Origin: an uncultured Acidobacteriota bacterium
GTDB lineage: Bacteria > Acidobacteriota > Thermoanaerobaculia > Multivoradales > SZUA-115
Direction: 5' to 3'
Assembly: GCA_963805975.1 (NCBI GenBank)
Contig: CAWDVR010000005.1
Coordinates: forward strand, 654,156-718,155
DNA: 64,000 nucleotides
The notes under the pieces are model-generated. The model ran no database searches. It was not told the DNA's origin and saw only the letters and a program-made list of their open reading frames with translations. Each line of letters opens with the position of its first letter. The stretch's first letter is position 1. A program made the position numbers and the translations under genes. Below, in pieces: positions 1 to 64,000 of the stretch.

Positions 1-1329
1 GGCCTCACCGTCGCCCACCAGGATCTTTACCAGCTCCATGCGAAGGCGCCGGATGTCGAGCGCGCAGTTATGGCCAATGCATACCTGCGCGTGGTCTTCC
101 GGGTCGGAGACGAGGACGCCCGAGCGCTGGAGAAGGGCCTCTCGTTTTTCGAGGCGAGCGACCTCACGACGCTCTCGACCGGCGAGACGATCGTTCGCGT
201 CGGCCGCAGCGACCACGACTTCAGGATGGAAACCGAAGCCCTGCCTCCGAGGGCTGGCGAATCGAGCCGGGAGGCAATCCTCGGTCTTCTGCGAAAGCGA
301 TATCCGGCCCATGAGGAGGAGGCGGTACCTGTGCCGGTGGAGGCGCCGCGGCCGGCTCCCGTATTCACACCGGAGCCGACACCGAAGGCGGCTGTGCCAC
401 CGCCCGAGCCGACCATCGACAAATTGACACTCGACTATCTCTCCCTCACGGCCTCCGCTCCCTTCCTCACCGTGAGGGAGCGGAATGAGGCGCTCTCCCT
501 GAGCGCGTGGCGCGGGAACGCCGTGAAGGACGAGATTCTCCAGCGGGGGCTCGCCCGCGAAGTCGCCATAAACCCCGGCGGGCGGGGTGAGCGGTTCAAG
601 CTCCTTGAGCTGACGGCTGAGGGTCGGACACTCCTCTCGCGCTTCTCTGTGGCCCTTCCAGCCGGCTACGGGCGCGGCGGCATAGCCCACCAATGGTGGG
701 CCAACCGGATCGCCTCGTGGCTCGCTCTCCAGGGCATGGAGCCCATTGTCGAGGACGCCTCGTCAGGCGCGCGTGTGGATCTCGCCTTCCGTGCGGGCAC
801 GGAGCGCATCGCTCTTGAGATCGAGCTCTCCGACAGGCACGTTGTGGAGAATGTGCGCAAGGACACCGAGGCAGGGTTCGATCGGATCGTCATCCTCGCG
901 GGGGAGTTGGTCAACATCGGGAGCCTCAGCGCGAAGCTGGGGGAGTTGCCACCGCATGTCCAGATCGCGGAGCTTCAGTCCTTCGAGGCCCTCATCGCCC
1001 CTCTCCTCACTCCTCTTCCTCCCGTACGACGCCCGAACCAAAACCAAGAACCAAGACGCCGCAGGCGGCTGGGAACCGCGCAGACTCCTTCGCCGCGTCC
1101 CGTGCTCGATCCATTCGACTCCGGAGCGCTGGCCACGCCCTCAGCCGCCGCCTTCTTGGGGCTTTCGCCGGCGACCCTGGAGACGCTGCGCTGCCGCGGT
1201 GGCGGGCCGCCCTTCGTGAAGCTTGGGCGGCGGGTGGTGTACCGGCGTGAGGACTTGGAGGCGTGGATTACGAGCAGTCGGAGGGCGTCAACGAGCGCTG
1301 AGAGCGCCCCCAAAATCCGCCCAACGTGA
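1..1329 (+). CDS. 5'-truncated multidomain mobile-element protein: C-terminus of a VirD4/TraD/HerA-type ATPase, Pro-rich linker, PD-(D/E)xK-like domain, C-terminal AlpA/Xis-type HTH
   Basis: Frame is open from base 1 (GLTVAHQDLYQL...VMANAYLRVVFRVGDEDA, the AHQ..QL/VFRVG motif of coupling ATPases); VDLAF...IALEIELS; C-terminal AAAFLGLSPATLETLR..GGGPPFVKLGRRVVY..EDLEAW. Confidence 0.7.
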   Translation, partial: GLTVAHQDLYQLHAKAPDVERAVMANAYLRVVFRVGDEDARALEKGLSFFEASDLTTLSTGETIVRVGRSDHDFRMETEALPPRAGESSREAILGLLRKRYPAHEEEAVPVPVEAPRPAPVFTPEPTPKAAVPPPEPTIDKLTLDYLSLTASAPFLTVRERNEALSLSAWRGNAVKDEILQRGLAREVAINPGGRGERFKLLELTAEGRTLLSRFSVALPAGYGRGGIAHQWWANRIASWLALQGMEPIVEDASSGARVDLAFRAGTERIALEIELSDRHVVENVRKDTEAGFDRIVILAGELVNIGSLSAKLGELPPHVQIAELQSFEALIAPLLTPLPPVRRPNQNQEPRRRRRLGTAQTPSPRPVLDPFDSGALATPSAAAFLGLSPATLETLRCRGGGPPFVKLGRRVVYRREDLEAWITSSRRASTSAESAPKIRPT

Positions 1330-1394
1330 TTGCCATGTGATTGCCAGCGAGGCGGGAGAGGATTCGCTGGGTTCCGCTAAGTCCTTGAGAGTAT
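1..1394. mobile_element. End of an integrative element inserted at the tRNA-Ala 3' end
   Basis: Mobilisation/excisionase-type gene ends 65 bp from the tRNA CCA end; tandem GTGATTGCCA repeat at 1326-1346. Confidence 0.65.
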
Positions 1395-1470
<76 letters not shown>

Positions 1471-1487
1471 ACGCGTGGGAACGGCAG

Positions 1488-1517
1488 AATGTAGCGGCTC
1501 GGCTCGGCGAGTGTCAA
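1488..1517 (-). promoter_or_regulatory. Sigma-70 promoter of tRNA-Ala
   Basis: TTGACA-N18-TACATT on the minus strand just upstream of the tRNA. Confidence 0.6.
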
Positions 1518-1566
1518 GCTCGGCGTGAGCGAGACTTTGGAACTGTAGGCGTAGAATGTCGTAGCC

Positions 1567-2133
1567 ATGACCCCGGAAGCACAGGCCACCGCCGCGCCTC
1601 TCAAGAGCCTTAGCCGGCAGGCGAAGCTCGGTCTAGTCGCCGTGGCGATCACTGCGGCGGTCGCGCTGTTCTGGCCCCGCAGCGAGACCCGCGATGCGCC
1701 CGGCGGCTTCCTCTACGATCCGGACGGCCGCCCTGCGACCTTGGGCGAGCGGGTGGCCCCGGTAACGCTGCTGCACTTCTGGGCTACCTGGTGCGCTCCC
1801 TGTGTGACCGAGATCCCTTCTCTCAACCGCCTCGGAGCGGAGGTCGGCAACGACGACTTCGCGATCGTGATGGTGGCGGTCGACGACGAGCAGGAGAAGG
1901 TGGCGCCGTTCCTGGGGAAGAGGGCGGCGATGGCGCTCTACGATCCTTCGTGGGAAGTCGCCCACCGCTACGGCACCTACAAGCTGCCCGAGACCTATCT
2001 GGTGGTGGCCAACAAGGTGGTCGAACGGTTCGTCGGCGCTCAGGACTGGGACAGCCCCGAGCTGCGGCGGCGCCTGGCCGAGAAGGTGGCGGCGTACCAC
2101 CCGTCCGGCCTGACTTACGTCGCCGAGCGCTAG
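1567..2133 (+). CDS. TlpA/ResA-family thiol-disulfide oxidoreductase
   Basis: N-terminal membrane anchor, HFWATWCAPC, LPETY motif. Confidence 0.9.
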   Translation: MTPEAQATAAPLKSLSRQAKLGLVAVAITAAVALFWPRSETRDAPGGFLYDPDGRPATLGERVAPVTLLHFWATWCAPCVTEIPSLNRLGAEVGNDDFAIVMVAVDDEQEKVAPFLGKRAAMALYDPSWEVAHRYGTYKLPETYLVVANKVVERFVGAQDWDSPELRRRLAEKVAAYHPSGLTYVAER

Positions 2134-2152
2134 AACGACCAGAAACCGGAGG

Positions 2153-2704
2153 TTAGAAGTGGAAGGCTACGCCGGCCTGCCCGGTGACGAAGGTCTGAGC
2201 GTCGTCGAGGTTCGCCCAGTGCCCGGCGAGATCGATGATGAAGTTCAATCTCCGGGTCAGCTCGAACTCACCGGTCAGGCCCAGTACCAACCCGAAGGAG
2301 GTGTCGGTGCGGGTGTCGCCACCGGCGAGCGGGTTGCCCTCCAGGCGATAGCCCCCCAGGCCGAAGTAGACGCCGGACTCGTAGAAGGCGTGATCGTAGC
2401 GGTACTCGCCGGAGATGTTGACGTAGTCGAGCCCGGCCTCGGTGAGCTCCTCGAAGATCTCGTCGTCATCGAGGTCGAGGTGACCGACCCGCAGGGCGAG
2501 GTGGGTCTTGGGCTCGGTGACCAGAGCGGCGGTCAACTGGTAGGCCGTGTTGGACAGCGAGTCCCCGGGATTGGCGTCGAGCGAGCCACCGAGACCACCC
2601 AGGGCGCCCACCGTGAAGGTGTAACGATCCTGGGCCGCGGCCGGCGAGGCGGCCAGGCTCAGGACGAAGAGAAGGCACGAGCAGGGTAGCAGTCTCAGCT
2701 TCAA
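2153..2704 (-). CDS. Small outer-membrane beta-barrel protein
   Basis: TTG start at 2704 after GGAGG; signal peptide (AAA-Q); amphipathic strands; ends GVAFHF. Confidence 0.75.
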   Translation of the reverse strand: MKLRLLPCSCLLFVLSLAASPAAAQDRYTFTVGALGGLGGSLDANPGDSLSNTAYQLTAALVTEPKTHLALRVGHLDLDDDEIFEELTEAGLDYVNISGEYRYDHAFYESGVYFGLGGYRLEGNPLAGGDTRTDTSFGLVLGLTGEFELTRRLNFIIDLAGHWANLDDAQTFVTGQAGVAFHF

Positions 2705-2831
2705 GGCTTTTTCCTCCGGCGTACTTTTTTGCTCCGGCGTAAGTATAGCGCTCGGCAATCCGTCTCTTGGTTCGACGCCGGGTCCCTCCGTCCGGAGCCC
2801 GGGCGCACTCCGCGTATACGGTCCAGGCCCC

Positions 2832-3680
2832 ATGCCCGTCACAACCTCCTGGCTCGCCAACCTCCTCGACTGGCTCCTGCCTCATCGCTGCCTCGGCTGT
2901 GGCAAGGCCATCCGGGGGAGAGCCGCGCCCTTGAGTCTCTGCGCCGGTTGTCGTGATCGGCTGCGGCCGGTGGGAGCCGGCTGCGCGCTTTGCGGGCGGC
3001 CGCTGGCCGGCGCCCGCCTGCCCGCGGGCTATCGCTGTGGCCGCTGCCGCGCTCAGCCGCCGCTGCTGTCCCGGCTGCTCGCAGCCTTCTCCTACGAGCC
3101 ACCTCTCGACACCGTGATCCTGGCGCTCAAATTCTCTCGTCTCGAATACCTCGGCAGGCACCTGGCCGTGGCGGCCTGGCAACGGCTGGGGTCCGACCTC
3201 CTGGTTCCCGACGCCGTGGTGCCCGTGCCTCTGCACTGGAGGCGGCGCTGGGTGCGAGGTTTCAACCAGGCAGAGCTGATCGCGAACCCACTCGCCGAGC
3301 TGCTCGCCGTGCCTTGTCGCCGGGAGCTGTGCCGCCGCCGCGCCACGGCGCCGCAGGCGGGGCTCCCCCGGGCGGAGCGCCTGCTGAACCCCCGCCGCGC
3401 CTTCCGCGTGCGCCGGCCGGCCGACGTCGCCGGCAAGCGCCTGCTGCTGATCGACGACGTGGTCACCACCGGAGCGACGCTCGAAGCTGCGGCGCGGGAG
3501 CTTCTCGCCGCCGGCGCCACCCGCGTCGAGGCGCTGGTGATGGCGCGCACTCCGGAGCCGGCGCGCCGGGACAGGCCCGTCCTCGACCGGCTACACTGTT
3601 CTCCCCAGATCTCCTCGGCTTCGAGCCCGATCACTGGCATGGCTCTTGAAGACCTAAAGCGCCGACATGAATGCGTTTGA
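2832..3680 (+). CDS. comF: ComF family (double zinc ribbon + phosphoribosyltransferase)
   Basis: CxxC repeats, VPVPLH..R...RGFNQAELIA, LLIDDVVTTGATL. Confidence 0.9.
   Translation: MPVTTSWLANLLDWLLPHRCLGCGKAIRGRAAPLSLCAGCRDRLRPVGAGCALCGRPLAGARLPAGYRCGRCRAQPPLLSRLLAAFSYEPPLDTVILALKFSRLEYLGRHLAVAAWQRLGSDLLVPDAVVPVPLHWRRRWVRGFNQAELIANPLAELLAVPCRRELCRRRATAPQAGLPRAERLLNPRRAFRVRRPADVAGKRLLLIDDVVTTGATLEAAARELLAAGATRVEALVMARTPEPARRDRPVLDRLHCSPQISSASSPITGMALEDLKRRHECV
3635..3650 (+). promoter_or_regulatory. Candidate sigma-54 promoter (variant -12)
   Basis: TGGCATGGCTCTTGAA = GG-N10-GA, upstream of the 3667 gene. Confidence 0.45.
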
Positions 3681-5691
3681 CAGCCCAGGGACGCAGGACT
3701 ACACTGACTCCCTGAATTACTGTCGATCTCCCAAACCTCCCATGATGGTGGCCAAGACAGACACGGGCGGAACGTCGATCAGCCGTGCCTCGCGGCGTGG
3801 TCGGCGCTTGGCGAGCGGGCTGCTCGCGGCCGGCCTGTGGCTCTCCGCGAGCGCTGGCGCCGAGGAGCCTCAGGGCTTTCTCGCCGGCATGGTCCGGGGC
3901 ACCGAGGCCACACCCATCGTCTCGGCACAGGTCTACGCCTACAGCATGGCCGACTTCGAGCTGCGCAAGGTTCTCACCGACCTCGCCGGCCGCTTCCAGT
4001 TCGCCGGCCTGCCGGCGGGTCTCTACAACATCGTCGCCTACAAGCCGGGCTTCGTGCCGGCGGTGGTGGCGCTGATCCGGCCGGAAGCCGAGCGTGACCA
4101 GACGTTGGACGTCCACCTGCTGCCGGAGGACCCTTCGCAGCCCCACGCCGCGGAGGACTACTGGGAAGCCAGGAGCAGGGTACCGGCAGACGTGCTGCGC
4201 GACATCGAGACGCAGGCCTTCGACACCACTCCCGCCGGCAGTTCTCTGGCCGAATCTTTGAGCCGCTTCTCGACCGGCCTCGAAGCCAGCACCGGCGTCG
4301 ACGACATCGTCGCTCTGGGCGAGGCCCAATTGACCGGCGGGCGCTTGAGCTTCGAGGGCCAGCTCGAGCGGGTCGACATCGGCGTGCAAGGCGATTTCTG
4401 GCGTCTCCAACCGACGACCTCGATGGGCGCTCAGCAGGCGGCGGTCGAAGGCAGCGCCAACCAGGTGTCGGTCGACTTGAAGAGCCAGAGCGAGTCGCAC
4501 TTCAGCCTGACCACGGCGAGCAACCGCCTGGTCACCCGGCAGGGCGGCATCGAGCGGCCGGTGGACTTCGACCGCGTTCGCCTCGACTACTCCCAGGCCT
4601 GGGGCGAGAGCGGTGGCGAGTCCGCCTTCTCCGCGCAGGTGATCGACGAGGCCAATTTCTACAGCGGCGGCGCCCTGGAGCCGGCCGACATCCCGCGGGC
4701 CTCGCGGACCTGGGAAGTGGAAGGGAGCTACAGCCGGGAGATCTCGGACCGCACCATGGTGGCGACCGGCGTGCGCTACCGCGAGCGCCAGGCGGAGATG
4801 CTGCTGGGCCCGGCGCTGTCCCCGGTGCTGCCCGGTCCGGTCGACCGCATGGACATCTTCGGCGAAGGCGGCTACCGGGTGCGGCCGGCGATGCTCATCG
4901 AGTACGGCGTGTACACGGTGCTGCGCGACGGCAACCTGGCGCTGGCCCCGCAGGGCGGCCTGGTGTTGCAGATCAACCCGCACTGGCAGGTGGCGGGCAG
5001 GGCGAGCAGCCGCTTCTCGGACGAGGACTCCTTCGAGGGCCTGGCGAGCGACTTCCTGCCGACCCTGTATCGCAGCACGCAGTCGGCCTGTGACCAGGGT
5101 GACGAACGTTGCTACCAGGTCCAGCTCACTCGCAAGGAGGGCGACGAGACGTTGTCCCTGGGGGCCGTGCACCGCGAGCTGGGAGAGACCCTCAGGCTCT
5201 ACTTCAGTGACGACTTCTTCGACCGCCAGGAAAGCGTGTACCTGGTCCCCGGCGACCGGCTCCCGGAGCTGCAGTTGGCCGTTACTCACCGCCTGTCGCC
5301 CAATATCCTGACGCGGCTCGAGTCGACCTATGCCGACGGCGGCGGCGGAACCTTCTACGCCTCGAACCGCGACGCGTACGAGAACGAGGTCCGCTACCTG
5401 ATCACCTCGGTGGACGCCCAGTTCCGTTCGACCTCGACGGGCGTCTTCCTGGCCTTCCACCAGCTCGAGCAGAGCCTGCTGCCGCAGATGGCGGGCGCGC
5501 CGGCCATGGAGCCTCTGCTTTCCGAGCGCCTCCAGCTCAAGGTCAGCCAGGATCTGAACGTGCTCCTCGATCTGCCGGCGGACTGGGCTCTCCAGCTCAA
5601 TATGGAGCTCTCCCGCGGCAGTCTCTCCGACGACGAGGACAAGGACGCCCTCCGGCGCCGGATCCTCGGCGGCATCGCCGTCAAGTTCTAG
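3667..5691 (+). CDS. Outer-membrane protein: carboxypeptidase-regulatory-like N-domain plus predicted beta-barrel (start codon uncertain)
   Basis: Signal-like segment, TDLAGRFQFAGLPAGLY motif, strand-rich C-half, terminal GGIAVKF. Confidence 0.7.
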   Translation: MNAFDSPGTQDYTDSLNYCRSPKPPMMVAKTDTGGTSISRASRRGRRLASGLLAAGLWLSASAGAEEPQGFLAGMVRGTEATPIVSAQVYAYSMADFELRKVLTDLAGRFQFAGLPAGLYNIVAYKPGFVPAVVALIRPEAERDQTLDVHLLPEDPSQPHAAEDYWEARSRVPADVLRDIETQAFDTTPAGSSLAESLSRFSTGLEASTGVDDIVALGEAQLTGGRLSFEGQLERVDIGVQGDFWRLQPTTSMGAQQAAVEGSANQVSVDLKSQSESHFSLTTASNRLVTRQGGIERPVDFDRVRLDYSQAWGESGGESAFSAQVIDEANFYSGGALEPADIPRASRTWEVEGSYSREISDRTMVATGVRYRERQAEMLLGPALSPVLPGPVDRMDIFGEGGYRVRPAMLIEYGVYTVLRDGNLALAPQGGLVLQINPHWQVAGRASSRFSDEDSFEGLASDFLPTLYRSTQSACDQGDERCYQVQLTRKEGDETLSLGAVHRELGETLRLYFSDDFFDRQESVYLVPGDRLPELQLAVTHRLSPNILTRLESTYADGGGGTFYASNRDAYENEVRYLITSVDAQFRSTSTGVFLAFHQLEQSLLPQMAGAPAMEPLLSERLQLKVSQDLNVLLDLPADWALQLNMELSRGSLSDDEDKDALRRRILGGIAVKF

Positions 5692-5799
5692 CCCCATTCC
5701 TTTGAATCCAAAAATCCGGTCCGACTCCGGGCGTTTGGATCAAGTCGGCTAAATTCTCTATCCAAAGGCCTGAGCAGGCCATCCAAAGCATTGTACTGG

Positions 5800-5815
5800 T
5801 GGCACGAACTGTGCT
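5800..5815 (+). promoter_or_regulatory. Sigma-54 promoter of the kinase/regulator operon
   Basis: TGGCACGAACTGTGCT = GG-N10-GC with a perfect -24 box, 34 bp before the ATG. Confidence 0.7.
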
Positions 5816-5849
5816 GAGCTAGGAGCCGGTCAAGGAACCCGCTAGCTCG

Positions 5850-8656
5850 ATGAACCTCTCGCCCTGGAAGCGACTCACCTACCTCGCGCTCTCCCTGGCG
5901 CTGACGGCGGCCGTGGTCGGCCTGGGAGCGGGCAGCGTTCTGCGCAAGGTCGCAAGCTTCCAGGCGCTGGGGTTCTCTGCCACTCCCTCGGGTGCGGGCT
6001 TCCGGGTGGCGGCGGCGCCGGACCCGGGCTCCGGCCTCCTCGAAGGCGACGTCGTCCTCTTGATCAACGGCCAGCCGGCGCCCTCCGTGGCGGCAGCACG
6101 GGCGGCGCTCGTCGAGCGGCCCGCGAGCCAGCTCACGGTCGTGCGAGCGGACGCCTTGGTCGAGGTCCGCTACCTGCGGCCCGGCCTGAAGCTCGACTAC
6201 CGCTTCCTGGTGCTGGCGGCGAGCGGCATGCTCTACCTCGCGATCGGCCTCTTCACCGCGGTCAAGAGCCGGCAGCGCGGTGGGTTCCTGTTCCTGCTCT
6301 GGTGCCTGGCCTCGGCCGCGCTCTTCCTCTTCACCACGACTCGGGTCCGGCCCGACCTGCTGGAAAAGGTGCTCCTCCTGGGTGAGGACCTGGCACGGGC
6401 CCTCCTGCCGCCGCTGATGCTCCACCTGTTCCTGGTCTTTCCCAACGCCTCGGGCCTCCAGCGCCTGCGGCGTTTCGTGGCTTTTGCTTACCTGCCGGCG
6501 GCCCTGCTGCTGGTGCTCGAGGCCGACCTCGTCCTCTTCGGCGGCGGGTACTTCTTCGGCGGTCCGATCGAGGCGGCGCAGGAGACTTTGGACCGGATCG
6601 GCCTCTATCTCCTGGGGATCTACTCGCTCGGCGCCCTGGCGGTGCTCGGCTACCGGCTGCGCCTGGCGACCGACCTCGAGGAGCGGCGCCAGCTCCGCTG
6701 GATGATGACCGGCGTCGGCACCGGCTACCTGCCGTTCCTGGTGCTGTACCTGCTGCCCCAGGCGCTCGCGCTTCCCTTGCCGGAGCTGGTCACCACCGTC
6801 GCCGTGCTGCCGCTGTTCCTCGTGCCCCTGACCTTCGCGTACGCCATCCTGCGCTACAAGCTGTGGGACATCGAGGTCATCGTGCGCGACGCCGTGGCCT
6901 CGACGCTGACCGTGCTGCTGGGCGTGCTGGGCTTCGGGCTCATCAACCTGTTCATCAGCCGCGGCGTGCCCGAGCGCTTGGCCGAGACCCGCACCTTCCT
7001 GTCGTTCGTCGCCGGGCTCGCCATCGCCGGTGTGATGGTGCCGGCGCGCCGCACCCTGGGCGCCTCGCTCGCCCGGGTGCAGTACGGCGGCAGCTTCGGC
7101 AAGCGCCGGGCCCTGGCCGAGCTGGGCAAAGAGCTGCTGCACGAGCGCGACCTCGACTCGCTCTGCGCGAGCCTGCTCGATCACCTGGCGTCGAGCCTCC
7201 AGCTCGACCGCGTCAATCTCTACCTGGGCCAGGGCACGGCGCTGGTGGCCGTGCGGCCGGACGGCCGGCTGCCGGCCCAGGTGCCGTTCGACCTGCTGTC
7301 GGACGACGCCTGGAACGGCGACGTGGCGGCGATCTCCGGCCTCGAGCCGTTGGCCGACCGCCCGTCCCCGATGCTGCAGCTCTTCCGCGCCGGCTACCGC
7401 TACGCCCTCCCGCTCACCGTGCGCGGCAGCCGCGTCGGCCTGCTGCTCGCGGGCTACCGCCTGGACCAGATGCCGCTGTCGAGCGAGGACGTCGAGCTCG
7501 CGCGGGCGGTGCTCAACCAGGCCGCGCTGGCGATCGAGAACGCCCAGCTCCTCGATCAGCTCCACCAGAAGCTCGAAGAGATGGTGAGCCTGAAGCGTTA
7601 CAGCGAAGGGATCATCGAGTCCTCGCCGGCCGGGCTCGCCGTGCTGGCCAAGGACGGGCAGGTGCTCTCCGCCAACCTCGCCTTCGCCGCGCTCGTCGGC
7701 AGCGAGCGGCGCTCGGTGGTGGGTGCCGCGCTCGCGAGCCTGCTGCCGGTGGCGCTGCCGGAGCCCGGCCACGGGCTGGTCGAGGCGAGCTTCACGGACG
7801 CCGGCGGCCAGCCCCGCCACTTGCAGCTCTCGGTGGCCGGCCTGGGTCTGAAGGAGGCCGAGCAGCGGGTGCTGATCGTTCAGGACACCACCGAGCGCGT
7901 GGCCCTCCAGCACGAGCTCAAGGAGAAGGAGCGGCTGGCCTCGCTCGGCATGCTCGCGGCCGGCGTCGCCCACGAGGTCAATACGCCGATCACCGGCATC
8001 TCGAGCTACGCCCAGATGCTGCTCGAAGAGACACCGGAGACCGACCCTCGCCACGGCGTGCTCAAGAAGATGGAGCGCCAGACGTTCCGCGCCGCCCGCA
8101 TCGTCTCGAGCCTGCTCGAGTTCGCCCGCAACCGGGCGAGCGAGCAGCGGCCGACGGCGCTCGGCAAGGTGGTGGCCGAAGCCGTGGACGAGCAGCGCGA
8201 GCGCCTGGCCGAGCGCGGCATCACTCTCGACTTCCGACCGCCTCGCGAGGAGCTGCGGGTGGTGGCCAACGACACCGAGCTGGCCCAGGTGTTCGTCAAC
8301 CTGCTCACCAACGCCATGGACGCCATGCGCGGGGGCGGCACGCTCACCGTGGCCGTCGAGGCGGACGGGCGGCGCGCCCGCGTGCTGGTGGGGGACACCG
8401 GCGTCGGGATCCCCGCCGAGCAGATGGAGAAGATCTTCCAGCCCTTCTTCTCGACCAAGCTCTCCGAGGGCGGCACCGGCCTGGGGCTGTCGATCAGCTA
8501 CGAGATCGTGCGCCGCCACGGCGGCGAGATGCGCGTCTCCTCGGCACCGGGCGAGGGCAGCCGCTTCGTTGTCGACCTGCCGCGGTTCGAGCAGGTGCGC
8601 GACAGCGCAGCGGCCGATTCGCCTGCCGCCGGGATCCCTGTCCCCGAGGTCGGGGG

Positions 8657-8660
<4 letters not shown>
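5850..8660 (+). CDS. Membrane sensor histidine kinase (PDZ, multi-TM, GAF, PAS, HisKA/HATPase)
   Basis: GDVVLLING (PDZ), many TM segments, AHEVNTP, NAMDAM, DTGVGI, FFSTK, GTGLGL. Confidence 0.92.
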
Positions 8661-10033
<1,373 letters not shown>

Positions 10034-10128
10034 GCCCCGACCGCGCTCGGCAGCGATCGCCTCCCACCCTCGATAGAATCGCCTCCTCGAGGCGAGCTCG
10101 GACGGGCCGGCAACGGCAAAGGAAGCGC

Positions 10129-12822
10129 ATGCAGACCACCATGTCAGCTCTGTCCCCGGCAAACCGGCGCCACGCCGGCCGGTGGGTCGCGGGCTTGCTC
10201 GCCGGCGCAGTGCTGTTCCCGTCCGCGGGGGCGCGCGAGGCCTCGCCTCCGGGCGGGCCGGGGCCCGCGAGCGACCCGCCGCGCCTGGTGGCGCCGCTCT
10301 CGACCGGCGAGGAGGTGGGGCTCCCGGCGCTCGACCCTGAGGTCCCCAGCCCGGCCGAGTTCCTCGGCTACCCGCTGGGAACCCGGTTCACCCACTACCC
10401 GGCGATCCTCGCCTATCTCGAGCGGCTGGCCCAGGCCTCGCCACGGGTCACCATCCGCCCCTACGGCGAGACCTACGAGGGGCGCCCGCTCGAGCTGGTC
10501 GCCATCTCCAGCCCGGAGAACATCGATCGCCTGGAGGAGATCCGGCTGCGCCATCTGCGCCTGGCGGCGCCGGCCCTGCTGGCACCGGAGGAGCAGGAGG
10601 CGCTCACCTTCACCCAGCCGGCCGTCCTCTGGCTCGCCTACGGCGTGCACGGCAACGAGTCGTCCTCCGCCGAGGCGGCGATGGGCGCGGCCTACGTGCT
10701 GGCGGCGGCCCGGGGAGACTGGGAGCGGCTGCTGCGCGAGGTGATCGTGCTGATCGATCCGCTTTCGAACCCCGACGGCCGGGAGCGCTACCTGTCGGGC
10801 TACGAGCAGCGGCGCGGGCGCCTCCCCGACCCGGACCCCGCCGCCGCCGAGCACACGGAGCCCTGGCCCGGCGGCCGCTACAACCACTACCTGATCGACC
10901 TCAACCGCGACTGGGCGTGGGCGAGCCAGAAGGAGACCCGCCACCGCCTCGCCGCCTTCCGGCAGTGGGAGCCCCAGGTCTACGTGGACCTCCACGAGAT
11001 GGGGAGCGGCTCGACCTACTTCTTCCCGCCGGTGGCCGATCCGGTGAACCCGTCGATCGACAGGCGCGTGCTCTCCTGGCTCCAGGTCTTCGGCCGCGCC
11101 AACAGCCAGGTGTTCGACCGCCAGGGCTGGATCTTCTTCAATTCCCAGCGCTACGACCTGTTCTACCCCGGCTACGGCGACTCCTACCCGGCGCTCCGCG
11201 GTGCCGTTGGTATGACCTACGAGATGGCGGGCGGCGGCCGGGCGGGCGAGGCTCTACGGTTGCCGGACGGCTCGCTCCTGACCCTCGCCGACCGCTTGGC
11301 CCGGCACCTCGCGAGCTCGCTCGCCACGGTCGAGACGGCGGCCGAGAACCGCGTCGCCCTGCTCAAGGACTACGTGGCCTCGCGCCGCGCGGCTTCCACC
11401 CGCCTCGCCCAGAGCGTGCTGTGGGAGGCCGGGCAGCCGGAGGCGCGCGCCCTCGCCGAGCTGCTGGCCCTGCACGGGGTGGAGGTGAACCAGCTCGTGG
11501 CGGACGTCGAGGTGCTGGCCCGGCCGGGTGCCGGCGGCACGGAAGAGAAACGGCGCTTCCCGAATGGCACCTACGTGGTGTCGACGGCGCAGCCGCTCGC
11601 GGCCCTCATCGAAGCGCTGCTGCGAGTCGAGTCGCCCCTGCCGCCGGAGTTCGTCGAGCGCCAGCGGCAGCGGGTGGCCGACAGCCAGGACACCGAGTTC
11701 TACGACGTCACGGCCTGGTCCCTACCCCTCGCCTACAACCTCTCGACCTGGTGGATCGAGGGCGAGGCGCCGGCCACCGCACCCTTCCGCCAACCGGCCG
11801 GGGGGCTCGCCGGCGCCGGCGACGTCGGCTACCTGCTCTCACCCCAGGGTGTCGCGGGCTACCGTTTCGCGGCGGTGCTCGGCCGGCAGGGGGTGCGCAC
11901 CCGGCTGGCGCTGGTGCGTTTCGAGGCCGGCGGCATCGCCTATCCGGAGGGCACGCTCTTCATCCCGCGGCTCGGAAATGGCGAGGAGCTCGAGGAGCGG
12001 CTCCTCGCCCTGGCCGCCGAGCACCGGGTCACGCTGCGCCGGGTGGCCTCCTCGGCGACCCAGACCGGGATCAGCCTGGGCTCGGACGAGTTCGCGCCCG
12101 TGCGGCGCTCGCGCGTCGGCCTGGTGGGCGGGGGCGGTGTCTCCGCCACCTCCTTCGGGGGCTTCTGGCACCTGCTCTCGGAGGGCGTGGGCCTGGACGT
12201 GCGCCGGCTGGATCTCGGTGGGGTGGTAAGCGCGCTCCCCCAGCTCGAGGTGCTGGTGCTGCCGGACGGCTCGGACTACGGCGAGGTGCTGAGCGAGAGG
12301 CAGACCAAGGCGGTGGCCGAGTGGGTGAAGGCGGGCGGCGTCCTGGTCGCGGTGGGCGACGCCGTCACCTGGGCCGACAAGGTGGGCCTCCTCGGGATCG
12401 AGACCTGGAAACCGCCCGAGGACGACGGCGAGACCCACGAGGACGGGGCCTCGCTGTCCCCGCTCGCCGGCCGGCCCCTGTCCACGCCGGGGGCCATCCT
12501 CTCGACCAGTCTCCGGGCGAGCCACCCGATGGCGGCCGGTGTGCTCGCGCCGCCCCCCATGATGTTCTCCGGTTCGACTATCGTGCTTCCCACCCTGCCG
12601 CCGGAGGAGACCGTCCTCACCGTGGCGGCGGAGAAGCCGGTGGCCTCGGGCCTGGTGTGGGAGGAGGCCAGGGAGCGGCTCTCCGGCTCCCTGCTGGTGG
12701 CCGACCACCCTTCCGGCAAGGGGCGGGTCGTCGCCTTCGCCCAGGACCCGGTCTTCCGCCTGCTCTTCCGCGGCACCATGCCGCTCTTTCTGAACGCCGT
12801 GATGTACGGCCCGAGCTGGTAG
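10129..12822 (+). CDS. Secreted M14 zinc carboxypeptidase
   Basis: VHGNE, NPDG, DLNRD, DLHEM motifs; signal peptide. Confidence 0.88.
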   Translation: MQTTMSALSPANRRHAGRWVAGLLAGAVLFPSAGAREASPPGGPGPASDPPRLVAPLSTGEEVGLPALDPEVPSPAEFLGYPLGTRFTHYPAILAYLERLAQASPRVTIRPYGETYEGRPLELVAISSPENIDRLEEIRLRHLRLAAPALLAPEEQEALTFTQPAVLWLAYGVHGNESSSAEAAMGAAYVLAAARGDWERLLREVIVLIDPLSNPDGRERYLSGYEQRRGRLPDPDPAAAEHTEPWPGGRYNHYLIDLNRDWAWASQKETRHRLAAFRQWEPQVYVDLHEMGSGSTYFFPPVADPVNPSIDRRVLSWLQVFGRANSQVFDRQGWIFFNSQRYDLFYPGYGDSYPALRGAVGMTYEMAGGGRAGEALRLPDGSLLTLADRLARHLASSLATVETAAENRVALLKDYVASRRAASTRLAQSVLWEAGQPEARALAELLALHGVEVNQLVADVEVLARPGAGGTEEKRRFPNGTYVVSTAQPLAALIEALLRVESPLPPEFVERQRQRVADSQDTEFYDVTAWSLPLAYNLSTWWIEGEAPATAPFRQPAGGLAGAGDVGYLLSPQGVAGYRFAAVLGRQGVRTRLALVRFEAGGIAYPEGTLFIPRLGNGEELEERLLALAAEHRVTLRRVASSATQTGISLGSDEFAPVRRSRVGLVGGGGVSATSFGGFWHLLSEGVGLDVRRLDLGGVVSALPQLEVLVLPDGSDYGEVLSERQTKAVAEWVKAGGVLVAVGDAVTWADKVGLLGIETWKPPEDDGETHEDGASLSPLAGRPLSTPGAILSTSLRASHPMAAGVLAPPPMMFSGSTIVLPTLPPEETVLTVAAEKPVASGLVWEEARERLSGSLLVADHPSGKGRVVAFAQDPVFRLLFRGTMPLFLNAVMYGPSW

Positions 12823-12951
12823 GGAATATCAACGGCCGGGCCACGGTTGCACCGGGACGGCAAAATCCGTTAGCCTCCTCGGTTCCCGGGCTCGCCCGGC
12901 GAGCTACGTCCAAGCACTTGCGATCCACCCATCCGGAAGGCAGGAATCACC

Positions 12952-13161
12952 ATGAAGGAAGGCATCCACCCCGAGCTGCACCTGGTGACCGTGGTCTGCG
13001 CCTGCGGCAACACCTTCGAGACCCATTCGACGACCGACGAGCTGCGGCTCGAGATCTGCAGCGAGTGTCATCCCTTCTTCAGCGGCAAGCAGAAGCTGAT
13101 CGACACCGCCGGCCGCGTGGAGCGCTTCCAGCGCCGCTACGGCCAGCGCGCCACGGTCTGA
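12952..13161 (+). CDS. rpmE: 50S ribosomal protein L31 (Zn-binding type)
   Basis: [28 protein letters not shown]. Confidence 0.97.
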
Positions 13162-13270
13162 AGCAGCGGAGCAGGCTTTCTGAGACGCCGCGGGCTCGCC
13201 CTCGCGGCGCCGGTTTCACCGTCCCGGCTCGTACCCATCCCGTGAGCCCCTCGCAACCCCCTCGACGCCG

Positions 13271-14353
13271 ATGATCGACAAGCTCGCCCTCCTGGAGCGC
13301 ACTCACGAGGAGCTGACGGCGAAGCTCGCCGACCCCGGTGTCCTGGCCGACCCCAAGGCCTACACCAAGGCCACCCGGGCGCTCGCCGAGATCAACGACA
13401 TCGTCGGCCTCTACCGCCAGTATCGCCAGGCGGAGCGCCAGCTCGCCGAGACCGACGGGATGCTCGCCGGGATGCCGCGCGAGGACGAGCTCCACGAGAT
13501 GGCGAGCGAGGAGCGCACACGGCTGGCGGCGAACCTCGAGGAGCTCCAGGGCCGGCTGCGGCGCGAGCTGACGCCGAAAGACCCCAACGACGAGCGCAAC
13601 GTGGTGCTCGAGATCCGCGCCGGCACCGGCGGCGACGAGGCGAGCCTCTTCGCCTCGGAGCTCTTCCGCATGTACAGCCGCTACGCCGAGTCACGCGGCT
13701 GGCGGGTCGAGGTCATCGACCTCTCCGAGTCCGAGGTCGGCGGCGCGAAGGAGGTCTCAGCCATCGTCGAGGGCCGCGGCGCCTACAGCAAGCTCAAGTA
13801 CGAAGGCGGGGTCCACCGCGTGCAGCGGGTGCCCTCGACCGAGGCCCAGGGCCGCATCCACACCTCGGCGGTGACCGTCGCCGTGCTGCCCGAAGCCGAC
13901 GACGTCGAGGTGACGGTGGACGAGAAGGATCTCCGCATCGACCGCTACTGCTCCTCGGGGCCGGGCGGCCAGGGCGTCAACACCACCTACTCCGCGGTGC
14001 GGCTGACCCACCTGCCCTCGGGCATCGTGGTCGCCTGCCAGGACGAGCGCAGCCAGATCAAGAACAAGGCCAAGGCGCTGCGGGTGCTCAAGGCACGCCT
14101 GCTCGAGGTCGAGCGCGAGAAAGCCCAGTCCGAGCTCTCCGCCGAGCGCCGCCGGATGGTGGGCTCGGGCGACCGCTCGGAGAAGATCCGCACCTACAAC
14201 TTTCCCCAGAGCCGGGTGACCGATCACCGCATCGGCCTCACGCTGCATCAGCTGCCGCGGGTCCTCGAAGGCGACCTCGAGCCGCTGATCGCGCCGCTCG
14301 TCGCGCACTACGAGGCCGAGCGCATGGAGGAAGCTGCCCGAGGTGGCAACTGA
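13271..14353 (+). CDS. prfA: Peptide chain release factor 1
   Basis: [15 protein letters not shown] (PxT), GGQ, RTYNFPQ. Confidence 0.97.
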
Positions 14354-15200
14354 ACTGCGGCAACTGAACCGCGGCAAGGTGAGAGGGAGGCAGCCGGTGG
14401 CCGAGCTGGAAGAAGTGGTCGAGGAGGCACAGGAGCAGCCCTTTTCGGTCGAGTACGTGCGTCCTGACCGCGCGGTCAAGCCGATCTACCTCCTGGCCGA
14501 CAGCCAGATCCTGTTCTGGAAACCGGGCGGCACGCCGTTCATGGCCGGGATCAAGGCGCGGCTCGAGAAGAGCCAGCCGCGCGCCGCCTACCTCGGCGCC
14601 TCGAACGGCGACGATCCCACCTTCTATTCGATCTTCGAAGCCGCGACCGAAGAGGTGGGGATCACCGAGCGGCGGATGGTCCGCGCCGACCTGGGGCCGG
14701 ACGACCTCGATTTCCTGGACGCGGCGGACCTCATCCTCCTCGCAGGCGGCGACGTGGAGCGCGGCTGGCGCTCCTTCGAGGCCAACGGCCTCAAGCAGAT
14801 CCTCGTCCGCCGCTACTACGAGGGCGCGCTCCTGATGGGCATCTCGGCCGGCGCCGTGCAGCTCGGCCTGGGCGGCTGGGGCTCGGCGGGCTTCTCCTCC
14901 GGCCGCTTCGTCGACACCCTGCGCCTCCTGCCGCACGTGGTGGGCGCGCACGAGGAGATCGAGGACTGGGCCTCGCTCAAGGCCGCCGTGCTGCACCTGG
15001 GCGGCCACGTGCGCGGCTACGGCATCCCGCTCGGCAGCGGCTTCGTCTACCACCCGGACCACGCCATCGAGCCGTTGCGCCGCCCGCTGATCGAGATCCG
15101 GGTCCAGGGCGGCGACCTGCGCCAGATGGTGCTCCTGCCCGGCGACGTGCGGGACGGCGACGCCGTGGGTGAAGGTGGCGACGACCCGTTGGTGAACTGA
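14343..15200 (+). CDS. Peptidase S51-like (dipeptidase E/cyanophycinase fold); true start may be downstream
   Basis: LAGGD, GISAGA nucleophile elbow, downstream His. Confidence 0.7.
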
Positions 15201-15281
15201 CCCCGGCTGGCCCTGTCCCCCTTCCCGCCGGTGCCGGGCACCTCCCTTGGCAACAAAGGGGCTCGTGCCCGGAGGTTTCCC

Positions 15282-16658
15282 ATGGCCAAGAAGCGCTCTC
15301 GCACCGCCGCCTGCCTCGGGTCTCTGGCTCTCGCCCTCGTTCTGGTGGCCGTGGCCCTCCCGGCCGCGCCCCTACTTCCCGCGGACGGGGGCGCACAGAT
15401 CCTCCTGTTCCGCAAGGTCCGGGTCTTCGATGGCCGCCAGGTGATTCCCGAGACCAACGTACTGGTGGTGGGCAAGAGGATCGCCGCCCTCCACCCGCAC
15501 CTGCCGGCGCCGCCCCATGCCGAGGTAATCGACGGCCGAGGCAAGACGCTCCTGCCCGGCCTGATCGATGCCCACGGCCACGCCACGGCAGCCGCTCCCT
15601 TCGGGCTGATCGACGCTCTCGCGCTGGGCGTGACCACCGAGCTCGGCATGTTCGACGACCCGCTTTTCGTGGCGGACCAGAAGGCCACGCACGTCGACGG
15701 CGAGCGGGCCCAGTACTTCTCCTCCGGCATCCTCGCCACCGCACCGGGCGGCCACGGCACGCAGTACGGGTTCCCCATTCCCACCGTCGCCTCGCCGGCG
15801 GACGCGCAGCCCTTCGTCGATGCGCGGATCGCGGACGGGGCGGACTACATCAAGATCGTCTACGAGGACTTCCGCCACCTCGGCTACGACTTCCCCAAGC
15901 TCTCGCGGGAGTCTCTGCGCGCGCTGATCCGGGCCGCGCACCGCCGCCACCGGATGGCCGTGGTCCATGCCACCGCGCTCGCCGATTCGCGCACCGCCGT
16001 GGCCCTGGGGGCGGACGGCCTGGTCCACACCCTGATCGACGTCGACCCGGACCCGCACTACGGCCGCTTCGTGGCCCACCACGGCGCTTTCGTCGTGCCC
16101 ACGCTGACGCTCTACCAGGTGGCGAGCCAGACCGTCCTCGGCCTCGAGCCGCTGGACGACCCGCTGCTCGCGCCGTATATCTCGCCGGCCGCCGTGGCGT
16201 TGATCGAGGCCCCCTTCCCGCCCGGCTTCGAGCAGACGGACTTCGAGGCGGCGGTCGAGTCCGTGCGCCAGCTCGCCGCCGCCGGGGCCTCGGTCCTCGC
16301 CGGCACGGACGCCCCCAACCCCAAGACGGCGCACGGCGCCACGATGCACCGCGAGCTCGAGATGCTGGTCTACGCCGGCCTGTCTCCCGCCCGGGCGCTC
16401 GCCGCCGCCACCGCCGAGCCGGCCCTGCGCTTCGGCCTCCACGACCGCGGTCGCATCCGCCCCGGCCTCCGCGCCGATCTGCTGCTGGTGAACGGCGACC
16501 CGACCGCCAACGTCCTCGCCGCGCGCGACATCGCGGGCATCTGGCAGGGCGGAGTGCGGGTCGACCGCGACGCCCTGGTCGCCGCGAGCGCCCTCATCGA
16601 GCCCTCCCCCAAGCACGGCCACGTCTGCGGCCCGGCGGTGAAGCAGCCCGAGCGGTAG
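15282..16658 (+). CDS. Secreted metal-dependent amidohydrolase
   Basis: GGAGG RBS, signal peptide, LPGLIDAHGH, AGTDA, GRIRPGLRADLLL. Confidence 0.88.
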   Translation: MAKKRSRTAACLGSLALALVLVAVALPAAPLLPADGGAQILLFRKVRVFDGRQVIPETNVLVVGKRIAALHPHLPAPPHAEVIDGRGKTLLPGLIDAHGHATAAAPFGLIDALALGVTTELGMFDDPLFVADQKATHVDGERAQYFSSGILATAPGGHGTQYGFPIPTVASPADAQPFVDARIADGADYIKIVYEDFRHLGYDFPKLSRESLRALIRAAHRRHRMAVVHATALADSRTAVALGADGLVHTLIDVDPDPHYGRFVAHHGAFVVPTLTLYQVASQTVLGLEPLDDPLLAPYISPAAVALIEAPFPPGFEQTDFEAAVESVRQLAAAGASVLAGTDAPNPKTAHGATMHRELEMLVYAGLSPARALAAATAEPALRFGLHDRGRIRPGLRADLLLVNGDPTANVLAARDIAGIWQGGVRVDRDALVAASALIEPSPKHGHVCGPAVKQPER

Positions 16659-16720
16659 GCGGGGCGGGTCGGACGGAGTCCCGGTGCCTCAAGCGGGGTG
16701 CTAGGCTTGCCAGCAGGCCC

Positions 16721-17577
16721 TTGCCCACCTTCGACCTCCTCGTCGCCGCCGCCCGCGCCCGCCTCAAGACCGCCCCTTTCGAGCCCTCGCCGCGCGAGGC
16801 CCTGCTGCTCGTGGGGCGGGTGCTGGGGCTGTCGGAGGCGCAGGTGCTGGCGCGGGGGGGCGAGGCGGTGCCCGAGGCGGCGGCGCGGGAGATCGAGGCG
16901 CTTCTCGTGCGGCGCCTGGCCGGCGAGCCGGTGGCCTATCTCTTCGGAGAGCGCGAGTTCTTCGGCAGGTCCTTTGCGGTGGACCCGCGGGTGCTGATCC
17001 CCCGTCCGGAGACCGAGCACTTGGTGGAGATAGCCCTCGCGCTGCCGCTGCCGGCGCGGCCCCGCATCCTGGACTTGGGCACCGGCTCGGGCGCCATCGC
17101 CGTGACGCTGGCGCTCGAGCTGCCCGCGGCCCGCGTGGTGGCGACAGACCGCTCGCCGGCCGCGCTGGCGGTGGCGGCGGGAACGCGCGCCGCCACGGGG
17201 CCGGCGAGCGCCTGCGCTTCCTGGCCGCCGACTGGACAGCACCCTTCCAGAGTCTCGACTTCGACTTGGTGGTCAGCAACCCGCCCTACGTGAGCCGGGA
17301 GGACGCGCCGCGCCTGTCGCCCGAGGTGCGGGAGTTCGAGCCGGCAGCGGCGCTTTTTGCCGGAGAGGCCGGCCTGGAAGCCATTCTCTTCCTGATCGAA
17401 GCGGCCGGGCGCCTCCCCGCGGGTGCCTTCTTTGCCTGCGAGATCGGTGACGGCCAGCTCCCGGCGATCGAGGCCTTTCTGGGAAGAGAGCGAGTGGGGG
17501 AGCCTTCGCTCTCGCTCGTCGAGGCGCGCCAGGACTACGCGGGAACCCCGCGAGTTGTGGTACTAAGGCGCGCCTGA
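16721..17577 (+). pseudogene. prmC: Release factor glutamine methyltransferase, split by a 1-nt frameshift at ~17180 (possible sequencing error)
   Basis: VLIPRPETE and LDLGTGSG in one frame, NARRHG...VVSNPPY in another; adding one G to GCG-GG-AAC restores the frame. Confidence 0.88.
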
Positions 17578-18842
17578 TGGATCGCTTCGTCATCACCGGC
17601 CCCACTCGACTCGCCGGCACCGTGCGCGCCTCCGGGGCCAAGAACGCCGCGCTGCCGGCGCTCGCCGCGAGCCTGCTCACCGACCAGCGCCTGACCCTGG
17701 GCCGCGTGCCGCGGGTGCGCGACATCCACACCTTCCTCGCGCTGCTCGATCACCTGGGCGTGGGCCACGAGGAGGCCGCGGGCGGCCTGTCGCTCGCGCC
17801 CGCGGGCACTCGGCACGAGGCCGACGAGGCGCCGTACGAGGTGGTGAAGACCATGCGGGCGAGCGTGCTGGTGCTGGGCCCGCTCCTCGCCCGGCACGGC
17901 CACGCGCGGGTGTCGCTCCCCGGCGGCTGCGCCATCGGCGTGCGGCCCATCGACCAGCACCTGGCCGGCCTCGAGGCCCTGGGCGCCGAGGTCAGGATCG
18001 AGCACGGCTACGTGCTGGCGAACGCCAGACGCCTCGAGGGGAACCGATTCCGCTTCGCGATGCCGACCGTCACCGGCACCGAGAACCTGCTGATGGCGGC
18101 GTCGCTCGCCCGCGGCACCACGGTGCTCGGCAACTGCGCTCGCGAGCCCGAGGTGGTGGACCTCGCCCGTCTGCTCAATGCCATGGGCGCCCGGATCGAA
18201 GGGGCGGGAACCGAGACCATCGTCATCGAGGGCGTCGACTCGCTGGCCGGCGCCGAGCACGAGGTGATCGCCGACCGCATCGAGGGCGGCACCTACCTGA
18301 TCGCGGCGGCCCTGACCGGCGGCGATGTGACGCTCGAAGGCGCCGAGCCCGCCGATCTGGCGCCGCTGCTCGAAAAACTGGCTGAAAGTGGCGCGCTGGT
18401 GGAGCAGGGCCCGCGCTGGGTGCGCGTCGCGAGAAGCGGCGAGCTCGTCCCCTGCGACCTCGCTACCGCACCCCATCCCGGCTTTCCCACGGACCTCCAG
18501 GCCCAGTACCTGGCCCTGATGACGCAGGCACGAGGCGCGGCCACGGTCTGCGAAACCGTGTTCGAGAACCGCTTCCAGCACGTGCCGGAGCTCAACCGCA
18601 TGGGCGCCGACATCCGCGTCGACGGGCGCTACGCGCGGGTGGAGGGCGGCACGCCGCTCACCGGTGCGGCGGTGATGGCCACCGATCTGCGCGCCTCGGC
18701 CTGCCTGGTGCTGGCGGGTCTCGCCGCGCGGGGCGAGACCGTCGTCGACCGCATCTACCACCTGGACCGCGGCTACGAGCGTATGGAACTGAAATTGCAG
18801 CACTTGGGGGCTCGTCTCGAACGGGTTCCGGCCTCTCTCTGA
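17577..18842 (+). CDS. murA: UDP-N-acetylglucosamine 1-carboxyvinyltransferase
   Basis: [31 protein letters not shown]. Confidence 0.97.
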
Positions 18843-18940
18843 AGGCGGGCCCCCGGCTCCTGACCAAGAGGGCTCCTGACCAAGAGAGCCGCCCTGACCA
18901 ACGACCGAGCCCGCCGGCCGCGACCGATGACCGCCAACCG

Positions 18941-21241
18941 ATGACCGCCAGAGGCTTGCTTGCGCTCGCGCTGCTCGCCGCACCGGCCGGCGAGCTCCGT
19001 GCCGCCGATCTCCGGAGCATCGATCCGCGCATACCGCTCGTCGAGAGCCAGCTCGCGGGACGGCTGGAGGTAGCGCTCCGCGAGACCGAGAAGCTCCTCG
19101 CCACCGATCCCGAGCTCGCCCGCCGCCTCGGCCTCCACTACCTGCGCGGACGCCTCCTCGGCCGCCTCGACCAGGACCAGGAAGCGGCAAACGCCTTCCT
19201 CACCGCGATCACCGGCAACCCCGGACTCGCCCTCTACAGCTATTACCGCCTGGCGCTGGAGCACGAGCGGCTGGGCCATCCCGAGATGGCGGCCGGCCTG
19301 GTGGCGCACGTCCTGGGCTCGGACCAGCCGTTCACCGAGCTGCGGCGGGCGGTCGAGGTGCTGCGCCGCTCGCTCGCCGCGGGCGGCGACTGCCGCCTCC
19401 TGGGTGGCATCCGGGAGACGCGCTTCGAGACCCGGGTGCGGCGCGAGCTGCTCCTGGCCCGCGCCGAGTGCGCGCTCCGTGCCGGCGACGCCGCGCGGGC
19501 GGTGGAGATCGTTTCCAGCCTGCTGCGGGAGACGCGCGAGGACGACACCGCCTACCAGGCGGCGCTCCTGGCAGCCGACCAGCTTCTGGCCAAGGCGCCG
19601 ATGAGCTTCACGCTGGCGGTCGGCATGACGCTCCACGAGCACCGCGACTTCGCGCGCTCCTCGACGCTCCTGGACCGCGCGCTCACCGCCGCCGGTCCGC
19701 CGCCCGCGCTCCTCGACGGAGCCGCCTTCGGCCACCACTACGCCCGCCAGCGCAACGACTTCTGGTTGGGCGACTACCGCGCCGCGGCCAAGGGCTTCGG
19801 CGCTCTCGCCGAGCGGGCGGCGGCGAGCGAGAAGAAGGCCGACGCCCTGTACCAGGAAGGCCGCAGCCACGAGCTTCTGGGCGACGTCAACCGCGCCTCG
19901 GCGAGCTTCCGCCGCGCCTACCTCGCCGACCCGGCCTCGGAATGGGGGCCGCTCGGCCTGCTCTCGGCGCTGCGCGTCGAGTGGCGGAACGGGGCGGAGA
20001 AGCCGGCGCTCGACGCCTATGCCCTCCTTTCGACGCTGCGCACCGGGCGCGACCAGGCGGCGCGCGCCGCCCTCTTCCTCGCCACCTCGGACCTGGTCCA
20101 GGGCCGGGCGGACCGCGCCGCGGTCTGGCTCGCCGACGTCGAGCGCTTGGCGCCGGAGCTCACGACCGAGATCGCCTACTGGCGGGGCCGCCGCGCCGAG
20201 CTTGCCGGCGAGCGCGAGAAGGCCGTCCTCTCCTACCTCGAGGTGCTGCGCCGCGACGCCTACCAGCCGTTCGCGGCGGCGGCCCGCGAGCGTCTCGAGG
20301 GACCCGGCCTCGCCACCACCACCCGCGAGGTAGGGATCCGGCTGCTGGCTTCCGAGCGCACGGAGAGCCTGTACTCGGCCTGGCTGCTGCTCGGCGACCG
20401 GCATCCCAAGGGCCAGGCGGCGATGGCCGCGCTCGCCGCCCGGCTGGGCCAGGACCCGGCCGTCGCACCGTTCCTGAGGCTGACGGCGGTGCCGGTCGAG
20501 ACTTGGCCGCTCTGGACCCTGCCGCTCGTCCGGCCCGAGGAGCAGTTGCTAGCCTTGGGCCTCTTCGAGGAGGGAAGACCGGCCGTGGCGCGGGCCTTCC
20601 CGACCTCGAGCCCGGTTTTCGCGCTCGCCGGCAGCCGCCACCTCGCGGCGGCCGGCGAGACGCGCGAAGCCCTGCGACTGGCGGAGATCCTGGCAGAGAG
20701 GCTGCCGCGCTCGACCCCCCAACGGCTGCTGGTGCGGCCCTACCGTGAGCTGCTCTACCCGCTGCCGTTTCGTGATCTGCTCGACCGGGAGACAGGCCGG
20801 CGCTCGGTCGAGATCTGGCTCCTGGCCGCCATCATCCGCGAGGAGAGCCGCTTCGATGCGCACGCGCTTTCCGGCGCCTCGGCCCGCGGCCTCACCCAGT
20901 TCACCCAGCAGACGGCACAACGCTTCGCCGAGCGCGCCGGTTTCGGCACCGTCGAGGCCGCCGACCTCTACCGGCCGGAGGTGGCGATCACCCTCGGCGC
21001 CACCTACCTCGCGGACCTCGGCCGGCAGTTCCCGAACGCCGAGGCCGCGGTGGTGGCGGCCTACAACGCCGGTGAGGACCAGGCCCGCCTCTGGCAGCGC
21101 TACTGCTTCAGCACCGAGCCCGCCGAGTACTATTCCAAGGTGGCCTTCCGCCAGACCCGTGCCTACCTCCACAAGGTCCTGACCAGCCGCGCCCACTACT
21201 ATGAGATCTACGGCCGGGACGGAGCGTTCGGGACACCGTAG
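18941..21241 (+). CDS. Soluble lytic transglycosylase with TPR-like N-region
   Basis: Signal peptide, helical repeats, IIREESRF, GLTQF, AAYNAG. Confidence 0.88.
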   Translation: MTARGLLALALLAAPAGELRAADLRSIDPRIPLVESQLAGRLEVALRETEKLLATDPELARRLGLHYLRGRLLGRLDQDQEAANAFLTAITGNPGLALYSYYRLALEHERLGHPEMAAGLVAHVLGSDQPFTELRRAVEVLRRSLAAGGDCRLLGGIRETRFETRVRRELLLARAECALRAGDAARAVEIVSSLLRETREDDTAYQAALLAADQLLAKAPMSFTLAVGMTLHEHRDFARSSTLLDRALTAAGPPPALLDGAAFGHHYARQRNDFWLGDYRAAAKGFGALAERAAASEKKADALYQEGRSHELLGDVNRASASFRRAYLADPASEWGPLGLLSALRVEWRNGAEKPALDAYALLSTLRTGRDQAARAALFLATSDLVQGRADRAAVWLADVERLAPELTTEIAYWRGRRAELAGEREKAVLSYLEVLRRDAYQPFAAAARERLEGPGLATTTREVGIRLLASERTESLYSAWLLLGDRHPKGQAAMAALAARLGQDPAVAPFLRLTAVPVETWPLWTLPLVRPEEQLLALGLFEEGRPAVARAFPTSSPVFALAGSRHLAAAGETREALRLAEILAERLPRSTPQRLLVRPYRELLYPLPFRDLLDRETGRRSVEIWLLAAIIREESRFDAHALSGASARGLTQFTQQTAQRFAERAGFGTVEAADLYRPEVAITLGATYLADLGRQFPNAEAAVVAAYNAGEDQARLWQRYCFSTEPAEYYSKVAFRQTRAYLHKVLTSRAHYYEIYGRDGAFGTP

Positions 21242-21261
21242 GCGAAGAGTGCGGGCCGCCG

Positions 21262-21984
21262 CTACGGTTTCTCGGCCGGCGCCTCGACAACGTCGACCAC
21301 CGGCGGCAGGCGGTCGTGGCGGCGGTCCCAGAGGTTGACCACATCGGCAGAGCGCTCGAGCTCGGCGGTCCAGCGCACCACCTCCTCGTTGAGGCGCTGC
21401 TCGCGGAGCACGGCGCGGATCTGCTCTCGCACCTGCTCGAGCGGCGGCAGGGCCTCGCTCTGGGCGCCGAGCGCCGGTGCCATCACCTCGTCGTAGTAGC
21501 GGCGGATGTCGTCCGCGCTGACGAAGACGCGCGAGGCCAGGCGGCGCTCCACGTAGGTGAGGATGGCGAGCTGCCGCGCCACGATCTGCTTCAGGCCCGC
21601 CTCGGAGAGCGACTGCTCCCGCAGGCGCTGCTGATAGGCCTCCTCGGTGGGGAAGCGGCTGCGGATCTCCTCCACCTGCGCCTCGATCTCGGCCGGCGGC
21701 ACCTCCACCAGCCCCACGCGATCCACCTCGTGAAAGCGCAGGCGTTGCTCGATCAGGTCCTCGAGCACGCGGCGCGACAGCGCGTCCGGGCTCTCGTCCG
21801 GCTGCGGCGGAGGCTCGACCAGGCCCAGCCGGATGGCGCGCTCGACGTCCGAGAGGAGGATGGGCTCCTCGTCGACCACGGCGACGATGCGGTCCTTCAG
21901 TTGGCGCGCGGTCTCGCTGCTCCGGCCCTCCTCCTGGGCGCCGGCCGTGACCAGCAAGGAAGCCAGGAAAGCCGACGAAAACAC
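21262..21984 (-). CDS. SurA N-terminal-like periplasmic chaperone (no evident PPIase domain)
   Basis: DRIVAVVDEEPILLSDV, LEDLIEQRL; signal-like N-terminus. Confidence 0.75.
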   Translation of the reverse strand: MFSSAFLASLLVTAGAQEEGRSSETARQLKDRIVAVVDEEPILLSDVERAIRLGLVEPPPQPDESPDALSRRVLEDLIEQRLRFHEVDRVGLVEVPPAEIEAQVEEIRSRFPTEEAYQQRLREQSLSEAGLKQIVARQLAILTYVERRLASRVFVSADDIRRYYDEVMAPALGAQSEALPPLEQVREQIRAVLREQRLNEEVVRWTAELERSADVVNLWDRRHDRLPPVVDVVEAPAEKP

Positions 21985-22070
21985 GGAGAATACTGCTCAC
22001 GGAGGCCATGGTACCATCGCCCTCTCGCAGCCGCTGCGAGGCTGCCCCTTCCCAACCGGCTCCTCCCCAG

Positions 22071-22766
22071 ATGGAATCTCCTCGCGGCCGCCTGCTCGTC
22101 GTCTCCACCCCGATCGGCAATCTGGAAGACCTCTCGGCACGGGCTCGCGCGGCGTTCGTGCGCGCCGACCTCGTGGCCTGCGAGGACACGCGGCGCACCG
22201 GCCTGCTGCTCGCGCACCTGGGGATCAAGAAGCCCCTCATCTCGCTCCACGAGCACAACGAGAGGAGGCGGCTCGCCGGCCTGCTCGAAGCCCTGGCCGA
22301 AGGCCGCGTGATCGCCCTCGCCTCGGACGCCGGCACTCCCCTGGTCTCGGACCCCGGGTTCCTGCTGGTGCGCGAGGCCGCCGCGGCCGGCATCCCGGTC
22401 GAGCCGATCCCCGGGCCGTCGGCGCTCCTCGCGGCGCTCGTCGCCTCGGGCCTGCCGCCGTATCCGTTCACCTTCGCCGGCTTCCCGCCGCCCCGCGCCG
22501 GCAAGCGCCGCGCCTTCTACCGGGGGCTCGCCGAGCTGCCGCACACGCTTCTGATCTACGAGTCGCCCCACCGCGTGCTCGCGAGCCTGGAAGATGCGTG
22601 CGCCGAGCTGGGCGACCGCCCGGCCGCCCTCGCCCGCGAGCTCACCAAGCTGCACGAGGAGATCCTGCGCGGCCGGCTCTCGGAGATCGCAGCGGAGCTC
22701 GCCAGCCGGCCGGCGATCAAGGGGGAGATCGTGCTGGTGGTGGCGCCGCCTAGAGACCCGCGTTGA
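22071..22766 (+). CDS. rsmI: 16S rRNA C1402 2'-O-methyltransferase
   Basis: STPIGNLEDLS, CEDTR, SDAGTP..SDPG, YESPHR, RELTKLHEE. Confidence 0.96.
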   Translation: MESPRGRLLVVSTPIGNLEDLSARARAAFVRADLVACEDTRRTGLLLAHLGIKKPLISLHEHNERRRLAGLLEALAEGRVIALASDAGTPLVSDPGFLLVREAAAAGIPVEPIPGPSALLAALVASGLPPYPFTFAGFPPPRAGKRRAFYRGLAELPHTLLIYESPHRVLASLEDACAELGDRPAALARELTKLHEEILRGRLSEIAAELASRPAIKGEIVLVVAPPRDPR

Positions 22767-23853
22767 TCCAGCACCCGCCCAGCACCCGCGTGCCGCGGTA
22801 GAAGACCGCGGCCTGGCCGGGAGCGACGCCGCGCTGGGGCTCGTCGAACCGCACTTCGGCCGTGCCTCCGGGCAGGGCGCGGATGGTGGAGGGCACGCCG
22901 GGGTGACGGGAGCGGATCTTGACCGTGGCACGCACCGAGCCGTCCGGCTCGGTGAAGGCCGCGGGGTCGCCGATCCAGTGCAGGCGCTCGCCGGCCAGGC
23001 CCGCCGCGGCGAGCTCGTGCTCGCGGCCGACGATGACCCTGTTCTCGGCCGGCTCGACGGCCAGCACGTAGAGCCGCTCGCCGGCGGATACGCCCAGACC
23101 GCGGCGCTGGCCCACGGTGTAGCGGTAGTAGGGATCCCCGTGGCCGAGCGTCTCGCCGGAGCTCGCGACGATGGCCGCCGGCTCGACCGGCGGTGGTGCG
23201 AAGCGCTCGGGCCGGGCCGCCGCCTCGCGCTCCACGAACTCGCGCACGCTGCCGGAAACGAAGCACACCTCCATCGACTCGCCCTTGCCCGCCACCACCA
23301 GACCGGCCTCGCGGGCGAGGTCGCGCACCTGGCCCTTGGTGAGCTCGCCCAGCGGGAAGCGCGACGCCGCGAGCTGCTGGGGCTTGAGCTCGAAGAGGTA
23401 GTAGCTCTGGTCCTTCTCGGTGTCACGCGCGCTGTGCAGCTCGGGGCCGGCGGGCCCCGGCAGGATGCGCGCGTAGTGGCCGGTCGCCACCTCCTCGGCA
23501 CCCAGCGCGCGGGCCTTCTCGAGCAGCAGGTCGAACTTGATCCAGGTGTTGCAGCGCACGCAGGGCGAGGGCGTGCGGCCGGCCAGATAGTCGCCGACGA
23601 ACGGGTCCACCACCTGCTCCCGGAACTCGCGGTCCAGCCGCAGCGTGTAGTGAGGGATGCCGGCCTGCTGCGCCACGCGGCGGGCGTCCCCCAGGTCCAG
23701 GGCGCCGCAGCAGCGGCCGTTGGTCGCCTCTTCGCTCTGGTCCCAGAGCAGCATGGAGAGACCGATCACGGGCTCGCCGCGGGCGGCGAGCAGGTAGGCG
23801 GTGACCGAGGAGTCCAGGCCGCCGCTCATCGCCACGGCCACCAGCCGGCTCAC
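22750..23853 (-). CDS. mnmA: tRNA 2-thiouridine(34) synthase
   Basis: AMSGGLDSS, TPSPCVRCN, ATGHY, KDQSY, PGQAAVFY. Confidence 0.96.
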   Translation of the reverse strand: MSRLVAVAMSGGLDSSVTAYLLAARGEPVIGLSMLLWDQSEEATNGRCCGALDLGDARRVAQQAGIPHYTLRLDREFREQVVDPFVGDYLAGRTPSPCVRCNTWIKFDLLLEKARALGAEEVATGHYARILPGPAGPELHSARDTEKDQSYYLFELKPQQLAASRFPLGELTKGQVRDLAREAGLVVAGKGESMEVCFVSGSVREFVEREAAARPERFAPPPVEPAAIVASSGETLGHGDPYYRYTVGQRRGLGVSAGERLYVLAVEPAENRVIVGREHELAAAGLAGERLHWIGDPAAFTEPDGSVRATVKIRSRHPGVPSTIRALPGGTAEVRFDEPQRGVAPGQAAVFYRGTRVLGGCWINAGL

Positions 23854-25031
23854 GCGACCCTCGCTGCCCCGGCCGTCGAGGGAGGGGCCAGTGGTGAGAC
23901 CCGCCGCAGCGCGGCCACCTCACGGGCCAGCACCGGCAGGAAGGCGTCGACCTCCTCCGGGGTGTTGGTCAGGCCGAAGCTGATGCGCAGCGACGCCAGG
24001 GCCTCGCGCGGGGTGAGGCCCATGGCGAGGAGCGCCTTGCTGGGCTCGACGATGCCCGCCGAGCAGGCGGCGCCGGTCGAGACCGCGAAGCCGGCGAGAT
24101 CCAGCCGGATGAGGAGCGACTCGGCCTCGAGACCGAGAAAGGCGACGTGCGAGGTGTGGGGCAGCCGCAGCGCCTGCCGGCAGTGGACCACGGCGCCCGG
24201 CACGGCGGCCAGCCCGGCCTCGAAGCGCCCGCGCAGGGCGGAGAGCCGCGTGTGGCGGCCCTGGAGCTCGAGCCGCGCCAGCTCCGCGGCTCTGCCGAGC
24301 CCGACGATCGCCGGCACGTTCTCGGTCGAGGCCCGGCGGCGGCGCTCCTGGCTGCCGCCGACGAGCAGGGCGGAGAAGAGCGCTCCCGGCCGCACCCAGA
24401 GGGCGGCAGCGCCGAGCGGGCCGTGGAACTTGTGGCCGCCGATCACCAGGTAGTCGACGCCGAGCTCTTGGGCGTCGACGGCGATCTTGCCCACCGCCTG
24501 CACGGCGTCCGAGAGCACCGGGATGCCGAGCCCGCGGCAGGCGCGGGCGACCTCGGCGACCGGCTGCACGGTGCCCACCTCGTTGTTGGCGAGCATCAGG
24601 CAGACCAGCCGGGTGTCGGGCCGCAGGGCCGCCTCGACGGCCCCCGCGTCGATCACGCCGTCGCCTGACGGGGCCACCCGTGTCGCCTGCATGCCGGCGG
24701 CCTCGAGCCGCTCGACGGCCTGGCGGACAGACGGATGCTCGAAAGCAGAGAGCACGAGGTGGCCGCGGTAGCCCGCCGCGGCACCCACAGCGGCGACCAC
24801 GGCGTTGTTGGCCTCGGTGCCGGAGGCGGTGAAGACGATCTCGACGGCGCGCACTCCGAGCAGAGCGGCCACCTCGGCGCGGGCCGCTTCGACCGCCTCG
24901 CGCGCCGCCTGCCCGAAGCGGTGGATGGACGAGGGATTGCCGTGGCGGCTGCCCAGCCAGGGCATCATGGCCTCGGCCACGCGCGGGTCGAGGGGCGTGG
25001 TGGCGTTGTGGTCGAAGTAGACGGCGTCCAT
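23850..25031 (-). CDS. iscS: Cysteine desulfurase (IscS/NifS)
   Basis: YFDHNATTP, ANNEVG, GHKFHGP, STGAAC; coupled to mnmA. Confidence 0.92.
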   Translation of the reverse strand: MDAVYFDHNATTPLDPRVAEAMMPWLGSRHGNPSSIHRFGQAAREAVEAARAEVAALLGVRAVEIVFTASGTEANNAVVAAVGAAAGYRGHLVLSAFEHPSVRQAVERLEAAGMQATRVAPSGDGVIDAGAVEAALRPDTRLVCLMLANNEVGTVQPVAEVARACRGLGIPVLSDAVQAVGKIAVDAQELGVDYLVIGGHKFHGPLGAAALWVRPGALFSALLVGGSQERRRRASTENVPAIVGLGRAAELARLELQGRHTRLSALRGRFEAGLAAVPGAVVHCRQALRLPHTSHVAFLGLEAESLLIRLDLAGFAVSTGAACSAGIVEPSKALLAMGLTPREALASLRISFGLTNTPEEVDAFLPVLAREVAALRRVSPLAPPSTAGAARVA

Positions 25032-25054
25032 GATCGTCTTCATTGTAGCCCCCG

Positions 25055-25070
25055 CGGCCCGTGCCTTGCA
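25055..25070 (+). promoter_or_regulatory. Candidate sigma-54 promoter of GWxTD-VWA paralogs 1-2
   Basis: CGGCCCGTGCCTTGCA = GG-N10-GC with a TTGCA -12 box. Confidence 0.55.
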
Positions 25071-25125
25071 TGCCGCGGTGGGCTTCGCGAGCCGGCTGCA
25101 CCCTCCGAATCCGTAGAAAGAGACG

Positions 25126-27660
25126 ATGAATAGAAACAGCTCCCGCTCCCTCCCGGTCCTCGCCACGCTGGCGGTGCTCGGTCTCGCGCTCGCAACGGCC
25201 CCTCCCGCCCGGGCCAAGGAGAAGGACGCCGACCTGGTCCAGGCTCTGCCTGCCAAGTACCAGACCTGGCTCGAGGAGGTCGACGTCCTGATCTCGAAAG
25301 AGGAGAAGGCGTCCTTTCTCGAGCTCAGAGAGGACTACCACCGGGACGCCTTCATCGAGCGCTTCTGGAAAGCGCGCGACCCCTACCCGGACACCGCCCG
25401 GAACGAGTTCCGCGACCGCTACCAGGAGATCTTGGCGCACGCCCGAGCCACCTACAGTGACCTCAAGGAGGAGCGGGCGCGCATGCTGCTCCTGAACGGC
25501 GAGCCGGCGGACGTCCGCGCGGTGCAGTGCTCGACCCTGCTGTGGCCCATCGAGCTCTGGATCTACGCCGGCAGCGACCGGGTCCGCTCGGACTTCTTCC
25601 TCGTCTTCTACCGCAAATGGGGCGGCGGCCGGTTCGTGCTGTGGCGGCCGATCGAGGGCCTGGAGCAGCTCTTCCAGGATCAGATGGGGGGCCAGAGCCC
25701 CGGCGCCAACGCCCTGCTGCGCATGATCTACGACCGTTGCTATCGCGGCGACGAGGTGGCGGGCATCCTCGGCTCGATCGTCAGCCAGGGCGCCATGGGT
25801 TACGAGATGCTGCTCGCCGAGGTCACCGAGAAGCCCGACCCTCCCGAGAGCGAGTGGGTCTCCACCTTCGAGGCCTACTCGACCGACCTGCCGCAGGGCG
25901 CGGCCACCCTGCCGGCCCGGGTGGAAGTTCTCTTTCCCGGGCGCCGGCAGAACCGTACCGCCGTCGAAGGCGTGGTCACCGTGCCGCTCGCCGAGGCGGG
26001 CCAGGCCGCGCTCGCCGACTTCCGCTCCTACAACTTCGTGCTCACCGGCGAGGTGCTGTCGGAAGCCGAGCTCTTCGATTCCTTCCGCTACAAGTTCGAC
26101 GTCCCGGTGCCGGAAGCGGGAGGCGAGTCCCTGCCCCTCGTGTTCCAGCGCTACCTGCGGCCAGGCTCCTACCGCTTGGTGGTCAAGCTCGAGGATCTGA
26201 ACAGCAAGAAGTTCTTCCGCGCCGACCTGCCGCTCGTCGTGCCCGCGGTCGGCGAGACACCACCTCCGGCGCCCGACGCCGAGACCGCGCGCCTCCTGGC
26301 CGAGGCCAACGCCGTGCTCGCCATGGGCGAGACCACGCTCCAGATCATCGAGCCCCAGGGCGAGCTCCTCTCCGGCATGCGGCGCATCGACACGCTGGTG
26401 ACCGGTCGCGACATCACCCGCGTGACCTTCCGGCTCGACGGCCGCGAGGTGCTGATCAAGAAGACGCCGCCCTACTCGGTGGAGCTCGACCTGGGATCGC
26501 TGCCCCGGCCCCGTACCCTCGAGGCCTTCGCCTACGACGCCTCCGGCCGCGAGCTGGCCTCGGACCGGGTGATCGTCAACGCCACCCCGCACCGCTTCAG
26601 CGTGCGCCTGGCCGAGCCTCGGCGCGGCGTGACCTACAAGGGGAGCCTGGTGGCCCGCGCCGAGGTCGAGGTGCCGGAGGGCCGCTCCGTCGAGCGCGTC
26701 GAGTTCTTCTTGAACGAGACCCGCGTCGCCACCCTCTACCAGCCGCCCTTCGAGCAGCCGATCGTGCTGCCGGAGAATGAGCCCCTGGCCTACGTGCAGG
26801 CCGTGGTCTACCTGCCGGACGGCAACTCCACCCAGGACCTGGTGTTCGTCAACGCGCCCGACCTCCTGGAGGAGATCGACATCCAGTTCGTCGAGCTCTA
26901 CACCACCGCTCTCGACCGCGACGGCCGTCCCAGCCTGGGGGTGGAGGAGAAGGACTTCCGGGTCTTCGAGGACGGCGTGGCGCAGGAGATCCGCCGCTTC
27001 GAGGTGGTGCGCGACCTGCCGATCCACACCGCGGTGGTGCTCGACGTCTCGGGCTCGATGGAGGAGAGCCTGGGCCAGGCGCGCGAGGCGGCGCTGGGCT
27101 TCTTCCAGCAGATCCTCAAGCCCAAGGACCGCGCGGCGCTGGTCACCTTCAACGACCGGCCGACGCTCGACGTCAAGTTCACCAACGAGGTCAACGCCCT
27201 CGCCGGCGGTCTCGCGGGGCTGAAGGCGGAGCGTGGCACGGCGCTCTACGACAGCCTGATCTTCGGCCTCTACTACTTCAACGGCATCAAGGGCCAGCGC
27301 GCCCTGCTGCTGCTCTCGGACGGCAAGGACGAGTCCAGCCGCTTCAAGTACGAGGACGCGCTCGAGTACGCCCGCCGCGCCGGGGTGACGATCTACGCCA
27401 TCGGCCTCGAGCTGCCCAAGGGTGAGGCGCGCCGCGAGCTGTCGCGCTTTGCGGACGAGACCGGTGGCCGCGCCTACTTCCTCGACTCGGTGGCCGGGCT
27501 GCCGGCGATCTACTCCGCCATCGAAGAGGAGCTGCGCTCGCAGTACTTGATCGCCTACCAGTCGGCGAACACCGCGAAGTCGACGGCCTTCCGCGCGGTG
27601 GAGGTCAAGATCGAGCGGCCGGGCTTCGAGGCCAAGACCATCCGGGGGTACTACCCGTGA
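25126..27660 (+). CDS. Secreted GWxTD-like/Ig-like x2/VWA protein, paralog 1
   Basis: Signal peptide; WLEEV..LI..EE...F, FIERFW..RDP.PDT..NE, ARMLLLNGEP; MIDAS DVSGS...GTALYD...LSDG; ends GYYP. Confidence 0.85.
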   Translation: MNRNSSRSLPVLATLAVLGLALATAPPARAKEKDADLVQALPAKYQTWLEEVDVLISKEEKASFLELREDYHRDAFIERFWKARDPYPDTARNEFRDRYQEILAHARATYSDLKEERARMLLLNGEPADVRAVQCSTLLWPIELWIYAGSDRVRSDFFLVFYRKWGGGRFVLWRPIEGLEQLFQDQMGGQSPGANALLRMIYDRCYRGDEVAGILGSIVSQGAMGYEMLLAEVTEKPDPPESEWVSTFEAYSTDLPQGAATLPARVEVLFPGRRQNRTAVEGVVTVPLAEAGQAALADFRSYNFVLTGEVLSEAELFDSFRYKFDVPVPEAGGESLPLVFQRYLRPGSYRLVVKLEDLNSKKFFRADLPLVVPAVGETPPPAPDAETARLLAEANAVLAMGETTLQIIEPQGELLSGMRRIDTLVTGRDITRVTFRLDGREVLIKKTPPYSVELDLGSLPRPRTLEAFAYDASGRELASDRVIVNATPHRFSVRLAEPRRGVTYKGSLVARAEVEVPEGRSVERVEFFLNETRVATLYQPPFEQPIVLPENEPLAYVQAVVYLPDGNSTQDLVFVNAPDLLEEIDIQFVELYTTALDRDGRPSLGVEEKDFRVFEDGVAQEIRRFEVVRDLPIHTAVVLDVSGSMEESLGQAREAALGFFQQILKPKDRAALVTFNDRPTLDVKFTNEVNALAGGLAGLKAERGTALYDSLIFGLYYFNGIKGQRALLLLSDGKDESSRFKYEDALEYARRAGVTIYAIGLELPKGEARRELSRFADETGGRAYFLDSVAGLPAIYSAIEEELRSQYLIAYQSANTAKSTAFRAVEVKIERPGFEAKTIRGYYP

Positions 27661-27705
27661 GCCATCTCCTGCGGCGCTCGTTGCCGTAGAGTCTGCGGAG
27701 ACATC

Positions 27706-30249
27706 ATGCGCCGCGACCTCCCGCCCCTGCTGCTCGCCGCCGCTCTGCTGGCCGTCGGCTCCGCGGCGGCCAGCGCGCCGGCGGCCCGCACCGAGCCGCC
27801 AGCGGTCGAGAAGCCGCAGGCCGGCGCTCCGGCAGAAGGCGGGCTGCCGCTCCAGTACCGCCAGTGGCTGGAGGAGGTCTCGGTGCTGATCACCGAGGAG
27901 GAGCGGCAGGTCTTCCTGGGGCTACAGAAGGACTACCAGCGCGACGCCTTCATCGACCGCTTCTGGCGCGAGCGCGACCCTTACCCGGACACCGGTAGAA
28001 ACGAGCTCCGCGAGCGCTGGAGCGAACGGGTGGACCTGGCGCGTGCCACCTTCCGCCGCCTGGACGACGCGCGCGCCAAGGTGCTGCTGCTCAACGGCGC
28101 GCCCGAGGTCCAGCGCCGGGTGCAGTGCCGCGCTGCCTTCTGGCCGCTCGAGCTGTGGTTCTATCCCGGTGGCAGCGACCTCTTCCGCTCCCGCTTCGTG
28201 GTCCTCTTCTACCAGCCCGGAGGCGGCGGGCCGTTCCGCATCTGGCACCAGAGCTTCGGCCGCCAGGAGCTGGTGAGCTTCGACACCGACGCGAGCTGCC
28301 AGCCCGACGACGTCGAGCTGATCCGCATCGCGCTGCGCTGGATCGACGAAGAGGGCGACGTGGGCTACAGGAGCCTGCTCGATCGCGTCTCCTCGTCCCC
28401 CGGCCTGGGCGGCCGCGAGTGGGTGGCGACCTTCAACTCGTACTCGACGGACCTGCCGGCGGGTGCCGAGACCTTCGCCGCCGAGGTGGCGCTCGACTTT
28501 CCCGGTTTTCACCAGAACCGCACGGTGGTGCAAGGCGCGGTTCTGATCTCCCCGGAGGCGGTGAAGGCTGCCGAGCTGGGCGGCGAGAAGAGCTACAACT
28601 TCGTGCTCACCGGCGAGGTGCTGCAAGGGCCGGCGCTCTTCGACTCCTTCCGCTACAAGTTCGACCTGCCGGCCGCGGCCCTTCCGGCGGGTACCGCCGG
28701 CGCCAGGATGCCCCTGGTCTTCCAGCGCTACCTGCGTCCGGGTGGGCCCTACACGCTGGTGGTCAAGGTGGAGGACCTGGCGGCCCGGCGGTTCTTCCGA
28801 CTGGAGCGCGCCTTCGAGGTGCCGCGGGTCACCGAGCCCGAGCTTGCGCCGCCGCTCGACCCGCGCCTCGCCGAGGTGCTGGCCGAGGCCAACGCCGCGC
28901 TCGCCGCGGGCGAGACCACGGTCAAGGTGGTGCCGCCCTTCGGTGATCTCCTGACCGGCTTCGTGCGCTTCGACACCGTGGTCACGGGCAGCGAGGTGCG
29001 GCAGGTGCGGTTCGAGCTCGACGGCGAGCCCATCCTCACCAAGACCAAGCCACCGTTCTCGGTGGAGCTCGACCTGGGAGACTTCCCGCGCCCGCACACG
29101 CTCCGCGCCACGGCCTTCGCCGAGAGCGGCGAGGAGCTCGCGAGCCACGAGATGCTGGTGAACTTGACCGGCAGCCGCTTCCGCGTGCGGCTCACCGAGC
29201 CCCACCGCGGCAAGCGCTACGAGAAGAGCCTGCGGGCACGGGCCGAGGTGGAGGTGCCCCAGGGCGACGCCTGCGAGCGGGTCGAGATGTACCTGAACGA
29301 CACCCTGGTCGCCACCCTCTACCAGCCGCCCTATGTGCAGCCGATCCTGCTGCCCGAGAAGCAGGAGTCGCTCTTCGTCCGTGCCGTGGCCTACCGCACT
29401 GACGGCGGCTTCTCCGAGGACGTGGTGTTCCTCAACACGCCCGGCTACGGCGAGGAGGTCGCCATCCAGCTGGTCGAGCTCTACACCTCGGTGCTCGACC
29501 GCCAGGGCCGTCCCGTGACGGGCTTGCAGCAGGGCGATTTCCGGGTGAAGGAGGACGGTGTCGAGCAGGAGATCGCGCGCTTCGAGCAGGTGCGCGACCT
29601 GCCGTTCCACGCCGCCATCGTGCTCGACACCTCGGCCTCGATGGCAGACCGTATCGAGGCCGCGCGCGCCGCGGCGCTCGAGTTCTTCGAGCACTCGATC
29701 CGGCCGCGGGACCGGGCGGCGCTCCTCACCTTCAACGACCGGCCCTACCTCACCGTGCCCTTCACCAACGATCCCAAGGTCTTCGGCCCCGGCCTCGCGG
29801 GCTTGAAAGCCGAGCGCGGCACGGCGCTCCACGACAGCCTGATCTACTCGCTCTTCTACTTCACGGGAGTGACCGGCCAGCGGGCGCTGATCGTGATCTC
29901 CGACGGCAAGGACGAGTCCAGCCGCTTCGAGTTCGACCAGGCCCTGGAGTACGCCCGCCGCGCCGGCATCACGGTCTACACCATCTCGCTGGGCCTCGAA
30001 AAAAAGGAAGCCGCGGCGAAAAAGGCCCTCACCCGACTGGCGGACGAGACCGGCGGCCGGAGCTTCTTCCTCGGCTCGATCGCGGAGCTACCCGCCGTCT
30101 ACTCCTCGATCGAGGAGGAGCTGCGCTCGCAGTACCTGGTGGCCTACCAGTCGAAGAACACCGCGCGCGACCGTGCCTTCCGCTCGATCGACCTCGAAGT
30201 CGCCCGCCGGGGCGTGGAAGTGAAGACGCTACGGGGGTATTACCCGTAG
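27706..30249 (+). CDS. Secreted GWxTD-like/Ig-like x2/VWA protein, paralog 2
   Basis: Same architecture; DTSAS MIDAS; long identical blocks with paralog 1. Confidence 0.85.
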   Translation: MRRDLPPLLLAAALLAVGSAAASAPAARTEPPAVEKPQAGAPAEGGLPLQYRQWLEEVSVLITEEERQVFLGLQKDYQRDAFIDRFWRERDPYPDTGRNELRERWSERVDLARATFRRLDDARAKVLLLNGAPEVQRRVQCRAAFWPLELWFYPGGSDLFRSRFVVLFYQPGGGGPFRIWHQSFGRQELVSFDTDASCQPDDVELIRIALRWIDEEGDVGYRSLLDRVSSSPGLGGREWVATFNSYSTDLPAGAETFAAEVALDFPGFHQNRTVVQGAVLISPEAVKAAELGGEKSYNFVLTGEVLQGPALFDSFRYKFDLPAAALPAGTAGARMPLVFQRYLRPGGPYTLVVKVEDLAARRFFRLERAFEVPRVTEPELAPPLDPRLAEVLAEANAALAAGETTVKVVPPFGDLLTGFVRFDTVVTGSEVRQVRFELDGEPILTKTKPPFSVELDLGDFPRPHTLRATAFAESGEELASHEMLVNLTGSRFRVRLTEPHRGKRYEKSLRARAEVEVPQGDACERVEMYLNDTLVATLYQPPYVQPILLPEKQESLFVRAVAYRTDGGFSEDVVFLNTPGYGEEVAIQLVELYTSVLDRQGRPVTGLQQGDFRVKEDGVEQEIARFEQVRDLPFHAAIVLDTSASMADRIEAARAAALEFFEHSIRPRDRAALLTFNDRPYLTVPFTNDPKVFGPGLAGLKAERGTALHDSLIYSLFYFTGVTGQRALIVISDGKDESSRFEFDQALEYARRAGITVYTISLGLEKKEAAAKKALTRLADETGGRSFFLGSIAELPAVYSSIEEELRSQYLVAYQSKNTARDRAFRSIDLEVARRGVEVKTLRGYYP

Positions 30250-30318
30250 GGGCTCGTCCGCCCTGTTCCGGCGTGCCTCGCGGGATCATCGATAGACTAG
30301 GCATCGGAGGTGTCCGCC

Positions 30319-30525
30319 ATGTCCCACACGTTCACGCTCGAGTACTGGCCCGATGAGGACGGCTACGTCGGCCGGCTGCGCGAGGTCCCCAGCGTCTTCA
30401 GCCAGGGAGACACGGTCGCCGAGCTCGAGGAGAACATCCGTGACGCGTACGCGCTGCTGCTCGAAGACGAGCTGGAGGACCATCACCCGCAGGCACTGCG
30501 CAAGGCAATCGAGGTCGCTGTTTGA
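30319..30525 (+). CDS. hicB: HicB-family antitoxin (short form)
   Basis: GGAGG RBS; GYVG...EVPSVFSQGDTVAELEENIRDA. Confidence 0.85.
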   Translation: MSHTFTLEYWPDEDGYVGRLREVPSVFSQGDTVAELEENIRDAYALLLEDELEDHHPQALRKAIEVAV

Positions 30526-30701
30526 AGCGCAGCTCCTTCCTGCGCGAGCTGGCTGAAGCTGGCTGCGAGCTTCATCGCCACGGCAAGAAGCACGACCTTT
30601 ATCGCAACCCGAAGAACGGCGCGAAATCGCCCGTACCGCGTCACACCGAGATCAAGAACAGCCTCTGCACGCTGATCCGCAAGCAGCTCGGCATTGGCTA
30701 G
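30522..30701 (+). CDS. hicA: HicA-family toxin (59 aa, missing from the ORF track)
   Basis: TTG start overlapping the hicB stop; MKRSSFLRELAEAGCELHRHGKKHDLYRNPKNGAKSPVPRHTEIKNSLCTLIRKQLGIG. Confidence 0.9.
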   Translation: MKRSSFLRELAEAGCELHRHGKKHDLYRNPKNGAKSPVPRHTEIKNSLCTLIRKQLGIG

Positions 30702-30794
30702 CAGGCTCCGACTGCCACGTAGTACCCGTGAGGCGTGCTGAGCTGCGCGGTGCGCAAAGGCCGGCTAGAATGAATGGCCTACTGAGGAGGCTCG

Positions 30795-30992
30795 ATGAGC
30801 ACGATGACCCTGACCGCAAAGGACCGAATGATGCGGGTGCTCCAGGAGCAGCCGGACGACAGCACCTACGTAGAGCTGCTGCGGGAGCTGGCCTTCGAGC
30901 GGATGATCGAAGACGGGATCGAGGATCTGGACGCAGGGAGAGTCGTGAGCCACGAAGAGGCGCTGCGCGAGATTCAATCGTGGGGAAAGTGA
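30795..30992 (+). CDS. Antitoxin of a ParE/RelE module
   Basis: IEDGIEDLDAGRVVSHEEA motif; overlaps the toxin gene. Confidence 0.8.
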   Translation: MSTMTLTAKDRMMRVLQEQPDDSTYVELLRELAFERMIEDGIEDLDAGRVVSHEEALREIQSWGK

Positions 30993-31276
30993 AGTGGAGT
31001 CGGACGGCCCTCTCATGATTGCGAGAGATCCGCGCTTATATCGCAAGGGACAACCCGAGGGCCGCGCTGCGTACCGTGAGCGGCATCGTAGAGCGCATTG
31101 AGATCCTCAGCCGCTTCCCCGAGATCGGTCAGCGCTACACGACGAAGTCCGGCAAGGAGTGCCGGATTCTGCTTTACGGCCACTACCGCATCGCCTACCG
31201 AGCCAATGCTGAAGGAGATGTCGAGCTGATCGGAATCTTCCACGGCGCTCTCGACATCGAGCGATTCCTCAGCTAG
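30980..31276 (+). pseudogene. ParE/RelE toxin with an in-frame TGA at 31016-31018
   Basis: VGKVKWSRTALS*LREIRAYIARDNPRAA...FPEIG...YRIAY...IFHGALD, all in one frame. Confidence 0.8.
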
Positions 31277-31400
31277 AGCAGGGCCCGAGCCGCTGACCTA
31301 TCGCATCCCGGAGCCCGCGACCCAGCTCCGGTCGGCTGAGACAGGGTCTCTCCTGCGTCGCGGCTGTCGTTGGGCTCGCCTCAATTCCGCATGCTGCGCG

Positions 31401-31652
31401 CTACTCGTCCGGGTTCAGATTGAAGCGGTGCTTCATCTCGAGGATCACCTGATTCACGACTGCAAGACTTGCTTCGGACAGGCCTGAAGCCCGGAGACGG
31501 AGCGTCGACACTTCCCAATTGCAGCCGTCCTCATCTGGCTGGAGAGCGTCGATGTAGCCCACGCCAATCTCGTGGCACTCTGGGTACTTTGCAAGCTCCT
31601 GGTTAAGGATCTCCAGAAGCCGCTCCCGCGACACCTCTTCTCGTCGAGTCAT
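31401..31652 (-). CDS. Hypothetical protein (83 aa, PDEDGCNW motif)
   Basis: GGAGG RBS before ATG; lower-GC codon usage. Confidence 0.6.
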   Translation of the reverse strand: MTRREEVSRERLLEILNQELAKYPECHEIGVGYIDALQPDEDGCNWEVSTLRLRASGLSEASLAVVNQVILEMKHRFNLNPDE

Positions 31653-31728
31653 GAAAAGCCTCCGGTTTGCAGAGAGCATTGACACCCCCGCACCGCAACA
31701 GAACGGGCCAGGATGGCCGAAGCCGAGC

Positions 31729-32784
31729 CTAGAACAGCGGCGGTTGGGCGCTTTCCTCGTCGCGCGCTTCCTCGCTCGCCTCACGCCTGTCGGTGCCGCT
31801 CTCGTCTTCTCCCGGCAGCGCCGGCTCCGCCGTCAGCCCGTCGAGGTAGAGATAACGGCCGAAGCCCTTGAGGAACTGCAGGCCGGTGCCGCGCTCGCGG
31901 GCGATCTTGAGCTGGTTGAGCTTGGCGTCGAGGTCGTCCACGAAGTGCAGCACCACGGCCTCGGCGGTCATCGGCTCGACCACGGCCGCGAACTCCCGCT
32001 TGCCTTGGTGCGAGAGCACGAGGTGCTCGAGCTGGAGCCGGAGGTCGGCCGGGAAGTCGGGGATCGCCGCCGTGCGCTCGAGCAGCAGGTCACGGCCGAG
32101 GACGACGTGGCCCACCAGGCGGCCCTCGACGGTGTAGTCGTTCACCGGGAAGCCGCCCAGCTCGCGGATCTTTCCCAGGTCGTGGAAGAGCACTCCCAGG
32201 AGGAGCAGGTCGCGGTCCAGCTCGCGGTAGTGCGCGGCGACGGCCTCCGCCAGCTCCGCCATCGACACCACGTGCTCGAGCAGGCCGCCGCGGTAGGCGT
32301 GGTGCATGGACTTGGCGGCCGGGTGCTTGCGCAGGGCCTCGCCGTAGAGCTCCAGGGTCTCGCTCGCCAGGCGGGCGAGCAGCGGTCGCTCGATGCCCTC
32401 GCAGAGCACTCGCTCGAGCCGGCGCCAGAGCTCGTCCACGTCCTCGCGCGTGGACGGGATGAGCAGCGATTCGTCGAAACCGAAGCGCCGATCCTCTTCC
32501 GTCGCCTGGCGACAGTCGTCGATCGAGAGCTGCAGCGCGTCGCGGTACAGCTTGACCGATCCCTTGAACGCGACGAAGTTGTAGGCCTCGAATTGACCCT
32601 CGAGGGCCGGGCTGTCGCTCCAGATCTTGGCCACCATGCTGCCGCTGGTGTCGGCCAGCTCGAGGTCCATATAGGAGCGGTTGTTGCGGTCCTGGCGCAC
32701 CTCTTTGCGCGTCAGGAGGGCAAATCCCTGCACTTGGTCCCCGGCCTGCCAGGTGGAGATCGGCTGGTTCTTGCGTGTGGGCAT
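31729..32784 (-). CDS. YhaM-family OB-fold/HD 3'-5' exoribonuclease
   Basis: LADTSG..AKIW, HHAYRGGLLEH, LFHDLGK, SHQG, DDLDAK. Confidence 0.9.
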   Translation of the reverse strand: MPTRKNQPISTWQAGDQVQGFALLTRKEVRQDRNNRSYMDLELADTSGSMVAKIWSDSPALEGQFEAYNFVAFKGSVKLYRDALQLSIDDCRQATEEDRRFGFDESLLIPSTREDVDELWRRLERVLCEGIERPLLARLASETLELYGEALRKHPAAKSMHHAYRGGLLEHVVSMAELAEAVAAHYRELDRDLLLLGVLFHDLGKIRELGGFPVNDYTVEGRLVGHVVLGRDLLLERTAAIPDFPADLRLQLEHLVLSHQGKREFAAVVEPMTAEAVVLHFVDDLDAKLNQLKIARERGTGLQFLKGFGRYLYLDGLTAEPALPGEDESGTDRREASEEARDEESAQPPLF

Positions 32785-32902
32785 GGTCGTCGGCCGCGTG
32801 GTCCCGTCGGCCGGCGCCGGGAGACGGAGGGCAGGGGCTGCGGCGAATAGTATGGCGGGATGGGCACGGGCGCCAAGGCGAGGACCGGCGAGCCCTCTCC
32901 GC

Positions 32903-32918
32903 TGGCACTGGGCATGCA
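32903..32918 (+). promoter_or_regulatory. Candidate sigma-54 promoter of paralog 3
   Basis: TGGCACTGGGCATGCA = GG-N10-GC; predicted +1 is a few nt before ATG 32932. Confidence 0.6.
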
Positions 32919-32931
32919 GGCTGCCGGCGCC

Positions 32932-35577
32932 ATGACGTCGCCCCCCCACTCGACCGCCGCGTTCCTGCCCATCCTCCTGCTGACCGGCCTCGCCTGGGCC
33001 GCGACCTCGTCGCCGGCTCGCGCGGAAGAGACGGGGCCTTGGCCCGAGGCCGAGCGGAGCTTCTACTACGACGGCGCGGGCTGGCTGCTCGATGCGGGAA
33101 CGCGGGAGAAGCTCCTCACGGTGGACGCCGCGAGCCGGGCGGCCTCGATCGGGGCCTTCCTGGGCCGGGACCCGATCCCCGAGACGGCGGGCAACGAGCT
33201 CCAGGAAGGCATCCGGCGCCGCCTCGAGCTGGCGCGCTCGCTGTTCCTGTCCCCGGCCGACATCCGCTACCAGATCCTGTTCCTCAATGGCCCACCCGCC
33301 GAGCGCCTGGTCATCGACTGCGGCGAGGCCTACAAGCCGCTCGAGGTCTGGAGCTACACGGTGGCTTCGGCCTCAGGCGCGCGGGGCGTGGAGGCGCAGG
33401 AGGATTCCGGGGCCGAGCCCGAGGATGGGGAGGTCAAGGGCCGCTCCCTGCGCCGGCGCTCGCGGTGGTCGGAGGGGCCGATGCTGGTGCTCTTCCGCCC
33501 CACGCCGCTCGATCCGTACCAGCTCTGGCGCCCGCACGACGGCAAGAAGGTGCTCTACACCTCGCAGATGCAGTACCTGCTCGACCAGTACGAGGAGCTG
33601 CGCAACCTGATCGTCGGCATGCGGTTCGACCTCCAGTCGTGCAAGGAGGCGCGCAAGGTCGACCGCGCGACGGGGGTCGAGGGCCTCACCGGGTTCCTGC
33701 GCGGCCGCCCCACCGCGCCGGCCATCGACGCTTTCGTGGCGCCGCCCGAGGATCTCGCGACCTGGGCGCGCGAGGCCGCCCTCACCCCGCTGCCGCCGAG
33801 CGACAAGGCGGCGCTCGCCGCCTCCGCGCTCGACGTCCAGTTCCCGAACCTGGCGGGCGACCGCATGCTGACGCGGCTGGTGGTGACCGTGCCGGCGGGA
33901 GACCCGATCGTCCCCAACGCCGACGGCGATCTCGAGCTGATGGTCGAGGGTGTGCTGTCGAGCGAAGGCCGGGTGCTGGCCCAGACGCGGGTGCGTTTCG
34001 AGCTCGAGCCGGCGGAGGCCGGCCAGCCGTTGCAGCTGGCCATCGACGAGCTCTTGCGCCCCGGCCAACCGGTGGCGGCCCACTTCAAGGTCTGGGACGC
34101 GACGAGCGGTGCCACGGCCTGGGTGGCGGGTGGCTTCCGGGTGCCCCGCAGCCCGGTGGCCGAGGATGCCGTGGTGGGCTACCAGGGAGCCGTGGCCCAG
34201 GGCCAGAAGCTCGCCGAGGAGGCCGCCTCGGTGGCGCGCGACAGCCTGATGCTGGCGCCGCCGCTCGAAGGCCAGGTGGTGCTCGGGCTCTGGCGCTCGA
34301 TCGCGCTGGTCACCGGGACGGGGATCAAGAAGGTGATCTTCAAGCTGGATGGCGTGCCGCAAGTCACGCGCGTCGGCGCGCCGTGGGATGTCGAGCTGCG
34401 CCTGTCGACCTACCCACGCGAGCAGATCGTGAGCGCCGAGGGCTACGACGCGGCCGGCAAGCTGTTGGCCGTCGACGAGGTGATCCTCAACCAGCCGCGC
34501 GGCGCCTTCCGGGTGCGGATCGTCGAGCCGCGGCGAGGTGCCAAGCTCGCGGGCGAGGTCACGGCCCGCGCCGAGGTCGTGGTGCCGGACGAGCGGGAAG
34601 TGACCAAGGTGGAGTTCAAGGTGGGAGACGAGATCGTCGCCACGCTCGAGAAGCCGCCCTGGACGGCCGTGGTCCGGGCGCCGGCCACGGGCGAGACCGC
34701 CTACGTCTCAGCGACCGCCTACCTCGACGACGGCCGCCAGAGCGAGGACGTGCGCTTCCTCAACGCGCCCGCCTACGTCGAAGAGGTGGACGTCCGCCTG
34801 GTGGAGCTCTACACCACGGTCGCGGACCGCAATGGCCGGGTCGAGCCCGGTCTCACCGAGGCCGACTTCGAGGTGTTCGAGGACGGCCGGCGCCAGCAGA
34901 TCTCGAAGTTCGAGCTGGTCGAGAACCTGCCGCTGATCCTGGGCATCACCATCGACACCTCGGGCTCGATGTCGTCCGCGCTCACCGAGGCGCAGGCGGC
35001 CGCCCGCGCCTTCCTCGAAGAGGTGGTGCGGCCGGAAGACCACTGTTTCGTCGTCGCCTTCTCCGGCAAGCCGACCTTGGTGATGCCGCCCACCGACGAC
35101 GAGAGCGCCTGCTCGCTGGGCCTCGAAGGCTTGCAGGCGGTGGGCGCCACCGCGCTCCACGACGCGGTGGTCACCAGCCTCTACTACATGCGCGAGCTCG
35201 AAGGGCAGCGCGCGCTGGTGCTGCTCTCCGACGGCGACGACACCTCGAGCGGCATCGGTTGGAACGATGCGCTCGAGTACGCCAAACGGAGCGGTGTGGT
35301 GATCTTCCCCGTGGGTCTCGACGTGGGCGCCGCCGACCTGCGGGTGCGCGGCAAGCTGGGCGACCTGGCGCGGGAGACCGGCGGCCGGGTGTTCTACATC
35401 GACCGCGCCCGCGAGCTCGCGAGCATCTACGCCGAGATCGAGAACGAGTTGCGCAGCCGCTACCTCATCGCCTACGCCCCCGACCGCAGCGACGAGTCGG
35501 GCGCCTTCCGCGTGATCGAGGTCCGGGTGAAAAAGGACGGCTTGAAAGCGCGCACCCTCCGTGGCTACTATCGGTGA
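32932..35577 (+). CDS. Secreted GWxTD-like/Ig-like x2/VWA protein, paralog 3 (most divergent)
   Basis: Signal peptide from ATG 32932; RDPIPET..NE, LFLNGPP, DTSGS MIDAS, LSDG, ends GYYR. Confidence 0.82.
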   Translation: MTSPPHSTAAFLPILLLTGLAWAATSSPARAEETGPWPEAERSFYYDGAGWLLDAGTREKLLTVDAASRAASIGAFLGRDPIPETAGNELQEGIRRRLELARSLFLSPADIRYQILFLNGPPAERLVIDCGEAYKPLEVWSYTVASASGARGVEAQEDSGAEPEDGEVKGRSLRRRSRWSEGPMLVLFRPTPLDPYQLWRPHDGKKVLYTSQMQYLLDQYEELRNLIVGMRFDLQSCKEARKVDRATGVEGLTGFLRGRPTAPAIDAFVAPPEDLATWAREAALTPLPPSDKAALAASALDVQFPNLAGDRMLTRLVVTVPAGDPIVPNADGDLELMVEGVLSSEGRVLAQTRVRFELEPAEAGQPLQLAIDELLRPGQPVAAHFKVWDATSGATAWVAGGFRVPRSPVAEDAVVGYQGAVAQGQKLAEEAASVARDSLMLAPPLEGQVVLGLWRSIALVTGTGIKKVIFKLDGVPQVTRVGAPWDVELRLSTYPREQIVSAEGYDAAGKLLAVDEVILNQPRGAFRVRIVEPRRGAKLAGEVTARAEVVVPDEREVTKVEFKVGDEIVATLEKPPWTAVVRAPATGETAYVSATAYLDDGRQSEDVRFLNAPAYVEEVDVRLVELYTTVADRNGRVEPGLTEADFEVFEDGRRQQISKFELVENLPLILGITIDTSGSMSSALTEAQAAARAFLEEVVRPEDHCFVVAFSGKPTLVMPPTDDESACSLGLEGLQAVGATALHDAVVTSLYYMRELEGQRALVLLSDGDDTSSGIGWNDALEYAKRSGVVIFPVGLDVGAADLRVRGKLGDLARETGGRVFYIDRARELASIYAEIENELRSRYLIAYAPDRSDESGAFRVIEVRVKKDGLKARTLRGYYR

Positions 35578-35597
35578 CAAGGACGGGCCCAACCAAG

Positions 35598-36260
35598 ATG
35601 CCTCTACGAGCTGCAGCCACCGCCTTCGCCATCGTTCTCTTCCTCGCCACCTCCGCCTTCGCCGCGGAGACCGGGATCTTCGAGCTCGGCTCGATCAACA
35701 AGAAGTACGACCATCTGACCTCGGACCTGGCGCCGGTCGAGACCGGCGGCGTCAAGGTCGAGCTCTCTTCGCCGCGCAACGAGCTCTCCCTGCTCTCCAA
35801 CCGCATGGTGCTGCGGCCGCTGGGGCAGGGGAGCTACGATCTCGCCCTGCAGATCGAGTTCGGCGGCAGCGGCTCGCTGATCGCCGATCTCGACGTGTCG
35901 GGCGCCAAGTCGCGCCTGACCGACGAGCTGACCGTGCCGCCCCAGCGCCGCACGGTGCTCGCCAAGATCAAGATCGCACGCTCGCGCTCCGGCTACCTCA
36001 TCACCCCCACCGAGCTGCCGAAAGCCTTCGAGGTGGAGATCGAGAGCCGGCTCGGCTCGCAGCTCGTTGCCGCGTGCAAGCCGCTCGGCCTCCTCATGCC
36101 GCTCGATTGCGGGAGCCTGGAGCGCGCCTTCACCCTGGTCTCGATCCCCATGCCCGCGCTGGGCGAGACCTACCTGTTCGAGGGCGATCGCCTGGCGGAA
36201 GGCGAGCGGCGTGACCTCGACGCCTACCTGAAGCGCACCGGCGCCACGTTCCTGGACTGA
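35598..36260 (+). CDS. Secreted hypothetical protein
   Basis: Signal peptide MPLRAAATAFAIVLFLATSAFA; beta-rich; C-terminal part of the 32775 ORF frame. Confidence 0.7.
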   Translation: MPLRAAATAFAIVLFLATSAFAAETGIFELGSINKKYDHLTSDLAPVETGGVKVELSSPRNELSLLSNRMVLRPLGQGSYDLALQIEFGGSGSLIADLDVSGAKSRLTDELTVPPQRRTVLAKIKIARSRSGYLITPTELPKAFEVEIESRLGSQLVAACKPLGLLMPLDCGSLERAFTLVSIPMPALGETYLFEGDRLAEGERRDLDAYLKRTGATFLD

Positions 36261-36283
36261 CCCGGCTCCTCTTCCTGCCCGTC

Positions 36284-36312
36284 TGTCATCCTCCGCTGCG
36301 CTCAGGATGACA
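36284..36312. repeat. Short REP-like palindrome (same family as 41788-41902)
   Basis: TGTCATCCT...CGCTGCGCTCAGGATGACA. Confidence 0.75.
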
Positions 36313-39300
36313 CTGGGAGGATTTCTCCCCCTTCCACCGCCTCCGGCCAGGTCAGGCCCTCCTGGGTCGCCAGGTTCACGATCTCCTGGTGCTCGCGAAC
36401 CTGGAAGAAAAAGGAATGCCTCTCCCTGGGCTCGAGGCAGTCCGCCTTGGCCAGGAGCAGCCGATACGCCTGGCGCAGGTGCGGCAGGGCGCCGCGCGGC
36501 CGGTTGGCGCGGTGCGCGAGCCAGGAAAGCGCCTGGTAGTGGCGTAGCTCGCCGATCTCCCGCCGCTCGAAGTGCAGCCTTGCTCCCAGCAGCTTGGTGA
36601 TCTCGGCGGCCAGGCTCTCGACCTTCTCCTCGTCCACCGCCGCGATCGCCAGCTCGATCCAGGCCGCGAGATCCAGCATCACCGCCTCGGGATCCTTGGC
36701 CCGGCGGTGCGCCGCCACGGCCTCGGGGAAGGCCCGTCCGGCCTCGCTCCACTGCCGCTTCAGGAAGAGCACGGTCGCGATCAGGCGCTCGGCATCGCCC
36801 AGGGCAGTGTTGAGCGCGCTCAGCATGCAGAGATCGAAATGGGCGCGGCGGGCCTCCTCGAGCGCGCTGTCCGGGTGCTTCAGGTGGAGGTGGTTCTCGG
36901 CCACCGCCAGGCGGGCGATGGCCGCGCCGGCAGGGTCCTCGCCCGCCTCCCGCAAGGCCAGGGCGCGCCGCAAGGGCGCGGCGGCGGCAGTGTAGTCCCC
37001 CAGGCGGGAGAGGGCCTTGCCGATGCCGAGCAGGGCGAACCCGATCTCGGCCTTGTCGCCGGCCGCCGCGAGCAGGCCCTCGGCCTCGCGGTAGTGCGCC
37101 AGGGCGTCGGGATACCGGCCTTCGAGCAGAGCGATCCGGCCGAGCGCGGAGAGCGAGGCGCCCACGGCCTTCGACGGATCGAGACGGCGGCGGACGGCGA
37201 GCGCTCGTTGGTGCAGCTCGAGTCCGTCGCGCAACCGGTGCTGGTGCACGGCGACGTTGCCGAGGAGGAAGAGGCAGCTCGCGGCGAGCCACGAGACATG
37301 GGCCGAGGCCAGGTGCGGCAAGACGCGCTCCAGCAGCTCGCGCGCTTCCTCCTGGCGCTCCTGGCGGATCAGCAGGCGGGCGAGGTGGAGGGCCAGCACC
37401 GCGCCGGCCCGCTGGTCGCCCCCTCCGATCGTGGTCAGCGCCTGGCGCAGGGTCGCTTCCGCCTCCGGCAGCCGGCCTTCCTGCTCCTCGAGCTCGGCAC
37501 CGAGGCCGGCGAGCGCCAGGCTCTTCTTGGTGTCGCCCCCGGCCAGCCCGCGGGCCAGTCTCAGCTCGCCCGCGAGATCCCGCAGGCGACCGAGCTTCTT
37601 GGCGAGAGGAAGGAGGTGCCAGAGGATCAGCAGCTCCCGCTGCGGCTGGGCGCCGGGCGCGCCGCCGGTCCGGGCGCGCTGCTCCTCGAGCTCGGCGGCG
37701 AGGGCCTCGTAGAGCGCGTCCGGCGGCGTCTGGCCCTCGCGGATCGCTTCCAGGAGCACCGGGAGCCTCTGGGTCGCGGCGGCGAGGAGCCGGTAGCGCC
37801 GCCAGGCGGTCCGTGGTGCTGCCGGTAGCGCGGTGCCGACCGCGGCACGGAGGCGGCTCTCCTCCTCGGCCGGGAGCGTGGTGCGCAGCGCCGCGGCGAA
37901 GGCCGGGCAGGTGATCCCGAGGCCCTCGCCCCAGGGCGTGGGCACCGATTCGGCCCAGCCCGCCGCCACCCACGTCCCCGGCCAGCCCGCCGCAGGGTCC
38001 TCCCCACCGGCTGCGGCCAGGATCGCGGGGGGCAACGGGGCCTGGGCGCTGGCGAGGAGGCGTGCCGCCCACGGCGCCCCCAGGCGGCAGGCCTCGGCCT
38101 CGGCGTGCTGCACCAGCCGCTCCGACGGATGGTAGGGCACCGCATCGCTCGCGCCGAAGAAGAAGCTGCCGTGGACCTGGCGGATCAGTCCCAGGGGAAG
38201 GAGCGCCGCGAGCCCTTCCTCGAGGGCGAAGGGGTTGCCCTGGGCGGTCTCCAACAGGCGCTCCCGCACGGTGGCCGGGAGGGAGAGGCCGGCTGCGAGC
38301 TGGGTGAGCGTGGTCTCCGCGGCGGCGGCAGGCAGCGGGCCCACGCGGAGGACGGCGGGGGAGAACGCGGCGAGGGAGGCCGGCGCCGAGCGCCCGGCGG
38401 CCAGCAGGCGGAAGCCGCCCCCGGAGCCGGCCGCTCCTCCGGAGCAGGCCGCGCCGGCGAGCCGCTCGAGACCGGCGAGATCCGCGGGCGATAGGGCCTC
38501 CAGGTCGTCCACCACCACGGCGGGCGGCCTGCCGGTCCGTCGGCCGAGCTGGGTGAGAAGGCCGGGCAGAGCGGATGCCAGGCCCTCGTCGTCCATCCCG
38601 AGCTCGCCCAAGCCCTGGAAGTCCGTGCCCGTGGCAGCGCCGGCGGCCAGCGTGCGGAGCAGGAGCTGGGCGGCGAGGCTCGGTCCCGCGTGCCGTGCGG
38701 GGCGCAGCCTCACCCACAAGGGAGGGACCTTGGCTCCGGCCAGCGCTTCCCAGAGCGCCCGGGTCTTGCCGCAGCCGGCCGCGCCGGTGACCACCAGCAG
38801 CGGCGCCGGTGAGGCCAGGGCGCGGTCCAGGTCCGGCCGGCGGACGTAGGGAAGACGGCGCCGCAAGAGCTCCGGGCTGCGAAACGGAGGGGCCTCGGCA
38901 TCCTCGCCGAGAGCCTGGAGCAACGGCACCCGCAAGCCACTGGGTCCCTGGTAGGCGCCGGCCGGGCGCAGCTTGCGGCGGATCTCCAGGCGTGCCGCGG
39001 CATGGGTGGTGAGGTGGATCCTGCCCGCTTCGAGCGTCGGTGCCTGCCGCTCCGTCTCTTCGAGGACGGGGTTGGCCGCGACGGTGCCCGACGGCATCTC
39101 CACCTGGCCGGGGAAGACGAGGAGGCGCAGGCCACCGTGCGCGGTGCCCTCCTCCGAGGCCGTCAGCAGCTCGGACGCCACCGCCAGGGCGGTCTCGAAG
39201 ACCGCCGGATCGCCGGCCTCCGGCAGCACCGCGCAGAGGTTCGGCCGCGTCCAGACGACCCCCGGCCGCTCTCTCAGGGCCTGTCGCTTCCTGGCCAGGG

Positions 39301-39385
39301 TCTCTGCCCGGCCGTGCTCCTCCCAGACCCGGACCAGGGCGGCCGGGAGGAGGAGTCGCGGCTCGTGGCGGGGCTGCTCTGCCAT
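36302..39385 (-). CDS. STAND-like P-loop NTPase with C-terminal TPR repeats
   Basis: GAAGCGKT, VVVVDDLE, GNPFALEE, long TPR array. Confidence 0.8.
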   Translation of the reverse strand: MAEQPRHEPRLLLPAALVRVWEEHGRAETLARKRQALRERPGVVWTRPNLCAVLPEAGDPAVFETALAVASELLTASEEGTAHGGLRLLVFPGQVEMPSGTVAANPVLEETERQAPTLEAGRIHLTTHAAARLEIRRKLRPAGAYQGPSGLRVPLLQALGEDAEAPPFRSPELLRRRLPYVRRPDLDRALASPAPLLVVTGAAGCGKTRALWEALAGAKVPPLWVRLRPARHAGPSLAAQLLLRTLAAGAATGTDFQGLGELGMDDEGLASALPGLLTQLGRRTGRPPAVVVDDLEALSPADLAGLERLAGAACSGGAAGSGGGFRLLAAGRSAPASLAAFSPAVLRVGPLPAAAAETTLTQLAAGLSLPATVRERLLETAQGNPFALEEGLAALLPLGLIRQVHGSFFFGASDAVPYHPSERLVQHAEAEACRLGAPWAARLLASAQAPLPPAILAAAGGEDPAAGWPGTWVAAGWAESVPTPWGEGLGITCPAFAAALRTTLPAEEESRLRAAVGTALPAAPRTAWRRYRLLAAATQRLPVLLEAIREGQTPPDALYEALAAELEEQRARTGGAPGAQPQRELLILWHLLPLAKKLGRLRDLAGELRLARGLAGGDTKKSLALAGLGAELEEQEGRLPEAEATLRQALTTIGGGDQRAGAVLALHLARLLIRQERQEEARELLERVLPHLASAHVSWLAASCLFLLGNVAVHQHRLRDGLELHQRALAVRRRLDPSKAVGASLSALGRIALLEGRYPDALAHYREAEGLLAAAGDKAEIGFALLGIGKALSRLGDYTAAAAPLRRALALREAGEDPAGAAIARLAVAENHLHLKHPDSALEEARRAHFDLCMLSALNTALGDAERLIATVLFLKRQWSEAGRAFPEAVAAHRRAKDPEAVMLDLAAWIELAIAAVDEEKVESLAAEITKLLGARLHFERREIGELRHYQALSWLAHRANRPRGALPHLRQAYRLLLAKADCLEPRERHSFFFQVREHQEIVNLATQEGLTWPEAVEGGEILPVSS

Positions 39386-39578
39386 GGTGGTCGGGCCCTC
39401 TCCTGCCTTCCAGGCCCCTGCCAGGGCTTGCGTAGTGTGAGAAGTGCGATAGGCTAAGGGCCGGCCTGGAGCTCGAGGGCCGACCACCCTAGTCGAATCG
39501 CACCTCGTTCCCAACTTCAGAGTCGCCGTCCGGACGGCCACTCTGCTTCAAGCAAGAACGCGTCGGAGGAAAGCAAAC

Positions 39579-40127
39579 ATGCGCTCTCGCCGCCTAATGA
39601 ATCGACTCTACTATTTCACCATTGAGGATGAAAGCATTCTCGCTGAGGCCTTCTCTAAGCTCGAGGACGACGTCTACGCCATCACTTACAAGGTGACCGG
39701 CACGGATGACGTTTTCGTCACCACCCGCGAGACCAAGGACGCCATGGATCGCAACGACGTCTCCTACAACCTCCTGGCGGAGGAGGACGCGTCGCGGATC
39801 TCGATCTACCATTCGCCTCTCTCGCGCGAAGAGCTGTCGGACTACGAAGACGCGATCCGCGCCCTCGCCCTGGCGCACCGTGCCATCGCGCTCGCCTGCG
39901 TCGGCGTCAACGGCGAGACCAACCTCGGCTTCGACCTCTCCGAGGGCCCCAAGCAGTACACCTACTTCTCGGCGCCCGGCGGCCACACCTTCATCTGGCG
40001 GCTGTTCTTCGAGCGCGACGACGCCCAGAGCTTCCTCGAGCGCTGGACCTTCGGCGAGAAGCGGGCCCTGGAGTGGGCTGCCTCGATCCCGCTGGTCTCG
40101 GCAAGCGAGCTGCGGTCCTATCATTGA
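39579..40127 (+). CDS. Hypothetical acidic protein, translationally coupled to xseA
   Basis: GGAGG RBS, typical codon bias, TTGA overlap with xseA. Confidence 0.75.
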   Translation: MRSRRLMNRLYYFTIEDESILAEAFSKLEDDVYAITYKVTGTDDVFVTTRETKDAMDRNDVSYNLLAEEDASRISIYHSPLSREELSDYEDAIRALALAHRAIALACVGVNGETNLGFDLSEGPKQYTYFSAPGGHTFIWRLFFERDDAQSFLERWTFGEKRALEWAASIPLVSASELRSYH

Positions 40128-41512
40128 CGTACGCGGCGGCGGAATTCACTCACTCCGTCTCTGAGCTCTGCGAGGAGATTCACACTCTCCTCGCAGAGTC
40201 CTTTCCGTCGGCCTGGGTGGCGGGGGAGGTGCAGCGGGTCCGCCGCAGCCAGCGCGGGCACCTGTACTTCGAGCTCGCCGAGAAGGGCGCCGGCGACGAG
40301 ATCGCCGCCAAGCTCGATGCCGTGATCTGGCGGACGGACCTCGAGCGCATCAGCCGATTGCTCGCCGCCTCCGGCCAATCGATCTCCGAGGGTGTCGACC
40401 TGCGCTGCCGGGCGGCGGTGGACTTCTATCCACCCGGCGGCCGGCTGCAGCTCGTGGTGCGGGAAGTGGACCCGCTGGCGAGCCTGGGCCTGCTCGAGCG
40501 ACGCCGCCGGCAGACGCTGGCGGAGCTCGCCGCGGCCGGCGTCCTCGACCAGAACCGCGGCCTCTCACTGCCCGACCTGCCGCTCGAGATCGCCCTCGTC
40601 ACCTCGCAGGGCAGCGCCGCCTACCACGACTTTCTCACCACCCTTGGCGAGAGCGGCTACGGCTTTCGCGTGCTCTTCGTCCACGCCTCGGTCCAGGGCA
40701 AGAGCGCGGAGCGCGAGATCGCCTCGGCGCTGGCCTCGTTGGCCGGCGCCGGCGTGGCCTGCGCGGTGCTGATCCGCGGCGGCGGCTCGCGCTCCGACCT
40801 CGCGGTCTTCGACAGCCGCGAGGTGGCCTTCGCCGTGGCCCGGGCCCCCTTCCCGGTGCTGACCGGGCTGGGGCACGAGATCGACCAGGCGATCACCGAT
40901 CGCGTGGCCCACACCGCGGCCAGGACTCCCACCAAGGCCGCCGAGCTGCTGGTGGAGCTCGTGGGCCGTGCCGAGCGCCGGCTCTCGGAGCTCCAAGGCG
41001 GCTTGAGGTCCGCGGCCCTTCTGCCCCTCGACCGCGGCCGGCACCGGCTGGCCCTCGCCGAGCACGCCGTGACGCGGGCCCGGCATCGCCTGGAGCATGC
41101 AGGCGCGCGCCTGGCGGAGATCCATCGTTGCCTGGGCCGCGCCGGCCTCGTCCTGCTCTCCACCGCGGCCCATCGCCGGAGGGCCCTCTCCGAGCGCCTG
41201 CGGCTGGCTTCTCCCCGGCTTCTCGAGCGCCGGGCGGACGAGCCCCGGCAGGTGGGGGCACGGCTCGCGGCCGCCTCGCGCGGCCAGCTCCGCACCGCGT
41301 CGCGCACTCTCGCCGGGCTCGAGCGCCTGTGCACCGAGCTGGGCCCCGGCCGCACCCTGCGGCGCGGCTTCACCATCACTCGCACGGCGGCCGGTGCGCT
41401 GGTACGCTCGCCGGCGGCCACGGTGGCGGGCGAACGCATCCTGACCGAGACAGCCGGCGGGCCGGTCGCCAGCCGCGTCGAGGCATTTCCGGTGGAGGTT
41501 TCCCCGGCATGA
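40124..41512 (+). CDS. xseA: Exodeoxyribonuclease VII large subunit
   Basis: WVAGEV, GHLYF, IRGGGS, GLGHEID, TPTKAA. Confidence 0.95.
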   Translation: MTYAAAEFTHSVSELCEEIHTLLAESFPSAWVAGEVQRVRRSQRGHLYFELAEKGAGDEIAAKLDAVIWRTDLERISRLLAASGQSISEGVDLRCRAAVDFYPPGGRLQLVVREVDPLASLGLLERRRRQTLAELAAAGVLDQNRGLSLPDLPLEIALVTSQGSAAYHDFLTTLGESGYGFRVLFVHASVQGKSAEREIASALASLAGAGVACAVLIRGGGSRSDLAVFDSREVAFAVARAPFPVLTGLGHEIDQAITDRVAHTAARTPTKAAELLVELVGRAERRLSELQGGLRSAALLPLDRGRHRLALAEHAVTRARHRLEHAGARLAEIHRCLGRAGLVLLSTAAHRRRALSERLRLASPRLLERRADEPRQVGARLAAASRGQLRTASRTLAGLERLCTELGPGRTLRRGFTITRTAAGALVRSPAATVAGERILTETAGGPVASRVEAFPVEVSPA

Positions 41513-41784
41513 GCACCGCGAAGACGAACGAAACGCCGGGCACTGCCTCCGAGGCCCCGGTCTCCGAAACCACGGCCCCGAGCTTCTCCGAGGCGATGGC
41601 CGAGCTCGAATCGATCCTGGCGCGGATCGAGAGCGAGGAGATCGACGTCGACGACCTCGCCCGCGAGCTCTCCCGCGCGAGCCGCCTGCTCGAGATCGCG
41701 CGCGGCAAGATCCGCAAGGCCGAGGTCGAGGTGACGCAGATCGTCCAGGCCCTCGACGCGGAGAAGCCGGACGGCGATAGTTGA
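41509..41784 (+). CDS. xseB: Exodeoxyribonuclease VII small subunit
   Basis: SFSEAMAELESIL..IE; ATGA overlap with xseA. Confidence 0.92.
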   Translation: MSTAKTNETPGTASEAPVSETTAPSFSEAMAELESILARIESEEIDVDDLARELSRASRLLEIARGKIRKAEVEVTQIVQALDAEKPDGDS

Positions 41785-41787
41785 ACC

Positions 41788-41902
41788 TGTCATCCTGAGC
41801 GCAGCGAAGGATCTGGGCGGGGGAAGCGTGCCGACCACCAGATCCTTCGCTGCGCTCAGGATGACAACCGGGCCGCGGATCATGCCTGCGCTCAGGATGA
41901 CA
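41788..41902. repeat. REP-like element: perfect 29-bp inverted repeat plus a partial third copy
   Basis: TGTCATCCTGAGCGCAGCGAAGGATCTGG (41788-41816) / complement at 41838-41866; partial copy 41886-41902. Confidence 0.88.
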
Positions 41903-41925
41903 AGTTGACTTGATCATTCTGCGCC

Positions 41926-41954
41926 TTGCCTCGGCCAACGCCCGTCCGTAGGAT
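41926..41954 (+). promoter_or_regulatory. Candidate sigma-70 promoter, leaderless start of paralog 4
   Basis: TTGCCT-N17-TAGGAT, 6 nt before GTG 41961. Confidence 0.5.
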
Positions 41955-41960
41955 GGGCCG

Positions 41961-44621
41961 GTGCGCGCCTCTCTCCTCCGCGGCCCGCTCACGGGTTTGC
42001 TGCTCGCCGCCTGGGCCGTCTCCGTCAGCGGTGAGACAGCCCCGGTAGCTCCGCCTCCCGGCCCGCCCGTCCGCTACGCCGCCTGGCTCGCCGAAGTGGC
42101 GGTCCTGATCTCGGACGCCGAGCGCCAGACCTTCCTCTCGCTCGGCAAGGACTTCCAGCGCGAGGAGTTCATCCGCCGCTTCTGGCAGGCCCGCGACCCG
42201 TATCCGCAGACGGCGCGCAACGAGCTCCTGGAAGCCTGGAAGGAGCGGGTGGACGCGGCACGGGAACGCTTCGGAGGCCTGGAGGAAGAGCGCGCCCGGA
42301 TGCTCCTCGCGCTGGGGCCGCCGGCGACCTCGGTGCGCGCTTCCTGCTCCGAGGTGCTGCGGCCACTCGAGATCTGGACCTACTCGCGGGGGCGTGACAG
42401 TCGGGACTCCTTCACCCTGGTCTTCGTGGCGCCGACCGGCTCACCGGGCGGGCCGTTCGCGCTCTGGCATCCCGGCCACGGCCTGGCGCCGCTCTTGTCG
42501 CTCACGGCGCAGTCGTTGCTCGGGCCCGCTGGCGCCGACCCGCTCTCGCCGGGCGGTACCGACCGGGGCGGAGCTCCCCTGGCCTCCGGCCGAGCCTCTG
42601 AGCTGGGAGGCTCCGGGCTGGGCGCTCTTGGCGGGGGCGGCGAGCCGGCGCGGGTCTCCACCGCCATCGCCGAGCATTGCAGCCGGGGAGACGACATCCT
42701 GTCCGGCCTGGCGAGCGCGGTCGACGGCAGGCTCCCGGCCGGGGGCGCGATCGAGACCGCGCGCGCTCTCCTGCCGCGGCCGAACGACGAGTGGCTGCGC
42801 ACCTTCGTCGCCTTCTCGACCGACCTGCCCGCCGGCGCCCGGACCTTCGACGCCGAGCTCGCGGTCAGCTTTCCCGGCCGCCAGCAGAGCCGCACCGTGG
42901 TCCAGGGCTTGATCTCGGTGCCGGCGCCCGCGGTGGAGGCGGGAGCGGGCCGCCCCTTCGTGCTCGACGGCGAGGTGCTGCGCGGACAGGAGCTCTTCGA
43001 GCACTTCCGCTACCGGTTCCAGATGGGGCCGTCGGACGCGGTCGCGGGGCGCTGGCCGCTCCTCTTCCAGCGCCTGCTGCGGCCCGGCGAGTACACCTTG
43101 ATCGTCAAGGTCGAGGAGCCGGGCGAGAGCCGCTTCTTCCGCGTCGAGCAGGCGCTCTCGGTACCTGCCGAGCCCACGCCGATTGCCGTGGCAGGTGTGA
43201 CGGCGGGCGCGGAGCCGGTGCTGCCGGGCGCTCCGCCCGCGGACCAGGCGCTTGCCGAGAGGCAAGGTGCGCTCGCGGCCGGCGACACCGCCATCGAGCT
43301 GCTGGCGCCGCCGGCCCGTCTCTTGACCGGCCGCCACCGATTCGAGGCCCTGGCGGTGGGAGCGGCGGTGGCGCGGGTGCGCTTCGAGCTCGACGGCAAG
43401 CCGGTGCTCACCAAGCGCGAGCCGCCGTGGAGCGCCGAGGTGGATCTCGGCCCGGCGCCGCGCATCCGCCGGCTGCGGGCCGTGGCCCTCGACGCAGAAG
43501 CGCGCGAGCTCACCGCGGACGAGCTGGTGGTCAACGCCGGGCCGCACCGCTTCGCCGTACGGCTCCTCGAGCCGCGGCCCGGCGAGCGCTATACGGCGAG
43601 CGTGCCGGCTGCCGCGGTGGTCGAGGTGCCCGAGGGAGAGATCCTCGAGCGCCTGGAGGTGTATCGGGGCGAGACCCTGGTCGCGACCCTCTACCAGCCT
43701 CCTTTCTCGCAGCCGATCCTGCTGCCCGCGGGCGAGGAGACGAGCTACGTACGGGCGGTCGCCTACCTCGCCGACGGCAGCTCGACGGAAGACGCGGTGC
43801 TGATCAACAGCCCCCAGTTCGGCGAGAGCCTGAAGGTGCGCTTCGTCGAGCTCTACACCGCGGTGGTCGATCGCCGCGGGCGGCCGGTCGAGGATCTCGC
43901 CCGCGGCGACTTCCGCGTCTTCGAGAACGGCGCCGAGCAGACCGTGCTGCGTTTCGAGCGGGTCCGCGATCAGCCCATCCACGCCGGGGTGCTGCTCGAC
44001 ACCTCGGCCTCGATGCTCGAGGAGCTCGCGGACGCGGAGGCGGGTGCGCTCGAGTTCTTCGGCTCGGTGCTGACCGCCAGGGACCGCGCGGCGGTGATCA
44101 CCTTCAACGACGGGCCGCGTCTCGCCGTGCGCTTCACCAACGACCCCGAGGTGCTGGCCGGCGGCCTCGCCGGTCTCACCGCCGAGGGCGAGACGGCGCT
44201 CTACGACAGCCTGATCTACGGCCTCTATTACTTCAGCGGCCTCTCCGGCAAGCGGGCGCTGATCCTGCTCTCCGACGGCGAGGACTCCACCAGCCGCTAC
44301 CGTTTCGAAGACGTGGTGGAATACGCTCGCCGCACCGGAGTGGCCATCTATCCGATCGGTATCGGCCTCGCGAGCCGCCAGAACGAGTTTCGCCTGAAGC
44401 TCTCCCGGCTGGCGAAGGAGACCGGCGGCTTGGCCTTCTTCACCGACGGTGGGAGCGGCATCGGCCGTGCCTACCAGGCGATCGCAGCCGAGCTGCGTTC
44501 GCAGTACCTGCTGGCCTACCAGTCGGCGAGCGGCGAGGGCGACGAAGCCTTCCGGGAGGTGGAAGTGAAGATGCGGCAGCCGGCGCTCGACGCCAAGACC
44601 ATCCTCGGTTACTACCCTTGA
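41961..44621 (+). CDS. Secreted GWxTD-like/Ig-like x2/VWA protein, paralog 4
   Basis: WLAEV, FIRRFW..RDPYPQTARNE, DTSAS MIDAS, ends GYYP; Gly-rich insert. Confidence 0.85.
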   Translation: MRASLLRGPLTGLLLAAWAVSVSGETAPVAPPPGPPVRYAAWLAEVAVLISDAERQTFLSLGKDFQREEFIRRFWQARDPYPQTARNELLEAWKERVDAARERFGGLEEERARMLLALGPPATSVRASCSEVLRPLEIWTYSRGRDSRDSFTLVFVAPTGSPGGPFALWHPGHGLAPLLSLTAQSLLGPAGADPLSPGGTDRGGAPLASGRASELGGSGLGALGGGGEPARVSTAIAEHCSRGDDILSGLASAVDGRLPAGGAIETARALLPRPNDEWLRTFVAFSTDLPAGARTFDAELAVSFPGRQQSRTVVQGLISVPAPAVEAGAGRPFVLDGEVLRGQELFEHFRYRFQMGPSDAVAGRWPLLFQRLLRPGEYTLIVKVEEPGESRFFRVEQALSVPAEPTPIAVAGVTAGAEPVLPGAPPADQALAERQGALAAGDTAIELLAPPARLLTGRHRFEALAVGAAVARVRFELDGKPVLTKREPPWSAEVDLGPAPRIRRLRAVALDAEARELTADELVVNAGPHRFAVRLLEPRPGERYTASVPAAAVVEVPEGEILERLEVYRGETLVATLYQPPFSQPILLPAGEETSYVRAVAYLADGSSTEDAVLINSPQFGESLKVRFVELYTAVVDRRGRPVEDLARGDFRVFENGAEQTVLRFERVRDQPIHAGVLLDTSASMLEELADAEAGALEFFGSVLTARDRAAVITFNDGPRLAVRFTNDPEVLAGGLAGLTAEGETALYDSLIYGLYYFSGLSGKRALILLSDGEDSTSRYRFEDVVEYARRTGVAIYPIGIGLASRQNEFRLKLSRLAKETGGLAFFTDGGSGIGRAYQAIAAELRSQYLLAYQSASGEGDEAFREVEVKMRQPALDAKTILGYYP

Positions 44622-45229
44622 ATCCCGGCTCCTCGCTGCCGCGCCTGGTCCTCGCGTCGGGCTCGCCGCGCCGGCGGGAGCTCCTGTCCTCGCTCGGTCT
44701 CGCCTGCACCGTGCGGCCCGTCGACCTCGACGAGACGCCGCATCCCGGCGAGACGGCGAAGGACCTCGTGCGGCGGCTCGCCCGCTCCAAGGCGCGGGCG
44801 CTGGCCGAGCCGGGAGAGCTGGTGCTCGCGGCCGACACGGTGGTGGTGCTCGACGGCGACATCCTCGGCAAGCCGCGGGACGCGGCCGACGCGGCGGCGG
44901 TGCTGGCGCGGCTCGCGGGCCGCGAGCACACCGTGGCGACGGGGGTGGCCCTCTTCGAGCCCGGCGCGAGCCGCGAGGCGGTGACGGTCGAGATCTGCCG
45001 AGTGCAGATGACGCCGATGAACGGGCGCGAGATCGGCTGGTACGTGGCCACCGGCGAGCCGCTCGACAAGGCCGGCAGCTACGCCATCCAGGGCCGCGGC
45101 GCGCTCTTCGTCGAAGCCGTGCACGGCAACTACACCAACGTGGTGGGCCTGCCTCTGCCGGCCACCCGCCGGCTGTTCACGGAGCTGGGGTACGAGCTCC
45201 GGGAGTGGGCGGCTAGTCGCCAACCCTGA
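44618..45229 (+). CDS. maf: Maf family nucleotide pyrophosphatase
   Basis: LASGSPRRRELL, AADTVV, GKP, DKAGSYAIQG, NVVGLP. Confidence 0.95.
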   Translation: MNPGSSLPRLVLASGSPRRRELLSSLGLACTVRPVDLDETPHPGETAKDLVRRLARSKARALAEPGELVLAADTVVVLDGDILGKPRDAADAAAVLARLAGREHTVATGVALFEPGASREAVTVEICRVQMTPMNGREIGWYVATGEPLDKAGSYAIQGRGALFVEAVHGNYTNVVGLPLPATRRLFTELGYELREWAASRQP

Positions 45230-45524
45230 TCGGCTCGCCCAGCTCGCCGAGCGAGAAGTTGGCCATGATCTGGTGGCCGTTGAAGTCGAGCACGCGGATG
45301 TCCTCCTTCTGCTCGAGGTCGCCTGCGATCGAGGCGAAGGAGTGGCTGTAGCGCCGGCGGACGGCGTCGAGCTCCACCTCGTAGGCGATGAACTTGTCGA
45401 TCCCCTTGTAGCGGAGCTTCTCGACCAGCCGCTCGTCGGTGAGCGTGGGGAAGGTCGAAAGCACTAGGATCGGCCCGGTGCCGGTGAAGATCAGATACGC
45501 GCGCGTCGAGGCGTCGAGGCTCAT
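45213..45524 (-). CDS. Conserved hypothetical cytosolic protein
   Basis: AAGGAG RBS; IFTGTGPIL, KGIDKFIAYEV, RVLDFNGH. Confidence 0.75.
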   Translation of the reverse strand: MSLDASTRAYLIFTGTGPILVLSTFPTLTDERLVEKLRYKGIDKFIAYEVELDAVRRRYSHSFASIAGDLEQKEDIRVLDFNGHQIMANFSLGELGEPIRVGD

Positions 45525-45606
45525 GGCTCTCCTTCCGACGAGACGCCCGGAAGCTAACGCCCGCTGCCGAGGCTGTCAAGACGGAGGAGAATGGTAGTGG
45601 TGCATC

Positions 45607-45684
45607 TGGCGTGCCCAGTGCCGTGGGAGCGCAGCGTTACCCGTAGAGGGCGTCGAGCACCGGACCAGGGCACTGGGCACGCCA
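45607..45684. repeat. Perfect 16-bp inverted repeat with a 46-bp spacer
   Basis: TGGCGTGCCCAGTGCC (45607-45622) / GGCACTGGGCACGCCA (45669-45684). Confidence 0.8.
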
Positions 45685-45709
45685 CGAGAACGATGGTCCA
45701 GGGGGCCGC

Positions 45710-46498
45710 TTGAGCCCCCGTCGCGCTGTCCCGGCCGCGCCTCCTCCGGCGGTCGTCCTGGTGCGACCGCAGGAGGAGGGGAACGTCGGGGCCGTGGCAC
45801 GCGCCATGGCCAACATGGGCCTCGACCGGCTGCTGCTGGTGGAGCCTGCCGTGGCGCTCGGCGGAACGGCCCGCGCCCGGGCGGTCAAGGCGAAAGGCAT
45901 CCTCGCCGGCGCCGAGCGGTTCGCCTCGCTCGCCGACGCCGTGCGGCCCTTCCGGCGGGTGGTCGGCACCACGGCCAGCCGCGGGCGCCGGCTGCCGGTC
46001 ACCCCCCTCTCCCCGCGCCAGCTCGCCGCGACGATCGCCGCCGAGCCGGCAGTAGAAACTGCTCTGGTCTTCGGCCCCGAGACCAGCGGCCTGACGCTCG
46101 AGGAGCTGGCCCTCTGCGGCGCCGTGGTACGGGTGCCCACCGCGGCACGGCACCCGACGCTCAACCTGAGCCAGGCGGTGCTGGTGATCTGCTACGAGCT
46201 CTTCCTGGCCCGCCGTCCGGCCACGCCGGAAGCCGGCGCCGAGCCGCCGGCCCCCGTGGATCAGGTGGAGGGCCTCTTCCAGCAGATCGAGCCGCTGCTC
46301 GCCGCCGTGGGCTTTGCACGCGACGAGAGCTTTGGAGGGGTGCTGCGCGATCTGCGGCGGTTGGCAGCGCGAGGCCAGCTCACGGCGCGGGAGGTGGCGA
46401 TCCTGCGCGGCATCTGCCGCCGCACCCAGGCACGACTGAATCGCGGGCCGGCCGGCGATCTGCTGCAGCAACCTCCTCCGCGGACCGGGGTCTGTTGA
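45710..46498 (+). CDS. trmJ: TrmJ/LasT family RNA methyltransferase
   Basis: GNVGAVARAMANMG, VFGPETSGL, LNLSQAV. Confidence 0.88.
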   Translation: MSPRRAVPAAPPPAVVLVRPQEEGNVGAVARAMANMGLDRLLLVEPAVALGGTARARAVKAKGILAGAERFASLADAVRPFRRVVGTTASRGRRLPVTPLSPRQLAATIAAEPAVETALVFGPETSGLTLEELALCGAVVRVPTAARHPTLNLSQAVLVICYELFLARRPATPEAGAEPPAPVDQVEGLFQQIEPLLAAVGFARDESFGGVLRDLRRLAARGQLTAREVAILRGICRRTQARLNRGPAGDLLQQPPPRTGVC

Positions 46499-46648
46499 CC
46501 CGGGGTCCGTGGGCCGTCACATTTCTGCCCCAGGAACCTCGAACTTCTGCCGTCCCCGCGTCGTACATAGAGACATCGGTCTTTTTCACCCCGGGGAATA
46601 AAGGCCGCCCTTTGAGCCTTTCACCATGCAAGAGCAAGAGGAAAGCCG

Positions 46649-47494
46649 ATGGAAGACAGGACCCGCGCCACGCTGAAGAAGAGCCTGCCGCCGTTGGTTC
46701 TGGCCGGTGCGCTGGCCGCGCTGGAGCTCGCCCGGCGCTGGTTCCAGCGCCGCAAGGTGTTCCGGCCGGAGAGCTTCCCCGAAGGCGTGGGCGACCCGCG
46801 CGAGATGGGGCTCGAGGCCGAGGACGAGTGGTTCTCGACCAGCGACGGAGTTCGGCTCCACGGCTGGTGGATGCCGAAGCCGGACGCCGCGGGGACCTTG
46901 CTCTTCTGCCACGGCCACTCGGGAAGCCTGGGCCACCGCGTGGACCTCTTCCGCGAGCTGCTGCGGTTGCCGCTCAACGTCTTCGCCTTCGACTACCGCG
47001 GCTACGGCAGGAGCGGCGGCGCGCCGAGCGAGCAGGGCCTGTTCCGCGACGTTCGGGCCGCTTACGACCACCTGACCTCGCGCCTCGGCGAGGTGGCCGA
47101 GCGCATCGTGCTCTTCGGCCAGTCGCTGGGCGGCGCGGTGGCGATCGACGGCGCGCTGCACCGCCCGGTGGCCGGGCTGGTGGTGCAGTCGAGCTTCGTC
47201 GATCTCAAGGCCATGGCCCGCAACCGCTCCTCGCGGCTGCCGCTCCACTGGATCGCCTCCAACCAGTTCCGCAACCTGGAGAAGGTGCGCCAGCTCCGGG
47301 TGCCGAAGCTCTTCATCCATGGTACGGGAGACTCGACCATCCCCTACGCGCACGGCGAGACGCTCTTCGAGCAGGCATCGCAGCCGAAGCAGCTCTTCGC
47401 GGTGATCGGTGCCGGCCACCACGACGTCCACACCCAGGGCGGCGAGCCCTACTTCCGGCGGCTGTCGAGCTTCGTCTCGAGCTGCCTCGGCTGA
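46649..47494 (+). CDS. Alpha/beta hydrolase
   Basis: CHGHSG, DYRGYG, GQSLGG, HGTGD, GAGHHD. Confidence 0.9.
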   Translation: MEDRTRATLKKSLPPLVLAGALAALELARRWFQRRKVFRPESFPEGVGDPREMGLEAEDEWFSTSDGVRLHGWWMPKPDAAGTLLFCHGHSGSLGHRVDLFRELLRLPLNVFAFDYRGYGRSGGAPSEQGLFRDVRAAYDHLTSRLGEVAERIVLFGQSLGGAVAIDGALHRPVAGLVVQSSFVDLKAMARNRSSRLPLHWIASNQFRNLEKVRQLRVPKLFIHGTGDSTIPYAHGETLFEQASQPKQLFAVIGAGHHDVHTQGGEPYFRRLSSFVSSCLG

Positions 47495-47527
47495 AGGATC
47501 GCTGCCTCGCGGGCTAGACTCCCCGCG

Positions 47528-48271
47528 ATGCTCACCTTCCCCAACGAAGACCCGGCGCGGGTCGCCGGTGATCTCGGCGACGGGCGGATCCACCTCTGGG
47601 TGGCAAGGCTCGACCCACCGGCCGAGCGCGTGGCCCACCTCCTCTCGTTTCTCGATCCAGAGGAAAAAACAAGGGCGGCGCGCTTCCGCTTCGACCTACA
47701 TCGCCGCCGCTTCACCGTGGGCCGCGGCTTCCAGCGCGCCGTCCTCGGCGCCTATCTCGGCCGGGACCCGGCCGCTCTCCGTTACGCCTACGGGTTCAAG
47801 GGCAAGCCCGCGCTCGCCCCGGAGGCCGGCCTGGGGAACCTGCACTTCAACCTCTCCAACTCGGAAGAGCTGGCGATCCTCGGTGTCGTCCGCGGGCGCG
47901 AGATCGGTGTCGACGTGGAGCATCTGCGCCCGCTCTCCGACCTCGAAGAGCTGGCCTCACGGTTTTTCTCGAGCGGCGAGAGCCGGACCTTGCTCGACCT
48001 GCCCGTGGAGCTGCGCGGCGAAGGCTTCTTCAACTGCTGGACGCGCAAGGAGGCCTATCTCAAAGCCGTGGGTGAAGGCATCACCGCGCCCCTCAACCGC
48101 TTCGACGTGACGCTCGTGCCGGGCGAGCCGGCGCGCATGCTCGCCCTCGAGGGCGACGAGCAACGGGCGTCGGCCTGGACCTTCCTCCACCTGCGGCCGG
48201 CCGAGGGCTACCTGGGCGCGGTGGCCATCGAGGACCAGGCGCCGGAGCTCTCGGCCTGGAGCTGGGAGTAG
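47528..48271 (+). CDS. Sfp-type 4'-phosphopantetheinyl transferase
   Basis: GKP, FNLSNS, IGVDVE, FFNCWTRKEAYLKA. Confidence 0.93.
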   Translation: MLTFPNEDPARVAGDLGDGRIHLWVARLDPPAERVAHLLSFLDPEEKTRAARFRFDLHRRRFTVGRGFQRAVLGAYLGRDPAALRYAYGFKGKPALAPEAGLGNLHFNLSNSEELAILGVVRGREIGVDVEHLRPLSDLEELASRFFSSGESRTLLDLPVELRGEGFFNCWTRKEAYLKAVGEGITAPLNRFDVTLVPGEPARMLALEGDEQRASAWTFLHLRPAEGYLGAVAIEDQAPELSAWSWE

Positions 48272-48275
48272 TGGG

Positions 48276-49553
48276 TTGAGGGTCTGCTTTTCGAACCTCG
48301 GTTGCAAGCTGAACCTCGCCGAGGTGGAGCGCATGGCGCGCGAGTTCCGGAGCGCCGGCCACGTGGTGGTGGCGGGGCTCGAAGAGGCCGACCTCCACGT
48401 CGTCAACACCTGCACCGTCACCGGCGAGGCGGCTCGGGCCTCGCGCCAGCTCGCCCGCCGCGGCCGGCGCCTGCAGCCGGGGTTGCGCACCGTGGTGACC
48501 GGCTGCTACGCCACGGCCTCTCCCGCCGAGGCGGCAGAGCTCGAGGGCGTGGACCTCGTGGTGCCGAACACCGAGAAGGAGCGGCTGCTGGCGCTCGTTC
48601 ACGAGGCTTTCGCCACGGATCTCGTACCACTGCCGCCGGTGCTGCCCACTCCCTGTTTCTCGCTGGATCCCGGGCATGCACGGGCGACGGTGAAGATCGG
48701 CGACGGCTGCGACATGCGCTGCGCCTTCTGCATCATCCCGGCGACCCGCGGCCGGCAGCGCAGCCGGCCGCTCGCCGAGGTGGTGGCCGAGGTGGCCGGG
48801 CTCTCGGAGGCCGGCTTCCGCGAGGTGGTGCTCACCGGCGTCCAGATCTCGGACTACGCCGACGGCGAGGCGACGCTCTACGAGCTGGCGTCGGCGGTCC
48901 TCTCCTCGACCGGGGTCGAGCGCCTGCGGCTGACCTCGATCGCGCCCTGGGGCTTCGACGATCGCCTGCTGGGCCTCTTCGCCGACCGCCGCCTCTGCCG
49001 TCACCTGCACCTCTCGCTCCAGAGCGGTTGCACCGCCACTCTCCGCCGCATGCGCCGCCCGTACTCGGCGCCGGCGTTCGCGGCGCTCCAGGCGAGGATC
49101 GAGGACGCGGCACCCGGCATCGCCATCACCACCGACGTGATCGTGGGCTTTCCGGGCGAGAGCGACGAGGAGCACGAGGCGTCGAGGAGGTTCGTCGAGG
49201 CGGCGGGTTTCGCCCGCGTCCACCTCTTCCCGTACTCGCCCCGGCCCGGGACCGCCGCCGCCACGCTGCCGGGCCAGGTTCCCGGCGACGTGAAGCGCCG
49301 CCGCATGGCCGCGCTGCAACAGGTGGCCGCCGGCGCCGAGCGCCGCTTCGCCGAGCGCCACCTCGGCTGGACCGTCGAGGTGCTCTGGGAGACCCGCCAC
49401 GACGGACTCTGGCAGGGCCTGACCGACAATTACCTCCGAGTTTTCACCCCGGCCGAGGGCGAGCTGCGGAACACCATGTCGGCGGTGCGGGTGGTGGGGG
49501 TGCGGGAGGGTGGGGTGGAGGCGAGAATCAGCAGCCCGCATGACTTCATCTAG
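48276..49553 (+). CDS. mtaB: MtaB-like tRNA methylthiotransferase (radical SAM)
   Basis: LGCKLN, NTCTVT, VTGCYA, CDMRCAFC, FPYSPRPGT. Confidence 0.88.
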   Translation: MRVCFSNLGCKLNLAEVERMAREFRSAGHVVVAGLEEADLHVVNTCTVTGEAARASRQLARRGRRLQPGLRTVVTGCYATASPAEAAELEGVDLVVPNTEKERLLALVHEAFATDLVPLPPVLPTPCFSLDPGHARATVKIGDGCDMRCAFCIIPATRGRQRSRPLAEVVAEVAGLSEAGFREVVLTGVQISDYADGEATLYELASAVLSSTGVERLRLTSIAPWGFDDRLLGLFADRRLCRHLHLSLQSGCTATLRRMRRPYSAPAFAALQARIEDAAPGIAITTDVIVGFPGESDEEHEASRRFVEAAGFARVHLFPYSPRPGTAAATLPGQVPGDVKRRRMAALQQVAAGAERRFAERHLGWTVEVLWETRHDGLWQGLTDNYLRVFTPAEGELRNTMSAVRVVGVREGGVEARISSPHDFI

Positions 49554-49984
49554 GGGGTTCTGATCTTGGCCTCGCCCTCCGGCCATACTCGATGGAAGTG
49601 GGCTGGGTTGAGAGTCAGGAGCAGATCAACCTCCTCGATCCTGGCAGCCTGCGCCAGCAGACCGTCGTAGACACTCCCTCCAGAGATGCCGAGATCGGCA
49701 AGGCCCCTCAGGAGCGACGTGTAGTCCGCCGCAGAGAGCGTCACGACGCGGGCGTGTCCGAGAACGTTCGCTTCCAGGAGCTGAAGGGCCTGCTGTGGCG
49801 AGAGGCGGGGGCGCACTGGCAGGCTGCTCAAGACTGAAAAGCACTCGGCGAGAGTGTGAGCGGCGACCAGGAAGTCGAATTCCTTGCCTTTGGCTCGCTC
49901 GAGCCACTGGAAAGAACCTTCGTGCCGGGCGTGCGAAGCTTCCAGAGCGGCGACGAGAACTGAAGTGTCGAACAGAATCTTCAT
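49550..49984 (-). CDS. PIN-domain (VapC-like) toxin
   Basis: FDTSVLVA, LAE, VYDGL, TLNPAHF. Confidence 0.88.
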   Translation of the reverse strand: MKILFDTSVLVAALEASHARHEGSFQWLERAKGKEFDFLVAAHTLAECFSVLSSLPVRPRLSPQQALQLLEANVLGHARVVTLSAADYTSLLRGLADLGISGGSVYDGLLAQAARIEEVDLLLTLNPAHFHRVWPEGEAKIRTP

Positions 49985-50244
49985 TCGGGGAGCAGACCCA
50001 GCACGTGTCGCATGCGCTTTTCGCGGTCTCGTTGGACAGAGTCGGTCAGGTCACCCGTGGGCACTCCCTGGTGCACGAGGACATTTCCCTTCCAGACGAG
50101 GGCTGCCTCCTCGGTCACTGGCTGCAACCGGACACTCCCTTGGTCCTCCACGATCTCGAGCACGTCGCCAGGCTCCAACCCCAACCGCCTGCGAACTCGT
50201 TTGGGGAGGAGCACGCGACCGAACCTGTCTAGAGTTGTTTCCAT
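49981..50244 (-). CDS. AbrB/MazE-family antitoxin
   Basis: TTLDRFGRVLLPKRVRRRLGLEPGD. Confidence 0.9.
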   Translation of the reverse strand: METTLDRFGRVLLPKRVRRRLGLEPGDVLEIVEDQGSVRLQPVTEEAALVWKGNVLVHQGVPTGDLTDSVQRDREKRMRHVLGLLPE

Positions 50245-50257
50245 GGTCGAGCCCTCG

Positions 50258-50293
50258 TTTTTGCCATCGTAGGGTAATTTTTGCCAAAGTCAA
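50258..50293 (-). promoter_or_regulatory. Sigma-70 promoter with repeated operator for the vapBC-like pair
   Basis: TTGACT-N16-TACGAT overlapped by two TGGCAAAAA copies. Confidence 0.65.
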
Positions 50294-51441
50294 GCCTCGG
50301 ATCGAGCCGCAACCAACCCCAGATCCTCGTAGATCCCCTCCAGCGCCGCCCGCATCCGCTCCTCGTGGTCGGCGTCGGAGGGGAGGCCGTTGAAGGCGAG
50401 GGCCACGGCGAGACCGTGCCGGGGGTCGGCGAAGCCGGTGGAGGAGCGGTAGCCGCTGTGGCCGAAGGCGCGCGGGGAGCAGAGCCGGCCGTAGGCGTAC
50501 GGAACGTCCTCGCCGTACTGCTTCGAGTCCGGGATGAAGCCCAGCCCCCAGTCCATCACGTGCTTGAAGGTATGGTCGTACATCCCCACGCGGTGGCGGG
50601 CGGTCAAGGCCTCGACGGTTTGCGGCCGGAGGATCACGGCCTCGCCCAGCCGGCCTCTCTCGAGGAGCATCTCGTAGAACCGCCCCAGCTCCCGCATGGG
50701 CCCGCGCCCGCCGCCGGCCGGCGACGAGCGCGTGCAGTGCGCCTCGCTGTCCCAATCGAATCTGGCCGGCGCCGGTCCCGAGGTGTCCCAGCAGGCGGCG
50801 ATCTTTTCTTTGGCCGTCGCGTACCGATCGGCCGGCATGCCGATCCAGGAGCCGGTCATTCCCAGAGGCTCGAAGATCTCCTCGCGCACGTAGCCCTCGA
50901 AGGGCCGGCCGGAGAGGCGTCGCACCACCTCGCCCAGGATGAACCAGCTCGAGGCCTGGTGGTAGCCGGCCTTTTCGCCCGGCCGCCAGCGTGGCTCCAG
51001 GCGGGCGGCACAGATCCTGGCGATCGTCGCCTCCCAGGGGAGGGCCGGGTAACCCACGTCCAGCATGCGGAAGCCGCCGGTGTGGGTGAGGGCGTGACGA
51101 AGGGTGATCTCCTCCTTGCCGCCAGCCGCGAACTCCGGCAGGTGGAGGGCGATCGGGTCGTCGAGATCGAGGAGACCTCGCTCCCACAGCCGGCCGAGGG
51201 CCACGGCCGTGACCGGCTTGGTGGACGACAGCCAGAGCATCAGGGCGTCCGCGGCGAGCGGCCGGCCCCCGTCCTCGCTGGTGGGGCCGGGCGAGTCCTC
51301 GCCGAAGGCGGCGTCGGCCACCACCTCGCCGTGGAGAGAGACATAGATCTGCCCGCCCGGGTGCAGGCCGCGCCGCCGCCCGTCCTCGATCGCCCGGGCC
51401 GCTCGCGGCAACCGCGCGAGCGTCACCGGCCCGACGCTCAT
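50290..51441 (-). CDS. Serine hydrolase, beta-lactamase-related family
   Basis: SSTK, LTHTGG, FGHSG. Confidence 0.88.
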   Translation of the reverse strand: MSVGPVTLARLPRAARAIEDGRRRGLHPGGQIYVSLHGEVVADAAFGEDSPGPTSEDGGRPLAADALMLWLSSTKPVTAVALGRLWERGLLDLDDPIALHLPEFAAGGKEEITLRHALTHTGGFRMLDVGYPALPWEATIARICAARLEPRWRPGEKAGYHQASSWFILGEVVRRLSGRPFEGYVREEIFEPLGMTGSWIGMPADRYATAKEKIAACWDTSGPAPARFDWDSEAHCTRSSPAGGGRGPMRELGRFYEMLLERGRLGEAVILRPQTVEALTARHRVGMYDHTFKHVMDWGLGFIPDSKQYGEDVPYAYGRLCSPRAFGHSGYRSSTGFADPRHGLAVALAFNGLPSDADHEERMRAALEGIYEDLGLVAARSEA

Positions 51442-52256
51442 CGTTTGGGCATGCCTTCCTGGTTCTCGACCTGGAAGACTGCTTCGTCCTCCAGCCGCAG
51501 GGCGGTGAGCTTCCCGCCCCAGGCGCAGCCGGAGTCGAGGCCGGCGACGCCGGGGCCGAAGTGCAGGCCGAGGGCCGCCCAATGCCCGAAGACCACGGTC
51601 AGCTCTCCTTCGCGCTGATGGGAGCGGTCGAACCAGGGAAAGCAGCCGGCCGGCGCTTCGGCGGGCGGACCGGCGAAGCGCTCGCAAGGGCGGCCCTCGT
51701 CGGTCAGCGTGCGCAGGTGCGTGAGCGCGGAGACCGCCATGCGGCGGCGCTCGAACGCAGACAGCTTCTCGCTCCAGGCCGGGAAGGGCGGCGTCTTGAC
51801 CGCCGCGAGCAGGCGCATTGCTCCTCGACCGCGGAGTGCCGTCTCGGCATCGCGGGCCAGCACCTCTGCCCGCGCCACGGTCCAGGAAGGAAACAGGCCG
51901 GCGTGCACCATCACCCAGCGGCCCTCGCGGTGGAGGAGTGGGCGCGCGCGCAGCCAGTCTAGGAGCGCGGGAGCGTCCTCGGCTGCGAGCACGCGGTCCA
52001 GCGTGTCTTTGGGCCGCGCCTCGGAGACCCCCAGGGCGCGAGCTAGCAGGTGCAGATCGTGGTTGCCGAGCACGGCCACGGCGCGGTCGCCCAGGCCTCG
52101 TGCCCAGCGCAGCACCTCGAGTGAGGCGGGCCCCCGGTTCACGAGGTCCCCCACCAGCCAGAGGCGGTCCCTGGACGGGCGGAAACGGATCTCGGCCAGC
52201 AGGGCGCGAACGCTGTCGTAGCAGCCGTGAATGTCGCCGATGACGTAGGTGGCCAT
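51438..52256 (-). CDS. apaH: Symmetrical diadenosine tetraphosphatase
   Basis: GDIHG, GDLVNRGP, LGNHD, FGHWAALG, LDSGC.WG. Confidence 0.95.
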   Translation of the reverse strand: MATYVIGDIHGCYDSVRALLAEIRFRPSRDRLWLVGDLVNRGPASLEVLRWARGLGDRAVAVLGNHDLHLLARALGVSEARPKDTLDRVLAAEDAPALLDWLRARPLLHREGRWVMVHAGLFPSWTVARAEVLARDAETALRGRGAMRLLAAVKTPPFPAWSEKLSAFERRRMAVSALTHLRTLTDEGRPCERFAGPPAEAPAGCFPWFDRSHQREGELTVVFGHWAALGLHFGPGVAGLDSGCAWGGKLTALRLEDEAVFQVENQEGMPKR

Positions 52257-52396
52257 GGCTTGATCGGGGTCGTTCGCGGCACTCGGGTCGGCGCCCGAGG
52301 CTTGCGGATACGTTAGCCGAGAGCAGGCCGAAGACCAAGAGAGCGCATGCTAGGCTGCCGCGTCCAACCTTCCCTCCCACCGGCCAGAGATCTCCC

Positions 52397-53692
52397 ATGA
52401 CCGACGCTCTCACCCGCATCAACGATTCGATCGCCGCCGCCTCGCCGGCGCTCTTCGCGGCGCTTTCGCCGCTCGGCCGGCGGATCCACTTTCCGCCCGA
52501 CATTCCCTTCCAGGCCGGCCAGGCGCGGGGCAAGACCTTCAACGGCACCATCGGCCAGATCACCGACGGCGCCGGCAAGGCGATCTCGCTCGGCGCTCTG
52601 GCGGCCGGTCTCGACGCGATGCCCGCCGACGAGCGCAACCGCGCGCTCCTCTACTCGCCGGTCGAAGGCTTTCCCGACCTGCGGAAGGCGTGGGCGGACT
52701 GGCAGCGGCGCGCGCTCCCGGAGCCGCCGCCGGCGACTCTGCCCATCGTCACCGTCGGTCTCGGGCACGGCCTGTCGACCCTCGCCGACCTCTTCGGCGG
52801 CGAAGGCCGGGCGATCGTGACCCCGGCACCCTTCTGGGGCAACTACCGGCAGACCTTCGCCGCGCGCACCGGCGCGCGCATGGTGCCGACGCCGGCCTAC
52901 CGTGGCGACGGGTTCGACGTCGAGGGCCTGGTCGCCACGCTCGCCACCCTCCCGGCGAGGGAGCCGGCCGTGGTGCTGCTCAACTTTCCGTCGAACCCCG
53001 GCGGCTACTCGCTCTCGGCCGAGGAGCGAGGCGAGGTCCAGGCGGCGCTCCTGGCCGCCGCGGAGACACGGCCCCTGGTCGTCGTCTGCGACGATGCCTA
53101 CGCCGGCTTGGTCTACGAGGCGGAGATACCCCGCGGCTCGCTGTTCTGGGAGCTCGCCGGCCTCCACCCGAACCTGGTGCCGGTGAAGGTGGACGGGGCC
53201 ACCAAGGAGCTGGCGTTTTTCGGCGGCCGGCTCGGCTTTCTCACGTTTCCCTTCGCCGCCGATTCCGCGATCGCCGGGGCGCTCGAGAGCAAGGTCAAGG
53301 GCCTGGTGCGCTCCACGGTGGGCTCGCCCGTGGCGGTCACCCAGCGCCTGGCGTACGCGGCGCTCTCCGATCCGGGGACGCCGGCCGAGGTCGAAGCCCT
53401 GCGCCGGGTCCTCGCCGAGCGCTACCGTGCGCTCCGGGCGGCCCTCGCCGCCGTGGACCCGGCATGGATCAAGCCGCTGGCCTTCAACTCGGGCTGCTTC
53501 GCGCTGGTCGAGCTGCCGCCGGGCGTCGACCCCGAGCGCGCCCGGCTCCACCTGCTGGAGCACCACGACACCGGCCTGATCTCGGTCGCGCCGCGCTACC
53601 TGCGGATCGCCTTCTGCTCGCTCGCCAGCGAGGCGATCCCGGAGCTGGTGCGGCGTTTGGAGCGCGGGGTGCAGGAGCTCGCGACGCACTGA
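52397..53692 (+). CDS. Class I/II PLP-dependent aminotransferase
   Basis: NFPSNPGG, CDDAY, DGATKE..FFGGRLG. Confidence 0.88.
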   Translation: MTDALTRINDSIAAASPALFAALSPLGRRIHFPPDIPFQAGQARGKTFNGTIGQITDGAGKAISLGALAAGLDAMPADERNRALLYSPVEGFPDLRKAWADWQRRALPEPPPATLPIVTVGLGHGLSTLADLFGGEGRAIVTPAPFWGNYRQTFAARTGARMVPTPAYRGDGFDVEGLVATLATLPAREPAVVLLNFPSNPGGYSLSAEERGEVQAALLAAAETRPLVVVCDDAYAGLVYEAEIPRGSLFWELAGLHPNLVPVKVDGATKELAFFGGRLGFLTFPFAADSAIAGALESKVKGLVRSTVGSPVAVTQRLAYAALSDPGTPAEVEALRRVLAERYRALRAALAAVDPAWIKPLAFNSGCFALVELPPGVDPERARLHLLEHHDTGLISVAPRYLRIAFCSLASEAIPELVRRLERGVQELATH

Positions 53693-53733
53693 GGCTGCGA
53701 CCGAAGTCCGCGTGCGATAATCCTGCCGCAGCG

Positions 53734-54147
53734 ATGACTCCCCTCACCTCTCGCGACGGCACCGAAAGCGACTCCACCACGCGGGGCATCCGCGTGCAGG
53801 CGAAGAGCTTCTTCGTCCCCGAGCGCAGCTCGGAGCTCGAGAGCTACTTCTTCTTCGCCTACCAGGTCCGCATCTCGAACGAGGGCTCGGAGACGGCGCA
53901 GCTCCTGTCGCGCGAGTGGATCATCACCGACGGCGACGGCAAGGTGCAGCGGGTGGTGGGGCCCGGTGTGGTCGGCGAGCAGCCGGTCCTGGCCCCGGGC
54001 GGGAGCTTCGAGTACACGAGCTTCTGCCCGCTGTCGACGCCGGTGGGCTCGATGCACGGCTCCTACCGCATGCTTTCGGGCGACGGCGAGCGCTTCGACG
54101 CCGACATCGCGCTGTTCTCGCTCGCCGTTCCCGGGGTCGTGAACTAG
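53734..54147 (+). CDS. apaG: ApaG protein
   Basis: FAYQVRISN, WIITDG, GPGVVGEQP, YTSFC, GSMHG. Confidence 0.95.
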   Translation: MTPLTSRDGTESDSTTRGIRVQAKSFFVPERSSELESYFFFAYQVRISNEGSETAQLLSREWIITDGDGKVQRVVGPGVVGEQPVLAPGGSFEYTSFCPLSTPVGSMHGSYRMLSGDGERFDADIALFSLAVPGVVN

Positions 54148-54151
54148 GCCC

Positions 54152-54703
54152 GTGCGCCGTCCGGCCGTCCAGCTCCGGCTGCGCGCCGACCGGCGGGGCA
54201 GGGTGCTCGCCGTGCTGGCCGGCAGGTCGGCGCCCTCGCCCGGCCTGACCCTCGCGCCGCTGGTGGCTGACGCCGGCGCCGCTCCACTCCTCGATTTTCT
54301 CCTCGCTCTCGCCCGCGCCGGTGCCGCCTGGAGCGCGGAGCTCGCCCCCGCGGCCGGGGGAGAGCCGCTCTACCTGGCCGGGGTCGCGGCGGGGGACGGC
54401 ACGCTGGTGGCAGGAGACCACGACGAAGCGCGGCTCGCGCGTTTCTGCCGCTGGCTGATCGAGGCGCCGGCCGGCCTCGGCGAGCCCGCGCCCAGACCGG
54501 AAGCCCTGGCCGAGCTGGCACGGCTGGTCGAGGCGGTGTCGTCCGAGCCTGTGGAGGAAGGAGTGGAAGCGCTGCAGCGCAGGGTGGCAGAGCAAGAAAA
54601 AGAGATCGCGAGGCTGAAGGCAGCGTTGGCGAAGCGGCCCTCACCCCCGCCGCTCACCCCTACAGTTCGGGTCCCCTCTCCCCGCGAGCGGGGAGAGGGT
54701 TAG
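54152..54703 (+). CDS. Hypothetical protein with C-terminal coiled coil
   Basis: ORF fills the gap after apaG; no recognisable motif. Confidence 0.45.
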   Translation: MRRPAVQLRLRADRRGRVLAVLAGRSAPSPGLTLAPLVADAGAAPLLDFLLALARAGAAWSAELAPAAGGEPLYLAGVAAGDGTLVAGDHDEARLARFCRWLIEAPAGLGEPAPRPEALAELARLVEAVSSEPVEEGVEALQRRVAEQEKEIARLKAALAKRPSPPPLTPTVRVPSPRERGEG

Positions 54704-54712
54704 GGTGAGGGG
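54638..54712. repeat. Palindromic repeat (CCCTCACCC / CCCTCTCCCC..GGGGAGAGGG type) between convergent genes
   Basis: 12-bp hairpin 54674-54699 nested in CCCTCACCC...GGGTGAGGG. Confidence 0.7.
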
Positions 54713-56382
54713 CTCTTCTCCCGCCGCACCACCTGCCCCGGCTTGGCACCGGTGTGCTCGCCGTCGGCAAGCACCTGCACGCCGTTGACGAACACGTGGA
54801 CCACGCCGGTCGCGAGCTGCTGGGGCTCCTCGAAGGTGGCGTGGTCGGCGATCTTCGCCGGGTCGAAGAGCACGAGGTCCGCGGCGTAGCCCGGTGCCAG
54901 GCGCCCGCGTTTGCCCAGGTGCAGGTTCTCGGCCGGCAACGAGGTGAGCCGGCGGATCGCCTCCGCGAGCGGCATCACCTGCTCGTCGCGCACGTAGCGG
55001 CCCAGCAGGCGGGCGAAGTTGCCGTAGGCCCGAGGATGGGTGCTCGATTTGAGGAACGCGCCCTCGGGTGCTTGCGACGGCGCGTCCGAGCCGAAGCTCA
55101 CCCACGGCAGCGCGAGCTGGCGCGCGACGTTCTCCTCGGACATCAGGAAGTACACGGCGCCCACCCCGGCCTCGTCCTCGACCAGGAGGTCCATGGCCGT
55201 CTCCTCGGGCCGCGTGCCGCGCATCGCCGCTACCTGGGCCAGGGTCTTGCCGGTCAGAGATTTAAGGGCTTCGGTCTTGAAGCCCACGAGGAGGATCTTC
55301 TCCGGCCCGGCGCCCAGGTAGAAGTTCTCCCACGGGGCTTCCGGGTCGTTCATCTCGGCCACCAGACTGGCGCGCATGACCGGGTCCCGCAGGCGGGCGA
55401 GGAACGGCTCCAGCCCGCCTTCCTGCACCCAGGGCGGCAGCGTGGCCGCGAGGCTCGTGGCGCCGGCGGTGTAGGTGTACATGTCGGCCGTGATGCGCAA
55501 GCCCTCGGCGCGCGCCGCCTCGATCTTGGCGATGGCCGCATCGAGCTTGCCCCAGTTCTGCTTGCCCGCCGCCTTCAGGTGGTAGATCTCGGCGGGAAGG
55601 CCGGCGCGGCGGGAGATATCGATCAGCTCGTCGATGGCCTCGAGCCAGCGGTCGCCCTCGCTCCGCAGGTGGGAGATGTAGACCCCGCCGTGCTCGGCGG
55701 CCACCTTGCACAACGCCACCAGCTCGTCGGTCCCGGCGTAGAAGGCGGGCGGGTAGATCAGCGATGAGCCCACGCCCAGGGCGCCGTCCTCCATCGCCTG
55801 CTCCACCAGTGCCTGCATGCGGGAGAGCTCCTCCGGCGTCGGTGGCCGGTCCGCGTAGCCCAGCTCGTGGATGCGCACCGTGGTGGCGCCCACGAAGGAG
55901 GCGATGTTGGTCGAGATGCCGCGGCCGGCGAGCTGATCCAGGTACTCGCCCAGGGTGGTCCAGGTGACGTCGTAGCGGAGGTCACCCTGCTGGCGGACCA
56001 TCTCCTTTTTCATCTCCTCGTTGAGCGGCCCTTGCGACCAGCCCTCGCCGAAGATCTCGAGCGTCACGCCCTGTTCGATGTCGGAAAGCGAACGGCCGTC
56101 CACCCACAGGGACTCGGTGGCCCAGGACAGCACGTTGATGAAGCCCGGTGCGAGAGCCAGGCCGCCGGCATCGAGCTCCCGCCGACCACGAGCCCGCCCC
56201 AGCTCGCCCACGGCAGTGATCGAGGCGCCGTCCACGGCGAGGTCGCCGCGCGTCGGGGCCCCGCCCGAGCCGTCGTAGACGACGGCATTGCGAAGGACGA
56301 GGTCGTGGGTGGCGGGCGGGGTGCAGGAGGCGAGGAGGGTCCCGACCGCGATCGAGACTGTGAGGTCCGTAGCTCGGGCCAT
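54700..56382 (-). CDS. N-acyl-D-amino-acid deacylase (D-aminoacylase) family, lipoprotein-like
   Basis: LLASC lipobox, APGFI, SHLRSE, FGSD, HPRAYG. Confidence 0.88.
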   Translation of the reverse strand: MARATDLTVSIAVGTLLASCTPPATHDLVLRNAVVYDGSGGAPTRGDLAVDGASITAVGELGRARGRRELDAGGLALAPGFINVLSWATESLWVDGRSLSDIEQGVTLEIFGEGWSQGPLNEEMKKEMVRQQGDLRYDVTWTTLGEYLDQLAGRGISTNIASFVGATTVRIHELGYADRPPTPEELSRMQALVEQAMEDGALGVGSSLIYPPAFYAGTDELVALCKVAAEHGGVYISHLRSEGDRWLEAIDELIDISRRAGLPAEIYHLKAAGKQNWGKLDAAIAKIEAARAEGLRITADMYTYTAGATSLAATLPPWVQEGGLEPFLARLRDPVMRASLVAEMNDPEAPWENFYLGAGPEKILLVGFKTEALKSLTGKTLAQVAAMRGTRPEETAMDLLVEDEAGVGAVYFLMSEENVARQLALPWVSFGSDAPSQAPEGAFLKSSTHPRAYGNFARLLGRYVRDEQVMPLAEAIRRLTSLPAENLHLGKRGRLAPGYAADLVLFDPAKIADHATFEEPQQLATGVVHVFVNGVQVLADGEHTGAKPGQVVRREKSPSP

Positions 56383-56481
56383 GGCAGTACCTCGGATGTC
56401 AGAGAGCGGGAGCCTCTCACGAATTCCTCTCCGTGAGCTGATCGTCCTGGTTCGGTCAAGCCTTCTCAGGAGGAACTCGAA

Positions 56482-58692
56482 ATGGGAGCAAGAAAGTGTT
56501 TACTCGTTGCGCTGGCTCTGGCGGTCCAAAGCGCCGCCTTTGCCCAATCACCGGCCGAGAGCTTCGGCTTCAGAGCCATCCCTGCTTGGGGCGCCACCCC
56601 CGTCCTCACCGTGCTCTGGCAGTTCTCGGACACGGAACCCTTTCCCGCGAACTATCGGGCCAGGTACACCGAGCTGGTCTTCGGCAGAAGCGGGGCCTTG
56701 GTCGAGCCGAGCCTCGGGGGGAGGTTCGGTTTCTTCGATCAGATCAGTAACGGCAGCATCAACTTCCTCAATGCCGGCGTCATCGGCCCGATCATGGCCA
56801 GGGACGTTCCCGGCACCCCTGCCGACGAGAGCAAGCTGTCCGCGGCTCCGTCCGGAGCCCACGAGTTCGCTTCGATGGTGCTCTCGGCGGCGGAGAGGGC
56901 CGGCTTCGACTTCCGGCCGTTCGACAAGAACCGGGACGGGGTGATCGGTCGCGACGAGCTGTGCATCACCCTCATCAACTCCGACCGGCGAAGCCACGAG
57001 TTCTTCTCGACGACCGAGTGGCCGCCGGTGCCCGGAACTTCGGGCACCCACTTCAACGACCTCGGCTACTCCTTTCGAAGGCTGCTGGGCTATGTCTACG
57101 TTCCTCACCTCCCCGCCCCTCCCGCCGGGACACGGCCTCTCAACTTCTGGTTCAAGCCGGAGACCGGGGACAACTACACGACCACGCGTACCAGCGCGCC
57201 CGGCGGCTACTCCAACGAGCGCGTCTTCGGCCACGTGTTCTCGGCCTCCTCGGCCCGGCCGGCCGGGACCGTCGCCACGTTCACCTGGCACAACCCGGTG
57301 CGGCGCGACTACCTGCTGACGACGGCGAGCAGCTCGAGCGTGGAGGCGACGGCGTTGAGAAGGGAGGGCTACTCTCTGGTGAGGAGCGAAGGCTTCATCT
57401 TCGATCCCAGCCTGGCGCAGCCGCGGGATACGGTGCCTCTCTACCTGTGGGAGGGGAATGGGCTCATCGGCGGTGCGCAGACCCCCGGGATCGGTGTCGC
57501 ACTGTCCGGAGGTCTGCGCATCGAGACCGCCTCGATCACCGTCGCACAAGACTGCATCCACAACCTCTCGGTCCTCGGCCACGAGATGATTCACTACGTG
57601 GGGGGCCTGGATGTCTACGGCGCGGGGCTCGCGAAGAACTTCCAGTACTCGCTCATGGCGGCGCTCCAGGGCGGTGTGCGGCTCTTGCACCCGGACCCGA
57701 TGAACAAGATCCTGGCCGGCTGGATCGAGCCCAGCGCGAAGACCATCGGCACGAGAGAGACGTTCGAGATCCTGGCAACCGAGGGCGCGAAGAACTCCAA
57801 GGGCAAGGCCTACGTCTTCTACGACCCGGCCCGAGGCAAGAGAGAGTTCTTCGTTCTCGAGTACCGCCACCGGCATCAGTTGAGCGGGCGAAGCGACCTG
57901 CTGCCGCTCTACAACCGCTGGGACAGTGGCCGAGGCGACAACTATGCCTCGACGACCTACAACAACGACGTGCTCTTCGATCCCAGGCCGATCCCGTCCC
58001 GCTACCACAAGGTGGAGGGTTTCATCTTCAGCCCTTCGAGCCCCCAGCCGGCCGGGACGGTGCCGCTCTACAGTTGGTACAGCAGCTCGTACGGGGACGG
58101 TTTCACCACGACCAACCCGCTGTGGGCGGTTCGGAGCGGCGACCGCAGGGCACCTGACTATCTGAGCCAGGGTGTGCTGGGCTATGTCTATGATCCGAGG
58201 CGGCCCCAGCCGGCGAACACACTTCCGTTGTACTCCTGGTTCAGCCCGTCGCGCAGCGACAACTACCTGACGGCCGATCGCGGCTGGGTGGGCACGCCGC
58301 TGGTCTCGACCATGGGGCCCGACTACTCCTGCGTGCGGCTCGAGGGTTACATTACGCCCGGCGCCTATTTCAACTACGACGGTGCCGCGTTCAACAACCT
58401 GAACGGAATTCCGGACAGCGGGCTCGCCATCTGGTACGTCAAGATCGGCGACGACGGCCGGCCACTGGTGATCGAGGCTCGGGATCAGCATGGAAACTCC
58501 TTGCCGGGAGAGGCCGACCTGGCCGTGCTGATCCTGTCGCCGGATGGCGGCTACGGCTTCGCGGAAAACCTGTTCAAGAGCAGCGACGGCACGATCGACG
58601 TCCGCTGGCCCGACGGTCGCTCGAGCGGTCTGCGCATCGAGGTGCTGACCACCGATCTGACGAGCTCGATCCTGAGGGTCAGGACGAGGTAG
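56482..58692 (+). CDS. Secreted M6 (immune inhibitor A-like) metalloprotease with two inserted repeat domains
   Basis: Signal peptide, FDKNRDG, HEMIHYVGGLDVY, YSLMA Met-turn, EFFVLEYR, SGLAIW. Confidence 0.8.
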   Translation: MGARKCLLVALALAVQSAAFAQSPAESFGFRAIPAWGATPVLTVLWQFSDTEPFPANYRARYTELVFGRSGALVEPSLGGRFGFFDQISNGSINFLNAGVIGPIMARDVPGTPADESKLSAAPSGAHEFASMVLSAAERAGFDFRPFDKNRDGVIGRDELCITLINSDRRSHEFFSTTEWPPVPGTSGTHFNDLGYSFRRLLGYVYVPHLPAPPAGTRPLNFWFKPETGDNYTTTRTSAPGGYSNERVFGHVFSASSARPAGTVATFTWHNPVRRDYLLTTASSSSVEATALRREGYSLVRSEGFIFDPSLAQPRDTVPLYLWEGNGLIGGAQTPGIGVALSGGLRIETASITVAQDCIHNLSVLGHEMIHYVGGLDVYGAGLAKNFQYSLMAALQGGVRLLHPDPMNKILAGWIEPSAKTIGTRETFEILATEGAKNSKGKAYVFYDPARGKREFFVLEYRHRHQLSGRSDLLPLYNRWDSGRGDNYASTTYNNDVLFDPRPIPSRYHKVEGFIFSPSSPQPAGTVPLYSWYSSSYGDGFTTTNPLWAVRSGDRRAPDYLSQGVLGYVYDPRRPQPANTLPLYSWFSPSRSDNYLTADRGWVGTPLVSTMGPDYSCVRLEGYITPGAYFNYDGAAFNNLNGIPDSGLAIWYVKIGDDGRPLVIEARDQHGNSLPGEADLAVLILSPDGGYGFAENLFKSSDGTIDVRWPDGRSSGLRIEVLTTDLTSSILRVRTR

Positions 58693-58759
58693 GGGGAAAG
58701 GTGCGCTCGGGGCAGCCCGTAGGTGCCCGGAGCGCGTCCTCGGTCCTCTCGGACCTTCC

Positions 58760-59848
58760 TCAGTTCTGCGCCGGCGTGTTCTCCGCAAAGTACTCGTGAC
58801 TGTCCGCGTTGTCCACCGCGCGGTTCGGGTTTGAGGTCGCGAGGCTCCGGCAGGCGCTCTGGCCGTAGGCCCAGTCGTCGGTGCCGGCCACGGCGTTGAA
58901 GTGGCTGGTCTCGTGGATCAGCGTGCCGGCCTTGGAGTCGGTGCCGGAGAGCGGCGCGCTCCAGAAGGCGTTGCACAGCCACACGTGGTACGGCTGGTTG
59001 GGGTAGACGTAGGCGTAGTAGTTGTCGGTGCAGTCGCAGTGGAAGGTGAAGGTGTTGTTGGTGATGCGGGAGAGGATGCTCGAGAAGTTGCTCCGCGCTT
59101 TGTTGTAGCGGCTGGAGCTGTAGGTGCCGAACCAGGTGGTGTAGCGCGGGCCGCGGGTGCCGGCCTGGAGGTAGCTCGAGGAGTTGCTGGCGTAGGTCTG
59201 GGCCTGGCCGAGGGCGCTCCGCAGCGTGGTCTGGCGGGAGGAGGAGCAGGCCACGAAGCTGGGGTTCACGTAGCGGTAGTGGAGGCCCGGGCGCGAGTCG
59301 GGCCCCGGCTCGTCGGCGGCCAGGAGCTCGATGGCGTCGAAGAGGCCGGCGTCGCCCTCGCGCCAGACGGCCACCTCGTTCGAGCGGGTGAGCGCCGGCT
59401 CCTGGCCGCGGCCCAGGGTGAGGTCGATGGGAGCGCCCAGGAAGGCACGGTAGGCGACCGTGTACTCGCCCGGCCGGCGCATGTCGTAGATCGCGGAGAG
59501 CTCGACCATGCCGGCGAGCGACTGTCCGGGCAGGATCTCCAGGTAGTCCTCGGCCCGCGGCGCGGCGCGCTTGACCAGCCGGCCCAGGTAGGCGACGGGC
59601 TCACCGTTCAGCCGCACGTCGAAGAGATCGGCCTCGACGCCGTGGAACGGCGTCAGCCAGCGCGGCAGGCGCACGGTGGCGGCCCCGTCGTTGGCGAGGG
59701 TCAGCCGCACGGCGAGGTCCTCGCTCTCTCCGACCCAGGCCTTGTCTTCGGCCAGCCTCGCCGACAGACCGGGTACCGCGCCGGCAGCCCCGGCCAGGAC
59801 GAGCATTCCCACCAAGAACAACAGTCCGGCTCTCCAGCTCTTCACCAT
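58760..59848 (-). CDS. Secreted M35 peptidyl-Lys-type metalloendopeptidase
   Basis: Signal and pro-region, AYVYP, GTLIHETSH, GTDD, DNADSHEYFAE. Confidence 0.92.
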   Translation of the reverse strand: MVKSWRAGLLFLVGMLVLAGAAGAVPGLSARLAEDKAWVGESEDLAVRLTLANDGAATVRLPRWLTPFHGVEADLFDVRLNGEPVAYLGRLVKRAAPRAEDYLEILPGQSLAGMVELSAIYDMRRPGEYTVAYRAFLGAPIDLTLGRGQEPALTRSNEVAVWREGDAGLFDAIELLAADEPGPDSRPGLHYRYVNPSFVACSSSRQTTLRSALGQAQTYASNSSSYLQAGTRGPRYTTWFGTYSSSRYNKARSNFSSILSRITNNTFTFHCDCTDNYYAYVYPNQPYHVWLCNAFWSAPLSGTDSKAGTLIHETSHFNAVAGTDDWAYGQSACRSLATSNPNRAVDNADSHEYFAENTPAQN

Positions 59849-59970
59849 CGAAACACCTCCTGAGCGACAAGCGGCGCCCGCGAGAGTGCGGGCGCACGAG
59901 ATCTGTCCAACGAGAGAGACTCAACAGGAGGGTGCGAGCCGGTGCGAGGAGCGAGACGGGATGCCGGACG

Positions 59971-59999
59971 TTGACGCCCCTGTGCCTGCCTACTATCCT
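59971..59999 (+). promoter_or_regulatory. Sigma-70 promoter of the DUF885 gene
   Basis: TTGACG-N17-TATCCT. Confidence 0.6.
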
Positions 60000-60038
60000 T
60001 GTAGGACTCATGATCCATTGCGCCGGGGAGGCCACGAC

Positions 60039-61796
60039 ATGCGTTCGATCGGCATCGGTCTGCTGGTGTTGTTGACGGCGGCGTTCGAGGTGCGTGCCGC
60101 AGAGCCTGCCACCGCGCTCGACACCCTCTTCGAGGAGGCCTGGCAGTTCCAGCTCCAGGAGAACCCGCTCTTCGCCTCGGAGACCGGGGACCACCGCTGG
60201 GACGACCGGCTGCCGTCGATGACCCGCGCCGACTTCGAGCGCCGTGGAGCGTTCTATCGGGAGATGCTCGGCAAGCTCGGGGCGGTCGACCGCCAAGCGC
60301 TCGCCACCGGCGCCCGGGTGAGCTACGACATGCTGGTGACGCGGCTGAAAGACGAGCTGGCGGAGCTGGACTTCGCCACCCACCGCATGCCGATCACCGC
60401 CGAGGGCGGCTTCCACTCCTACTTCGCCCGCCTGCCGGCGGACACCACGTTCCTCGCCGTCGAGGACTACGAGAACTACCTGACGCGGCTGCGCGCCTTT
60501 CCCACCTTTCTCGACCAGCACGTCGCCCTGATGCGCGAGGGCCTGGCGGCCGGCTTCACGCCGCCCCAGGCCGTGTTCAAGGGCTTCGAGACCACGATCG
60601 AGACCCACATCGTGGACGACCCTTCGAAGAGCGTCTTCTTCCAGCCGTTCACGAGCTTCCCGGCGGGCGTTCCGGCGGGGGAGCGCGGGCGGCTGGCGGC
60701 GGCCGGACGCCAGGTGATCGCCGAGGTGATCGTTCCCGCCTACCGCAAGTTCCTCGGTTTCATGACCCAGGAGTACATCCCCGGCGCCCGCACCACGATC
60801 GGCGCCTCGGAATGGCCGCGGGGGCGCGAGCTCTACGCCCACCTCGTGCGCCACTTCACGACCCTCGACCTGACGCCGGAGCAGATCCACGAGCTGGGCA
60901 AGCAGGAGGTGGCCCGCATCCGGGCCGAGATGCAGGCGGTGATCGAGCAGGTGGGATTCGCGGGGAGCTTCACCGAGTTCGTCCAGTTCCTGCGCACCGA
61001 TTCGCGCTTCTACCCGAAGAGCGGCGAGGAGCTTCTGAAGCAGGCCTCCTACATCACCAAGAAGATGGACGGCAAGCTCCCGTCGCTCTTCAAGCGCCTG
61101 CCGCGCCAGCCCTACGGCGTCGAGCCGGTGCCGCCGGACCTCGCCCCCAAGTACACGGCCGGCCGCTACGTGGAGGCGCCCTTGGATTCAAAGCGCGCCG
61201 GCACCTACTGGGTCAACACCTACGCGCTCGAGAGCCGGCCGCTCTACGCGCTCGAGGCGCTGTCGCTCCACGAGGCGGTGCCGGGCCACCACCTGCAGAT
61301 CGCCCTCCAGCGGGAGATCGAGGGCGTGCCGAAGTTCCGCCTCTACACCTACGTCAACGCCTTCGGCGAGGGCTGGGGCCTCTACTCCGAGCTCCTGGGG
61401 CTCGAAGCCGGCTTCTACACCGACCCGTACAGCAACTTCGGCCGCCTGACCTACGAGATGTGGCGCGCCTGCCGCCTGGTGGTGGACACCGGCCTCCACG
61501 CCTTCGGCTGGACGCGCCAGCAAGCCCTGGACTACCTGGCCGGCAACACCGCCCTCTCGCTGCACGAGGTCGAGACCGAGACCGACCGCTACATCTCCTG
61601 GCCGGGCCAGGCCCTGTCCTACAAGATGGGCGAGCTCAAGATCCGCGAGCTCAGGAAGCGGGCCGAGCAGGCGCTCGGCCCGCGCTTCGACGTGCGCGAC
61701 TTCCACGACACCGTGCTCGCCAACGGCTCGGTGCCGCTCACCGTGCTCGAGGACCAGGTCAACGCCTACATCGCGGCGGCGAAGGCCGCCCCGTAG
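60039..61796 (+). CDS. DUF885 family secreted protein (putative metallopeptidase)
   Basis: Signal peptide, HEAVPGHHLQ, EGWGLYSE, RLVVDTGLH, PGQALSYK. Confidence 0.92.
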   Translation: MRSIGIGLLVLLTAAFEVRAAEPATALDTLFEEAWQFQLQENPLFASETGDHRWDDRLPSMTRADFERRGAFYREMLGKLGAVDRQALATGARVSYDMLVTRLKDELAELDFATHRMPITAEGGFHSYFARLPADTTFLAVEDYENYLTRLRAFPTFLDQHVALMREGLAAGFTPPQAVFKGFETTIETHIVDDPSKSVFFQPFTSFPAGVPAGERGRLAAAGRQVIAEVIVPAYRKFLGFMTQEYIPGARTTIGASEWPRGRELYAHLVRHFTTLDLTPEQIHELGKQEVARIRAEMQAVIEQVGFAGSFTEFVQFLRTDSRFYPKSGEELLKQASYITKKMDGKLPSLFKRLPRQPYGVEPVPPDLAPKYTAGRYVEAPLDSKRAGTYWVNTYALESRPLYALEALSLHEAVPGHHLQIALQREIEGVPKFRLYTYVNAFGEGWGLYSELLGLEAGFYTDPYSNFGRLTYEMWRACRLVVDTGLHAFGWTRQQALDYLAGNTALSLHEVETETDRYISWPGQALSYKMGELKIRELRKRAEQALGPRFDVRDFHDTVLANGSVPLTVLEDQVNAYIAAAKAAP

Positions 61797-62067
61797 CGCA
61801 AGCTCTTCACCCAAACCGTCGCGAGCGGTCGAGATGCAAGGCGTGGGAGGGCCAGGCAACCGGAGCGTACATGCCAGTACGTGAGGATTACAGGGAGAGG
61901 GGTACCGTGGATTTCGACCAACTTCCATAAACTACTGCCTCTGTTGACTTTGGGTTTGACCTGAGTATGTTCTCTTCCCATGAGCTACGCCCGAGTTGTG
62001 CGACCACTGCATGCCACACGCATGTTGGGGATGGCCGATCGCGGCGGCATCGAACGGGGAGGAGAGC

Positions 62068-63303
62068 ATGCGGGTCAAGCTTAGCAAGACGAATCTCGCC
62101 AACGCCAAGCCCGGCGAGACGCGGTACCTTCTCCGAGATACCCGGACGGTTGGCTTAGCCCTCAAGGTAGAGCCCTCCGGCACTCGGACCTTTCTCTTCG
62201 AGTACCGACTTCCCGGCAAGGCTTCCCAACGCTACAACATCGGCCGCTACGGCGAGCCCTGGACCCTGGAGCAAGCCAGGGCGGAAGCCGGGCGGCTGCG
62301 ATCGCTGGTGGACCGCGGCCTCGATCCGCTCATCGAACGGCGACGGGACGGCTCGGCCGGGCGCACCGTTGCCGAGCTGGCGGAGCTTGCATTGGCTCAT
62401 GTCGAGAAGGCGGGGCGCCGGCCTGCAACGATTTGGCACTACCGCCGGATGATCCAGCGGTTCATCGTGCCGCGGCTCGGTCGGATGCAGGTAGGGGACT
62501 TGAGCGTCGAACACATCGAGCGGCTGCATGGGGACCTCAAGAAAACGCCCGTCCAGGCCAATCGGGTGCTGGTCGTGTTGGGCCGATGCCTGTCCTTGGC
62601 CGAGCGTTGGGGCTGGATTCCGCGGGGTTCGAATCCAGTCCGGTGGGTGGAGCACTATCCGCAGCGTCGGCGAGGCGAGAAGAAGGGCGTGATGCTGCGG
62701 CCCGAGCAGATGGCTCGGCTTCTAGCAGTGTTCGACGAAGAAGAGGCCAACGGGAGCCATCCGTTGGCCCTCGGCGCCTTGCGTCTGGCTTTCTGGACGG
62801 GTTGGCGGACGAGGAGCGAGATCCTGCGGCTCGAGTGGGCGAATCTCGACCTCGAAGCCGGGCAAGCGCGCCTCCTCCTCACCAAGGGAGCCGAGGAGGA
62901 ATACCGGATGCTCCCCGAGGAAGCCATCGCGGTGCTGCGGGCACTGCCACGCGTGGAGGGCAGCCCTTGGGTGTTTCCCGGTCTGGACCCCTCACGCCCT
63001 CGCAGCGACGTGACGTGGCTGTGGGAGCGGGTGAGGAGAAAGGCCGGTTTGGTGGACCTTGAGGAGCTGGGGAACTTCCGCCTGCATGACCTTCGCCACA
63101 ACGTGGTGAGCTGGGACGTGTCCCGCGGAGTCAGCTTGAAGGTGGCCGGCGCTAATGTCGGTCACAGGAGCCAGCAGTCCACCGAGATCTATGCCCACTT
63201 CCTGCCGGCTCATTTGAAGACCGCTGCCGATGCTCGCTCCCAGGCCATGCGCCAGGCCCTCGAAGGGGCTCAGGACAAGGCCTCACAACCGGAGGAGGTG
63301 TAG
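62068..63303 (+). CDS. Tyrosine integrase with N-terminal arm-binding domain
   Basis: GGAGG RBS; IGRYG..WTLEQAR; catalytic R (TGWR), K, HDLRH, GH, Y. Confidence 0.92.
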   Translation: MRVKLSKTNLANAKPGETRYLLRDTRTVGLALKVEPSGTRTFLFEYRLPGKASQRYNIGRYGEPWTLEQARAEAGRLRSLVDRGLDPLIERRRDGSAGRTVAELAELALAHVEKAGRRPATIWHYRRMIQRFIVPRLGRMQVGDLSVEHIERLHGDLKKTPVQANRVLVVLGRCLSLAERWGWIPRGSNPVRWVEHYPQRRRGEKKGVMLRPEQMARLLAVFDEEEANGSHPLALGALRLAFWTGWRTRSEILRLEWANLDLEAGQARLLLTKGAEEEYRMLPEEAIAVLRALPRVEGSPWVFPGLDPSRPRSDVTWLWERVRRKAGLVDLEELGNFRLHDLRHNVVSWDVSRGVSLKVAGANVGHRSQQSTEIYAHFLPAHLKTAADARSQAMRQALEGAQDKASQPEEV

Positions 63304-63399
63304 AAGATGGCAGAGGTGAGAGAACGAGTCTCCGCGGCTCGTGGGCCGCCCGCCAGGCGGTGCCGGCATTGCGAATCCGCGGCCACCCGGCCGCACCTA

Positions 63400-63480
63400 G
63401 AAACCAAGCGGGCCGACCGAGTGCTTGAGACCACCCGGCCGACCCTAGCCGACCATGGAGCCGAGACCCCATGACCGACC
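63400..63480 (-). ncRNA. Putative cis-antisense RNA covering the RBS/start of the 63471 gene
   Basis: TAGACT -10 box (63487-63492, minus) inside the CDS start; 14-bp hairpin 63410-63445 fully paired only on the minus strand. Confidence 0.5.
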
Positions 63481-63911
63481 GAGAGCAGTCTACCGCTGCC
63501 GCAGCCGCTCGACCTGATCCCTCTCCTCCACCCCCGGAGGAGCCCGCCTCGCCGCCTTTGCCCTTGGATGCCTGGGAGGAGCTCCAGCCCATCCGGGAGA
63601 CGTTCCTCCACCATGTAGGCCACGCTGAAACTCAGCAGGCCCTCCGCACGATCGGCGATTACTTCTACCAGGCCGTCCTCGAGTGGCGGAACTTCCCGGA
63701 GACGGAGACGCCGATCATCCTTCTGGAGCTCGAAGCCGTCGCCAAGGACGTGCGGTATCTCCAGGGCTTTCTGCACCACACGGTGGCCGAGGACGGCCGG
63801 GGCACCTTGGCCGATGCCCGGTACGAGCGCTGGCTCAAGGTGAAGGCCGAGGAGTGGGCCGACACCCTCGGCGAGGTCGCCACCGAGATCGAGAAGGCGA
63901 TAGCGGAATGA
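63471..63911 (+). CDS. Hypothetical helical acidic protein
   Basis: GGAG RBS; coherent ORF; N-terminus MTDREQST. Confidence 0.65.
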   Translation: MTDREQSTAAAAARPDPSPPPPEEPASPPLPLDAWEELQPIRETFLHHVGHAETQQALRTIGDYFYQAVLEWRNFPETETPIILLELEAVAKDVRYLQGFLHHTVAEDGRGTLADARYERWLKVKAEEWADTLGEVATEIEKAIAE

Positions 63912-64000
63912 AGCCCGCCTGCCGGAGGTCCGAGCGCCTCCAGCGACCCACCTAGAAGCTCCCCCTACGCCGTCCGGGCCTCCAGAACCAGGAGGCTCGG

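Follow-up and report, generated by a model that had tools for sequence, protein, structure and literature searches.

A class-wide fusion of a GWxTD-type head to Ig and VWA domains in Thermoanaerobaculia: candidate two-ended adaptors of the cell envelope

Introduction

Four large, related proteins, each ending in a VWA domain, are encoded within 20 kb of a 5.36 Mb acidobacterial genome, and the question raised by this locus is what such proteins do and whether they act as a set. Both modules from which they are built, GWxTD (TIGR04514) and TIGR03436, are already catalogued and unstudied, and both are abundant orphan families in a phylum that is dominant in soil. A sequence-only reading of the window (by which we mean the whole 64,000-nt stretch of DNA that was analysed) had described the four as a candidate envelope system. 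It had also considered both families abundant in Acidobacteriota, and our counts agree: GWxTD was detected in 95 of 121 genomes of the phylum, and the present genome encodes 19 proteins above the TIGR03436 cut-off, an expanded paralogue family. The answer that we favour, tentatively and with chances a little short of even, is that the four proteins are exported to the cell envelope and act there as two-ended adaptors without enzymatic activity.

Four intact genes at three sites

The four genes and their conserved flanks are as follows.

23850-25043, minus strand: IscS-like cysteine desulfurase, a divergent 5' flank conserved across the class
25126-27660, plus strand: p1, 844 residues, first copy of the iscS-adjacent array
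27706-30249, plus strand: p2, 847 residues, with the p1 architecture; a tandem duplicate whose clade is seen only in family f1
32932-35577, plus strand: p3, 881 residues (the open frame begins at 32860), the most divergent copy; an order-wide subfamily with a charged insert and a head below TIGR04514 detection
41961-44621, plus strand: p4, 886 residues, an order-wide subfamily abutting maf, with a Gly-rich linker insert
44618-45229, plus strand: maf, the conserved 3' flank of the ancestral array

As first reported, all four reading frames are present on the plus strand, intact and alignable end to end. Over their full length, p2, p3 and p4 are 56%, 36% and 49% identical to p1, and every pair matches in tblastn with E 1e-108 or better, so that the resemblance is not due to chance. 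They are the sole full-length copies in the genome. While only 45 nt separate p1 from p2 on the same strand, the genes between and around the four comprise iscS/mnmA, HicBA-like and ParE-type toxin-antitoxin genes, yhaM, the orphan at 35598, an AAA-TPR gene, xseAB and maf. Because these genes interrupt the series, the 20 kb correspond to three separate sites and not to one operon. A scan for promoters and terminators gave counts at chance level. The family is routine for its class, with 1294 relatives among 7994 scored.

Several features of the neighbourhood may be recorded in their own right. Two small toxin-antitoxin pairs lie between p2 and yhaM (30319-31276, plus strand), one HicB-like/HicA and the other made of an unnamed 65-residue ORF and a ParE-type gene whose frame contains an internal stop. 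The prmC gene (16721-17574, plus strand) appears to be split over two frames, and a gene similar to the SurA N-terminal region (21265-21957, minus strand), conserved between slt and rsmI, adjoins the array. Two orphans lack any Pfam match: one of 176-182 residues directly upstream of xseA (39579-40127, plus strand), 78-98% identical in f1 relatives, and a conserved one of about 100 residues downstream of maf (45216-45524, minus strand), present at nine relative loci besides the window.

Domain architecture and the adhesin alternative

The four proteins share one layout, signal peptide–GWxTD–Ig–Ig–Ig–VWA, which in p1 is distributed as follows.

25255-25671, plus strand: GWxTD-type head (residues ~44-182)
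25858-26250, plus strand: first Ig domain, Ig M (residues ~245-375), separated from the head by a helical linker
26332-26865, plus strand: Ig domains I1 and I2
26875-27657, plus strand: VWA domain, inserted in a beta-sandwich

The middle region is thus Ig-like, as had been proposed, but three sandwiches, rather than two, precede the VWA. Similarly, the segment following the N-domain is indeed the most variable (10-31% identity in the linker) and houses the Gly-rich insert of p4, whereas the charged insert of p3, assigned earlier to that same segment, lies within the N-domain, behind the W.Y strand. In a set of 150 distant representatives, eight carry two or three copies of the head, and some have no first Ig. 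Alternative C-termini in P0229, P0241, P0264 and P0271 were considered as new architectures and rejected, since they read as frameshifted tails.

Signal peptides, called by eye, show a hydrophobic core, an Ala-rich end and no lipobox Cys in the four proteins, with a hydropathy peak above 1.6 in p1 and p2 only; on this reading of the sequences, the secretion claimed for all four is probable. The assignment of the VWA to the acidobacterial family was upheld by an HMM scan, in which p1 to p4 scored 172.9, 198.1, 175.9 and 177.9 bits against TIGR03436 (cut-off 81.25 bits), covering nearly the whole model. The region presents the Rossmann VWA fold with the DxSxS, T and D residues, and the MIDAS (D640/S642/S644, T705 and D732), described as intact from the outset, is invariant across the four, as is the GYY end. 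In the 67 full-length copies compared, DxSxS is found in 66 and [ST]DGxD in all. Identity between paralogues is highest in the VWA (41-63%), compared with 30-53% for the head and 24-56% for Ig M. The model of the full protein reached pLDDT 87.9 and pTM 0.68, and that of head, linker and Ig reached 96.5 and 0.90.

The main rival of the adaptor reading, which we consider unlikely, is that the proteins are surface-exposed adhesins in which, as in pilus-tip adhesins or CglB, the Ig arm would project the VWA tip to a substrate, the matrix or other cells, with the head as anchor. No surface-anchoring or surface-secretion signal was seen in the p1-p4 sequences or in the family scans, although the proteins may reach the surface by an unrecognised route. 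Because no surface-sorting signal is visible, the periplasm appears to be the most likely location of the putative adaptors.

Distribution, synteny and the significance of the copies

A profile of the first Ig found matches in 90 of 101 genomes of the class sample (one of the positives, G062, is an unpublished genome on which no conclusion rests) and none in the other 11. All 24 genomes of the order had between two and seven matches, and 66 of the 77 in the rest of the class had one to three. In a sample of 301 genomes of the phylum, 27 were positive: 13/13 in the order, 14/16 in the rest of the class and 0/272 outside it. The class is Thermoanaerobaculia by source names, and homologues carry the names Thermoanaerobaculia or Acidobacteriota. 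The family is therefore a signature of the class. Outside the order a single copy is frequent, and a 2.0 Mb genome is among the positives; retention throughout the class, even in so small a genome, and absence from the 272 outsiders are what would be expected of a core envelope protein.

A quick, midpoint-rooted tree of the 67 copies resolved a p3 clade (support 100) spanning four families and a p4 clade (support 99) spanning five, while the p1 and p2 clades (support 100 each) were confined to f1; independent tandem duplications were apparent in several families. In 40 loci selected around matches, the gene on the 5' side was IscS-like and divergent in 18, that on the 3' side was maf in 15, and in two genomes (G299 and G017) a single copy lies between iscS and maf. 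Within this ancestral iscS–[array]–maf slot, p1 and p2 arose by duplication at the family level. Synteny is conserved in relatives, as anticipated, and the clustering of the four within 20 kb is common to G001 and G004. A functional link to iscS, mnmA or maf was considered and rejected, these being cytoplasmic tRNA or nucleotide genes whose order looks inherited; the iscS flank is probably just such an inherited gene order. In families f1 and f9, the p3 block is accompanied by a large AAA+TPR protein (36302-39541, minus strand).

The single copies between iscS and maf, the independent duplications and a copy number that ranges from one to seven per genome could be invoked to propose that there is one ancestral function and that the extra copies are largely redundant products of birth and death. 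However, the p3 and p4 clades have been kept across several families, each with its own fixed neighbours, and the four genes retain intact frames and MIDAS motifs, which makes general redundancy distinctly unlikely.

Origin and fold of the GWxTD head

The proposal that the N-domain is GWxTD-like held for p1, p2 and p4, which scored 49.9, 48.7 and 56.3 bits against TIGR04514 (cut-off 28 bits), but not at the level of detection for p3, which gave no match at E<=0.01 and only 8.6 bits against a canonical GWxTD profile; the homology of its head rests on a score of 94 bits against the family head profile. None of the four matched PF20094. The eroded state of the motif was evident in all 67 full-length copies, none of which carries a literal GWxTD or has kept the family-defining W and T; at the aligned site, the fusion proteins show a four-residue gap and a Leu in place of the Trp. 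They also lack a 13-residue loop present in canonical GWxTD proteins, and the first conserved Cys occupies that place. The Cys pair noted at the beginning occurs in all four paralogues, and 136 of 141 aligned sequences have Cys135 as well as Cys205, from which a disulfide is inferred.

When the first 340 residues were compared with an alignment of canonical GWxTD proteins, taken from 29 of the 30 loci retrieved, 320 columns were aligned (HH probability 99.95, E 2e-38); on the basis of this profile comparison, the homology to canonical GWxTD proteins runs without interruption through head, linker and first Ig. Atlas neighbours are likewise GWxTD clusters. The canonical Ig HMM did not match the paralogues' own Ig M, for which the profile-profile comparison is the sole link. 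Of the 19 TIGR03436 proteins encoded in this genome, 6 were matched by the canonical first Ig in their C-terminal part (E 1e-8 to 7e-3). As Ig domains of this type come after the VWA in stand-alone VWA proteins, the family can be regarded as a fusion of two heads. The genome contains a set of exported modules combined in several orders: the head by itself, the VWA by itself, Ig-VWA, VWA-Ig and the complete fusion. Two short stand-alone GWxTD proteins were observed in it (G000), at L042:14667-15335 (C3) and L043:7633-8379 (C4); one is encoded after folE, and the other after an ABC pair of Wzm/Wzt type, with a YfhO-like gene nearby.

A PDB sequence search found no relative of the head, and the Ig domain dominated the matches when the N-terminal model was used in Foldseek (PDB), VIA-wide and viral searches. 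In the model, the second half of the head follows the order helix-GxP-strand-W.Y-strand-strand, which is also that of BamE/OmlA domains. A BamE-like profile (built from 22 of 27 PF04355 matches) gave for this half a score of 23 and an HH probability of 22%, within a range of 22-47% that denotes a weak signal. This score lies below normal significance, yet it exceeds those of 40 column shuffles (maximum 13.3) and of the other domains; in 37 sliding windows the best four (18.8-24.1) overlapped the second half of the head, the next reaching 16.2. The canonical GWxTD profile attained a probability of only 1.4%, and PF04355 itself did not match the head.

The conservation of polar residues in the head (R73, R84, N93, E94 and R117), together with the failure to identify a solved relative, might suggest an unrecognised enzyme or small-molecule binding domain, with the VWA as a targeting module. 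We regard this as very unlikely: no catalytic motif was recognised, and the loss of W and T, along with the existence of duplicated or triplicated heads, fits a binding module better than an enzyme.

Candidate partners

Two genes of the window had been suggested to encode partners, and a genomic link was found for each.

35598-36260, plus strand: orphan of 220 residues that begins 20 nt beyond p3; signal peptide predicted, two Cys invariant
3667-5691, plus strand: protein with a CarboxypepD_reg domain and a predicted beta-barrel, single copy, ~20 kb from the array

The 35598 protein, without a Pfam match and with 0 PDB sequence matches, occurs once in each of 21 of the 101 class genomes, all of them within the order (21/24), and in 21/21 its gene stands beside one that matches p3 best, in the same direction in 20 and convergent in one. 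In family f7, p3-type genes occur without a 35598 homologue (0/3 genomes). It is thus a candidate partner of p3-type proteins, offered as a lead only.

The 3667 gene is followed by a histidine kinase and then by a sigma-54 regulator. Among 20 canonical GWxTD neighbourhoods, there are 7 in which GWxTD is followed directly by a gene for a CarboxypepD_reg-barrel protein. The barrel part of this protein is homologous to the 3667 family (HH probability 95.7, E 1e-8; reversed control 0.2), and both barrel families precede the same kinase type (15/30 phylum loci, 23/24 class loci). The link is based on the profile-profile comparison and the shared downstream kinase, since a barrel-only HMM made from seven sequences missed the 3667 protein. 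The adjacency of GWxTD and barrel was observed in 16 of the best 30 barrel loci, of which 15 belong to one family and seven had supplied the profile. The remaining 14 loci do not show this adjacency, which is limited to two families, other than that of this genome. Moreover, a VWA match was found in 0/20 canonical GWxTD neighbourhoods, which weakens the argument that the fusion implies partnership. The barrel is, again as a lead only, a candidate partner of the GWxTD-VWA proteins. As a separate observation, the 3667-10033 segment (plus strand) encodes the barrel, a PDZ/GAF/PAS histidine kinase and the sigma-54 regulator; the pairing of barrel and kinase is conserved in a large part of the phylum, and the unit may represent an undescribed envelope signalling unit.

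A model for two-ended adaptors

In the adaptor model, the proteins would first be exported by Sec. According to the predicted structures, head, linker and first Ig would fold together into a single compact unit, probably locked by the disulfide, the other two Ig domains would form an arm, and the VWA would sit in the terminal beta-sandwich. The VWA end would then use Mg2+ or Mn2+ to grip an acidic residue on a conserved protein ligand, and the head-Ig unit would dock on an envelope partner differing by subfamily: the 35598 protein for p3 and, as the leading guess, an outer-membrane barrel for the ancestral form. That the VWA is the most conserved domain, and the head and Ig M less so, suggests a shared ligand at one end and varied partners at the other. 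Metal-dependent ligand binding is established VWA biochemistry, and by analogy divalent-metal-dependent binding is predicted for these domains. For bacterial VWA proteins, MIDAS-dependent ligand binding has been documented in CglB (PMC9946355).

A bolder version, which as a whole we judge improbable, would be an undescribed, Acidobacteriota-specific envelope assembly or tethering system, in which a BamE/BLIP-like head sits on an outer-membrane barrel of the single-copy 3667 family, itself wired to a conserved two-component system, the MIDAS VWA captures client proteins, and modular heads on a shared Ig recruit subfamily partners such as the 35598 protein. If true, it would provide at once a function for two of the phylum's most expanded orphan families.

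The initial view of a four-member system found no support: copies number from one to seven, a genome of the same genus has five, the p1 and p2 clades are confined to f1 and the flanks are housekeeping genes. Despite the clustering shared with G001 and G004 and the 45-nt spacing of p1 and p2, a fixed hetero-oligomer of the four is the least probable explanation, as the five copies in the same genus, the single copy of many genomes, the location of p3-type genes elsewhere in other families and the family-limited p1 and p2 clades make a fixed four-subunit set unlikely.

Relation to known systems

The locus is ordinary for its class, and public databases label its proteins "VWA domain-containing". 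In line with the earlier suggestion of an uncharacterised system, literature searches found nothing on a GWxTD-VWA fusion, and neither the loss of the motif nor the links to partners turned up in the article texts searched, although supplementary files could mention these families. In the passages of PMC3174227 that the search covered, a von Willebrand paralogue is named only in two tables. We consider new the end-to-end GWxTD alignment of the first 340 residues, with the word replaced and a Cys pair gained; the Ig type common to stand-alone VWA proteins, and hence the fusion of two heads; the 35598 orphan beside a p3-type gene in every genome that has it; the relationship of the 3667 barrel to the gene after GWxTD in two other families; and, as a weak signal, the BamE-like character of the head. 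A class-wide fusion with two named candidate partners leads to a short list of pull-down tests.

The four proteins pass the TIGR03436 cut-off over nearly the whole model, but in them the VWA comes last, after a GWxTD head and three Ig domains, while other members in this genome consist of VWA alone, Ig-VWA or VWA followed by Ig; no assigned function was found for TIGR03436. With canonical GWxTD-Ig-Ig proteins of ~550 residues (TIGR04514/PF20094) they share head, linker and first Ig, but they lack the second canonical Ig, carry an appended Ig-Ig-VWA and differ in the replaced word and in the conserved Cys at the site of the lost loop. In common with VWA adhesins (Mfa5, PilB, SpaC, RrgA, LapA and the Myxococcus xanthus CglB, which works with outer-membrane barrels, PMC9946355), they would be exported proteins bearing a MIDAS VWA on an Ig-like scaffold; however, pilin, sortase, lipoprotein or RTX features are not visible in p1-p4, and the sequence relationship is limited to the VWA core. 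Finally, compared with the BamE/OmlA-BLIP-PepSY superfamily (PMC2954215), the second half of the head has a like element order and is the region scoring best against the BamE-like profile, although the fusion proteins are not lipoproteins.
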